In this document: positions 1-43,511 of the stretch, one piece after another
How positions within the stretch are numbered: position 1 is the first letter of the stretch
How the letters are laid out: each line of letters begins with the position of its first letter
Source: a virus
Taxonomy: Duplodnaviria > Caudoviricetes
Virus record (IMG/VR): IMGVR_UViG_3300032269_000372
Span: 1 to 43,511 of that record
DNA length: 43,511 bases
Direction: 5' to 3' (one strand)
Made by a program: the position numbers and the translations under genes
Notes under the pieces: model-generated
The model's database searches: none
The model's input: the letters and a program-made list of their open reading frames with translations, nothing else
What the model was told of the DNA's origin: nothing

Positions 1-3000
1 GGCCATTCGCATCTGCAATCTGCTGCCGTGCAGTCTCAATTGCCCGCCGCTTCTTAGACACGTCTTGATTGGGGAACGTCGAAGTCGCATCAACTGCTTC
101 CGGTTCGGGCATCGTCTGTGCGACGATTCCGCGCTGCTCAAGGATGCGCGCATGATCAGCATCAAGCGCATCCATCTTGGCGTCAATGTCGGCGATCTCG
201 GTGACGATGTTCTGCTCGGCTTCCGTCATGGGGAGCCGCTTCTTACGACGCTGCGCCGGCTTCTTGCCCTTCGGCTTTGTCAGCCAGGCATCCTCAAGCA
301 TGGGCTGGCGCTCGGTTTCAAGCGACGCCTTGCGTTTGCGAAGCGCAGACATCTCTCCCTCGACCTTCTGCTGTTCCTCAAACAGAATTGCGTCCCGCTC
401 AGCGCGGACTTCCGCCATGCCAGGGATGCGCGATTCTTCGCGACCAGCCGGCGAGCGAGTTCGACGAATGTTGTCGATCGCACCACGAACACGATTTTCC
501 GCAGCGGAATAGGACGCAGGATCCGTGCGCGCTGCATTTGGCTCAGGGAGTTCTGCAAGTTGCGTCCCGGCGGCAGAACCCAGTTCAACCGCAAGGGATG
601 AGTCGGAATCAATGATGTTTGCAATGTCTTGCTTGAGTGCGTCATCCGCTTCTTCAAGCAGGATTCCAATGGCATCGGACCGACCAACAACGTAATTGGG
701 ATCTTCAGTTGCTGCACGATCCGTCTCCTCAAGGATCGCGGCGGCCTCCATTACGGTTGCGTCTTGGTCACCGACGATTTCAGCAGCCCTTCTCCTTGCA
801 AGTTCAATCAGACCGCCAAAACTTTCTGTGTAATCGTATTCGCCCTCGCTGATGCTTCTGAGGAGTTCTTCACGATCCTTCTTGACATCAAACTCGCTGT
901 CGATGCCCGGAAGTTCCAGCGCAGTCAGCAAGTCAATCTTGTTTTCGAGCGTTGCTCCTTCGGCATACGCACGCTCAAGCGCATCAAAGTACATCTCTCG
1001 ATACTTGCGGCGGTTGAGGACATCCAATGAGTCCCGGAGGTCCTTCTTGAACTGCTCTCTGAGACGCTGTTCCTTTTGCTTGGCTTCGCGTGCAGCGACA
1101 TCTCCACGGGCAACCTGCGCAGTCTCAGTAGCAGACGCGGCAGCGCCAGGCTCGCGAGCCTTGACTGCCTCGACAAACTCCTTGTTCTCCATGCGCCGGA
1201 CGCGCTCTGCAAGCGTGGCATCATCGGACAGCGGCTGAGCGGCCTCCCGCTCGGCCTGCTGCATTAGACTGGAGATCACTCGCGCCTTGCGCGGGCTGAC
1301 GCCGGCGGCAACTCGCGCCACCTCTTCGGGACGAAGCCCGTTGAGTTGAGCAACGATCTCTGCCACGGCGTTGCGTCGCTGATTGTCAATTCCCTCCTGG
1401 AGTCGGCGCGGGCTATCCTTCTGCGCGGCAATTTGCTGCTTGACCTGTTCCTTGAAGTCAGCACGAAATTCCACGCTGTTATCGGAAAACGCGCGGCCAG
1501 CCATCTGCTCCATCATTTTGCGCGAAATGGGCTGTTCCATTCTTGCAAGACGAGCAGCAAGCGCCGGATTCTGCCGGACGAAATCCTTGACGGATTCTTC
1601 CTTCACACCCGTGGCGTCATACACATTCGTCGTGTTCAGCGCCATTGAATCTGCCGGGTCGCCTTCGACCTCAGTGACAAATTCCTTGGTTTCAGTTGCG
1701 GTCGCAGGATTGACCATTCCGGCCTGGGCGCCAAGAGAAGTACGAGCGCCCTCGGCATTTGTGCCACTTAGCAGTTGGCGGCGCGTCAACTCATCCGCAG
1801 CCATCGCCGGCGTGACCACAAACGACGTGCGGCCAAACTTTCCAACGCCAGCGGAAGTTCCACGGAGCATGGCGGTGGTGCTTCCGTCATTGCCACGCAT
1901 GATGATTTCTTGCAGCGTGTTCGTTTCGATGCCGTCCATGTCAAGAGCGGCGCCAAGCGTTCGCATCTGCTTGTTGTCGGCGGTGTTGTCAAGCGCCAAC
2001 TTCTTATGGGCATCAGCCACCCATTCCATCGCCTTCTCTGTTTCTTTCAGAGACAGATCTTCTCGCTTAAGAAGACGAGCAATCGGAGAGTCGGGAGGCA
2101 AGCGCCCAACAATCTGGTCAATTGCTCCAGTCACAGCAGCCGCGCCATTGCGCGTGGAGATTCCAGTGATGACGCCGGCAGGAACGCCGACAAACGCGCC
2201 AACAAGACCCGCATAGACGGCGTTTTTGAAAACATCCTTGACCCAATTCGGGTTCTGCTTGTAGAAATCGCGGAAAGCAGGATCATCAAGTCGATACATG
2301 TTGACGGCAAGATCCGTCACTGCCTGGTCTGCAAATTCCTGGATGCCTTCGGCAAACAGGCCGCGACTGCCGCCGCGCAACAATGTCTGCGCAGTTGTCA
2401 TTCCAGCAGCACGCCGAAGCGCGCTTTGACTCATTTCATCCAATTCGACGCCAACGCCAAACGGCTTCAGTACCTTTCCAACCGCCGCTTCGGTGACAAA
2501 CGTCGAGGCAAATGCCGTAGCAGCGTCACGGTTTGCGTTAGCCGCCGCTGCGCTAGCCGACATTCCGGCATCCATGTTCGTCAGCATCGACTCCTGCCAT
2601 TGAGACGATGCAGCCTGGCCCGCGCCGGTAGCCGCAAATACAAGCAACTCCCCAGCCGCAGAGCCGCCGCCGGTTAGCGCCGCAGCAGCAAACTGCCCAC
2701 CCAATTGCGGGATGACCTCAACGGCATCGAGAATGAAATTCTCAACCGCAGTGTTGTCGTTTGCGCCTGCGCCGATAGTACGCATGTACCGCGCCATATT
2801 CGCCGCGTCTTGCAGACGATCGGATCCATATTTGCCATCGGTCAGGTACGAAAGCGTTCCCGCCGGCATGTCGATGAGGAGAGACTGGGGAAGAAGCAAA
2901 AAATTCCCCACGCCCCTACTAAACCGCTGCCCAAGTTGCTTGGCGAAACCAACGCCAGTACCGCCATATACCTCGTTGTTGAAATACTCGTCGAGTTCAG

Positions 3001-3652
3001 GAGAGGGCTGTCCGGTGCGAGACATGCGCGCGAAGTTGCGCCGCTCCAGAACGCGCTCGGCCTCTGGATCATTTCTATACCCAAGAAGCGGCATGCCCAG
3101 GATGTCGCTTCGCAGGACTCCTTGCATTCGTTCCTGATTGTCAATTCCCTGCACCAACTGTGTCATCGACCGGCGTGGCGACATTGCCTCCAACTCTTGC
3201 TGAGTTGGGCGACCACGCGCAATGGCGTCTCTGTTGGCCTGCTCTTCTTCGCGCGCAACGTCCTGCTTCGTTGCCTGGTCCCAAAGCATGTCCACGTTGG
3301 AACCAAGTGTGGTATCAAGCCGCTGATCAATGAACTGATCGGGCGTCCCATTAGGGTCCATGAACCCATTGCGAGACGGGGCAAAATCATCCGGCTGCTG
3401 CTGCATACCAGCCTGCATCTGATCAAACTGGTCAGATGGCATCAGCCCTTGGATGTTGCGCACGGCGGCAGGGAACATCGACACCGGAGGCTGCTGATCC
3501 TGTTGAGGAGCAGGCTCGGCATTCGGGTCCATGCCATAGGACCCGGCATTCATCATTGCCGTCTCTTCCGGGGCCAGCGAAAATTCGCTGAACGGAATGT
3601 CCTGTGGGGTGGCGAACTGGTCTTCCGGTAGGAACGATCCGAATTGGGTCAT
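1..3652 (-). CDS. N-terminal part (~1217 codons, runs off the window edge) of a giant virion-associated/polyvalent protein
   Basis: Hand translation from ATG 3652 (MTQFGSFLPEDQFATPQDIP...RRAIETARQQIADANG) showed no stop down to base 1. Gly/Ala-rich hydrophobic stretches (AAAALTGGGSAAG, AGLVGAFVGVPAGVITG) resemble ejection proteins. Absent from the ORF track, presumably because it lacks a stop in the window. Confidence 0.85.
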   Translation of the reverse strand, partial: MTQFGSFLPEDQFATPQDIPFSEFSLAPEETAMMNAGSYGMDPNAEPAPQQDQQPPVSMFPAAVRNIQGLMPSDQFDQMQAGMQQQPDDFAPSRNGFMDPNGTPDQFIDQRLDTTLGSNVDMLWDQATKQDVAREEEQANRDAIARGRPTQQELEAMSPRRSMTQLVQGIDNQERMQGVLRSDILGMPLLGYRNDPEAERVLERRNFARMSRTGQPSPELDEYFNNEVYGGTGVGFAKQLGQRFSRGVGNFLLLPQSLLIDMPAGTLSYLTDGKYGSDRLQDAANMARYMRTIGAGANDNTAVENFILDAVEVIPQLGGQFAAAALTGGGSAAGELLVFAATGAGQAASSQWQESMLTNMDAGMSASAAAANANRDAATAFASTFVTEAAVGKVLKPFGVGVELDEMSQSALRRAAGMTTAQTLLRGGSRGLFAEGIQEFADQAVTDLAVNMYRLDDPAFRDFYKQNPNWVKDVFKNAVYAGLVGAFVGVPAGVITGISTRNGAAAVTGAIDQIVGRLPPDSPIARLLKREDLSLKETEKAMEWVADAHKKLALDNTADNKQMRTLGAALDMDGIETNTLQEIIMRGNDGSTTAMLRGTSAGVGKFGRTSFVVTPAMAADELTRRQLLSGTNAEGARTSLGAQAGMVNPATATETKEFVTEVEGDPADSMALNTTNVYDATGVKEESVKDFVRQNPALAARLARMEQPISRKMMEQMAGRAFSDNSVEFRADFKEQVKQQIAAQKDSPRRLQEGIDNQRRNAVAEIVAQLNGLRPEEVARVAAGVSPRKARVISSLMQQAEREAAQPLSDDATLAERVRRMENKEFVEAVKAREPGAAASATETAQVARGDVAAREAKQKEQRLREQFKKDLRDSLDVLNRRKYREMYFDALERAYAEGATLENKIDLLTALELPGIDSEFDVKKDREELLRSISEGEYDYTESFGGLIELARRRAAEIVGDQDATVMEAAAILEETDRAATEDPNYVVGRSDAIGILLEEADDALKQDIANIIDSDSSLAVELGSAAGTQLAELPEPNAARTDPASYSAAENRVRGAIDNIRRTRSPAGREESRIPGMAEVRAERDAILFEEQQKVEGEMSALRKRKASLETERQPMLEDAWLTKPKGKKPAQRRKKRLPMTEAEQNIVTEIADIDAKMDALDADHARILEQRGIVAQTMPEPEAVDATSTFPNQDVSKKRRAIETARQQIADANG

Positions 3653-3660
3653 GGATCTTC

Positions 3661-6318
3661 TCAGTCTGCGGTGAGCGTGTACCCACCAAGTCTTGGATTA
3701 TTCAACATGCGATCAAGAACGTGCTTGCGCGCCGATACCGGAAGATACCCGAAAACGTCGTCGATATACGAAATAGCCGCTTTGACTCCAGGGTTATTAC
3801 CGATCTGGCCGTTCGTCAACGAAAGGGTCTTGTTCGGGTTTTCAATCATGGCCTTGAGCCGCGGATCATTTCTATCCAACTTAAACGGGACCATTCGGCC
3901 GCCAATGTCAATTGCAAACGGCTTTCCACTTGTAAGCAACGTCAGTGCTTCGTTTGCAACTTCCTGCGGAGGACGATTCCCAGATTCGACCGTCGGAAGA
4001 ACCGCCTGCATGTTTCCTTCGCGAATGCGAACGCCAGGGTACGACCGGTTTCCAACCTGAACCGTCGGCTTGCCGCCCCGCAACGAAACCGTGTATGAGG
4101 ATCGAGCCTCGTTGAGCATGCGCTCGTTACGAACCTTGAATTCGGTTGTGCCACGCTTTGAGAAATAGTCTGCGCGCGCCTTTGCCATTTCCTCTGCTGC
4201 GGCATTTTCTCCGTATTTCGGCGCCGGGGGAGCATCAACAGCAATGATCTCGTTTCCGCGTCGTCGGATCCATTCTGGAGGCGTCTTACCGCCTGCTCCA
4301 TATCTTTCTTCAGCCACTGCAATCATCTGCTTCTGAACAGCATCAGCCCACTGACCCTTTGGATCAACTTCTGAAGAGCGCGAATCTTTACCAGTTCGTT
4401 CGCCACCACCAACCGCCTCAAACGAAGGCTGCCCGCCCCTGCCAAGTACAACGCCAAGTTGTTTTGCCGCTTTGTTCTTGGCCTCCTGCATCATGTTGTC
4501 GTATTCAGACTTCTGGGTCTGGTACTCGGCCACGGCCTTGGTTCGTGGTTCGCCAAGTTTGGTTGCCTCTTCGCGAATGGCAAAGTCCTGAGCCTCGGGA
4601 GTTTCGGCCGAAGCGCCCTTAAGACCAGGAACATCGCCTTCCTTCCGCTTTGGCTCTCGCATTTCTCCGCGCCGAACTGCGCCTTCAAGGATGTACAGCG
4701 AACCGGGAGGAAGCATGTCAAGTTCAGCCTGATTGCGGGGAACAGCAACGGCGCGACCGTTGAAATTTGCACCCCGAATCATCGTTGGCCTAGCCGGGTC
4801 GTCGGGATTCGGGACCATGGTGACTAGCGCGCCATTGGGAGCCTGCTGAAAGTCAATTGGAGAACCAGGCTCAATAGCGATGTTCTGGTTCGACAAGTCC
4901 GGCGCGCCGGACTGCGCTGGCGCCGGCTGTGCCGATGTCGCGGCCTGAGACCCAGGCGACATGGCTCCAGTCTGGGCAGCCTGCTGCATATACAGTTGCT
5001 GCGCCCGGTTGCGAATGTCGTCCTCAGACACTGGACTGAATGGATCAGTTTCAAGTTCCTGCTTTGCACGCTTGTATGCATCCTGATACATGCGGGCATT
5101 CTGCTGCTGACGCTGCTTGGCAAGGCGCTCTTGGATAGCAATGGATTGGCGATTCTCGCGTTCCTTGTCCGCCTCTTGCTGTGCCTGTTGGCGACCACGA
5201 GACGAAACCAGTTGTCTCGGATCACGCATAGCAGACCATAGCAAGCCATCCTGCTGCTTCTTCAACTGATCCTTTGCAGCCTGCTTCTGTCGCGGAGACA
5301 GTCTGGGGTCAACGTCCACGCGCTGCATGTTCATGTCGATGCGCTGGAATTCCTGAGCGACAGGATCGTTTCCATCAGCAAGAACTTCAAGAGTCTGAGC
5401 GCGAACCTTCGGGTCGAGGTTCCGCGCAAAATCTTCTGCTGATGACTCAGATGAAATAGGCAGCGTGTATCCAGTCACCGGATCCTGGACAAACGGCATA
5501 CTGGTCCCGTCTGCACCACGAAGCATTGGTCCATTGGGCGTGGTCACAATATTGGCGTTGCCAACTGCGCCACCTGATGTCGGAATGACGTTGCCATTGC
5601 GATCAACAGACATGGAGAATCCGACATCACCAGACATATCCCTAATAGGCTGTCCGTTGTTGTCAACGATGTTCGGCATCATCGGATTCGATGATGGGAT
5701 TGTTGGAGAAGGAAACGAAGTTTCCATTTTTTCCGCAGTACCAGGTCCAAAGTCTGCGTTTACACGAGCGTTCGCAGCAGCCATCTGTCGCGCTTCCGAC
5801 GGATCCATTCCAGATGCAATCGCTGTTTTAAAAGCGCGCTGATACGCGGCCTGGCCGTTATTTCCCTGCTGGCGACGAGCCTGCTCATAGTCAATTCGCT
5901 GCTGTTCATTCCGAAGTTCTGCCTGCGTCTTCGGTGCCGGTGCAGGCATCGGAGTTCCACCAGGAGCCTGAGTCGGACGCAACTGCGCAGGAATTGCATT
6001 CAGTGCTTCGCGCTCAGCAATGGTTCTTGCCTTTCCCTGCTCGACAAGATTGCCAACAACATCCGCGCCGGTGGAAGTTGCGCTCTTATTAGGAACAGCA
6101 GGAACAGCCGGCAACGCAGGCTTAGTAACCGTAGTCGATGGCGCTGCCGGCTGCGCCGGCGCAGAACTCGGCATTGCGCCAGTAAGCGGCTGCATGCCTG
6201 TTACCGAATCAGTCTGCGGGAGATTGACCTTGTTGCCGTATGCATCAACCGACGGCAATCCGCGCAGATCGAGCGGCGGAAGCGGTTCTTCGGTATCTGC
6301 CATGGTTCTAATTGCCAT
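3661..6318 (-). CDS. Putative internal virion (ejection) protein, ~885 aa, Gln/Pro/Ala-rich
   Basis: Long ORF; AAGGA RBS before ATG 6318; lies between tail genes and the giant protein as in podovirus core-protein clusters (positional inference). Confidence 0.65.
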   Translation of the reverse strand: MAIRTMADTEEPLPPLDLRGLPSVDAYGNKVNLPQTDSVTGMQPLTGAMPSSAPAQPAAPSTTVTKPALPAVPAVPNKSATSTGADVVGNLVEQGKARTIAEREALNAIPAQLRPTQAPGGTPMPAPAPKTQAELRNEQQRIDYEQARRQQGNNGQAAYQRAFKTAIASGMDPSEARQMAAANARVNADFGPGTAEKMETSFPSPTIPSSNPMMPNIVDNNGQPIRDMSGDVGFSMSVDRNGNVIPTSGGAVGNANIVTTPNGPMLRGADGTSMPFVQDPVTGYTLPISSESSAEDFARNLDPKVRAQTLEVLADGNDPVAQEFQRIDMNMQRVDVDPRLSPRQKQAAKDQLKKQQDGLLWSAMRDPRQLVSSRGRQQAQQEADKERENRQSIAIQERLAKQRQQQNARMYQDAYKRAKQELETDPFSPVSEDDIRNRAQQLYMQQAAQTGAMSPGSQAATSAQPAPAQSGAPDLSNQNIAIEPGSPIDFQQAPNGALVTMVPNPDDPARPTMIRGANFNGRAVAVPRNQAELDMLPPGSLYILEGAVRRGEMREPKRKEGDVPGLKGASAETPEAQDFAIREEATKLGEPRTKAVAEYQTQKSEYDNMMQEAKNKAAKQLGVVLGRGGQPSFEAVGGGERTGKDSRSSEVDPKGQWADAVQKQMIAVAEERYGAGGKTPPEWIRRRGNEIIAVDAPPAPKYGENAAAEEMAKARADYFSKRGTTEFKVRNERMLNEARSSYTVSLRGGKPTVQVGNRSYPGVRIREGNMQAVLPTVESGNRPPQEVANEALTLLTSGKPFAIDIGGRMVPFKLDRNDPRLKAMIENPNKTLSLTNGQIGNNPGVKAAISYIDDVFGYLPVSARKHVLDRMLNNPRLGGYTLTAD
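4897..4912. repeat. 16-bp palindrome GTCCGGCGCGCCGGAC, copy 1 (inside CDS, read as SGAPD)
   Basis: Exact match; extends to 18 bp with A/T flanks. Confidence 0.97.
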
Positions 6319-6601
6319 TGGTTTCCTTGTTCTCAAACGGAACGAGTTTGTTCAGTGCTTCTTGACGCTCTTTGCAACCGGCGCATGGGCTAATTCCGAT
6401 TGCCGAAGTTGCTGCGGCAATTACATCTCCAAGTCCACGCAGGCGGGCAGAATGTTTTTCTCTTGCAACATTGCAGTCAACAAGTACTGGCTCTCCATTT
6501 TTCACGCAAAAGCATCTGTTCCTAGTCTCGCCATTCCATGCATAATGAACCCGCAATACAGGAACACAGTTCATGTCATGATTGTCAGCACTGGTTCCCA
6601 T
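6308..6601 (-). CDS. Small Cys-containing phage protein (GLGDVIA...PCAGCKERQEALN motif)
   Basis: 97-aa ORF coupled to its neighbours; CxxC motif of a type I recall from aquatic phage tail regions. Confidence 0.7.
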   Translation of the reverse strand: MGTSADNHDMNCVPVLRVHYAWNGETRNRCFCVKNGEPVLVDCNVAREKHSARLRGLGDVIAAATSAIGISPCAGCKERQEALNKLVPFENKETNGN

Positions 6602-6604
6602 TGT

Positions 6605-7444
6605 TCATGACACTCGTGTAAGCGTGATTGTCGGTGGTGGTCGCCATGTAGTTGGAACCGTAACGGGAATTCCATATCCAGAAGAACAGGCAGTTCCTCC
6701 AGATAGGCAATTTGTCCATCCACCTGTTGATTTGACAGTTGGTTGCGGCGCTGGGTAGTCACATCGCAACAGGGAATATGTTCCCTCTGCGAAATACTGT
6801 CCAGTTGCTACCTGTCTCACATAATAACAGACCCACTCTTGAGTGTAGATACTCCTAGTGTCTGTATATGAAACACAATCTTCCGGATCTGGACCAATCG
6901 TGTCCCAGTGTGGGAATGAAAATGTGTCGTCGTACCAAAATCGAACAACAATGACTGTTGCGCAATCAGTTGATGTTGCACCCTCATATAAGCATGTGCT
7001 GAAATTCCAACGCAACCCTGTCATGACAGCATCAATAAAAAGATGTCCCTCTTGATCATTGAAAATGTCGGGGCAACCGGCTCCATCACATGCAGGAAAC
7101 ACATTGCCACAAAAACTCCACCGAATCGTGTGATCTCCACCAGCAGTTGGTGCAGCAGTATCAACAATGCTGTCACATATTTGAGATGCGCACTGAGTTC
7201 CCATGAAGTCTGTTACATCAACAGCCTTCCTTCTATATGTCTGCCTATTGCAAGATCCAGTTAGCGCACATGGCGGGTATGGAAAATCAAGTCCAAATAC
7301 AAGTCCATCTCCATCAGAATCTCCGAAGATTGTTGCGACTACATTTACCGACCATTCTCTAGTTGTCGCCGGAGAAATTGGACTCGGGCATGGCTGGCAT
7401 CCGGGAGAAGTGCAACAGCAAATTCCGGGAATGATGGATGTCAT
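6605..7444 (-). CDS. Cys-rich protein (279 aa, 19 Cys, N-terminal CCC), possible tail tip/receptor-binding component
   Basis: TAATG overlap with the upstream gene; visibly more AT-rich than the genome average. Confidence 0.7.
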   Translation of the reverse strand: MTSIIPGICCCTSPGCQPCPSPISPATTREWSVNVVATIFGDSDGDGLVFGLDFPYPPCALTGSCNRQTYRRKAVDVTDFMGTQCASQICDSIVDTAAPTAGGDHTIRWSFCGNVFPACDGAGCPDIFNDQEGHLFIDAVMTGLRWNFSTCLYEGATSTDCATVIVVRFWYDDTFSFPHWDTIGPDPEDCVSYTDTRSIYTQEWVCYYVRQVATGQYFAEGTYSLLRCDYPAPQPTVKSTGGWTNCLSGGTACSSGYGIPVTVPTTWRPPPTITLTRVS

Positions 7445-7974
7445 TAGCAAGTTCCGTCAATTGGATTTGGCGCCCAGAACTGAAATCGCACCGCGTTAGT
7501 CGTTGCAATTTTGACGGTGTACATCTGGACAATGGTGTCGTTCGGCACCGGCTTGAACACCATATTGGTAAATGGTGATGTAGTCAGTTTCCATTGACTG
7601 CTGCTGAAACCAACAGCAAATCCATAAGCAACCGACGCGGTATTACCTCCTTCAAGACAGTTGACCGCACTGCTTGTTCCGCTTCGACCACCACTCAGAA
7701 CTGTGAAATTGCTTGCATCGAACGGAAGGCTTCCTGGAATTACTTCGGACCACGAATATCTCCATCTCGCAGCAGTAGACGTAGTTGTTGATGCGGTGAT
7801 TTTGGCGTGGAACCAACCCTCGTCAAACTTCTGCGTCTGACGAGATGCAACATTTGCAATGGTCTGATCCCATGCCTGCAACTGTCCAACCACATTTGCC
7901 ATGCCGGCAAGTGCATCACGGAACTCTTGCGAGAACGGGTTGTACTTTCGGTTGAATTGGCTTGGGCTAAACAT
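7444..7974 (-). CDS. Putative tail/baseplate protein (176 aa)
   Basis: TGATG coupling at 7972-7976; beta-rich Ser/Thr/aromatic sequence (WFHAKIT...WRYSWSEV). Confidence 0.6.
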   Translation of the reverse strand: MFSPSQFNRKYNPFSQEFRDALAGMANVVGQLQAWDQTIANVASRQTQKFDEGWFHAKITASTTTSTAARWRYSWSEVIPGSLPFDASNFTVLSGGRSGTSSAVNCLEGGNTASVAYGFAVGFSSSQWKLTTSPFTNMVFKPVPNDTIVQMYTVKIATTNAVRFQFWAPNPIDGTC

Positions 7975-8723
7975 CAGAATGAAGTCGATGCATACATGGT
8001 CGAAATGATGTTGACGATCCATGATCCAGACGAGTCAGTCAACTGTTGCTGCGCCCAACTGGGACACGCAGAGAACATCAGTGAACCCTGGTAGGTAAAC
8101 GCTGTGTTGGTTCTGGCAACGATCTCCGCGCCATCAAACCGAAGTTGGCCGGCAGAGAACGACAGACCGCCAACGGTGTATGAATTACTGTTGACCTTAC
8201 CGGCTTTGGCTGCCCAAGTTAACATCGGATTCGTTGACTGCTGAATAGGCTGACCAACGCGCAGAACCGGGCGCGGCCACGGATATGACGCAGGGCGCAT
8301 CCCAAGGCGAGTGGCGCCCGCTGCGTCAAACCAATCAGTGCCAGTTGCCGGTGGAATACCGGTCGCTGGATCTGCGGGTCCAACCTTAAATACCGGAACA
8401 GATTCGTAAGCAAGCCTGTACTCGGCCAGAGTGGTGAAGCCACTTCCACCCCACCCACCGCTTCCGCCCCACGCATACTGCATTTCAACGATGTACTTCC
8501 CTGGGCCAACTTGCTTTGCCACTGCATTTTGAAGCGGCATCTGGAATGTGGACGAATAGTAACCATTGCCAACTGCGGTCACACACGCGCGAATCGCAGC
8601 CTCAATAGTTGTAACACTTGCATCCTCGAAGAAATGACGACGAACTGCACGCTCCGGCTGCGCAGAGTCATATCCAAGAGACGCGGTTGACCCATAGATG
8701 TTTTGGGTTATTACTGCCGTCAT
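7974..8723 (-). CDS. Putative tail structural protein (249 aa)
   Basis: Clean ORF in the structural operon; beta-rich composition. Confidence 0.6.
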   Translation of the reverse strand: MTAVITQNIYGSTASLGYDSAQPERAVRRHFFEDASVTTIEAAIRACVTAVGNGYYSSTFQMPLQNAVAKQVGPGKYIVEMQYAWGGSGGWGGSGFTTLAEYRLAYESVPVFKVGPADPATGIPPATGTDWFDAAGATRLGMRPASYPWPRPVLRVGQPIQQSTNPMLTWAAKAGKVNSNSYTVGGLSFSAGQLRFDGAEIVARTNTAFTYQGSLMFSACPSWAQQQLTDSSGSWIVNIISTMYASTSF

Positions 8724-8726
8724 TTG

Positions 8727-8987
8727 TTATTTGGTCAAATTTTCAAGGAGTCCACGAATGGCTATTGCTTCATCGTGGATCAGCGAAAGCATGTTGATCA
8801 ACTCCCTTGACATCGCACCGTCAGACGCCTGCGGAGCAGCCATTGACTGTTGATTAGTCGTTGCTGTCGCCGTAGTAGTTGTCTGCGCAAACTCATCGAC
8901 AGCAGTAGACGCCTTTGTCACACGAGCGACAAACTCATCCAGATTGGGAATCTCTGGCATTTCGCTTGGTGACGGGAAGGAACTCAT
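8727..8987 (-). CDS. Hypothetical protein (86 aa, helical)
   Basis: TAATG-coupled to the upstream gene. Confidence 0.65.
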   Translation of the reverse strand: MSSFPSPSEMPEIPNLDEFVARVTKASTAVDEFAQTTTTATATTNQQSMAAPQASDGAMSRELINMLSLIHDEAIAIRGLLENLTK

Positions 8988-9415
8988 TACGTTGCCGCTC
9001 CACCAAGACGGAAGGAGATTGCAACTCCGATGTACGCCTGCGTCTTATTGGAGTTGAACTCGATGTGTTCAATCACACCATACAGAGTCTTGGAACTAGT
9101 GGCGTTGCCGTAGTTAAGCACAATGGTACTTCCAGTTGTCGTCTCCTCGCTAACGCAAGCAGCGATCAACATGACGCTATCAGCAGTCATGTACCCAGTG
9201 ACTTGGAGACTTCCCTTTACAAGATTGGTCTTTGACCACCTGCGACTTGTATCAACACCAGAGGTTGTATCCACCAAATCTGCATCGACCGACAACTTGA
9301 CGCCGATGACATTGACGTAGAAAGTTATCAGTTGGGATGTATTTCCCGAAACGTTACTTCCATTGTATGTCACCGTCAGATTATTTACTGACGGTTTCGC
9401 CAGTGCTTCTGCCAT
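8987..9415 (-). CDS. Putative tail-tube-like protein (142 aa)
   Basis: AGGAGG RBS; size and alternating beta pattern (KLSVDADLVDTTS...KGSLQVTGY) resemble tail tube proteins. Confidence 0.5.
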   Translation of the reverse strand: MAEALAKPSVNNLTVTYNGSNVSGNTSQLITFYVNVIGVKLSVDADLVDTTSGVDTSRRWSKTNLVKGSLQVTGYMTADSVMLIAACVSEETTTGSTIVLNYGNATSSKTLYGVIEHIEFNSNKTQAYIGVAISFRLGGAAT

Positions 9416-9427
9416 GGCTTCCTCCTA

Positions 9428-9443
9428 GTCCGGCGCGCCGGAC
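9428..9443. repeat. 16-bp palindrome copy 2 (intergenic; extends to 20 bp TAGTCCGGCGCGCCGGACTA)
   Basis: Exact match; fills most of the 31-bp gap and abuts the AGGAGG RBS of the 8987..9415 gene. Confidence 0.97.
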
Positions 9444-9446
9444 TAA

Positions 9447-9713
9447 TTACGAAACGGTCAGAGCAGTCCAAGTCGCCGTGGTCGTCGTGCCAAGGTTGAT
9501 GTACACCGTGGTCGTCGTCTTGTTGGTCGTTGCGCTGGTGTTGATCAGGAATGCACCAGTAGCGTATCCCTGATAATCAACACCAGACTGAGCAGCAGGA
9601 ATTGCACCACTGCTGTTTGTGATGTTTCCAAAGGCACCAACCTGAATGACCTTGCCGCCAGTCTGAAGAACGCCGTCCTTGTTGATCGACTCGAAGTAAT
9701 TGTGTCCAGGCAT
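9447..9713 (-). CDS. Small structural protein (88 aa)
   Basis: GGAG RBS; Thr-rich C-terminus (VYINLGTTTTATWTAL) like decoration/fibre fragments. Confidence 0.7.
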   Translation of the reverse strand: MPGHNYFESINKDGVLQTGGKVIQVGAFGNITNSSGAIPAAQSGVDYQGYATGAFLINTSATTNKTTTTVYINLGTTTTATWTALTVS

Positions 9714-9734
9714 TGTGATCTCCGTTGTAAGTGA

Positions 9735-10730
9735 TTAAGGCGTCGCCGGACCAACATAGGTCACGGTATCGATGCGTTTCCGAAGTTTTCCATAGTCGTC
9801 CGACGAGTCACCGTTGTACCCGAAGTTGCTGGCGTACATGCCGGTGCGGTCAGCCATGATTGATGCGGTAAGGCGCTGCATGAACAGTTCCCTGTACTTG
9901 CTGCTCGGCGTATCGCCAAACTCCTCGGCAATTGCAAGGCAGGATGCAACGATGGTTTCATAATGAGCGACGCCGCCAAGCGGGCTATCAGCATCGTTCG
10001 ACAGGCCATCCGGCGCAAGGCGCTGGCGCAACGTCAGCGACGTTGCTTGGTTTGCGAATGGATAGAAACGGAGGTAGAACGACTGTTCCGCCTGATCTCC
10101 TCCAACTGGCCAACTGCCAGCCTCAACTGAAAACACTTCTGGATAACCAATGTGTGTTGCAACTTGATTCTGTTCCAAGTTCAAGAGGTAGGCCGAATTT
10201 ACGTTTTTCAGTTTTCCGCGCCCGGTATCAATGCCGTTGTAGATATTGACATCAATACCGCTATCGACCATGCCTGCACGGTTCCAATAGAACGTTGCGG
10301 TCGTTGCCGTTGAAATATTGATCGTGCTATCGCGCAGGCGTACTTGTGTTCCGCCAACAACCGTTGAAATTTCGTAGTACCCACTAGTTGATGTGAACTT
10401 AATCACAGTGTACTTGTAGGTGGCATCTACGACATTTACGCCTCCGGAAAATGCAACAAGTCCATTGACCACCGTGCACGTCGCAGTAGTTGTCACCGGA
10501 GCCGGCAGATTGATAGTCGCGTGATATCGCAGAAACGACCACTGGTGCGAAGAAGTTTCGCCTGGGAGGATTGGCGGGAAATAGAACTGCCGAAGGCCGC
10601 GATTGATGATGCTCAACACATCACCCTGAAAAGCAGACGACATGCTGCTGAACACGGTTGTTCGACCGTATCCAAGGAACCGCTGAACTTCCGCCTTCAA
10701 CGTCGCAAGAGTGATCGTCAGAACGCTCAT
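9735..10730 (-). CDS. Putative head-tail adaptor / tail tubular protein (331 aa)
   Basis: N-terminal TLATLKAEVQRFLG...INRGLRQFY...HQWSFL and C-terminal LRFYP...HYETIVASCLA pattern typical of podovirus adaptors. Confidence 0.65.
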   Translation of the reverse strand: MSVLTITLATLKAEVQRFLGYGRTTVFSSMSSAFQGDVLSIINRGLRQFYFPPILPGETSSHQWSFLRYHATINLPAPVTTTATCTVVNGLVAFSGGVNVVDATYKYTVIKFTSTSGYYEISTVVGGTQVRLRDSTINISTATTATFYWNRAGMVDSGIDVNIYNGIDTGRGKLKNVNSAYLLNLEQNQVATHIGYPEVFSVEAGSWPVGGDQAEQSFYLRFYPFANQATSLTLRQRLAPDGLSNDADSPLGGVAHYETIVASCLAIAEEFGDTPSSKYRELFMQRLTASIMADRTGMYASNFGYNGDSSDDYGKLRKRIDTVTYVGPATP

Positions 10731-10731
10731 C

Positions 10732-10941
10732 TCACTGCTTCTTTCTGTTTGCCTTTGCGCTGATCACACGAAGGTTGCTACGTTTGTTGTTGTTGGGATT
10801 GCCGTCCTTGTGATCGACATGTTTGCCATCACCCTTGCGGACAGCACCATCGCGCTCAAGCGAGCGCCGCGCTGCATTACGCATAGCGCGTTCGCGCTTC
10901 ATGCGAGGACTGCTATGGTACTTTCGATATTCGTCGTTCAC
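10732..10941 (-). CDS. Small HNH endonuclease (69 aa)
   Basis: KGDGKHVDHKDGNPNNNKRSNLRVISAKANR contains the H-N-N motif. Confidence 0.85.
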   Translation of the reverse strand: MNDEYRKYHSSPRMKRERAMRNAARRSLERDGAVRKGDGKHVDHKDGNPNNNKRSNLRVISAKANRKKQ

Positions 10942-11240
10942 AGAAATACCCGGTAAGGGATGGTCGGAACTGGATTAAAAGTGGGCAGCAAATCAATCTG
11001 CGCTTCCGCAATGTCAATTGTAGCCCGAAGATTGACGTGGTAGCGGGAGTCGCCAGGGCGGACGATGATGCCTTTTTCGTCCATCTGCGCCGGGATCGTC
11101 CCGATGCGGTCAAGCGTGATCCCAGTCACGGGAAAAAGCGCAATCTCTCCCTCGCCAATGTTCTGCTCGACGATGATGCCAGCGGCTTCGAGCGCATCGT
11201 CCATCTGCGCCTCGGTGTTGGTACGGAGCATGAAATCCAT
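10938..11240 (-). CDS. Fibre-associated small protein (100 aa)
   Basis: LDRIGTI...YHVNLR...PTIPYRVF motif, immediately downstream of the fibre gene. Confidence 0.7.
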   Translation of the reverse strand: MDFMLRTNTEAQMDDALEAAGIIVEQNIGEGEIALFPVTGITLDRIGTIPAQMDEKGIIVRPGDSRYHVNLRATIDIAEAQIDLLPTFNPVPTIPYRVFL

Positions 11241-11244
11241 ATCT

Positions 11245-12972
11245 TTATCCTGTCGTTAGTGCATTCATTTCAGCCGATGACTTTGCAATCGGCCAAAACT
11301 TGACGGACTTAATTGCCATAGATGCGTATGCGGTGTCCGATGAATTGCTGTTGAACTCCAAACTTGTTGCATCCGATGTCGGTCCTGTGTTTGATCTACT
11401 TGATACAACAGACGATCCATTCAGAGAAACAACCATCGCAGCCGTGGTGCTATTTGCATTGAGAGAAAATCCAAACGCGTAATTCTGAACCAACGTGTTT
11501 GTTCTAGTGTTTTCTCCAATTATGTTATCGCCCACATTTCTTGAAGTTCCAAAGAACGTAACGCCATCAACTGGCATTCCCATTGGTTCGGTTGAGCCAT
11601 TAAACCGAAGTGTTCTTGAATATGCACCGACAGTACCCTCTTTGTACTGAAAGCCACGGATAACAAACGCGCCTTGATATTTATCAAAGCCAAGCGAAGA
11701 AATGTTGCTCATCGTCACAACATCTTGCGCCCTAAACCCCGTGCTTGCCCCGGTCGGGATGTACGAGGATGCGCCGGAGCCTGATTCCAGTTGGAACCCG
11801 TAGACGTAGAACGTGTCTCCGGTTGTGACAATGCCAACTGATATGAAATAGACATAAACCTGCGTGGTTGTTGCGGGCAACGTGTAAGTCTGCGTCAGCC
11901 TCGTCCATCCCGTGTTGTTGTATGTTCCAGTCGTTGAAGTTGCAGTAATGTCGCCAATAGTTCCGTTTAGTGCGTATAGGCGCGGAGTATGGCCAACTGG
12001 TCCACGAATCCAATACGACACCGTATAGGTGTTGCCGCCAGTTAGTCCGGTGATTGATGTTGCAAACGATGCGTAATTTGTCGCCGCTCCGCAAACTAGT
12101 TTTGTCGCGTTGTTTGTGCCATCTGGGGAAACAATGTCGGTTGTGTTGTTAGTTGGTGTTCTAAAATTTCCAACAGTCCAAACAGATGTCGACCCGTTGC
12201 TTTGAGTCGCTAGATTCGTCGCGCTTCCCTCAATCAGCAGTCCGCGAGGAGTTTGCGCGGTGAAGTCGTAGTCGAAGCGAGGGGTGTTGAAGTTGCCTAC
12301 TGAAGTGCTTGAGTTTTGCAAATATGGCTGTAGTGTCGTGCCGCGATTCATCTGCGGTTGAGTAATTGTCATTGCGGTATTTGTCATACCACCCTGAACT
12401 CCCGGTCCCATGCGTGGAGGGACTGGTGATGCAGTCGGAGTGAATGTGCAAGACACAATATCACCAGCAACAACCACGGTCGATGATGGTTGAGTCACCC
12501 CATTGATTGCATATGTTTCTCCAGCAACAGTTGAGTGAATTACATTTCCAACTGTTGGAGAACCACTTACTGATACAACCCGATATCCAAACGTATGTGG
12601 AATTCCAACTGCTACCGTCATGGAACTTGCATTAATCATCGGGCGTGTAGATGATGGGCCTGTATCCATCGTCACAGTCCCATTGTTGTTCCACGTTGTT
12701 GTTCCGGTTCCGAATCCGATATTCCATCCTGTCGGTGTCGTAGATGTAATCCACAAAGTATTGAGAAACTCATTTGCAGCCGCATACTGCACCAACCCCT
12801 GCGAGTTGATGAAGGTGGCGTTGGTGCTGCGCGTGAACGTGAGGCTCGGATCAAGGACACCTGTGGTGAAATCAAACGACAGCGTGGAGCCATCGCCATC
12901 TACATATCCAAGCAAAGCCGACGACGCGTTTCCACGAATTCTTGGACGATTAAATCTCGGGAATCGTTGCAT
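11245..12972 (-). CDS. Fibre/spike protein with carbohydrate-binding-like beta-sandwich modules (575 aa)
   Basis: Scaffold motifs LTFTRSTNATF, PRFDYD...RGLLIEGSATNL and QLESGSGASSYIPT; Thr/Ser/Gly-rich. Confidence 0.8.
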   Translation of the reverse strand: MQRFPRFNRPRIRGNASSALLGYVDGDGSTLSFDFTTGVLDPSLTFTRSTNATFINSQGLVQYAAANEFLNTLWITSTTPTGWNIGFGTGTTTWNNNGTVTMDTGPSSTRPMINASSMTVAVGIPHTFGYRVVSVSGSPTVGNVIHSTVAGETYAINGVTQPSSTVVVAGDIVSCTFTPTASPVPPRMGPGVQGGMTNTAMTITQPQMNRGTTLQPYLQNSSTSVGNFNTPRFDYDFTAQTPRGLLIEGSATNLATQSNGSTSVWTVGNFRTPTNNTTDIVSPDGTNNATKLVCGAATNYASFATSITGLTGGNTYTVSYWIRGPVGHTPRLYALNGTIGDITATSTTGTYNNTGWTRLTQTYTLPATTTQVYVYFISVGIVTTGDTFYVYGFQLESGSGASSYIPTGASTGFRAQDVVTMSNISSLGFDKYQGAFVIRGFQYKEGTVGAYSRTLRFNGSTEPMGMPVDGVTFFGTSRNVGDNIIGENTRTNTLVQNYAFGFSLNANSTTAAMVVSLNGSSVVSSRSNTGPTSDATSLEFNSNSSDTAYASMAIKSVKFWPIAKSSAEMNALTTG

Positions 12973-12975
12973 GGC

Positions 12976-13521
12976 TTAAATTGGTGACCACATAATTCCG
13001 CCAGTTGCCGTACCAGCAGATTCTTTAGTCTGAACCGTAACAATCTGACTTCCAGCAACATCAAAAAGCGCCGCACATGGCTCAACAAACGATGACGTAT
13101 TTGTGCGAGGCGAATACAGATTTGCCGTTGGAGTTGCGGCGTTCTGAGTGATTCCACTAAACAGATAGAACGTGGTGCCATCAATAGATGCGCTCGGGAC
13201 CGATCCGCTAGCGCTAGTAAACAGCAGTGTAAAGTCCGCAAGGACGTTCGGGATCCACAGACTGCTACCGTCTGCCTGGGTGTATGCGTTCCATCCAAGA
13301 AACCGAACACCAATCGTTGATCCGCTGTTCGCGTTCATGAACGGCGTGAACTTGATCAGGCTAATGAGTTCGTTGTTCGATGCAGTGTCGTACACAACTT
13401 GCGTCACGGGACGAGTCGTCGAAGCCGTACTGACTCCCGCTCCAGTCGCATATGACGCGGGGAATGCAGTGGATACCTTGCTGTATCCGCGCTGTTGAGT
13501 TGCGATAATCGTGCTTCCCAT
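12976..13521 (-). CDS. Virion structural protein (181 aa)
   Basis: AAGGA RBS; Ser/Thr/Gly-rich beta protein in the structural operon. Confidence 0.7.
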   Translation of the reverse strand: MGSTIIATQQRGYSKVSTAFPASYATGAGVSTASTTRPVTQVVYDTASNNELISLIKFTPFMNANSGSTIGVRFLGWNAYTQADGSSLWIPNVLADFTLLFTSASGSVPSASIDGTTFYLFSGITQNAATPTANLYSPRTNTSSFVEPCAALFDVAGSQIVTVQTKESAGTATGGIMWSPI

Positions 13522-13543
13522 GTGTCTTCCTTTATCTTGCGCG

Positions 13544-13807
13544 TCAGCAATTCCAGGCGCGCAGTGATTTATTGATTCGTGAGTTTGGATCGTTCGCCGT
13601 TTTGGCGCTGGTCAGTTTACGCTTCATTCCCTGCATTCGAGCGCAGAAACTCTTGCGTCTGGACGCGTCAGCGTTTGTTTTTGGATTTGGAGCCGGAGGC
13701 TTTAGATTGCCGCCAGTTGCCTTGTTGTAGGACGCCCTGCCGGCGGCGTTCAAGCCGCCAGCAGGATTCTTTCCTTCAGCACGTTGCCACGCCGGGGTTT
13801 TAGCCAC
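13544..13807 (-). CDS. Small basic conserved phage protein (DUF6321-like)
   Basis: GGLNAAGRASYN...RRKSFCARMQG...SRINKSLRAWNC signature; family name recalled, not searched. Confidence 0.75.
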   Translation of the reverse strand: MAKTPAWQRAEGKNPAGGLNAAGRASYNKATGGNLKPPAPNPKTNADASRRKSFCARMQGMKRKLTSAKTANDPNSRINKSLRAWNC

Positions 13808-13844
13808 AGCCGCACTTGCCTTTCTTCTTCCGTTTGGAAGCCAT
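13800..13844 (-). CDS. Possible 14-aa basic micropeptide MASKRKKKGKCGCG
   Basis: TGATG coupling upstream; overlaps the GTG start of the next gene; not in the ORF track. Confidence 0.4.
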   Translation of the reverse strand: MASKRKKKGKCGCG

Positions 13845-13954
13845 CAATAGCCCTTTGCCTTCTTGATCGTCTTTCCGGTCTTCTTGGCGTAGGACATGGC
13901 TTCCTTCTTGCCTTGCTTGGTGTACGGGAACGACTTCTTTCCTACCTTCGGCAT
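13844..13954 (-). CDS. 36-aa Lys-rich protein MPKVGKKSFPYTKQGKKEAMSYAKKTGKTIKKAKGY
   Basis: Hand translation; starts 1 nt after the upstream stop. Confidence 0.75.
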   Translation of the reverse strand: MPKVGKKSFPYTKQGKKEAMSYAKKTGKTIKKAKGY

Positions 13955-13955
13955 G

Positions 13956-14093
13956 TTATCCCTTTCGCTTGGACTTCTTTGCCACCATCTTCGGGAGACT
14001 CTTCATGTTGGGAGTCTCCTTAGCCCACTTCTTGGCAGTCTTGGGCATGTTGGCGAACATGAAACCCTGCTGCGCCTTGCTCTTGAAAGGCAT
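13956..14093 (-). CDS. 45-aa Lys-rich protein MPFKSKAQQGFMFANMPKTAKKWAKETP...
   Basis: Hand translation; TAATG coupling; MPFKSKAQ-type small phage protein. Confidence 0.8.
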   Translation of the reverse strand: MPFKSKAQQGFMFANMPKTAKKWAKETPNMKSLPKMVAKKSKRKG

Positions 14094-14251
14094 TAGTAAA
14101 TGTCCTTCTTCATCTTTCCAGCAACGATGTCTTTCGTCTTCATCTTTTTTTCGGACATGCGAGTTGCCGCAGACTCAGACTTTTCATGCTTCTTCATGGC
14201 CGACATAGACGGGTAGTACTCCGCCTTCATGCTCTTCTTCTTCTTCTTCAT
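14093..14251 (-). CDS. 52-aa Lys/Met-rich protein
   Basis: MKKKKKSMKAEYYPSMSAMKKHEKSE...; TAATG-coupled on both sides. Confidence 0.75.
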   Translation of the reverse strand: MKKKKKSMKAEYYPSMSAMKKHEKSESAATRMSEKKMKTKDIVAGKMKKDIY

Positions 14252-14367
14252 TAGATCTTCCCCTTCTTGGAAAGGTAAACGCCGGCACCAAATCCAATGG
14301 CGGCGGTCAGTAGTGCGAACCAAATGTTCCCGAGGAACGACGAGACTCCATCAGCCAGCAGGTGCAT
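14251..14367 (-). CDS. 38-aa single-TM protein MHLLADGVSSFLGNIWFALLTAAIGFGAGVYLSKKGKI
   Basis: Hand translation; AAGGA RBS; one hydrophobic helix with a basic tail. Confidence 0.7.
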   Translation of the reverse strand: MHLLADGVSSFLGNIWFALLTAAIGFGAGVYLSKKGKI

Positions 14368-14878
14368 TTTGCTTCCTTTTCTTCAAACGCCGCCACGCTG
14401 CGTCAAACTCTGGATCTGATGCACGCCGCGCGGCGACATATTCGCGTGCATTTTCAGGGTCGGAAGGATCGAGCATGCCAGTAGCAAGTTCTGCGTCAAC
14501 GATCTTACGTCGCGGGATCCACCCAATAGCAATCCGTATGGCTGTGCCAATACCAGTTTGCCAAAGGATGATGACCACAGCAACCGAGACCACAGCGATT
14601 GCAATCCACCCAACGGTTGATAGCCATGCCGGCACTCGGTCTTCTGCCCCTGGTAGTTGCTCATGTATGTTTGCAGCAAGTTCGTCAATGCGCAATGCCG
14701 CATCGACAACCGTCTTGTCACCCGTCTGTTGCCCATGACTAGCAAGAAGTTGTGCTTCACTTCTGATGTCATTGGCGTGTTCCGAGATTCTCTGGGTTGC
14801 AGAACACCCCGAGAGAATGAAGACGTTAGTTACGAGCAACCTCAATTTTGTTTTCAATCTTGTCGAGGCGCTTTCCAT
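14351..14878 (-). CDS. Lipoprotein with an internal TM helix (spanin-like candidate); start uncertain
   Basis: Lipobox-like ILSG-C, short helical segment, then TM WLSTVGWIAIAVVSVAVVIILW. Confidence 0.6.
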   Translation of the reverse strand: MESASTRLKTKLRLLVTNVFILSGCSATQRISEHANDIRSEAQLLASHGQQTGDKTVVDAALRIDELAANIHEQLPGAEDRVPAWLSTVGWIAIAVVSVAVVIILWQTGIGTAIRIAIGWIPRRKIVDAELATGMLDPSDPENAREYVAARRASDPEFDAAWRRLKKRKQNAPAG

Positions 14879-15032
14879 TCATTTCCTGCTGCGTGATCAA
14901 TTGCGTCAAAAGACGATCATGATGCACGAATGACCCAATCATGATTGATAGCACCGTAAGCGTGATGCCAATGATTGGAACCCAGTCCTTGATGGACAAA
15001 CGAACAAGCATGGTGCTATTTTCAAGCGTCAT
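14826..15032 (-). CDS. 68-aa TM plus coiled-coil protein (holin/lysis-like candidate)
   Basis: AAGGA RBS; WVPIIGITLTVLSIMIGSFV TM followed by a coiled coil. Confidence 0.6.
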   Translation of the reverse strand: MTLENSTMLVRLSIKDWVPIIGITLTVLSIMIGSFVHHDRLLTQLITQQEMNGKRLDKIENKIEVARN

Positions 15033-15047
15033 GTATTGATCCTTCAC

Positions 15048-15086
15048 TCCTGGGGCGGGTTTCCGTCGTTGGAACCCGCCCCAGGA
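15048..15086. other. Strong GC-rich hairpin after the capsid/decoration genes (TCCTGGGGCGGGTT...AACCCGCCCCAGGA)
   Basis: 14-bp inverted repeat; no U-tract 3' of the stem in either direction, so more likely a stabilising, pausing or processing stem than a classic terminator. Confidence 0.65.
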
Positions 15087-15103
15087 AAAGATGGAAAGAT
15101 GGC

Positions 15104-15784
15104 TTACCGGTTCCACGTCAGGTGGAAGTAATCCACCGTGCAGCCTTGCTGAACCGCAGAGGCATTGCTAAACGACTCGAACATCACAGTCGTCGGAACG
15201 GTCGTGGAAGTGGTGACATAGGCGCCATCCACATACCAATCAATCGACGTAGTTCCCTTGACCACGAATCCGAGACGACGCAGGGTTCCGGCGGTATTGC
15301 CGGTTGCCAGGGCCACAGTTCCCGTAGCAGCGCTGCCGAAGACGCCATTGATTGCGCCAGCAACAAACGCAAAACCAATGCACGAACGAGTTGCATCCGG
15401 AACGCCCGCAACGGTGATTGGAGCAACGGTTGCGCTGCTTGACAGACCTGCAAACTGAGCGCAACTTGCCGTCGTCACATCGGTGACGGCAATGCTCATT
15501 TCGCAGTAAATATTGCGGCCCGCAGCAGCCTGAGCAACCGGAGCCGTGGTCACGACACCGAAAGCAGCAGGGGTAGCGTTGGACGCAATAACCAGCGCGC
15601 CACCAACAACCGTAGCGGACTTCGACACTGCCGGAGAACCAGTCAGCGTGAAGGTGTGAGCAGTGACAGGAGACTCGTTGACGAACTCCTGGTGAACAAC
15701 GAACGCGTTGTTGGGAGACAGAAGTGCGTCGCCGGTCGTCGCATTACCAAGGGATGCTCCCTTGTACTTGGTGAGAATCTGCAT
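15104..15784 (-). CDS. Capsid decoration/minor capsid protein (226 aa)
   Basis: Directly downstream of the MCP; AAGGA RBS; Ala/Thr-rich beta protein. Confidence 0.7.
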   Translation of the reverse strand: MQILTKYKGASLGNATTGDALLSPNNAFVVHQEFVNESPVTAHTFTLTGSPAVSKSATVVGGALVIASNATPAAFGVVTTAPVAQAAAGRNIYCEMSIAVTDVTTASCAQFAGLSSSATVAPITVAGVPDATRSCIGFAFVAGAINGVFGSAATGTVALATGNTAGTLRRLGFVVKGTTSIDWYVDGAYVTTSTTVPTTVMFESFSNASAVQQGCTVDYFHLTWNR

Positions 15785-15809
15785 TGTGTGTTTTCCTTTC
15801 TATGAGAAA

Positions 15810-16868
15810 TCAGAATGCGGACGAACCGGTTCCGAGCACAAAATGCGCGCGGCGGTTGGTGCACATCAGATTCAGGGTCGTATCGACGTGCGTGACGAAC
15901 ACGGTGTGCTGCGCGGAAGCCGGGGTCGGACCTTCTTCGCGCATGTATTCGCCAGCAAGGAATGCTGGCTTGAGGGCACCCCAGTTGATGCCATACACCG
16001 GATTGGCAGTGTTGGCTTCGAGGTAGGGAACCCAGGTCACCGGCACCTGACGGAACAGAAGGCGGCCATCCTTGGAAGCAACATCGTTTCCAAGGTTGTC
16101 GTTCTGCGCTTCCAGAGCCTCTTCCAGCGGGCCAATCACGTTGTAATTGGTGTAGTAACCGTAGTTGTTACCCGTTTGGTAAGAGGGCGACGGAACCGGC
16201 GCCTTGAAGTTGGTGAACGTAGCAGCGCGACGCCACTTGCGGACGAGATCCGTGGAGGTAATCGCGGTGTAGGTGCATGCCCAGTTCGACCACGCCGGAT
16301 AGGTCGTAGACGAAAGATTGCCTGCTCCGGCAGAAAAACCCGCCGGATTCGCACCTTCAAAAGCGCCGTTTGCTGCAGTGGTCGTACCGGGATAGCAAAT
16401 CCAGTACGGAATGCCATACATCTGAGCGCTATCAGTGGACGATGCCGGCTTGTTCCAGAAACGCGCTTCGAGATGCTTAGCAAGGTCAATCATTGCGTCA
16501 TTACGACGGATACGAACAAGATCGACGATCTCAGCCGGAGCGCGATTCATTGCCACTTCACGACGCTCAATGGCGTAGTTAGTGGTCACATGGCGCCACG
16601 GGATGTTGGCGTTCTGCATCACATCGGACACGTTCACCGAGTCCGTTGCGTACAGTTCGGTGTCCTTTGCAGCACCGCTGGTGGCAACGGCGACGTTCCA
16701 CTGGATGCCGTAGCCGCTCTGGAACGAAACCTTCTCGCGCTGGAGAATCATCGGAAGAGCGATGTACTCCTGAAGGCTGTACGAAATGTCAGTCCACTTC
16801 ATTCGACCAAGATCGCGCTGCGTCGTCTTGATCATGTCTGCAATGTCATCTGCCTGAAGATAGGCCAT
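15810..16868 (-). CDS. Major capsid protein (352 aa)
   Basis: AGGAGG RBS, strong codon bias, follows the scaffold; size and C-terminal NLMCTNRRAHFVL fit an HK97-fold capsid. Confidence 0.85.
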   Translation of the reverse strand: MAYLQADDIADMIKTTQRDLGRMKWTDISYSLQEYIALPMILQREKVSFQSGYGIQWNVAVATSGAAKDTELYATDSVNVSDVMQNANIPWRHVTTNYAIERREVAMNRAPAEIVDLVRIRRNDAMIDLAKHLEARFWNKPASSTDSAQMYGIPYWICYPGTTTAANGAFEGANPAGFSAGAGNLSSTTYPAWSNWACTYTAITSTDLVRKWRRAATFTNFKAPVPSPSYQTGNNYGYYTNYNVIGPLEEALEAQNDNLGNDVASKDGRLLFRQVPVTWVPYLEANTANPVYGINWGALKPAFLAGEYMREEGPTPASAQHTVFVTHVDTTLNLMCTNRRAHFVLGTGSSAF

Positions 16869-16889
16869 TTTAATGCCTCCTATTGTTTG

Positions 16890-17801
16890 TTACGAGCCAG
16901 ACATACGATCACGCATCATGGATGCGACGTTTGCAATTGCCTTTTCACGACCGGAAACAGGGCGCTTGCCATTGCTTGTCGGACGTGCGATCAACTGCGA
17001 CTCACGCTGCTTTACCTTTGATGCGAGTTGCCTCTGCTCAACCTGTTTGACTTTGCCGCCGAAAACACTTCGGACGGCCTGATCGAACGCTTCGGCTGCA
17101 TCAGGAGCGCGCTTCTTTGCGCTCTTTGCTGCTTCACGAATGCGTTGCATTTCCGAAACGACGCTCGCGCGAGCCTTGTAGTGTTCGGACCGTGACGACA
17201 ACGAGGAGGAAGGGCCTTCGCCAAACACATCGGCGAAGTCCTCTCCCAACTTTGCAATCATGTAGTCCGCCTCTTCAACACGCGCAGTCGGGGCAGAGCG
17301 CTCGACCGATGAAGACTTCATTCGGTCAAGTTCTGCCTTCAGCGCCTTGATTGCCTTGATTGCAGACGGATCGATTGCATCGTCTTCATCAAGCGCTCCA
17401 AGCGCCTCGTACTCGGAACTTGGGTTTGCACCCGCATCAGGCTTGCGCCTGGATTGTTCGTCGTCGGTCGTTTCGACCGATGCCTGGCGCTGCAACGCAG
17501 CAATGACGCTGCGGAGCGCTCCGGTGTCCTTGAGTTGCGCAATCTCATCATCGTGCATGCCAAGATCCTTGGCCTTCGATGCGAGTTCGCGAAGAACGCC
17601 CGAGTCACTTTCATCAAGGACTTCGGGAGAGTCCGGCGCGCCGGACTTCGGGGTATTGGGGATAACGTCGTAATAGGACGAATCAGGCTCGTCAAAATCA
17701 AGCGGATCAGGCCGCTTGGTATCGGCAAGTTGGTCGCGCGTCGGGAACGCTTCCTGTTCCGTCGTCGGCTCGGGCATGAATTCGTCGTCGTTAGTCGCCA
17801 T
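16890..17801 (-). CDS. Scaffolding protein (303 aa)
   Basis: Acidic disordered N-terminus, helical middle, basic C-terminus; located between portal and MCP. Confidence 0.75.
   Translation of the reverse strand: MATNDDEFMPEPTTEQEAFPTRDQLADTKRPDPLDFDEPDSSYYDVIPNTPKSGAPDSPEVLDESDSGVLRELASKAKDLGMHDDEIAQLKDTGALRSVIAALQRQASVETTDDEQSRRKPDAGANPSSEYEALGALDEDDAIDPSAIKAIKALKAELDRMKSSSVERSAPTARVEEADYMIAKLGEDFADVFGEGPSSSLSSRSEHYKARASVVSEMQRIREAAKSAKKRAPDAAEAFDQAVRSVFGGKVKQVEQRQLASKVKQRESQLIARPTSNGKRPVSGREKAIANVASMMRDRMSGS
17631..17646. repeat. 16-bp palindrome copy 3 (in the scaffold gene, SGAPD)
   Basis: Exact match. Confidence 0.97.
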
Positions 17802-18156
17802 ATCCGCCGTTCCTATCGTGGAACCCATGTGCTGCAAGATACCGCTTGCGATGGATTCGGTCAGTAAAAATTGCTTGGCCAGTTCGCTGGTCAAACTGTG
17901 TCGGCACTCCCTTTGCAACGGAGTGCTGGTATGCGTCTCCCACCTGACTGGGGTGAACCCCGCAGGCGTCGGATTTCATGGGCCAAGATGCGCAACCGCT
18001 GGAAGCGGGAGCATGTTCGGCGACCATGTTTCGCTGCAATTTCTTACCTTCGTGGTCAATGAAGCCATCGATTTCCCGCCGTTCCATCTCGGAAACGGAC
18101 ATGGTGATCTCGTGGCTCTCGCCGCTTTCGGTGTCCTGATAGATGTAGGTAGGCAT
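17791..18156 (-). CDS. FmdB-like (MPTYxY) small protein, 121 aa
   Basis: MPTYIYQD...HEITMSVSE N-terminus; the usual CxxC pairs are absent; such genes often follow portals. Confidence 0.65.
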   Translation of the reverse strand: MPTYIYQDTESGESHEITMSVSEMERREIDGFIDHEGKKLQRNMVAEHAPASSGCASWPMKSDACGVHPSQVGDAYQHSVAKGVPTQFDQRTGQAIFTDRIHRKRYLAAHGFHDRNGGYGD

Positions 18157-19958
18157 TACTGCTGATTCTGTCCTTGGTCCTGATTACCCATAGCCGAAAG
18201 CATCCGCATGTTTTCCTGATCTGCGCCCTGCCGGGTAGCGCCAGACACATTCTCGCGAATTGTCGTTCTGCTGGTCACGGGAGACTGGAGCGGACGTTCG
18301 CCGGCTCCGGCACCCTGCTGCTGATTCATCATGTCCATCTCGCCCTGGGGAATCCGCTCCAGGATCTGCTCCATCTCTGGGATGTTGGAGTACCGAGCCA
18401 TGATCTTCATGAACTCGTCCATGTTGACTCCGATGCCACGCTGCTGAAGTTGCGGTGTCATCGGGACAACGAAGTTCGTCATCATCTGGGAGATGGTCTG
18501 GAGACGTTCGGTGGGCGTGCGGCTCTGCATGGAGTACGGCGCGATCTCCACCATGTAGTCAAGAAGATCGCCCTCTCGGATGTCCTGACTGAACTCCACC
18601 GGGATGGAGAAGTCCGTACCGGCAACCTTCTTGATGACCTTCGGGATGCTGATCGGGTCGTTCCAGAGGTAGTCGGCAAGCGACTCGATAACCTTCCTAA
18701 CGGCCGTCGTAGTCCTATCCTGCATATCCGCGATCAACATGTTTGCCGAACGCTGGATCAGGCTTTCCTGTCCAACCGTGTTCGCTTGGCGGCCAAGACC
18801 ACCCAGAGCATCAAGGTTGCCGCCCAGATACACAAACAGATCTTTGAGTTGGAGGAGAAATGCAATACTCTGAGAATCGGGTCCACCATACCGGACTTCC
18901 TTCGATGCCTGCGGATTGTCAGAACGAATCATGTCGCCATCGTTTGCCTCAAGCAGACGACGACCATCTTCCTCTGCGCCATTCGCAATGATGGTCACGG
19001 TCTTCTGTCGATCAGCCTGCCGGACGAGTTTGCGGAAAACGCGATTGGATGCGTCATGCAGGTCGAGCATTGCCTGCGCAGGCGGCAGCGGCATCAGATT
19101 GCCGGGGACATCACCGAATGCAAGAATGTGGTACGGGCCGTATTCGGGGCCATCCCAATCAACCACACGAATAACAGTTCCACCCGCAGGACCATTTCCA
19201 TCCGTTACCTGCACGGTCACCATCAGGTTGTCGTAGGGAAGCCATATGTCCCATAGTTCAACAAGATCCATGTAAGTACGCTGGCTACCCCATGCACCAA
19301 GTCCGCCAGTCTGAAGGATCGACACCTTCTCGTCGCCGGTTTCGTTGTAATCGGTTGCGCGCCTAGGAGTAAGTTGTTCGTTTCCAAAGATCTTGAGATC
19401 CATCGCTGCTTCATAGGGAAGCGTGTAGCGGTTGCCAACAAACTGGCAAAGATCCCATGACTTTGCGTTCATGTCGAACACAAAGTCATCGAAATCAACG
19501 ACATCAGCAAACGGAAGACCTGCATCATGGGTGTAGCCCTCGATCTCCTGCTGATTGCCTGGAGAGATGCCAACCTTCATGATGCCGATGGAGAACATCG
19601 CATCAATCACCCAACGCGAAATCGATGACTCAAGATCAATCTCCTTGATCAGCCAGTTCAACGCCAACTCGAAGTCGGCGGCAGTATGCGCGAGTTTCGG
19701 ATCACGCGACACAATGATTGCTTGCGGAGCGCGAGCAGCAACCTGGCGGCGATAGATGTTCACTGCCATCTGCATGAGGTTCAGCGGAACTTTGTCGCTG
19801 GAACCCATCTCGCCATAGTTGCTGCCGACATACGCTCGCACCGCAGCAAGTCGCTGCTCTCGAAACACCTGCATGCGGTAGCGAGAAAACTCTACGGCTT
19901 GGAGGAGCCGAGAAGTCTTCTCGTCATCAAGAGTGAGGTCGCGCTTCTTCTTTGCCAT
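18156..19958 (-). CDS. Portal protein (600 aa)
   Basis: Downstream of TerL; size and motifs (GIMKVG, VELWDIW, NTVGQESLI) fit podovirus-type portals. Confidence 0.85.
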   Translation of the reverse strand: MAKKKRDLTLDDEKTSRLLQAVEFSRYRMQVFREQRLAAVRAYVGSNYGEMGSSDKVPLNLMQMAVNIYRRQVAARAPQAIIVSRDPKLAHTAADFELALNWLIKEIDLESSISRWVIDAMFSIGIMKVGISPGNQQEIEGYTHDAGLPFADVVDFDDFVFDMNAKSWDLCQFVGNRYTLPYEAAMDLKIFGNEQLTPRRATDYNETGDEKVSILQTGGLGAWGSQRTYMDLVELWDIWLPYDNLMVTVQVTDGNGPAGGTVIRVVDWDGPEYGPYHILAFGDVPGNLMPLPPAQAMLDLHDASNRVFRKLVRQADRQKTVTIIANGAEEDGRRLLEANDGDMIRSDNPQASKEVRYGGPDSQSIAFLLQLKDLFVYLGGNLDALGGLGRQANTVGQESLIQRSANMLIADMQDRTTTAVRKVIESLADYLWNDPISIPKVIKKVAGTDFSIPVEFSQDIREGDLLDYMVEIAPYSMQSRTPTERLQTISQMMTNFVVPMTPQLQQRGIGVNMDEFMKIMARYSNIPEMEQILERIPQGEMDMMNQQQGAGAGERPLQSPVTSRTTIRENVSGATRQGADQENMRMLSAMGNQDQGQNQQ

Positions 19959-19962
19959 TAGA

Positions 19963-20091
19963 TTAGGTCCACCCGCGCTTCATCTTCGCGTAGATCTTGG
20001 GATCAATGGTTGACTTGGACTTCGGACGGCTGGTGCCAGCAGCCTTCCGTGCGTTGATGTTGTCGTACAGCCCACGCTTCTTCTTCGCCAT
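19963..20091 (-). CDS. 42-aa basic protein MAKKKRGLYDNINARKAAGTSRPKSKSTIDPKIYAKMKRGWT
   Basis: Hand translation; TAATG coupling to the TerL stop; fills the TerL-portal gap. Confidence 0.8.
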   Translation of the reverse strand: MAKKKRGLYDNINARKAAGTSRPKSKSTIDPKIYAKMKRGWT

Positions 20092-21815
20092 TACCATTCC
20101 GTCTGCTTGAGTTTCCGCTGCTGATATTTCAATCGCCGCCACGCCAGAGTACCAATCTGCATTGAAACGTCTGGAAGTTTCTGCTGTGCTTTACCACGCA
20201 TTCCCTTCCAGCACAAGGCATCGGCGGTCGGGCGGTCGCCATGATTCTCCCGCGCGCCCGATGGGTCGGGGGTTGCCAGGCTCCGCCCATGGACCACCCA
20301 TCCGCTGTCGGAATAGATGATTTCCTTGCATTCCCGCAGGGAATCAGCAGACATATTCATGAACTCGCCCTCATTCAGGGCGCGCCGGTACTCGCCGTAC
20401 AACGACCGCTTCTCGTCCTTTGTAGGCCACCAGCCGGGAATTGTCCCGGTCTTGGCGTTGATTTGCAGTTCGTTCTTTCGGAAATAGACGTTCCGGTACC
20501 CGGCCTGAATCACGACATCGCCAAAGTTTCGACCGGGGCCGGGGGCTTCCCAGATCATGTGGGCCTCCCGTCCCATGCCCTTGAACCACCGGCCAAGCGC
20601 TACCGCCAGCCGGCCGAGTTCGTCTGGCCGAATCTTCGGATTGACGTACTCGGCCACCTTCTGGCCGGTCATGCAGTCCCCGATGGTGATCGCACTGTTG
20701 CTCGAACCAGTGCCGGTAGCAATGTCAACGCCGATAGCGTAATTGCGGTCCGTCGGCAGCATAAAGCCGAGCGTTGGGTTGATCCAGAGTTTGAGCCGGC
20801 CATTGCCCGCAGCGACGAACTCCTTCGGCTCAAGCGACACCGGGTCAAAGACAAGATCGCCACGCAGGAGGGGAGGTGCTGCCTTCAGGAGGAGGCGGTC
20901 GATCATGGACGCATCGAAGAACAGGTAGTCGCTACCCGCGAAGTCGATGTCCAGTTCCTGCGCGATCTCGGTCGCGTTCGCACAGCGCATGCACTCCTTG
21001 TCGTACCAAGGGCTGCGCATCTTGTTGTTGCCATCCGTGTACAGGCCATTGGCCTTCACGGGATGCTGCGACCAATGCATGCGCACCTGCTTCATGTCCG
21101 GCTTCTGGGCCAGGTCATAGAAAGCATTCGCACTTCCATTGGGAGTCGAGTTGAAGATGCGGCACTTCGTTGCGTCACGGGTCGCGCTCAGCGCGCGGTA
21201 TCCGTCGCTCGACTCGAATGCGGCAAACTCATCAAGCATGATGGCGGTACGTCGGTCACCGCGCGCAACGTCGCCGGTCGTTGACTCTCCGTCGATGCTT
21301 GAACCGTTGTCGTCGTTGGACATGCGCAGTCGAGTGCGCGTCATGTTTGGCAGCAACCAACCCGGCATGTTCTTGTGCAGGAAGTCGAACTTCCAGAACA
21401 GGCTCTTCGGGTTGCCGGCCTTGTCCACATAGTCCTCGTTGCGGCTGACGCACAGGAAACTCTGCCCATGGACAAACCGCCATCGGTGCTGGAACACCGT
21501 GAGAATCAGCCACGATGCGCCCATGTCGCGGCTCTTCGCAAACAGGATGTCTTCGCCAGTATCAATCGACTCGATGACCTTTCCAATCGCGTCATCCTGG
21601 AACGGATACGTCAGGAATGGAACTGTCGAGACCTTAAGGCGTGGGTCATACGTCCAGCAGAAGGTGTTGATGTAGAACAGGCAATCCTCTGCGCACATCG
21701 ACAAGATGGTCGCTTTCTCCTTTGGTCCGCTATTGGCGAACTTCAGGAGATCGGATCGGAACCGAAGGTTCGCCTCTCGCTCCTTCGGAACCAGATGCAC
21801 ATGGGGAAACATCAT
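20091..21815 (-). CDS. terL: Terminase large subunit (574 aa)
   Basis: Walker A-like KSRDMGASW, Walker B IMLDEFA, motif III NSTPNG, RNase H-like IGVDIATG and HGDR. Confidence 0.93.
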   Translation of the reverse strand: MMFPHVHLVPKEREANLRFRSDLLKFANSGPKEKATILSMCAEDCLFYINTFCWTYDPRLKVSTVPFLTYPFQDDAIGKVIESIDTGEDILFAKSRDMGASWLILTVFQHRWRFVHGQSFLCVSRNEDYVDKAGNPKSLFWKFDFLHKNMPGWLLPNMTRTRLRMSNDDNGSSIDGESTTGDVARGDRRTAIMLDEFAAFESSDGYRALSATRDATKCRIFNSTPNGSANAFYDLAQKPDMKQVRMHWSQHPVKANGLYTDGNNKMRSPWYDKECMRCANATEIAQELDIDFAGSDYLFFDASMIDRLLLKAAPPLLRGDLVFDPVSLEPKEFVAAGNGRLKLWINPTLGFMLPTDRNYAIGVDIATGTGSSNSAITIGDCMTGQKVAEYVNPKIRPDELGRLAVALGRWFKGMGREAHMIWEAPGPGRNFGDVVIQAGYRNVYFRKNELQINAKTGTIPGWWPTKDEKRSLYGEYRRALNEGEFMNMSADSLRECKEIIYSDSGWVVHGRSLATPDPSGARENHGDRPTADALCWKGMRGKAQQKLPDVSMQIGTLAWRRLKYQQRKLKQTEW

Positions 21816-22078
21816 TCCTGCAACTCGTCGATCACTTCGCCGGCATCCTCAATCTTCATCTTCCTCACGAAGACCGGCGTTCCATGGCCGACCCATCCGC
21901 CGACGACGTTGAACTCAAAGTACTCCTCGGCCTCGTCCTCTTCCATGCCATCGCGTTCCATCAGGATCTTGATGCACTCGTCCCGGTCATAGATCGCGAA
22001 GTGTCGGGTGTACTGCTGACCGATGCCAATGAACGCATCCTCGAATCCATCAGCCATCATGATTACGTCGGTGGTCAT
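21812..22078 (-). CDS. Conserved acidic phage protein (88 aa)
   Basis: ADGFEDAFIG...YDRDECIKILM..DGM..DEAEEYFEFNVVGGWVG..TPVF, a pattern I recall from many aquatic phages. Confidence 0.8.
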   Translation of the reverse strand: MTTDVIMMADGFEDAFIGIGQQYTRHFAIYDRDECIKILMERDGMEEDEAEEYFEFNVVGGWVGHGTPVFVRKMKIEDAGEVIDELQE

Positions 22079-22368
22079 CCTTCACCCTCGTACAAGATTC
22101 TCTGCATCTCTTTCCTCCTGCATTCGTTCAGGAGGACATGCAACCGAAGGATCTCGGCCTGCATCCAAGTCTGCTCTCGCATCTCCTTGGACAGTTCGAC
22201 ACGAAGGTTCACGATCTCGTCCTTACATTCAGCGAGAAGAACTTCCGCCTGTTTGCAGCGGGGTGCCGTGAATCGCTCAACCTTCTCAACAATGTCCAGG
22301 TCGATGTCCTCCTCAACAAGAAGACTATCGTCAACCCATGTGAAATCATTCAGAACTTTCTTTGGCAC
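22075..22368 (-). CDS. Hypothetical coiled-coil protein (97 aa)
   Basis: ATGA-coupled; GTG start with GGAG upstream. Confidence 0.6.
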   Translation of the reverse strand: MPKKVLNDFTWVDDSLLVEEDIDLDIVEKVERFTAPRCKQAEVLLAECKDEIVNLRVELSKEMREQTWMQAEILRLHVLLNECRRKEMQRILYEGEG

Positions 22369-22978
22369 CCATCGCTCCTTCAGAGATCATGCGGACCCGT
22401 TCGATCAACTCCAGCACGGACGACCCATCATCGGACAGGCGCTCGGCTGCCTCCAACTGCTGCTTGCTCGGCATCATCTTTGCCCAGATCTGACCCCAGA
22501 ACTGTGCCTCGTTCTGGTTTGACCGGCGCGCCCACGAAAGCATGCTCCATGCCTCCATGCTCGGCGCATCCTCGGCCCTGGGATCCGCAACCATCATCTG
22601 CTTCGCCACCCACTCGACCGTCTTCGTGATCGAGCAACTGCGTTCCCCAAATACCTCCGCAGCAACACGCCCGACCGAGTCCGGCGCGCCGGACTTCCCT
22701 AGTCCTTCCACCGGCTCCGAAACTCCATCTCGTCCATCACCGTCACGATCGCCAGAGTCAAGACCATTCCCACCGGTATCCCCAATGCCGTGTACACCCA
22801 CTCCATTCGTCACCTCCTCGTATGCTCGAAACCACGCCTCAGGGGCAGGCATACCTCCAGCCTTTAGCCCCTCACGCCTATCCACGAACACCTGCCACAG
22901 CCCGCGCTCCACAAGTTCGGCACGCTGCGCAACCTTGTTCTTGCGATGCCGAAACTGGTCGTCAGAGATCCGTGCCAT
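22346..22978 (-). CDS. Putative terminase small subunit (210 aa)
   Basis: First gene of the late operon upstream of TerL; ATG 22978 (MARISDDQFRHRK...). Function inferred from position. Confidence 0.55.
   Translation of the reverse strand: MARISDDQFRHRKNKVAQRAELVERGLWQVFVDRREGLKAGGMPAPEAWFRAYEEVTNGVGVHGIGDTGGNGLDSGDRDGDGRDGVSEPVEGLGKSGAPDSVGRVAAEVFGERSCSITKTVEWVAKQMMVADPRAEDAPSMEAWSMLSWARRSNQNEAQFWGQIWAKMMPSKQQLEAAERLSDDGSSVLELIERVRMISEGAMGAKESSE
22679..22694. repeat. 16-bp palindrome copy 4 (in putative terS, SGAPD)
   Basis: Exact match. Confidence 0.97.
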
Positions 22979-22986
22979 AGGTTGTA

Positions 22987-22995
22987 AGTCTACCA
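22987..22995 (-). promoter_or_regulatory. Possible extended -10 (TGGTAGACT) for a near-leaderless late transcript
   Basis: TGn-TAGACT 8 nt upstream of ATG 22978; no SD sequence before that ATG. Confidence 0.35.
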
Positions 22996-23390
22996 CGAGT
23001 TGATTTATGGTGTGGGGGGTGGGGGTATATCTGGCGCGATGAACGTGCCGGTCATCGCGGTTTGATTTTCGCAGGCCCGGGTGTTGGCGCGCATGACGCC
23101 CGCGCCCCGGAGCGCGCACGTCGCGCGGTCGCGAGCGCGAGCCTCCCCACCGCGACCCCCGCGGCCGCCCAGCCGGCTCGCCCTGGCACCGGCCAGCCGG
23201 CACGGCGGCACGACCACCACCCCGGCGCGGTGCATGCGGTCAGGGCGGCGCGGTGCGCGTCATGCGGGTGGACCGTCCGGCGGGGGCGACCGGGCGCAGA
23301 GAGAGGAACGCGCGCGCATGCGCGTCGGGCTGAGGCGGGGTGGGCGGACTACCCCCCGCTCCCCACCCACCCCATGACCATGCCCATGGG

Positions 23391-23406
23391 GTCCGGCGCG
23401 CCGGAC
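23391..23406. repeat. 16-bp palindrome copy 5 (intergenic, 14 bp upstream of the early -35 box)
   Basis: Exact match. Confidence 0.97.
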
Positions 23407-23420
23407 TGGCAAGTTCACAC

Positions 23421-23449
23421 TTGACACTCCCGGCGCATGCGTGTATGCT
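23421..23449 (+). promoter_or_regulatory. Sigma70-like early promoter TTGACA-N17-TATGCT
   Basis: Perfect -35 box, 17-nt spacer and near-consensus -10 upstream of the first plus-strand gene. Confidence 0.8.
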
Positions 23450-23490
23450 CTCGCCATGGGCGCGTCGTGAGCCCTCCGTCACCACCCCCT

Positions 23491-23500
23491 ACTGGGAGAC
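23491..23500 (+). promoter_or_regulatory. Start-associated motif ACTGGGAGAC, copy 1
   Basis: 7 nt before ATG 23508. Confidence 0.85.
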
Positions 23501-23507
23501 TCTCGCC

Positions 23508-23888
23508 ATGCCTACCGTCCGCAAGCCCCGCCCCATCCAGTCCTACACCCCCTCGCCGTGGGCTGACCAGTACGTCCGGTTCGTGGAACTGGTCGCGACC
23601 ACCGCGCCAGATCAGGACGCCGCCATCGAAACCGTGACCCTCGCGTTCGGCTGCATGGCGCACCTCGCCAACATCGGCGGCGACGCCTACACCGTCGCGC
23701 GCAATGCCGCGATCGACTACGTCTGCTGCCTGTACTGGCGTCGGCTCGTCGTGCGCGCCTCCAACGTGCGCCCTCAAGACTTGGGACCCCATCAGACCGT
23801 GAGCGAGGCTCTCGTCGCATGCGGGGAGCGGCGCGCCACGCTGTGGGACGCCCTGAAGGACGTGCGCCCGTCCCTCGCCCTGACCTGA
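23508..23888 (+). CDS. Early hypothetical protein (126 aa)
   Basis: Preceded by promoter and motif; high third-position GC. Confidence 0.75.
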   Translation: MPTVRKPRPIQSYTPSPWADQYVRFVELVATTAPDQDAAIETVTLAFGCMAHLANIGGDAYTVARNAAIDYVCCLYWRRLVVRASNVRPQDLGPHQTVSEALVACGERRATLWDALKDVRPSLALT

Positions 23889-23967
23889 CGCGACCGCGCA
23901 CCGCGCACCGTCCCCGCGACGGTGCCGGATGCGACGGCCGCGTCGGCCCCGCACACTTCACCCCCTG

Positions 23968-23977
23968 ACTGGGAGAC
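23968..23977 (+). promoter_or_regulatory. Start-associated motif ACTGGGAGAC, copy 2
   Basis: 7 nt before ATG 23985. Confidence 0.85.
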
Positions 23978-23984
23978 ACTCACC

Positions 23985-25391
23985 ATGGCACGCAAGGCAC
24001 CCGTCACCGCATTCACCTCCGACCGTGGATCTCGCTACCTGTTCCTCAACGGCTCCGGCGTCCGCGACGCCTACAACAAGTGGGCGCAGGAGCGCGCCGG
24101 GTTTGGGTTCCCCCAGTCCCTCGCCAACTTCGCCAAGATCGCTCTGCTGCGGCGCCATGGCAATGGCCCGATCGAACTGGTGGTCAAGCCCTCCGCCACC
24201 TCCGCCTACTCCACCATCCGCATCGGCGCGGGAGCCGACAATGCCGGGACCGCGCTGCGCGACCTGCTGATCAGCGACGGCGGCATCGTGCCGGGCGTCG
24301 CGGCCATGGCACGGTCCGCTGTACTGGGGCAGGTCGATGAGTACGAAGCGCCGTTCGATTCGATCTTCGCCACCCTGAGCGCGGAGGCGCAGGAGGAACC
24401 GCAGGAGCAACCCAAGCGGCAGGAGCGGCGTCCCGACGTGGAGCGCGCGCCGCAGGGCGCACCGAACGGCGCCGGGCTACTGGACGCCTTCGGAGACTTC
24501 GGCAAGGCGATCAACGGCGCCATCGTCACCGTCGTGGAGCGCGCGATCGCTGACCTGCCCAAGGGCGGGAACGCCGTCACCGTCACCGTCCCCGGCTACA
24601 CCGCCGTCACCCTGCCCGACGGCGAGGTGATGCATGAGGAGTTCCCGTCCCTCCTGCTCCGCTGCACGGCGCAGAAGCCCAAAGACCGGAACGTCCTGCT
24701 CGTTGGCGCGCGAGGCTCAGGCAAGACGCATGCAGCCGAACAGGTGGCGCGTTCGCTTGGCCTCGCGTTCGACGCCGTCAGCATGAGCGGCGGGACGACG
24801 GAGCGCGCATTTTGGGGGACCACCACCATCCGCGACGGCAACATGGTTTGGAAGCCCTCGCGCTTCGTTGAGATGTTCCGCGCGGGTGGCGTGTTCCTGA
24901 TCGACGAACTCGACAAGGCGGACCCGACGGTCGTGACCGCCTTGAACATGGCTACCTCCAACGGCTACATCTGCCCCGTCGATTCCGACGAGCGCATCGT
25001 CCGCCACGACCAGTTCATCGTCGTGGCAGGTGCCAACGCCCTTGCGTCGGACCGCGCGTACACCGGGTCCACGCGACTGGACGCATCCTCCCTTGATCGC
25101 TTCGCCATCATGCGGTGGGACTACAGCCCGGCCATCACCGCGCGCGTCGCGGCTGAATGCGGCGACGCCCGTGCCGCTGACTGGATCGTCCGCCTGACCG
25201 ACGCCATGCGCGCCCGGATCGAATCCAAGGGATGGCGCGGCGAGGTGGAGTGGGGAACGCGCACCGTGGCGCGCGTCGCGTCGTGGATCCGCGCCGGGCA
25301 GTCCCGCGCCCAAGCCGTCGCCATGGAGACGGGCGCCATGGCACCGAACGTCCGGGCCGAACTGGAACAGGTGGCGCGCTCCGTCGCCTGA
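23985..25391 (+). CDS. MoxR/CbbQ-like AAA+ ATPase (468 aa)
   Basis: Walker A GARGSGKT, Walker B FLIDELDK, sensor-1 VAGAN, LDASSLDRF Arg finger, sensor-2-like GTR. Confidence 0.88.
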   Translation: MARKAPVTAFTSDRGSRYLFLNGSGVRDAYNKWAQERAGFGFPQSLANFAKIALLRRHGNGPIELVVKPSATSAYSTIRIGAGADNAGTALRDLLISDGGIVPGVAAMARSAVLGQVDEYEAPFDSIFATLSAEAQEEPQEQPKRQERRPDVERAPQGAPNGAGLLDAFGDFGKAINGAIVTVVERAIADLPKGGNAVTVTVPGYTAVTLPDGEVMHEEFPSLLLRCTAQKPKDRNVLLVGARGSGKTHAAEQVARSLGLAFDAVSMSGGTTERAFWGTTTIRDGNMVWKPSRFVEMFRAGGVFLIDELDKADPTVVTALNMATSNGYICPVDSDERIVRHDQFIVVAGANALASDRAYTGSTRLDASSLDRFAIMRWDYSPAITARVAAECGDARAADWIVRLTDAMRARIESKGWRGEVEWGTRTVARVASWIRAGQSRAQAVAMETGAMAPNVRAELEQVARSVA

Positions 25392-25407
25392 CGCTACAAT
25401 CGCACCT

Positions 25408-25417
25408 ACTGGGAGAC
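25408..25417 (+). promoter_or_regulatory. Start-associated motif ACTGGGAGAC, copy 3
   Basis: 6 nt before ATG 25424. Confidence 0.85.
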
Positions 25418-25423
25418 ACACCG

Positions 25424-26386
25424 ATGACCACCAAGAACACCACCCCTGAGATGACCGAATCCGCCTACCGCGCCATGCTTGATCGGCGCGACTGCCCCCC
25501 GACGATCGTGTCGTGGGGGAAGGACACGACCGTCCTGACGTACCAGTCCCTTGCGTCGGCGTTGGACCACGCCCGTCGCGGCACGGACTACATGCATGAG
25601 GAGGCGCGCGCCGCATGGGAGACGTACCGCGAGGCGCACAACGGCAAGGGCCGACGCGACCGCGACTGGCACGGCGGCGTGTGGTCGTTCGCTGACTGGG
25701 AGCGCACCACCAAGGCGCCACCTGCCGCGCTCGTTGCCAACGTGGACGCATGCCTCGCCGCGCTTGACGCCGTGCCGCTGCCGATGCGCGAGGCGCCCCG
25801 TCGGCGGAACGTGCGCCACCTTGACGAGGGCGACACGTTGGACGCCTTCCGCATGGTGGAGGATCACAACCTAGACCGCGCATGGTCTGAGCGGAGGCGC
25901 AGCACCAGGGCGAGGCCGTCCCTTCGCATCGTCCTCAACGGCGGCATCAACTGCAACCTAGACGAGCGCAGCCTTGCATGGCGCGGCGCTGCCGCCCTCG
26001 CGATCGCCCGGCGCGCGGAGGACTGCGGTGCCGACGTGGAGATCATCGTCGCCGTCAACTGGACCCGCTGCGCGACCGACACCATGCGCGACGTGGTCGC
26101 ATCGTGGTGCGTCAAGGAACGCGGCGCATACGCGGACCGCGACACTCTCACCGCGTACTGCTGCCACTTTGCATCGTTCCGGTGGTTCGCGTGGTGCCTC
26201 ATGGCGCAGAACATGCCGGGCCACCGGGTGTGCAGCGCATGGGGCCGCATGGAGCGCCTCGCCGGGCGCGTCGATCACCTGAAGGCAGACGTGATCGTGG
26301 ACTACGGCGTCACGACGCGCGAGACTGCAATCGCCCTGATGCAGAAGGCCACGGAGATCATCGAAGCGCAGCGGGGCGCGGACTGA
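25424..26386 (+). CDS. Putative VWA-like partner of the MoxR-type ATPase (320 aa)
   Basis: Adjacent to the AAA+ gene; DEGDTLD then beta strand LRIVLNGGINC and helix WRGAAALAIARRAE, reminiscent of a degenerate VWA core. Confidence 0.6.
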   Translation: MTTKNTTPEMTESAYRAMLDRRDCPPTIVSWGKDTTVLTYQSLASALDHARRGTDYMHEEARAAWETYREAHNGKGRRDRDWHGGVWSFADWERTTKAPPAALVANVDACLAALDAVPLPMREAPRRRNVRHLDEGDTLDAFRMVEDHNLDRAWSERRRSTRARPSLRIVLNGGINCNLDERSLAWRGAAALAIARRAEDCGADVEIIVAVNWTRCATDTMRDVVASWCVKERGAYADRDTLTAYCCHFASFRWFAWCLMAQNMPGHRVCSAWGRMERLAGRVDHLKADVIVDYGVTTRETAIALMQKATEIIEAQRGAD

Positions 26387-26466
26387 CGCGGCACGGGTCG
26401 CATGCACGGCGGACCTGCCCGTCGTGCATGCATCCCGCATCGTGCGGACTGTTGACTGAACCTCTG

Positions 26467-26476
26467 ACTGGGAGAC
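26467..26476 (+). promoter_or_regulatory. Start-associated motif ACTGGGAGAC, copy 4
   Basis: 7 nt before ATG 26484. Confidence 0.85.
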
Positions 26477-26483
26477 TCACACT

Positions 26484-26780
26484 ATGCCTGATGATAAGTC
26501 TGACCGCCTGACCACCGACGATTTGGACTACGCGCTTCACCTCGCGAAGACGGAGCCGCGCGCTAGCGTGTCCTGCTCCCTCACCGTCCTGTACCGCGTG
26601 TTCCTGTCCATGGACTGGGTCGAAGACAATGCCCTGCGCGTCATGCTCGCGAAGATCCTTCACATCAACGAATGCGCCGGGATTCGCGAGGGCATGACCG
26701 ACTACGAGAGCGAGATCTACTCGCGCATGCTTGAGCGCGTGTCGAAGCCCAGCGCCAAGCGCCGGAAGGGCGGTGCATGA
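26484..26780 (+). CDS. Early hypothetical protein (98 aa)
   Basis: Motif-preceded ORF. Confidence 0.75.
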   Translation: MPDDKSDRLTTDDLDYALHLAKTEPRASVSCSLTVLYRVFLSMDWVEDNALRVMLAKILHINECAGIREGMTDYESEIYSRMLERVSKPSAKRRKGGA

Positions 26781-26875
26781 TGGGCGCCCTGCTCGAATTC
26801 GTTGCGTTCACCGGCGTCGCATGCGGATGCATCGGCGCGCTTGGATACTTCATTGAACGGAGGACTGACCGATGA
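26777..26875 (+). CDS. 32-aa TM peptide MMGALLEFVAFTGVACGCIGALGYFIERRTDR
   Basis: ATGA overlaps at both ends; hand translated. Confidence 0.65.
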   Translation: MMGALLEFVAFTGVACGCIGALGYFIERRTDR

Positions 26876-27117
26876 GAATCGACAAAGCAGCAGAGACTGG
26901 CATGCTCCCGCCGTGTGGCATGGGGCGGATCGTTCGCAGCGTTCGGACGCCCATGGGCGTCCAACATGCATGGCGCTATGGTGACCTTGCATGGATCACC
27001 TACGGGGACCGAGTGCGCATGGTCGCACCAGTCGCCGTCGTGATCGACGTGATCGAACGCGAGGCCGTCGCGAATGCGCAGCCGCGCACGACCGGGTGGG
27101 AGGTGGTCGATGTCTGA
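26872..27117 (+). CDS. Hypothetical protein (81 aa)
   Basis: GGAGG RBS; coupled to neighbours. Confidence 0.65.
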   Translation: MRIDKAAETGMLPPCGMGRIVRSVRTPMGVQHAWRYGDLAWITYGDRVRMVAPVAVVIDVIEREAVANAQPRTTGWEVVDV

Positions 27118-27631
27118 CCGCATCACCATCACCATCCCTTTGCACGTCGCGGAGTACCTGCGGCGGCAACTGCCCAACCGCATCGAACGTGACGAGTCCG
27201 ATTCGGAGTGGAACGCCGAACGGAACGACGGGACGCCGCGCGAGATCTGCGAGTCGTTGGCGCGCGAGTTTGCCGCCGACGCCCTCGCATACAGGGCAGT
27301 ACTGGACGCGATTGAGGAGTCGTTGGTGGAGAAGCCCATGGACCTGCATGACTGGGCGCGCCGCTACGAATTGATCGGCGGATCCGGGCAGGACTGCTGC
27401 GCGATCGACGGCCTCGCGTGTGGGTTCCCGAACTGGGAGCGCGCCGTGGACCTTGCCCAGTCAATGGGACTGGGCAAGGATCACGTCTGGACAATCAGGT
27501 ATGACGACGGCGAAGGCGACGACGACGATTCGACGTGGACCATCACGCCCGGCATGGGCGTCGTCAACGTCGTCGGCTACGTCGTGACCAAGCGCCGCCC
27601 CGAAGGAAAGGAGTTCGTGCAATGGGACTGA
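27110..27631 (+). CDS. Hypothetical acidic protein (173 aa)
   Basis: GGAGGT RBS before ATG 27110. Confidence 0.7.
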   Translation: MSDRITITIPLHVAEYLRRQLPNRIERDESDSEWNAERNDGTPREICESLAREFAADALAYRAVLDAIEESLVEKPMDLHDWARRYELIGGSGQDCCAIDGLACGFPNWERAVDLAQSMGLGKDHVWTIRYDDGEGDDDDSTWTITPGMGVVNVVGYVVTKRRPEGKEFVQWD

Positions 27632-27915
27632 ACAACGACACGGAGTGCTGCGACCATTGCGGCAAGCCTCTCACCCGAAGGACCCGGCACGTCCTGTACG
27701 AACTGCCGATAGACGTGCATTCGGCGAACGCGGGAGAGTCTGCGGTGTTGTGCGCGCGTTGCCATGGCGCCGTGCGATCGGCGGACACGCTCATGGAGGA
27801 GGCGCACCGCATCATGGAGGAGGCGGGTGCCGCATACAAGCCCGACGAACTGGACGCCGATGGGCGCCCCGGTTTGGGTTTCGGGCCGGGCAACAAGGGG
27901 GGCGACCATGCATAG
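27622..27915 (+). CDS. Zn-finger (CxxC...CxxCH) protein, 97 aa, possibly degenerate HNH-like
   Basis: AAGGAG RBS; CDHCG and LCARCH motifs. Confidence 0.65.
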   Translation: MGLNNDTECCDHCGKPLTRRTRHVLYELPIDVHSANAGESAVLCARCHGAVRSADTLMEEAHRIMEEAGAAYKPDELDADGRPGLGFGPGNKGGDHA

Positions 27916-27994
27916 CACCCTCGCCATGTTCCTAGTGGTTGCTCTCGTGGTGTTTGCTGTTACAATGCACCAAGCGTTCAAGCAGTCGCGCTAG
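27908..27994 (+). CDS. 28-aa TM peptide MHSTLAMFLVVALVVFAVTMHQAFKQSR
   Basis: Overlaps the previous stop; AAGGGGG RBS. Confidence 0.55.
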   Translation: MHSTLAMFLVVALVVFAVTMHQAFKQSR

Positions 27995-28019
27995 GCGCCT
28001 GCATCAAAGCCCCCGGAAG

Positions 28020-28058
28020 CCCGCCCATGCATGCCTCGCGCTGCATGGGCGGGTTGTT
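28020..28058 (+). terminator. Probable terminator of the early operon
   Basis: 12-bp stem CCCGCCCATGCA/TGCATGGGCGGG followed by TTGTT. Confidence 0.55.
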
Positions 28059-28194
28059 CATGGGCATGGCATGCGCATGGCATGGGCATGCAGGGTGAAG
28101 TACATGCTTCACCGCCCGGAACCGGCTGCCCATGCGCCGCCGGTCCCGGCAGCCGCGCGCCATGCACCAGGGCGGCGGCGGGGGTCGGCGGCGT

Positions 28195-28239
28195 GGCAAG
28201 CAATGACCGATTCCACGGGCAAGCAATGACCGATTCCAC
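28195..28239. repeat. Tandem direct repeat, 2 x 22 bp GGCAAGCAATGACCGATTCCAC
   Basis: Identical copies at 28195-28216 and 28218-28239. Confidence 0.95.
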
Positions 28240-28287
28240 CGCTTCCAGAAAGTGGAAGTTTATCTTCTGGTTTTTGGCTGATGGGTA

Positions 28288-28315
28288 TTGACCGATCGAG
28301 ATGAATCTGTATAGT
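28288..28315 (+). promoter_or_regulatory. Sigma70-like promoter TTGACC-N16-TATAGT for the replication block
   Basis: Near-consensus boxes with AT-rich upstream sequence, ~90 nt before the HTH gene. Confidence 0.65.
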
Positions 28316-28403
28316 GGTGCAGTCGTGCCATCTGACAGCGTCGTATGCGCTGCATTTAGGTACCTTTTCGCAAGGGGACTACTGATGCCCGAGGAGGCAA
28401 CAA

Positions 28404-28640
28404 ATGACGCAGTACGCAGGAATGTCGATCGCGGTAATCACCGAGGATCTACGGCAGAGGATCGTCCGACTCAAAGAGAAGTACGGGGTGTCGTTCCGAA
28501 CTTTGGCGAAAGAGGCCAAGATGAGCCAGTCGCATCTGATGCGGTTCGTGTGGCGGAAGCATCACAACCTGATGTCGGAAACCCTGACCCGGTTGGACGC
28601 GACGGTCAACCGCCTGTCCGCCGAACGCGAAGCAAGGTAA
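28404..28640 (+). CDS. XRE/Cro-like helix-turn-helix protein (78 aa)
   Basis: GGAGG RBS; SFRTLAKEAKMSQSHLMRFV HTH pattern. Confidence 0.8.
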   Translation: MTQYAGMSIAVITEDLRQRIVRLKEKYGVSFRTLAKEAKMSQSHLMRFVWRKHHNLMSETLTRLDATVNRLSAEREAR

Positions 28641-29557
28641 CTCCGCTCCCCGAGATCCACAGCGGCATGCTGACGGATGCATGCCCCCGCCGGGTCCAAC
28701 TGCGGATCGAAGGCAAGGCCACTACGTCGGCGCCTACCGCCCTGTACCGGGGCGTCCTTGTTGGCGAGGTGCTGCGCGAGTACCACGAAGGCAAGGCGTG
28801 GGGCGTTACTCCATCGGTCATTGTTGAGACGGTGGCGACGCGAGTCAAGAAGCAGTTCGATTCCGAGGGGCGGGTAATGACCGATTCCGTGGATGCGAAC
28901 ATTGCCGAGATTCACGCCGAGGTCTCAAGCATCGTTGCCCTGTATGTGGACCGCTTTGCCGATCGGTTCAAGAAGGCCGAGTTGATCGGCTGCGAATTGC
29001 CGTGTCGCATGCAGATCAAGCGGGTCAAGTTTGCATCGCACCTTGACCTGATGTTCCGAGACACCGAGGGGAGTCTTAGCGGCAAGCCTGGTCAGTTGGT
29101 GGTATGGGATTGGAAGTGGCGCCAGGAATCCCCGACGCGCGCATACCTGTCCCGCAACCTGCAACTTGCCATGTACTGGCTGATGGTGCAGCGAGGCAGC
29201 GTCCGCACCGACTCCATATTCGACCTGTGGGAGAAGTACGGCGAGGTACCGGCGGTGATGTGGTGCCACCTCCCGGCTCTCAAACCCTATTCAAGGGTGA
29301 CCACCGTGCAGGACGATGATGGTGTGGAGCGCACCTACGTCAAGGGCGAGTTCCGACCCGAGCGCAGCATCGTGAGGGACTGCGGATTCAGGGACGGCAT
29401 GCAGCAGTATGTCGAAGGCGAGATCCTGAAGCGCGTTGAGTTGATGAAGAAGGGTCTGGACATCGCCATTCCCGACCCGATTGGTTGTCACCTGTGCGAG
29501 TGCGAACCGTGGTGCCGTAGGTTCGATACCGCTGAACTTGGAACGCGGCATGTCTGA
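28637..29557 (+). CDS. Cas4/RecB-like PD-(D/E)XK exonuclease (start uncertain; first ATG after the HTH gene is 28667)
   Basis: N-terminal CPRR, HLD...VVWDWK, QLAMY and C-terminal CHLCECEPWC (Fe-S staple pattern). Confidence 0.85.
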   Translation, partial: VTPLPEIHSGMLTDACPRRVQLRIEGKATTSAPTALYRGVLVGEVLREYHEGKAWGVTPSVIVETVATRVKKQFDSEGRVMTDSVDANIAEIHAEVSSIVALYVDRFADRFKKAELIGCELPCRMQIKRVKFASHLDLMFRDTEGSLSGKPGQLVVWDWKWRQESPTRAYLSRNLQLAMYWLMVQRGSVRTDSIFDLWEKYGEVPAVMWCHLPALKPYSRVTTVQDDDGVERTYVKGEFRPERSIVRDCGFRDGMQQYVEGEILKRVELMKKGLDIAIPDPIGCHLCECEPWCRRFDTAELGTRHV

Positions 29558-29960
29558 GAAAGGGACTGCAATGAACTGGGCAAACGAAGGAAAGAAGCCG
29601 ACTGGCAAGGGCAACAAGGCCCCGCAGAAGACTGCGGAACTTGTGTTGGAGGTGCTTACCTGCGCCGACATCTACATCCGTTCCACCGCCGAGTACAAGA
29701 AGGCGACGGATCAGATGGTCGATCGCGAGGACAGGCACACGGCCATGGCGGCGGCGCTTGCGTGGGAACGCGCTTGCCTCACCGCTGTGGACATGCTTGC
29801 CAAGTCGCTCAATGACCTGTGCGAGAGCGACCCGACCGTCGCCAACATCCTCCGTGATCGTTGGGGACAGACCGGAGAGATCATCAGCATGAGCATCCCC
29901 ATGCTTGCGTTGATGGCTGACATGAAGGAAACGAAGAACAAGGAGAACAACGATGAATGA
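29550..29960 (+). CDS. Hypothetical protein (136 aa)
   Basis: Overlap-coupled between the nuclease and the annealase. Confidence 0.65.
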   Translation: MSEKGTAMNWANEGKKPTGKGNKAPQKTAELVLEVLTCADIYIRSTAEYKKATDQMVDREDRHTAMAAALAWERACLTAVDMLAKSLNDLCESDPTVANILRDRWGQTGEIISMSIPMLALMADMKETKNKENNDE

Positions 29961-30852
29961 GATCATGCGTACCAACACCATGCCGATCGCCATGCAGATG
30001 GACCCGATGACGGTCGCTCAGGTGTTCAAGGCGTCAGGGATGTTCCCTGACATCCAGTCAGAGGCCGCTGCCTGTGCCAAGATCATCATTGGCCGTGGTC
30101 TTGGGCTGAGCGACTATGACGCCATGACCGGCCTCCACATCATCAAGGGAAAGGCCGTGTTGGCTTCCAACCTCATGGCTGCCTCGATTAAGCGCGCGGG
30201 CAAGTATGACTATCGTGCCGAATGCACCGATGATGAATGCACCATCGTGTTCTATGGTCGCACCATGGACGGCAAGATGGAGCAGATCGGCACCACGTCC
30301 TACACCATGGAGGACGCCAAGCGCGCGCGCCTGACTGGCGGGGACAACTGGCAGAAATACCCGCGCGCTATGCTGTTCGCACGATGCATCAGCACGGGCT
30401 ATAAGCAGCATTGCCCGGACGCGCTTGGTTCGGCGCCCGTGTATGTGGAGGCTCATGGCGAGATGGAGATTGCCGACGATTCCACGGGTCCGGCGCAGCC
30501 CGTGCAGACGATCCGCCAGGTTGCATCGGAGCCGAAGGGGAAGAAGGTTTCCCCGAAGCAGTCGTTCCTGAATGCCGTTGCCGAATGGGTTGGATGTTCG
30601 ACCAAGGAAGCAATTCCGCATGGCATGCGCATCCTTGCCGCGCTGTCGCTTCCCACTGACGGATCTGTTGACGACAACAAGGTCCGTTGGGCTGAGACGT
30701 GGGTACGGACCCGCATTGAGGAAGGCATGGGGATCGAAGTCCTCGATGCCAAGAATGATGATAAGTCCGAGCCGAGCGCGCCCGTCAAGCGCACGGCCAA
30801 GAAAGAAGAAGCACCCGCAATTTCGGTTGAAACCGAGGAACTGGAGTTCTGA
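29953..30852 (+). CDS. RecT/Red-beta-like single-strand annealing protein (299 aa)
   Basis: IIIGRGLGLS...LHIIKGK...WQKYPRAMLFAR motifs; acidic tail ending ELEF; next to an exonuclease. Confidence 0.8.
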   Translation: MNEIMRTNTMPIAMQMDPMTVAQVFKASGMFPDIQSEAAACAKIIIGRGLGLSDYDAMTGLHIIKGKAVLASNLMAASIKRAGKYDYRAECTDDECTIVFYGRTMDGKMEQIGTTSYTMEDAKRARLTGGDNWQKYPRAMLFARCISTGYKQHCPDALGSAPVYVEAHGEMEIADDSTGPAQPVQTIRQVASEPKGKKVSPKQSFLNAVAEWVGCSTKEAIPHGMRILAALSLPTDGSVDDNKVRWAETWVRTRIEEGMGIEVLDAKNDDKSEPSAPVKRTAKKEEAPAISVETEELEF

Positions 30853-31607
30853 TGTCACGCAGCAAGAAGATCGATCACGCGCAGATCATGCAGACCGCTC
30901 TTGACGAGCAGGTCGAAATTATCAAGCGGTGCGAACACGAAGTCGTTACCAAGTGGAAGGTGATGGCAATGGCAGTCAAGGAGATCCACTCCAACCGCCT
31001 ATGGGAGGCGAACTACGAGTCGTTCGAGCATTGCATGTCCACGGCGATCGGTTGGAAGAAGTCATGGGCATACGAGATGCTCAAGGCCGCCGATGTCCTG
31101 GCTGATGCGCCGATCACGGATGCAAGCATGGCGCGCTATCTGCATGCACTTGCCCCGCAGCAGCGCATGATTGCATGGGAGGGCGCCGTCACTGAAGCCG
31201 CTCCCGAGAAGCCGACCCGCGAACACGTCAAGAAGTCCGCTGCCATGCTCAAGGGTGGCAAGGATGGCGAGATCGGTGAGGGTGACGATGGCGAGAAGGA
31301 GTCCGGCGCGCCGGACGAGCAGGAGCCGCCGTCGATCGTGCCGGATTCTTCCGAGTTCGACCGCATCGTCGCCATGCTGCGCGAGGCGCGCAATGCCATT
31401 GAGGCCCTGTCGGAGAAGCCGGCCGGCTCGTTCATCACGCCGGCACAGATCGTCGTGGACCTCAAGAACGTGTTCAATGCCCTGTCGTGGGCAAAGCCGT
31501 ATTGCGTGTGCGTCTACTGCGAGGGCGAGGGCTGCAAGCATTGCCAGTCGCGTGGATGGCTCTGCAAGGGTCTGTATGCGTCTGCACCGGAGGACATGAA
31601 GTCGTGA
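30852..31607 (+). CDS. Putative DNA-binding protein with C-terminal CxxC-G-G-CxxC-G Zn finger (251 aa)
   Basis: YESFEHCMSTAIGWKKSWAYEML HTH-like segment; CVYCEGEGCKHCQSRG. Confidence 0.7.
   Translation: MSRSKKIDHAQIMQTALDEQVEIIKRCEHEVVTKWKVMAMAVKEIHSNRLWEANYESFEHCMSTAIGWKKSWAYEMLKAADVLADAPITDASMARYLHALAPQQRMIAWEGAVTEAAPEKPTREHVKKSAAMLKGGKDGEIGEGDDGEKESGAPDEQEPPSIVPDSSEFDRIVAMLREARNAIEALSEKPAGSFITPAQIVVDLKNVFNALSWAKPYCVCVYCEGEGCKHCQSRGWLCKGLYASAPEDMKS
31301..31316. repeat. 16-bp palindrome copy 6 (in CDS, SGAPD)
   Basis: Exact match. Confidence 0.97.
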
Positions 31608-31798
31608 ACGACGAGCGCGATCCCGGTGATGAACACCGCGACCAGCCGTCTGCCCCGCGCCCGGACCCGGACAAGTTTGTCCGGTACGGGCCGGGGCCGG
31701 GCGACTACTTTGAACCAGTGAACGACTGGCGACTGCCGAGCCAAAGGGGCAGGATCTGCCGAGATGGAATCCACACCTGGGTTGAGGATGACAAATGA
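31604..31798 (+). CDS. Hypothetical protein (64 aa)
   Basis: GTGA/ATGA overlaps with both neighbours; GGAGG upstream. Confidence 0.6.
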   Translation: MNDERDPGDEHRDQPSAPRPDPDKFVRYGPGPGDYFEPVNDWRLPSQRGRICRDGIHTWVEDDK

Positions 31799-33438
31799 GC
31801 AATCGAATGAATCTGAGGCCATACCAGTTGGACGCCGTTGATGGCGTTCGCTCTGCGCTTCTTGCCAAGCAATCGGCATTGGTGGTCATGCCGACAGGAA
31901 CTGGCAAGACGGTTTGCTTTGCGCACATCGCCAAGCAGTCCGTCATGCGAGTCATGGTCATTGCGCATCGCGAGGAGTTGGTGCAGCAGGCGGCGGACAA
32001 GATTCGCGCTGTGACTGGTATTTCGCCGGACATCGAGATGGCGGAATACAAGGCCGGGCGCATGTACAAGTCGCCCGTGGTGGTTGCAAGCGTTCAGACG
32101 CTTTGCGCTCCATGGGGGGACGTGCATCGCATGGTGAAGTTTGATCCGCATGAGTTTGACATGCTTGTGATTGACGAGGCGCACCATGCAACCGCCGACT
32201 CATACCGCCGCATCATGCAGCACTTCTCCAAGAACCCGAGGTTGCGCACCGTTGGGTTTACTGCAACGCCCGACCGTGCCGACAAGGCCGCGCTTGGCAT
32301 GGTGTTTGAGTCCGTTGCATTCAAGTACGAGATCCTGTCGGCAATGAGCGACGGGTGGCTTGTTCCCATTGAAACGCAGCAGGTGATTGTCAAGGACCTT
32401 GATTTCAGCCACGTCAAGACCATTGGCGGCGACCTCAACCAGGGCGAGTTGGCGACCATCATGCAGCAGGAGAAGATCCTGCATGGCGTCGTGACGCCGA
32501 CGATTCAGATTGCCGGCAAGCGCAAAACGCTTGTGTTCGCTGCTAGCGTTGCGCATGCGGAACGCATGTCCGAGATCTTTAACCGGCATGGCGTCACATC
32601 TGCCGTTGTGCATGGCGGCACGTTCAAGGACGAGCGCCGCCGGATCCTTCAGGCGTATGCGGATGGCATGATTCAGGTGCTATGCAACTGCGGCGTGGCG
32701 GTCGAGGGGTTTGATTGCCCGACCATCGAGGTGGTTGCCATTGCGCGTCCGACGAAGTCGCGCGCCTTGTACACGCAGATGGTGGGACGTGGAACCCGAG
32801 TGCTTCCGAATGTCGTGGACGGCGTGACGGATCCCGAGGCGCGCCGCAATGCGATTGCGCGAAGCGCCAAGCCGAGCATGCTGGTCATTGATTTCACGGG
32901 CAACAGTGGGCGTCATAAGTTGGTGAGCGTGGCCGACGTGCTTGGTGGCAAGTACAGCGAGGAGGAGATCTCCGAGGCCAAGCGTCTCATTGCCGAAGCC
33001 GGCAAGCCGGCTGACGTGATTGCGGAATTGGAGCGCGCCGCCAGTGAGATCATTGAGAAGCGCAAGGAAGACGCGCTGAAGGAGAAGCGTGGCATTGTCA
33101 CAGCGCGTGTCGAGTTCTCGACCAAGCAGGTAGATGCATTCGGCATCCTCAATATCGGGCCTGAGCGCCTGTCCCAGGCAGCAAAGAACACGGCTCCGCT
33201 CTCGCATGCACAGCAAGCCATGCTTGCGCGCAACGGAATCGACATTGCTGGCTTGCCGGTCGGGCATTGCCGCGTGATATACAACGAGATCCTGCGGCGC
33301 ATCAAGTCTGGCCGATGCTCATACAAGCAAGCAAGCATCCTGCGCAAGTACGGATATGGAACAAACGTCGGTTTCAAGGAAGCGTCACGAATCATCGATA
33401 CCCTCAAGTCCAACGGATGGAAGAAAGTGAGTGCATGA
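31795..33438 (+). CDS. Superfamily 2 DExH helicase (547 aa)
   Basis: LRPYQ Q-motif, PTGTGKT, DEAHH, TAT, EGFD and QMVGRGTR. Confidence 0.93.
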   Translation: MSNRMNLRPYQLDAVDGVRSALLAKQSALVVMPTGTGKTVCFAHIAKQSVMRVMVIAHREELVQQAADKIRAVTGISPDIEMAEYKAGRMYKSPVVVASVQTLCAPWGDVHRMVKFDPHEFDMLVIDEAHHATADSYRRIMQHFSKNPRLRTVGFTATPDRADKAALGMVFESVAFKYEILSAMSDGWLVPIETQQVIVKDLDFSHVKTIGGDLNQGELATIMQQEKILHGVVTPTIQIAGKRKTLVFAASVAHAERMSEIFNRHGVTSAVVHGGTFKDERRRILQAYADGMIQVLCNCGVAVEGFDCPTIEVVAIARPTKSRALYTQMVGRGTRVLPNVVDGVTDPEARRNAIARSAKPSMLVIDFTGNSGRHKLVSVADVLGGKYSEEEISEAKRLIAEAGKPADVIAELERAASEIIEKRKEDALKEKRGIVTARVEFSTKQVDAFGILNIGPERLSQAAKNTAPLSHAQQAMLARNGIDIAGLPVGHCRVIYNEILRRIKSGRCSYKQASILRKYGYGTNVGFKEASRIIDTLKSNGWKKVSA

Positions 33439-33818
33439 TGCAGTCTCGATTTGCCAAGCCAAAGTTTCGCGTTTTGCCTCTTGATGACATTGACTTCGCG
33501 CTCATCACGGCGTTCAAGCGCGCTTCAGAACTGCGGTCAAAGACCTGCGTGTTGATTGCCGTGTGCGACGTGAAGCGTCGTAAGGTCGGGTTCAAGGAGT
33601 GGAACTCCGACGTGTGTTCCATCAGCGCCAAGATGCTTTGGGGCGCACCCGGAGAGAACATTCGGTCAGCCATCGTCAAGTCGATCACCCTGGTGGACAG
33701 GTCCGACGATTCCGATGAGATCGGCGTGGAGTTTGCCGCAGACCTTGTTGAGTTCTTTGATTCCAAGGACGGCGATCCTGCCGATGTAATGGGCATGTAC
33801 TTTGAAGTGGTCGAATGA
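33435..33818 (+). CDS. Hypothetical protein (127 aa)
   Basis: ATGA overlap with the helicase stop. Confidence 0.65.
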   Translation: MMQSRFAKPKFRVLPLDDIDFALITAFKRASELRSKTCVLIAVCDVKRRKVGFKEWNSDVCSISAKMLWGAPGENIRSAIVKSITLVDRSDDSDEIGVEFAADLVEFFDSKDGDPADVMGMYFEVVE

Positions 33819-33833
33819 CCAAAGGGGACTGTG

Positions 33834-34673
33834 ATGGCGACATGGATTAGAGTGACGAAGGGCAAGTGCTGCCCTGTATGCGGGAAGCCTGATTGGTGCA
33901 TGCTTTCTGAGGATGGATCTGCGGCGATTTGCCCGAGGACCGAGAGCAAGAAGTTCATTGAGGGAAGCGGCTATTTGCACGTCCTCAAGGAAACCGAGTG
34001 GTCGAAGGACCAATGGACACCCGAGAAGAAGGAGTTGCCGGAACACAACGAAGTCATGGCAACCATGGCGCGCAAGTTCTTCATAGCATGCGACCAGGAA
34101 CAGCAGGTCAATGCGGATGAGCGGCTTGGCGTCACGGCAGCAAGCATGCGCCGGCTTGGCATGGGCTGGTGTGCATCGCAATCTGCGAACACCTTCCCCA
34201 TGTTCCGGCATGAGCGCCGGCTTGTCGGCATACGCATGCGCGGCACGGATGGTCGCAAGTGGGCAATCAAGGGCAGCAAGCAGGGCCTATTTATACCGAA
34301 GGACTTGCATCCAACCAAGGTGCTGTTCATCTGCGAGGGTCCGACCGATACCGGCGCCATGCTTGACCTTGGATTCAATGCCATTGGCCGGCCGTCATGC
34401 ATGGGTGCAACAGACCTGATCAAGGAACTGGTTCCCCGCAGGAACGTGATGATCATGGCTGATGCCGACGGTCCCGGACAGGATGGCGCCGATCGACTGG
34501 CATTTGCCATACGGTCATTGGTTGCAAGTGTCCGGGTCGTGTCGCCACCCGAGGGATACAAGGATGTTCGCGCGTGGTACAAAGCCGGAGAGTTGAGCAA
34601 GACCGATGCACTGGCATGGTTCAAGGAGGCAGGATGCCGACGTGGAAATGCACAATCCCAGGCTACGACCTGA
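33834..34673 (+). CDS. Primase (Zn finger + TOPRIM), 279 aa
   Basis: CPVCGKPDWC; TOPRIM motifs ICEGPTD and DADGPG; KDVR. Confidence 0.88.
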   Translation: MATWIRVTKGKCCPVCGKPDWCMLSEDGSAAICPRTESKKFIEGSGYLHVLKETEWSKDQWTPEKKELPEHNEVMATMARKFFIACDQEQQVNADERLGVTAASMRRLGMGWCASQSANTFPMFRHERRLVGIRMRGTDGRKWAIKGSKQGLFIPKDLHPTKVLFICEGPTDTGAMLDLGFNAIGRPSCMGATDLIKELVPRRNVMIMADADGPGQDGADRLAFAIRSLVASVRVVSPPEGYKDVRAWYKAGELSKTDALAWFKEAGCRRGNAQSQATT

Positions 34674-35092
34674 TCTCGCCGAACAAGTTGATGCGCATGA
34701 AGTGGTTCATGCAGTCAAAGCAGAAGCAGCATGCGATGCAGATGATCGCGCTCTTTGGCCGTCCACTTCCGCGCTTTGACGAGCCGGTTGCGATGGTGAT
34801 TATTCGGCGATATGGGAAGCGGCAGCGAGACTTGGACACCGACAACATGTACGGTGGATGCAAGTTGCTCATCGACGCAATGAAGGCGCCCAAGGGTCGC
34901 TCGAAGCGCGGACTGTCTATCCTCATGGACGACGATCCACGATCGCTTGACCTGTGGGTGTCGCAGTGCCGCAACACAAACGATTCTTGCGATGTATCAA
35001 TTTATGCATGTCGCTCATCGGAATCGATTGACATTCCCGATGACGTTGCTATGATTCTTCGACAGTCCCCCAGAACCCACACGGCGCCATAA
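34634..35092 (+). CDS. RusA-like Holliday junction resolvase (152 aa)
   Basis: AAGGAGG RBS; SPN...DTDNMYGGCKLLIDAM...MDDD matches the RusA DxDN-K-D-DD catalytic pattern. Confidence 0.75.
   Translation: MPTWKCTIPGYDLISPNKLMRMKWFMQSKQKQHAMQMIALFGRPLPRFDEPVAMVIIRRYGKRQRDLDTDNMYGGCKLLIDAMKAPKGRSKRGLSILMDDDPRSLDLWVSQCRNTNDSCDVSIYACRSSESIDIPDDVAMILRQSPRTHTAP
35028..35055 (+). promoter_or_regulatory. Sigma70-like promoter TTGACA-N16-TATGAT with extended -10 (TGC), inside the 3' end of the resolvase gene
   Basis: Perfect -35, 5/6 -10 match, TGn motif. Confidence 0.6.
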
Positions 35093-35119
35093 GTCCATCC
35101 TGGCGCCGTGTGGTTTTTT
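35077..35119 (+). terminator. Rho-independent terminator
   Basis: 13-bp perfect stem CCACACGGCGCCA/TGGCGCCGTGTGG plus TTTTTT. Confidence 0.88.
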
Positions 35120-35136
35120 ATCCTGGTACTCCCGCT

Positions 35137-35331
35137 ATCGCATGCGGCCTGCACTGAGGTGCAATGCGATTCCAATCTCGCGGGGCGGTAGCGAGATCAC
35201 CATGATGCTGCGGTCGGCGACGACACACTGCCGCAGATTCTGTCCGGCCCGCCGGACTCGTCATGGCAGGCAGGGTGCAACTACCGGATGCCTGACCCAA
35301 ACACCGATTGCCCGACCTCGCGAGGGGTCGG
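35137..35331. other. Multi-hairpin intergenic element (candidate structured RNA or replication signal)
   Basis: Six consecutive inverted repeats between convergent operons. Confidence 0.45.
35242..35257. repeat. 16-bp palindrome, degenerate copy (GTCCGGCCCGCCGGAC, 1 central mismatch)
   Basis: 15/16 match. Confidence 0.9.
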
Positions 35332-35338
35332 TACGTCT

Positions 35339-35581
35339 TCAGGATGATGCGAGATAGGCTCCCATGACTCTACCGCCTGCGTCCACCTTCTGTGACTCCA
35401 TGCGCGGCCTGGTTCCAAGCCTGATAGCGCGCTCGGTGGGAGTAAGTTCAAACCACAGCATCGCCATGGCCTCGACTACGTCGATGCTCTTGACATTGTT
35501 TGCGACGCCATCGACGGCAATCTTCGCGTACGTCTCTTCCCTGATTCGGACCGATGCTGTGTTTGGCTTTTTTGGGTTCAT
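35339..35581 (-). CDS. Small ribbon-helix-helix-like DNA-binding protein (80 aa)
   Basis: ATGA overlap with the giant gene; TASVRIREETYAKI strand-helix pattern. Confidence 0.55.
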   Translation of the reverse strand: MNPKKPNTASVRIREETYAKIAVDGVANNVKSIDVVEAMAMLWFELTPTERAIRLGTRPRMESQKVDAGGRVMGAYLASS

Positions 35582-38500
35582 TCTCCAAGTCCTTCTGCGT
35601 CTGCAATACGCCTTGCCACCACGCCGGATTCGATGTCGAGCCGGCGCAGCAGTTGCGGCATCTGCCGCGACTGCAACTTGTTCTTGGCGCGGCGCTCAAT
35701 GTCACGCATGTTCATGGCTGCCATCGGGTACAGCGAGTTAAACTCGCGCAGCACCTTCTGAGCCGACGCCCTGTCGTTTCCTGCAAGGTAAGTAGCCGCC
35801 TCGTTCGCATATCGATCGACCTCATTGCGGATGATGCGGAGCCGCTGGTATTCCATGGACCATACCGTCTCATTGACGGTGCGGAATGCCAGGGCTTTGA
35901 GGAACTGCTCCTCTGGATCCAACTTGAATTTGAGCCGACCCGTGGCGTCGTACTCTGCATTGTCACCGGAGAACAACTTCCATAGGTTGACGACCTGCTG
36001 AGCGGCCGGGCTGCTGTCCAAGAGGCCACGCGTAAGACGTTCACCGGCGCCCATGGGGATGGCAGTCTCTGCGGTCAGGTTGGTCATCAATTGGATGGCC
36101 GTGTTCACGGTCGGGCCGGCAATGGTTGCTCCGATCTTCTCGTACACGTTCCGGCCAAACGGCTTCTGCCAGATCGAGATCGAGCCTGACAGGTCGATTC
36201 CGATGGCAGCCGGCAGGCCCATCATCGCAACATCGGCCATGCTCTCCGAGCCAAGTTCGCTCTTCAGCCACTGCCTCAACTTGTAGTTGAGATCGTCTGC
36301 GCCTTCCTTGTCTCCGAGATACAGGCTGCGGATCAGGCTTGCGGCAGACAGGCCGATGGAGGACTGGATGCCACCGAGCAGGCTCATGGTCGCCATGTAC
36401 CTGGCGACGCCAGAGTAATTGCCGCGCTGGAACTCGTTGACCAGTAGACCGGTCGTGTTGATGGCGAACCGGCGGTACTGGAGGGAGGTCGATGCAATCG
36501 GACCGCGAAGCAGCCACGGCACGTTCGCCTTGGTGTAGTAGAACTGCGTGTACACGTTGCCGTAGACGCGGCCATACCGAACGGCCTCTTCCTCGGTCAT
36601 GCCCATGCGGTACTTGGCATGGTGGTACATGGCGACGAACGCGAAGTTCTGGTTGCGGGCTTCCGACGACGGGTTGAACGTCTCGTTGGTCTGCTTGTAG
36701 ATCTTGTCGTTCATCGTGGAGACAAAGCCCATGATGTCCGATCCAAGCACACGGTCCTCGCCTTCGCGGAACCGAGCCGAGCCATCAAAGAACCCGTGCT
36801 TGCGAAGGACGACCTTGCCTTCCTCGCTGTTGTAGAACGAGACGGCCTCCATGATGCCCTTCTCGCCGAGGATCGGATACACCGTTTGTATCGGCTGGAA
36901 CGAGTTGACGATCTGCTGACGGACCGTGAGCAACTGCCGCGCATAGTTGAGTGCGCGGATCGAACCAAGCCAACGGCGGGTCGGGAACGGGGAGACGATC
37001 TTGCCGACAACCGGGATCGCCCGGATCATCGAGTCGATCGCTGCCTCGGTCATGGTCGGCGCGGTGAACAGCGTGTGCCGCATGGACTCGGCCAGGTAAT
37101 CGCCCCATCCCGGCGTCTTCCGACGGATGCTCTCGATCTTGGGGGTCAGTTTCCTGACCATGTCGCCACCCATGCGCCAACGGTTGTGCAGGCGCTCGGA
37201 CATGTTCCACACCATCGGAAAGTCGGTGACGTAGCCGCCGGCTCCCGTGCGTTCCATGAGAGGCGCATAGAACGGGCGCTTGCTCGTCTTACTGCCAACG
37301 ATGCCGCGCATGGCGTCAGCCACCTCGTCACGGTACGCGCCAGTGGCATCAGCAAGCATCTTCTCAAGCCGGCGGCGCTGAGCGTCGGACAGCCTGACGG
37401 CGTCGTCTGGATCGATCCTGACGGCTGGCTCGGCAACCAGTTTCTTGTACATGCCAGGGTTTGCCCGCTTGAACGCATACAACTTCTCGTATGCCTCCGG
37501 CTCGGTGATGGCGCTTCCGATGATCGTCCTGGTGTCGTTGGCGTCATAGCCAACCAACTTGAAGTCGCCGTTGAACCAGTGGTAGAAGTGCGCGTACTGG
37601 CGACCCCAGTTGTCCGGGATCATCTTGTTGACGAGCATCTCGCGAGCCTGGTCCATGGTAACCGTGCCGTCTGCGGTCTTGATCATCTTGCGACCACGAT
37701 CGCTACGGACCACTTCCCACTCCATGCCGTTCTGCGCAGCACGAGCAACGAGCCTCGTGGAGTTGTCGCGCTTGAGCATGCCACGGATGCTCTCGCGCTT
37801 GGTCTCGATGATCTCCTCGCGTCGGACTTCCTCGCGCTCCTTGAACCACTTCAGGGCATCGCGCCATGCCTGCGACTTTGACTGGAACTCCGGGTTCGTG
37901 TCGATGGTCTCGGGCGGGTGGTACATGTCCATGTGCCGCGAGAACTCCTCGCTGTCGCGATCTTCCTTCGGGATGGACTCCCAGACGGCCGTCGCCTCGT
38001 CCTGCCGGCTCTTGGTGACGAGGTTGCGCTCCATGTCCATGTTGATCATGTCTTCGACCACGGAGATGACCTCCGGGTTCTTGGACGCGATCGCAAGATT
38101 GAGGGGAGCAGCAATGAACTTCCAGAAGGGCGAGATGTCGGCGGCAGCCGTGACAATCTCGATGTCATCGGAATCCTCAACCGAAATCGGCTTCGGACCG
38201 AATTTTCCTGCGAGTTGCCGAGCCGTGCCAAGCCATGCGCGACCAAGAGCCGCAAGCCTGTCTTCGCCTTCAGATCGAACGGCACTTCCACCGATAGCCT
38301 GGCTCAGCGCCATGTCAGCAGCAACCGCGTCAGCGGGCTGATACACGGATGCAGAATCACGGAGCGACTGGACTAGCGGGCTGGTTCCGTCGGCTCCTTT
38401 TGCTGCTCTTGCGTCGATGGCGGGGGCAGCGGGTTGCCCTCGTCGTCCAGAAGTGCTTCCTCGGCCGACAGCAGGTCGTCCGCCTCCTGTTGCTCGTTGT

Positions 38501-41500
38501 TTGGATACCAGGGCGCGTTCATCGTCAATCCTCTTGATTTCCTTGTTGATCGCCGCGCGCTTCACATTGCGCTCGGACACGAATGCTATCGCAGCCTGCT
38601 CGTAATCGGGAAGGCCACCCTTGTCGTATGTCAATTCATCCGTGTCTTCGTCCACCTTGGCAACGTCATAGAGACGCTTCTCGGGGTACCAATAAACGGC
38701 CTGAAGATCCGCCATGGTCAGGTCTGGATAGTCCTTGCGAAGCCCATCAAGGACGCCCTGCATGACCATTCGGATGCGATTGCGCACGCGGGCAGATCGA
38801 GGCGACTCAATAGATCCATCGACCGACTTGGCATGCGTATTCGCCATGCGACGCAGGTTGTCGCCGTTTGCCATCGACGCCAGTTGATCGCGGAACTCTT
38901 CCTTCACAGATCGGCGTGCAATGTTCTGCGCAATTTCGGTCAGCCGGCCACTTGCCATCTTGCCGCCGGCAAACTTGGTGAGATCCTCGCCAATAAGATC
39001 GCCAATTTGCCGAAGCGACCTGGGGCTTTTCTGGGACATGGTCTTGAGCATGTCGCGCATCTGCGTGCGCTGATCCGCAATGTTCTGCGGGTTGGCATCA
39101 ATCAAGAGACCGATCCAGCGACCCCAGGTTCGCATGAACCATCGGTCCATGGTGAGTTGCTCGTAGTTGCCATACAGGTTCGCGAAGAACCCGTTGCCGA
39201 TCTTTGGACCGAAGATGGCTGCGCCATACACGACGGTGTTCATGCCCTCGCCGGACACCTTCTTGCCGGTCATCTTCTCAATGTCTCGGACGGTCCGCTT
39301 CTCCTGCATGAAGCCCATGACCCAGTCGATGCCATGCTTGGCGATCATGCGGTTGACCCGCTTCATGCCGTCGTTCATGGCTTTCTTCGAGCCGCCTTCG
39401 CCGATGTTCACCGGCATGCGGCCCGTACGCTTGTAGTACTCGTATGCCTGGGCGGCAAGCACGAAGTTGCGCGGCACGTCCATCTGGTTGGACGTAATCG
39501 CAAGCGCCATCTTCATGATGAACTGAGACCGTTCGTCGGCCTTGAGTTCCGGGTACACGAGCGACATGACGGCAAGAGCCTTCTTGACCTTCTCGTCATA
39601 CCAGCCGACCGCGTTGTTCTTCATCGCAAGCGCGACCTTGGCATCCTTCATCGCGACTCTGACGATGTATTCATCGACCGCAGCAGAATCCTCTGCCGTA
39701 AGATCGACGCCGGCTTTCTTGGCGGATGCCTGAACAGCGCGCTGAATCTCCATTTTGAAGTCGCGGATCTTGTCGAACTTCTTGCCGCGCGCCATCTTGA
39801 CGATGTTCTGAACGCCGGCCGTCCTAGCAACCTCGTCAGGAATTGGCCTGATTGACTGGTCAAGTCTTGAGCCAAGAAGGTCATCAGCCGCGCGACCAAG
39901 CCGCTTGCTTTCCTGCGTGGTCCTATCGGCAAGCGCCATCAACTCCTGGAAACTATACGTCTCCATGATTTGCGACATTGCCGCAGACGTTTTTGCAAGC
40001 GCGGAGTTGCCAGGGTCAGCAGGCATGCCGAGCAACAGTCTTTTGATTGCTGTGTACAACCGGTCAAGCAACGACGTCTCGCGCTTTGCTTGCGGAGTCG
40101 TATCAAGTCGAACCAATGTAAATGCCTGATCTCCGTCATACGGAAACCGGGCCAAGTAATTCCGCATGTCTGGTGACGATGTCGCCTGCGCTATGAACTC
40201 GTCAATGTTCGTCAGTCCATAGGCGATATTGTCGAGTTCAAATGGCTGAATTGTGTAATTTCCAGACAGATTCTTGTAGTCCGACGACTTAAGCATCTGA
40301 GACCACAGCGGACGCGCCTTGTCAAATTCGTGTGCGGCCCTTCTTCCGAACATCACGCTTTTGTTGTCTACACCTGATCCAAATCCACTGTTTGATTGCG
40401 CTTCAATCGCGCTGAACCGTGGGCCGACAGCAAGATAAATCTGAATGATGTCCTTAATTGCATCATTCTTTGTGCTGTCCATGATGTCCTGTAGCCGGTT
40501 GATGTATTCCTTTCCACTAAGCGTCGAAAGCGGGTTGAGGATCTTGGGCGAAAATGTCCGGTACTCCTTGTCCTCATTGTCAATTGCCGACGAAGTCAAT
40601 CCATGCGCAAGTTCATGAATAAACGTATTCAGATTGTTGTACTCGGACATGTACAAGACGCTTGTGCCATCGCTCTTGTCTTGCATAAAGGCGCGGCCAA
40701 GATTCGACGGATCTCGATAAATGACCGCCGATGTCAGTAGCGACTTGTTCTTCAACAAGAGTTCCTGAAGCAAAGCAATCTTTGCGTCAATTTGATCGAC
40801 CTGGGACCGATTCGTCGGATCTGCTCTCAGCAAAGCATTGCGATCCTCTAAAGCAGCCAGGACAAAATCATCAGATACTCTCTTTGCCAAATCAAACGAC
40901 TTGATTTTTACAAACGCCCCACGTCCGTCGTTTGAACTAACGCGAATAACATCGCCGACGCGGGGTTCGTAGGTTCGCATATCGCGCGCGTCTGCTTCCT
41001 TGCGGACAGCCTCCGAATACTCGGATTCATACGCCGGCGGAGCGATGCTCTGAGAGATTGGCTCTTCATTCTCTGCCGACTGCGCACGGCGAAGCAGATC
41101 TGCGCCAGCCTTTGTGTCTGCAACATCTAATGGGTAGGTGTAAACCGAACGAACAATAGTGAAGATCTGCATCTCATTGAAGGCCGGTTTGCCATCAAGA
41201 AGATCAGCAACCAATCGGAATGCCTTTGCAGCAAGAACGGCACGCATCTGCAACATCTCGGCGACTTGGCTCTGAACGACACCGGCAAACTGGGATGGGA
41301 AAGCCACCATCTTTGTCCCATAGCCCGATGCTTCCAATGCCCGGTTTGCGTCAGTGCTGTCAGAAAACTCCTCAAGTTCGCTTGCGACCTTTTTCAGAAT
41401 CGGGGACAGAGACTGCCCATATGGGCGCCCCTTATTGCTTACCCCATATTGAAGCACTCCAGACCCCTCATATTGAGGGGCAAGGTATCTGACAAGTTGC

Positions 41501-43511
41501 GATCCCATTTCGTATCGAATGGACGCGATTTTCTCAGCAACTTCTTTATCGGATGACAAAGTTCCTAGCCTTGTTGCGGCCACGACTTCGTCCACAAATG
41601 CATTCATCTGATTTTGAAGCGCGAAACCGGAAATGCCAATCAGATTCTGTTTCTCGCGTCCGCGCTGCAACAGCAATTGAGAAGTGAAAGTTTGTCCCAT
41701 TGGATTTTGTCGAGGATCCAGTAGTGCTGGATTCTCAACGAAATCTAGTGATGTAAATGACTGACCGAGAAACTTTGCATACAGCGCGTCTGTATCAAAC
41801 ACCAACTCTCCGCGCGCGCCCAGATTGAAGAATGTATTGTCTCCGCCGCCACCAATACCCATGGTGCCGCCGTAATCAAACACAACGCCTTCGGTATCTA
41901 CGTTGCCGCTGTGGAGATCGTTTGCAATCAGCGTGTTGGCAATGCCTGCCTGCCTCGAAATCGTCAACAGATCAAATCCACCAGGACGATCAACATTACC
42001 AGCCCAAAACTTGAGACCCTGTCGGATCTTCGTAGCAAATCCGCTGACAAGCGTTGATGAACGACCAACGTCGCTATCTGGATTCAGTTCAGATGTTTGA
42101 ATTGCTACGTTGTTCGGCATGAACGCCGGAAGGCCAAGCGCCTCGGCAATCAGGTTTGCGGCCATCTCGTTCTGAAGCATCAGGCGCCGTCGGTCCAAAC
42201 CAGTTTTGTCAATAAGGTCAAGAACCTTGCTAGGGTCGATCGGGACAAGGTGTTTAACGTAATAATCCTGTCCGTCAGCACCAGTCATCATTGCTGCGCT
42301 AGTTGCGCCACGTCGATCACGAAAAGTTTCCGGGTCCCTTTGGAATTTGTTGATCGTGTCGGTCGACAGCGGAAGCGGCTGTGGGTTGTCAAACGTCGCG
42401 ACGTTGCGGATCGCTTGTGAAATCGACGACTCTTGAATGCCAGGGCGCTTTGCCTTCATTGCCGCTTTGGCCTGGTCTCGGATCGACTCTTCCTGGTCCT
42501 CAACGGACACAAGCGGAGCAAGCGCTTTGCGAACGGACTGGTCAAGCGCAGGAATGCGCGCGCTCACGTCGGCGGCCGTCATCGGATTCGCGTCGATATC
42601 AGCCATGGCAATCTTGCCACGCTTTGCATCCATCATCTGCACAAGCGCACGGGCAATCAACTGCTGCGCCGCATGGCGCTGACGCGGGTTGCCAAGTTCT
42701 GCCGGGTTGTCGGCAAACCGACGAAGGACCCGGACTTGCTCGTCGTTCATGCCGCGCGCCTTCTTGGTCAAGCCGGGGATAGCCTCGAAGGCATCCATGA
42801 TGCCCGATGCAATCTTGGCAAGCAAACCGATGGCCGGCTTTGTATCAGCAATCCTGCGCAGTTCATCCACGTCAATCTTGCCGGACTCATCAACCACGGC
42901 AACGAACGCGCCATCCATCAGCATCTCTGCAAGGTTGGCAACTTCCTCTTCCATCAACTTCGCCTCGGGCAGGCTGATGCGCTGCGCGCTTGCCATGCGC
43001 CGGCGGAACTCCTTGCGGTACTTCGACGCAGCATCGCTGGTCGGCTCGGAAAGCGAGGAGAGATCCTGGCTATCAAGGGCGGCCATCAACTGCTCGGGCA
43101 TGTTGGCCCGCAACAGCGCGGCATCCTCGGACTCGTCGTTGCGCGCAACCCACAGAATTGCGTCTCGGTCCGTCTCGTTCTCGGAATTGAGCATGACAAG
43201 TCCGGCGCGCCGGACTGCGGCCATTCTGTTCTGACCCTCCAAGTTCGCCATGTACGTCTTGCGCAACTCGCGCAGGGCGCGCGGCATCTTGCGGTTCAGT
43301 TGCTTGTACAGCGAGACAAACGTCTCCGGGCTTGTCTTGGCAATGTGATGCATCGTCTCGTGAAGCGCGATTGCAAACATCGCGGACGGACGATTGATGT
43401 CCTGGGCAGACAGGAAGACAATGCCTTCCTTGTATGCGCCGGCAGTCCTAGACGCCTTCGGGGTCTGGATGAACACCACGGTGATGCCCAACTTCTTGCC
43501 GAAGTTGACAA
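35578..43511 (-). CDS. C-terminal part (>2640 aa) of the giant polyvalent virion protein: two HExxH metallopeptidase-like, one kinase-like, one HhH glycosylase-like and a C-terminal helical region
   Basis: Open to the window edge. HETMH (43348-43362); YYVK..NEMAA..DLHSGN..DYGG (~41860-42270); HELAH (40603-40617) with DEFIAQA; WY..GPKIG..TMDRW..DLQAVYW (~38690-39605). Confidence 0.88.
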   Translation of the reverse strand, partial: VNFGKKLGITVVFIQTPKASRTAGAYKEGIVFLSAQDINRPSAMFAIALHETMHHIAKTSPETFVSLYKQLNRKMPRALRELRKTYMANLEGQNRMAAVRRAGLVMLNSENETDRDAILWVARNDESEDAALLRANMPEQLMAALDSQDLSSLSEPTSDAASKYRKEFRRRMASAQRISLPEAKLMEEEVANLAEMLMDGAFVAVVDESGKIDVDELRRIADTKPAIGLLAKIASGIMDAFEAIPGLTKKARGMNDEQVRVLRRFADNPAELGNPRQRHAAQQLIARALVQMMDAKRGKIAMADIDANPMTAADVSARIPALDQSVRKALAPLVSVEDQEESIRDQAKAAMKAKRPGIQESSISQAIRNVATFDNPQPLPLSTDTINKFQRDPETFRDRRGATSAAMMTGADGQDYYVKHLVPIDPSKVLDLIDKTGLDRRRLMLQNEMAANLIAEALGLPAFMPNNVAIQTSELNPDSDVGRSSTLVSGFATKIRQGLKFWAGNVDRPGGFDLLTISRQAGIANTLIANDLHSGNVDTEGVVFDYGGTMGIGGGGDNTFFNLGARGELVFDTDALYAKFLGQSFTSLDFVENPALLDPRQNPMGQTFTSQLLLQRGREKQNLIGISGFALQNQMNAFVDEVVAATRLGTLSSDKEVAEKIASIRYEMGSQLVRYLAPQYEGSGVLQYGVSNKGRPYGQSLSPILKKVASELEEFSDSTDANRALEASGYGTKMVAFPSQFAGVVQSQVAEMLQMRAVLAAKAFRLVADLLDGKPAFNEMQIFTIVRSVYTYPLDVADTKAGADLLRRAQSAENEEPISQSIAPPAYESEYSEAVRKEADARDMRTYEPRVGDVIRVSSNDGRGAFVKIKSFDLAKRVSDDFVLAALEDRNALLRADPTNRSQVDQIDAKIALLQELLLKNKSLLTSAVIYRDPSNLGRAFMQDKSDGTSVLYMSEYNNLNTFIHELAHGLTSSAIDNEDKEYRTFSPKILNPLSTLSGKEYINRLQDIMDSTKNDAIKDIIQIYLAVGPRFSAIEAQSNSGFGSGVDNKSVMFGRRAAHEFDKARPLWSQMLKSSDYKNLSGNYTIQPFELDNIAYGLTNIDEFIAQATSSPDMRNYLARFPYDGDQAFTLVRLDTTPQAKRETSLLDRLYTAIKRLLLGMPADPGNSALAKTSAAMSQIMETYSFQELMALADRTTQESKRLGRAADDLLGSRLDQSIRPIPDEVARTAGVQNIVKMARGKKFDKIRDFKMEIQRAVQASAKKAGVDLTAEDSAAVDEYIVRVAMKDAKVALAMKNNAVGWYDEKVKKALAVMSLVYPELKADERSQFIMKMALAITSNQMDVPRNFVLAAQAYEYYKRTGRMPVNIGEGGSKKAMNDGMKRVNRMIAKHGIDWVMGFMQEKRTVRDIEKMTGKKVSGEGMNTVVYGAAIFGPKIGNGFFANLYGNYEQLTMDRWFMRTWGRWIGLLIDANPQNIADQRTQMRDMLKTMSQKSPRSLRQIGDLIGEDLTKFAGGKMASGRLTEIAQNIARRSVKEEFRDQLASMANGDNLRRMANTHAKSVDGSIESPRSARVRNRIRMVMQGVLDGLRKDYPDLTMADLQAVYWYPEKRLYDVAKVDEDTDELTYDKGGLPDYEQAAIAFVSERNVKRAAINKEIKRIDDERALVSKQRATGGGRPAVGRGSTSGRRGQPAAPAIDARAAKGADGTSPLVQSLRDSASVYQPADAVAADMALSQAIGGSAVRSEGEDRLAALGRAWLGTARQLAGKFGPKPISVEDSDDIEIVTAAADISPFWKFIAAPLNLAIASKNPEVISVVEDMINMDMERNLVTKSRQDEATAVWESIPKEDRDSEEFSRHMDMYHPPETIDTNPEFQSKSQAWRDALKWFKEREEVRREEIIETKRESIRGMLKRDNSTRLVARAAQNGMEWEVVRSDRGRKMIKTADGTVTMDQAREMLVNKMIPDNWGRQYAHFYHWFNGDFKLVGYDANDTRTIIGSAITEPEAYEKLYAFKRANPGMYKKLVAEPAVRIDPDDAVRLSDAQRRRLEKMLADATGAYRDEVADAMRGIVGSKTSKRPFYAPLMERTGAGGYVTDFPMVWNMSERLHNRWRMGGDMVRKLTPKIESIRRKTPGWGDYLAESMRHTLFTAPTMTEAAIDSMIRAIPVVGKIVSPFPTRRWLGSIRALNYARQLLTVRQQIVNSFQPIQTVYPILGEKGIMEAVSFYNSEEGKVVLRKHGFFDGSARFREGEDRVLGSDIMGFVSTMNDKIYKQTNETFNPSSEARNQNFAFVAMYHHAKYRMGMTEEEAVRYGRVYGNVYTQFYYTKANVPWLLRGPIASTSLQYRRFAINTTGLLVNEFQRGNYSGVARYMATMSLLGGIQSSIGLSAASLIRSLYLGDKEGADDLNYKLRQWLKSELGSESMADVAMMGLPAAIGIDLSGSISIWQKPFGRNVYEKIGATIAGPTVNTAIQLMTNLTAETAIPMGAGERLTRGLLDSSPAAQQVVNLWKLFSGDNAEYDATGRLKFKLDPEEQFLKALAFRTVNETVWSMEYQRLRIIRNEVDRYANEAATYLAGNDRASAQKVLREFNSLYPMAAMNMRDIERRAKNKLQSRQMPQLLRRLDIESGVVARRIADAEGLGE
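43200..43215. repeat. 16-bp palindrome copy 7 (in the giant gene, read as VRRAGL)
   Basis: Exact match, in a different reading frame from the other coding copies. Confidence 0.97.

Follow-up and report, generated by a model that had tools for sequence, protein, structure and literature searches.

The ParB/parS, SopB/sopC and Noc/NBS systems are built on a 16-bp inverted-repeat site (PMC7383237, PMC3597684), and the cited sections of the first of these sources describe how ParB and Noc diversified in specificity through the recognition helix (PMC7383237). KorB of the IncP plasmids, which has a ParB-family domain, acts at OB palindromes dispersed round a small replicon, some of them near promoters (PMC13768133, PMC3597684); in the same excerpts it is a CTP-dependent sliding clamp that has KorA and TrbA as partners and also partitions the plasmid. 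Among phages, Cluster O mycobacteriophages carry more than 30 copies of a 17-bp dyad with 7-bp arms and a 3-bp centre, dispersed and partly in genes, for which a dimeric binder was predicted (PMC4351075). These phages encode a parB-like domain protein, for which the authors thought a role in genome stability unlikely, and the dyads are assigned neither reader nor function there (PMC4351075). The stoperators of Cluster A mycobacteriophages are repeated in and between genes genome-wide, and are asymmetric and oriented with transcription (PMC4351075). The P22-type pac site, finally, lies inside terS and, in the source sections used, is a single directional site (PMC8575938).

The window, by which we mean the whole 43,511-nucleotide stretch analyzed, is a single circularly permuted tailed-phage genome (43.5 kb) from an uncultured aquatic phage. 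Its minus strand carries portal-, terminase-, scaffold- and capsid-like genes, the names portal, scaffold and terS resting on position and conservation with no family match, and a plus-strand module comprises exonuclease, recT-like, ORF 30852, SF2 helicase, primase and RusA-like genes. A giant minus-strand ORF of ~3,860 codons runs from 3652 to 1 and then from 43511 to 35578, in frame across the contig ends; inspected by eye, it displays motifs of HExxH type and a stretch resembling a kinase; it has no match in Pfam and presumably resembles an ejected polyvalent protein. The early region contains an AAA_5 ATPase and DUF7192 gene pair (23922-26386) that is patchy among relatives, and a 13-mer, AATGACCGATTCC, occurs at 28202, 28225 and 28876, two of these copies lying in tandem upstream of the XRE/exonuclease operon; the related genome G002 likewise has three.

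Dispersed over this genome are seven perfect copies of a 16-bp palindrome, starting at 4897, 9428, 17631, 22679, 23391, 31301 and 43200, and an eighth with one mismatch (15/16) at 35242, exactly where the original prediction had placed them. Matches at up to three mismatches averaged 0.56 in 100 dinucleotide shuffles, with a maximum of 3 and none reaching eight. The site is a 16-bp inverted repeat of 7-2-7 architecture, in which two 7-bp arms flank a tolerant 2-bp centre; an extension to A...T, proposed for most copies, is present on both flanks in five of the eight. Copies in the window are spaced more evenly than random (P about 0.006), a property that is not family-wide, as just 3 of 12 long records tested gave P < 0.02. 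An assembly artefact is unlikely, since contigs of run X1, possibly the source sample, span five copies with 0 differences and independent relatives have copies in homologous context. We found no published account of the site, or of its pairing with a protein, in literature lying mostly outside subscription journals.

Five copies lie in coding sequence, four of them read as SGAPD (in gene 3661..6315, the scaffold-like and terS-like genes and ORF 30852) and one as VRRAGL in the giant gene, and the contention that the constraint falls on DNA rather than peptide held up. Synonymous-codon resampling at these five copies, the codon-preserving check of over-representation that had been called for, left at most two perfect 16-mers in 2000 trials. 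Variants of the palindrome change an amino acid in five of six rows, the reverse of peptide-level selection; four-fold sites are 42% identical in the class A genomes compared, and within the scaffold-like, terS-like and 30852 proteins the copies fall in those linkers that vary most. Across 28 sites of class A, the group of the window, both arms have their five outermost bases invariant and changes are confined to the central six.

An exact scan of IMG/VR returned 70 stretches with the palindrome, 33 of which align to the window (blastn), and all seven contigs with at least two copies have at least one such aligning stretch; the search of relatives thus found copies in homologous context. Perfect copies number six in G001 (in 32.6 kb) and five each in G002 and G003, which are overlapping fragments and not independent, and G005 has seven copies with 0-2 changes each. 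The copy at 4897..4912 lies in the virion/ejection-type gene 3661..6315 (minus strand), a gene in which G001, G002/G003 and G005 also have copies, and that at 9428..9443 falls between the stop codon of 9447..9713 (minus) and the ribosome-binding site and ATG of 8987..9415 (minus), the same place as in G001, G003 and G005. Sites nonetheless turn over among relatives, as the proposed check for gain and loss in orthologues brought out. The copy in the variable linker of the scaffold-like gene (17631..17646) is missing from one sub-lineage (L074, L081-L083 and G002); the linker copy in ORF 30852 (31301..31316) reads SGAPD in 16 of 26 homologues, is a one-change variant in five and is missing in five; and the copy in the giant virion-type gene (43200..43215) has its counterpart in G001 ~1.3 kb further on and in another frame. 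The 15/16 copy (35242..35257) makes up one of the hairpins in a conserved, structured stretch of non-coding sequence at the point of convergence of early and late genes, and in L365 this hairpin copy is lost and a 15/16 copy sits in the nearby terminator. The region itself (35105-35345, minus strand), found between the RusA-like and RHH-like genes of five phages, has 67 predicted pairs, 20 of them with changes on both sides, and no match in Rfam; it is likely a predicted, undescribed phage RNA.

Reading 33 related records whole, mostly the longest ones among the best 80 matches in each scan for the capsid gene, from a pool of several hundred relatives (roughly 450 with a related capsid gene in one scan), we found that every subclade has its own dispersed palindrome. 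Six motif classes emerge: class A, GTCCGGC-NN-GCCGGAC; the G023 motif, TTCCGGR-NN-YCCGGAA (6 copies); class B, GTCGCGY-N2/3-RCGCGAC (3-4 copies); class C, GTCAACT-NN-AGTTGAC (6-8 copies); class D, CCTGCCA-NN-TGGCAGG (3-8 copies); and class E, CGGTACR-NN-YGTACCG (2-3 copies). Motif counts across classes form a near-diagonal matrix. Like the Cluster O dyads, these sites have 7-bp arms, are dispersed and partly in genes, and have a predicted dimeric binder, but they number 2-8 per genome and the phages are unrelated (PMC4351075, in the sections used). The class C motif was found once a second, clustered array had been masked: class C phages have 9-11 copies of another palindrome, TTGGTTCGCGAACCAA, nearly all in the early region (G015, 24961-32007; G022, 745-8828 and 44738; L451, L452, L462), which are likely the predicted operators of a separate repressor. 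A GTCGGCA-arm dyad was also seen at the contig ends of G026 (127, 548, 1443 and 44508; L476, L478), which is without a window-type replication module.

One element of the arrangement is common to all six classes. The window copy at 22679..22694 lies in the terS-like gene 22346..22978 (minus), ~300 bp downstream of an ACTYGTGGTA-type motif (22991..23000, minus) that is kept in classes A, D, E and G023 and is, judging from its sequence, likely an extended -10 late promoter. Each of the 18 classed records with a terS gene has a copy 195-1211 bp before the 3' end of that gene, and the rough chance figure for such recurrence over six classes is 1e-5. Copies recur also at the end of the replication operon and in or just before the orthologue of ORF 30852.

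That the palindrome could act as a hairpin, or as a self-pairing RNA or single-stranded DNA signal with no need for a double-strand binder, is suggested by its self-complementarity, by copies in the structured non-coding region and by longer class D hairpins that contain copies. The arms, however, are invariant, no compensatory changes occur within a class, variants break the symmetry and each class keeps one fixed sequence; we give this explanation scarcely any credence. A palindrome with two 7-bp arms appears instead suited to a dimeric protein, as first proposed, and three candidate binders had been named. The RHH-like protein was set aside, as its beta-strand is nearly identical in all classes and it was undetected in two array-bearing class C genomes. 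The XRE-HTH protein found no support either: it was detected in 6 of 25 records and in none from classes C, D, E or G023, although a divergent copy could escape detection.

The third candidate is supported as the likely reader. Encoded on the plus strand at 30852..31607, between the recT-like and SF2 helicase genes, this 251-residue protein consists of a ParB-like DNA-binding domain, a variable linker, and a helical hairpin with a CxxC Zn-finger-like C-terminus. Residues 9-141 (30876..31274, plus) are predicted to form a ParB/Spo0J-type helical domain (pLDDT 95) with the ParB-type helix-turn-helix, the same DNA-binding fold as in ParB, SopB and Noc. The predicted recognition helix, GWKKSWAYEMLK (31050..31085, plus), equated by eye with ParB helix 4 using sections of PMC7383237, is near-invariant in class A and differs in the other classes, so that specificity appears to have diversified through this helix, much as between ParB and Noc. 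The family to which the protein belongs (DUF3102/ParB-like) comprises 1,080 clusters at E<=1e-10. The ORF 30852 protein is quite probably the palindrome's binder. Raf1 shows, though, that a protein of this fold may do without DNA binding.

Kinship complicates the case. Across the six classes, Mantel comparison of helix with half-site similarity gave p 0.06-0.23 and that of capsid identity with motif similarity gave p 0.007, so kinship alone could account for which motifs resemble each other; one contrast, the match in helix and core between G023 and class A, crosses the tree, which groups G023 with class B. A different reader, be it another replication-module gene, the terminase, an ejected virion protein or a lineage-specific host factor, would fit a motif similarity that tracks kinship at least as well as it tracks the helix. 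RHH identity also correlates weakly with the motifs (rho 0.62, p 0.075, five classes), and the host is placed only to a likely group. Set against this, array-less records still have terS, the capsid genes and the zinc-ribbon protein, though the co-occurrence negatives are mostly outgroups, two are perhaps incomplete, G026 is without the whole replication module and thresholds were chosen after the fact. In addition, the recT-like gene of G020 is 23% identical to that of the window (45-49% in its class B sisters) and yet the class B motif is kept, the RHH strand is nearly unchanged between classes, and no iterated host copy was found among the matches listed. We therefore consider another reader quite unlikely.

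The host searches also bear on the suggestion that the array mimics a highly iterated host palindrome. The 18-mer occurs in 102 stretches of 596 Gb (185,579 species representatives); the 80 stretches listed have one copy each, except for one tandem repeat, and in each of five genomes checked the 16-mer occurs once or twice. No genome with an iterated 16-mer was found among the matches listed, which lends mimicry no support, though the true host may be absent from the collection. Of 401 genomes in the class to which a Phycisphaerales record belongs, 9 carry capsid relatives, against 0 of 401 in that of a Verrucomicrobia record; Phycisphaerae is therefore the likely host group on the basis of distant relatives and one control class. 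Two Phycisphaerae-class genomes have near-identical virion modules, from terS to the giant gene, among bacterial genes on long contigs (G137:C10, about 129000-157000, L672-L673; G242:C61, about 8700-37000, L675-L676); no replication gene, ParB-like gene or array was found in the stretches read, and the modules could be a domesticated, GTA-like element. Around another distant capsid relative (L681, G208:C127, 235-17843), a longer palindrome with CCGCAT arms occurs six times in 20 kb and may be a host repeat.

What the ORF 30852 protein might do at its sites is constrained by what it lacks. Recognition would work as in parS/ParB or OB/KorB, but two hallmarks of ParABS are missing: no Pfam match was obtained in 26 class A members, and a single long helix ahead of the ParB-like domain leaves the protein no room for an N-terminal CTPase (ParB_N) domain; and no ParA-type ATPase was found among the 41 window ORFs scanned (Pfam, PHROGs). 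The sole non-helicase ATPase match among the scanned ORFs is of the AAA_5/MoxR type and was not detected in several array-bearing records. Unlike ParB, SopB and Noc, moreover, the protein has an extra C-terminal Zn domain and is encoded in a phage replication operon, and its site differs from lineage to lineage, whereas chromosomal parS is conserved. Of the suggested parS/matS-like site, the parS-like architecture of 7-bp arms and tolerant 2-bp centre stands. With the CTPase domain absent and ParA not found, the modeled protein should not slide on DNA or segregate it as ParB does; in comparison with the KorB clamp described above (PMC13768133, in the sections used), it is predicted to be a static phage binder. 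A minimal partition system of a plasmid-like prophage, whose dispersed centromeres would keep the genome through host divisions without ParA, could draw on the ParB-type fold and on a 16-bp inverted-repeat site comparable to parS and sopC (PMC3597684, in part). No integrase was found among the 41 ORFs scanned, which is compatible with such a life style. Phage N15 has dispersed centromeres. Given the missing ParA-type match and CTPase domain, and a plasmid state without support, we regard partition as very improbable.

Control of transcription deserves more weight. The same protein could regulate the genome at large, KorB-like or as a symmetric roadblock, acting on the early and late promoters and on its own operon. 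The copy at 23391..23406 lies 14 bp upstream of the -35 box of a sigma70-like early promoter (TTGACA-17-TATGCT, 23421..23449, plus; a consensus match only); this distance is 14 bp in G005 as well but grows to 25 bp in G002, roughly one further turn of the helix, and in G006 a copy exactly fills the -35/-10 spacer. The class C terS copy is at the start codon, in classes A, C and D and in G020 the binder gene contains copies or has them just ahead of it, and ParB-family proteins have been reused as transcription factors (PMC13768133, sections cited). Yet a sigma70-like promoter lies within 120 bp of just one of the eight copies in the window and five copies are deep inside genes, class C has a second, clustered operator-like early array (9-11 copies), and the long-range action of KorB needs CTP-dependent sliding, predicted to be absent here. 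Nor is the array one of stoperators in the strict sense that had been suggested: it shares with them repeated sites in and between genes (PMC4351075, in part), but stoperators are asymmetric and the window site is a perfect palindrome. Transcription control as the main job is possible, if rather unlikely.

We tentatively favor, with slightly less than even confidence, the reading that the palindromes are docking sites for ORF 30852 protein dimers, which would anchor and couple replication to late or packaging events; the fixed terS copy and the association of the C-terminal domain with the helicase gene argue for such a role. Dimers would occupy the eight palindromes as fixed anchors marking the phage genome, one helix-turn-helix reading each 7-bp arm. 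A change in the recognition helix would alter specificity, and each lineage would then rewrite its sites, which would fall in tolerant places such as linkers, hairpins and gene junctions. Bound dimers would connect the late/packaging step at terS with the replication module; more speculatively, the C-terminal Zn domain might contact helicase or primase or bridge sites, and the terS copy might time or position the start of packaging. The idea of a packaging signal, part of the original prediction, gains from that fixed copy, which resembles the P22-type pac site in being always in or just before terS (PMC8575938, in part), but the terS site is one of several identical copies. Pac is directional and single, whereas the palindrome is symmetric, occurs in several copies and is absent from relatives in which terS persists.

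For dispersed palindromes, a single phage family here offers a definite candidate reader together with six natural helix/site pairs, testable with purified domains and short oligonucleotides and needing no phage or host culture. A bolder version, which we think unlikely, is that each lineage has a private 16-bp self-mark by which a CTPase-less ParB-like protein, from a large and unstudied family, hands over the phage's own DNA, once replicated, to the packaging motor at terS; packaging specificity would then depend on a protein of the replication module instead of the terminase, and the six pairs of helix and palindrome would offer an orthogonal recognition code ready for use. The fixed terS copy points to an undescribed link between replication and late or packaging control. 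Confirmation of the pairing would provide DNA targets for the very large DUF3102/ParB-like phage family, and would reveal repeated genome-wide rewriting of sites after changes in specificity, as well as a set of small orthogonal DNA-binding modules.

What the first reader, a model, noticed from the sequence alone, without database searches (positions are those of the whole stretch)
38290..42546. Recurring [IL]xQ[SA][IVL] peptide marks each domain boundary in the giant protein: a polyprotein cleavage code?
Six copies: LDQSVR (42529-42546), ISQAIR (42406-42423), ISQSIA (41041-41058), LDQSIR (39847-39864), LVQSLR (38359-38376) and LSQAIG (38290-38307). They fall between peptidase-1, kinase-like, peptidase-2, glycosylase-like and C-terminal regions. 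Inference: recognition sites for self-processing by the HExxH domain(s) that release individual effectors, and/or junctions at which cargo modules are swapped.
Basis: partly seen in the sequence, partly recalled or inferred. Interest (0 to 1): 0.8.

Follow-up and report, generated by a model that had tools for sequence, protein, structure and literature searches.

The report
Phage polyprotein's co-switching cut-site code
A giant protein of an uncultured phage carries the same short peptide at six joints between its modules, and in related phages all the joints change their spelling together while two residues of the protein's own zinc-protease-like domain change in step, so the peptide likely marks where that domain cuts the protein into separate enzymes, although no cut has been measured.

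Summary
The six motifs are at the stated coordinates. The count in one protein does not survive a look-elsewhere control (46 of 300 shuffles), but relatives show the feature is real. The ORF is the C-terminal part of a ~3,880-residue phage polyvalent protein: a constant N-region plus HExxH domain A, swappable cargo, and a constant C-region. The motif flanks the cargo in every relative with an intact HExxH domain A. In the nearest outgroup all six sites keep their place, but the central Gln becomes Phe (5) or Met (1), against a 4% background. A second lineage switched independently. The sites share no extra DNA similarity, and their spelling follows the chassis, not the cargo. The second HExxH domain is missing in 15 of 20 relatives that keep sites, so domain A is the candidate reader. 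Two of its residues co-vary with the motif: 23 with the tail charge, 93 with the centre. Best reading: self-processing sites for A (0.65); no cut is shown, and A's fold match was inconclusive. Self-processing was proposed in 2017 without sites. This scan found such junction tags before on other DNA.

The parts
2..3652 (-). N-terminal 1,217 aa of the same giant protein (constant N-region; runs off the contig's left end)
   Evidence: 54% identical to residues 16-1201 of the full-length 3,862-aa relative in L001; 93% to P0001 1-1218
42547..43509 (-). Domain A (aa 1-321 of the C-part): constant HExxH zinc-metallopeptidase-like (MPTase-like) domain, candidate reader of the motif
   Evidence: His50, Glu51, His54, Glu188 and Glu189 invariant in 21 of 21 rows; predicted strands, then HExxH helix 41-59 and Glu helix 182-205; no Pfam or fold match
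43348..43362 (-). First HExxH motif (aa 50-54)
43441..43443 (-). Residue 23 of domain A, just before the invariant Gly24; co-varies with the charge of the motif's sixth residue
   Evidence: only column of 323 that is basic in all 12 acid-tail rows and non-basic in all 9 Arg-tail rows; Arg again in G004 and G009, whose sites end in Asp or Ser
43231..43233 (-). Residue 93 of domain A; co-varies with the motif's centre residue
   Evidence: Gln in 20 of 21 Gln-centre rows (one gap), Val/Val/Leu in the 3 hydrophobic-centre rows; only such invariant column of 323
42529..42546 (-). Site 1 (aa 322-327), directly after domain A
   Evidence: kept in 16 of 20 relatives, partial in 1, lost in 3; in a pLDDT<50 segment
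42406..42423 (-). Site 2 (aa 363-368), before cargo B
   Evidence: aligned site in L001; predicted short helix at moderate confidence
41059..42405 (-). Cargo B (aa 369-817), kinase-like (PI3/PI4-kinase/HipA-like; lead only)
   Evidence: nearest Atlas clusters with a family carry PF00454 (38% of members) and PF20613 (21%); no Pfam hit
41041..41058 (-). Site 3 (aa 818-823), between B and C
   Evidence: coil, pLDDT about 27 at the model's N-terminal edge
39865..41040 (-). Cargo C (aa 824-1215), second HExxH domain (HExxH at 40603-40617); swappable
   Evidence: present in 5 of 20 relatives with domain A; replaced by ART-PolyVal between the same two sites in P0024
39847..39864 (-). Site 4 (aa 1216-1221), directly before D
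   Evidence: coil at the edge of a pLDDT<50 segment
38377..39846 (-). Cargo D (aa 1222-1711; folded core about 1224-1673), helix-hairpin-helix DNA-glycosylase-like fold, then a disordered linker
   Evidence: Z 10.2, rmsd 4.1, 197 aligned to 3n0u_A, with further HhH glycosylases at Z 7-8.4; pLDDT mostly >85
38359..38376 (-). Site 5 (aa 1712-1717)
   Evidence: short helix at moderate confidence after a disordered stretch
38290..38307 (-). Site 6 (aa 1735-1740), directly before the constant C-region
   Evidence: kept in 21 of 21 close relatives
35578..38289 (-). Constant C-region E (aa 1741-2643)
   Evidence: 56-97% identical in close relatives; weak match to NF032893 PLxRFG/tail-700, E 1.5e-12, 46.9 bits, under the 100-bit cut-off

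Best explanation
The six peptides sit at the four joints of a ~3,880-residue phage polyvalent protein and are likely cutting sites, read by the protein's own first HExxH domain (A), that would release the swappable cargo enzymes from the constant N- and C-regions. Shown: the template hydrophobic-x-centre-[Ser/Ala]-hydrophobic-tail marks the joints across the family; its spelling is the same at all joints of one protein and changes at all joints together between lineages; it follows the chassis, not the cargo. Inferred: the protein is packed in the virion and ejected (it follows the head and tail genes in one transcriptional arm); domain A is an active zincin; it binds each site along its edge strand; a change in its pocket forces every site to follow, and newly gained cargo to take on the local spelling. 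More speculative, by analogy with thermolysin-type zincins (recalled, no call): the cut falls before the second hydrophobic residue, the tail meets residue 23 and the centre meets residue 93.
For: (1) L001 keeps all six sites at aligned positions, with the centre Phe in 5 and Met in 1. Elsewhere only 16 of 382 aligned Gln residues between the window and that record become F/M/L/Y. (2) P0008 has a hydrophobic centre at all 7 sites; the tree of domain A needs two separate changes, forced by supported branches. (3) In 18 Gln-type relatives the motif occurs 76 times in 13,726 cargo-region residues (5.5 per 1,000), against 13 in 27,532 and 7 in 15,446 in the constant parts (rows are related, not independent). 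(4) With sites masked, 76 of 101 sites have an alignment end within 15 residues, while 19.5% of positions lie that near a site. (5) ART-PolyVal-type modules whose closest cross-lineage matches are 27-54% identical carry flanks of their host's type in 13 of 13 proteins examined; one downstream flank was not picked up. (6) No excess DNA identity among sites: P 0.54 in the window, 0.15 in L001. (7) The second HExxH domain is absent in 15 of 20 relatives that keep at least three sites. (8) Residue 23 is Arg in all 12 acid-tail rows and Ala/Thr in all 9 Arg-tail rows, the only such column of 323, and the acid-tail rows are two lineages. G004 and G009, found afterwards, have Arg there and sites ending in Asp or Ser. 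(9) Residue 93 tracks the centre. (10) Three distant relatives without HExxH (G003, P0022, P0023) show no site directly before E. (11) No match in capsid or scaffold, and no concerted switch in other genes.
Against: No cleavage product is known. Domain A matched no peptidase family or solved zincin by sequence or fold; its model is only moderately confident (mean pLDDT 67). Sites 2, 5 and 6 are predicted as short helices, not open coil. Site 1 is lost in 3 of 20 relatives. The co-variation rests on few independent lineages: 38 columns separate the tail classes and 19 the centre classes, and residue 23 was noticed by eye before the scan. A third candidate, residue 57, failed when distant rows were added. 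P0027 and P0028 keep sites although their motif reads HExxD. P0023 has two loose matches despite lacking HExxH. Masking can itself break alignments at the sites, which inflates point 4. The N4 virion RNA polymerase has such an HExxH domain and was reported intact (PMC13434306, passages; PMC5512222, passages).
Confidence: 0.65

Rival explanations
1. The peptide is a binding tag that is recognised but not cut: domain A (as a pseudo-protease) or another part of the constant chassis grips each joint to fold, pack or thread the modules in order through the ejection channel.
For: Explains the concerted spelling and the chassis-following just as well. N4 vRNAP with an HExxH domain was reported intact and modelled as beads on a string (PMC13434306). 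Sites persist with HExxD variants. Three sites are predicted helical.
Against: The catalytic Glu and the putative zinc ligands are invariant in 21 of 21 close rows. Cargo enzymes with different targets would gain from release (argument of PMC5512222). The paired sites around short spacers look like trimming.
Confidence: 0.17
2. The sites are cut by another protease: a host enzyme, or a phage enzyme encoded elsewhere such as a prohead protease.
For: A single outside reader would also force concerted change, and host switches could explain lineage-specific spelling. Prohead proteases cleave ejection proteins in other phages (PMC10052503, abstract start only).
Against: No protease gene was identified among the 27-28 ORFs scanned (most have no family). 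Capsid and scaffold lack the motif. Other genes do not switch. The co-varying residues lie in domain A. Relatives without HExxH lack the site before E.
Confidence: 0.1
3. The second HExxH domain (C) is the reader.
For: It has an intact HExxH.
Against: It is absent in 15 of 20 relatives that keep the sites, and it is itself swapped as cargo.
Confidence: 0.02
4. The peptide is the by-product of a DNA recombination junction at which cargo modules are swapped.
For: Modules are gained and lost between sites; P0010 has an empty cassette with sites a few residues apart.
Against: The six sites are no more alike in DNA than synonymous recoding gives. Gln to Phe needs changes at two or three codon positions at each site (codons). 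In P0025 a module was deleted internally and both flanking sites stayed.
Confidence: 0.04
5. Chance pattern picked after the fact.
For: 46 of 300 shuffles give an equally enriched same-shape pattern.
Against: Positional conservation, twelve-fold enrichment in the cargo region and concerted switching in relatives.
Confidence: 0.02

Closest known systems
Phage-type polyvalent proteins with zincin-like MPTase domains (Iyer et al. 2017, PMC5512222; passages seen; its supplementary files not seen)
   Same: Giant multi-domain protein in a phage structural arm, HExxH domains with a downstream Glu, mosaic cargo including ART-PolyVal (PF18760) in relatives. The paper proposes that the MPTase processes the protein into functional units.
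   Different: In the main text 'linker', 'boundar', 'interdomain' and 'recognition site' have 0 hits, and 'cleavage site' occurs only in a reference title: no site motif is named. The window's own domains match no Pfam polyvalent family. Here a candidate site, its concerted drift and two candidate specificity residues are identified.
Phage P1 DdrB (as described in PMC5512222)
   Same: MPTase-bearing protein reported as proteolytically processed before packaging; autoproteolysis was proposed.
   Different: One processed product, site not given in the passages read; different cargo (ParB-like); no sequence comparison made here.
Phage N4 virion RNA polymerase gp50 (PMC13434306, passages)
   Same: ~3,500-residue ejected protein with a membrane-binding N-region, enzyme cargo, an HExxH domain and a large helical C-region.
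   Different: Reported intact as recombinant protein; HExxH domain lies after the cargo; no repeated joint motif in the passages read.
RNA-virus polyproteins with an embedded protease (analogy drawn in PMC5512222; details recalled)
   Same: One protease reading a repeated short site between functional units.
   Different: Cys/Ser proteases rather than a zincin; fixed gene order rather than swappable cargo; unrelated sequences.

Membership tests
Phage-type polyvalent protein (Iyer 2017) | Large multi-domain protein with varying domain combinations among relatives | tested here: met
   Constant N+A and E, with 113-1,747 variable residues between them in 20 relatives
Phage-type polyvalent protein (Iyer 2017) | Carries domains typical of the class | tested here: met
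   ART-PolyVal PF18760 above cut-off in 8 of 15 relatives scanned and in P0024 and P0028; none in the window's own protein
Phage-type polyvalent protein (Iyer 2017) | Encoded with phage head, packaging and tail genes | tested here: met
   Terminase, capsid and tail-protein matches upstream on the same strand
Phage-type polyvalent protein (Iyer 2017) | Packaged in the virion and delivered on infection | not testable with these tools
   needs virion proteomics
Zincin-like MPTase (domain A) | HExxH on a helix plus a conserved Glu on a later helix | tested here: met
   His50, Glu51, His54, Glu188 and Glu189 invariant; helices 41-59 and 182-205
Zincin-like MPTase (domain A) | Three-stranded sheet before the HExxH helix; zincin fold | tested here: inconclusive
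   Two clear strands and a short third; no zincin listed in fold searches of a 420-residue, moderate-confidence model; Atlas neighbours of P0027's domain unnamed or LPD23 18%
Zincin-like MPTase (domain A) | Zinc-dependent proteolysis | not testable with these tools
   needs an assay
Self-processing polyprotein | A repeated site at module joints that tracks the embedded protease | tested here: met
Self-processing polyprotein | Products with ends at the sites, dependent on the protease's catalytic residue | not testable with these tools
   needs N-terminomics or in vitro cleavage
Site-specific DNA recombination cassette | Conserved DNA site at cassette ends | tested here: not met
   No excess DNA identity among sites
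HhH-GPD DNA glycosylase fold (cargo D) | HhH glycosylase fold | tested here: met
   Z 10.2, rmsd 4.1, 197 aligned to 3n0u_A; many HhH glycosylases among the top rows; activity not tested
PI3/PI4-kinase/HipA-like kinase (cargo B) | Kinase fold and catalytic motifs | tested here: inconclusive
   Atlas feature neighbours only; not folded whole; no Pfam hit

The most novel reading that the evidence does not exclude
Phage polyvalent proteins run a private, evolvable protease code. The built-in zincin and all its sites switch specificity together, with a readable two-residue key (residue 23 against the tail charge, residue 93 against the centre). Close relatives thus carry mutually orthogonal protease-site pairs, and any captured enzyme is licensed for release by taking on the local tag.
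Probability: 0.35. Interest if true: 0.85.

Novelty: new variant of a known kind. Interest (0 to 1): 0.66.

Why it matters
Self-processing of phage polyvalent proteins by their MPTase was proposed in 2017, but I found no paper that names the sites (searches; subscription journals and the 2017 supplements not seen). This family gives exact candidate sites, the candidate enzyme and a natural specificity swap between two 65%-identical domains, so the idea can be tested with two small proteins and a few peptides. If true, it explains how one injected giant protein delivers several anti-host enzymes, lets mature products be predicted from sequence, and offers compact orthogonal site-specific proteases.

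Tried and rejected
Complex prediction of domain A, zinc and a 33-residue site-4 peptide gave no answer (score 0.00, controls not folded). Fold searches found no match for domain A, Foldseek none for the C+D model, and no zincin row appeared for C. Sequence searches of solved structures were empty. Pfam, PHROGs and NCBIfam name no peptidase, kinase or glycosylase in the window's protein. Residue 57 as specificity residue: invariant Ala in 19 Gln-type rows and changed in both hydrophobic rows, but His also in the Gln-type P0027 and P0028; rejected. Recombination-site reading: rejected. A loose template near the start of D in unrelated chassis was uninformative: background about 0.7 matches per 190 residues, most proteins show none there, and the pattern missed L001's own site. 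More independent lineages were scarce: single-protein scans with A found 0 viral loci, 9 representatives and only the query itself from P0028; no prophage relative of the capsid was found in genome contigs, so the host is unknown. Unbiased same-shape motif discovery ranked the motif first in 2 (P0005, P0018) of 13 proteins tested and missed it where the centre is mixed. The tail classes used were read by eye, not tallied by a script.

Full report
Setting. The window is a 43.5-kb virus record with terminase, capsid and tail-protein genes on the minus strand and replication genes on the plus strand. The ORF in question, 43509->35578, is open at its 5' end. ORF 3652->2 is open at its 3' end, and a full-length 3,862-aa relative in L001 matches the first over its residues 16-1201 and the second from 1227 on. 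The contig is therefore cut inside one gene of about 3,880 codons; P0001 shows about 24 residues missing. Residue numbers below count from the start of the C-terminal part.

The observation. The stated pattern is expected 0.52 times, and none of 5,000 shuffles reached six. But the pattern was chosen after the fact, and 46 of 300 shuffles yield some same-shape pattern that is as enriched. One protein alone does not prove the feature. Among 33 ORFs scanned, a slightly wider pattern matched once in the N-part and once in the likely portal gene, and not in capsid or scaffold.

Anatomy of the family. Two searches gave 23 relatives. Twenty proteins (L001 included) share N-region, domain A and C-region E with the window and differ in between, by 113 to 1,747 residues. 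Cargo includes ART-PolyVal, the kinase-like B (lead only), the second HExxH domain C, and D, whose model matches helix-hairpin-helix DNA glycosylases (Z 10.2). The site follows A directly in 16 of 20 relatives (1 partial, 3 lost) and precedes E in 21 of 21. In 18 Gln-type relatives its density is 5.5 per 1,000 residues in the variable region against 0.47 and 0.45 in the constant parts; ten of these rows are near kin. With sites masked, 76 of 101 have an alignment end within 15 residues, against 19.5% of positions; in the other direction only 79 of 239 end clusters lie near a site, and masking biases the test. In the models, sites 1, 3 and 4 lie in low-confidence linker; sites 2, 5 and 6 are short helices of moderate confidence.

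The key result: concerted switching. In L001, 74% identical over D and E, all six sites stay in place, but the central Gln is Phe at five and Met at one. Elsewhere 16 of 382 aligned Gln residues change to F, M, L or Y. P0008 has Leu at five sites, Phe at one and Tyr at one. On the tree of domain A these are two separate events. The sixth residue drifts the same way: Arg or neutral and never acidic in one set of lineages, mostly Asp/Glu and never Arg in another (read). The DNA of the sites is no more alike than the peptide demands, so neither gene conversion nor a recombinase site explains this. Related ART modules carry Gln flanks in Gln chassis and Phe/Leu flanks in hydrophobic chassis in all 13 proteins examined, and in P0024 an ART module stands between the same two sites that hold C in L001. 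Dispersed sites that change together and bind incoming cargo to the local spelling imply one reader acting at protein level.

Which reader. C is absent in 15 of 20 relatives that keep at least three sites. A is always there, with its HExxH and downstream Glu invariant. Residue 23, next to the invariant Gly24 on what is likely the substrate-binding edge strand (inferred from recalled zincin topology), is Arg in all 12 acid-tail rows and Ala or Thr in all 9 Arg-tail rows. It is the only column of 323 with that charge pattern, though 38 columns separate the two classes in some way, and each label needs two changes on the tree. G004 and G009, fetched later through the capsid, have Arg there and three sites each ending in Asp or Ser; acidic tails also occur with Asn or Gln at 23. 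Residue 93 is Gln in 20 of 21 Gln-centre rows and Val or Leu in the three hydrophobic-centre rows, but only two events underlie this and its position in the structure could not be measured. G003, estimated complete, has no A and joins N to E directly, with no site at the joint; P0022 and P0023 lack HExxH and a site before E, though P0023 has two loose matches elsewhere.

Mechanism. Most likely A cuts the sites, in the head or after ejection, leaving N+A, free cargo enzymes and E (0.65). Position, conservation, concerted drift and the exclusion of C are shown. Virion location, protease activity, the cut and the role of residues 23 and 93 are inferred. The main rival, a tag that is bound but not cut (0.17), fits all sequence data too; the intact N4 protein (PMC13434306, passages) and the HExxD variants keep it alive. 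A preprint on phage phi24B proposes yet another role, peptidoglycan degradation, for the metallopeptidase of its polyvalent protein (10.64898/2026.04.10.717836, passages); that could apply to C here. An outside protease is less likely (0.10).

Known and new. The class and the self-processing idea are from PMC5512222 (passages; supplements on an external site not seen and could hold alignments showing such motifs). Seven literature searches gave no paper naming the sites. Earlier notes of this scan describe junction tags in other phages (unchecked AI notes, no sequence look-alike to this domain). What this locus adds is a six-of-six switch between close relatives, a second independent switch, the exclusion of one of the two proteases, and candidate specificity residues. 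Verdict: real feature, new variant of a known kind, interest 0.66.

Noticed in passing
window ends (1 and 43511): The contig is cut inside the giant gene with no terminal overlap; about 24 codons are missing, so the record is a nearly complete, permuted genome.
   Followed up: yes
window 3661-6336 (-): An 891-aa Ala/Gln/Pro-rich ORF directly upstream of the giant gene, without family match, 51% identical in G001; likely a second ejected protein; it has no junction motif.
   Followed up: partly
window about 22300-28300: GC-rich stretch (64-69% against 50-60% elsewhere) between the divergent gene arms, with no family matches; likely early genes and control region.
   Followed up: no
P0010 residues 1546-1622: An empty cassette: four sites (one imperfect) within about 75 residues and no cargo between A and E.
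   Followed up: partly
P0025 residues 138-180: Cargo B deleted internally while both flanking sites remain.
   Followed up: partly
P0027 near 750; P0028 near 786: Short form of domain A without the ~90-residue insertion, with HExxD and a His three residues later: possibly a rearranged zinc site; Gln-type sites are kept.
   Followed up: partly
L125 ORF of 1,458 aa (-) and L127 ORF of 888 aa (-), record G003: A relative whose giant protein has neither domain A nor cargo: N-region joined directly to E.
   Followed up: partly
L129:2856-10796 (+), L133:7306-15936 (-): Distant A-like HExxH proteins with a different C-region and, by eye, a different twice-repeated tag of the form Phe-Asp-x-Ser-hydrophobic; not tested.
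   Followed up: no
giant protein residues 465, 934, 1366, 1474, 1802: A five-fold Pro-x-Asn-hydrophobic-small pattern is more enriched than the best pattern in any of 300 shuffles, but lies inside domains and is kept at only 2 of 5 places in L001; probably chance.
   Followed up: partly
window 6605-7450, 11245-12972, 12976-13521 (-): These tail-region ORFs have no tblastn match in G001 although their neighbours do: likely variable host-recognition proteins.
   Followed up: no
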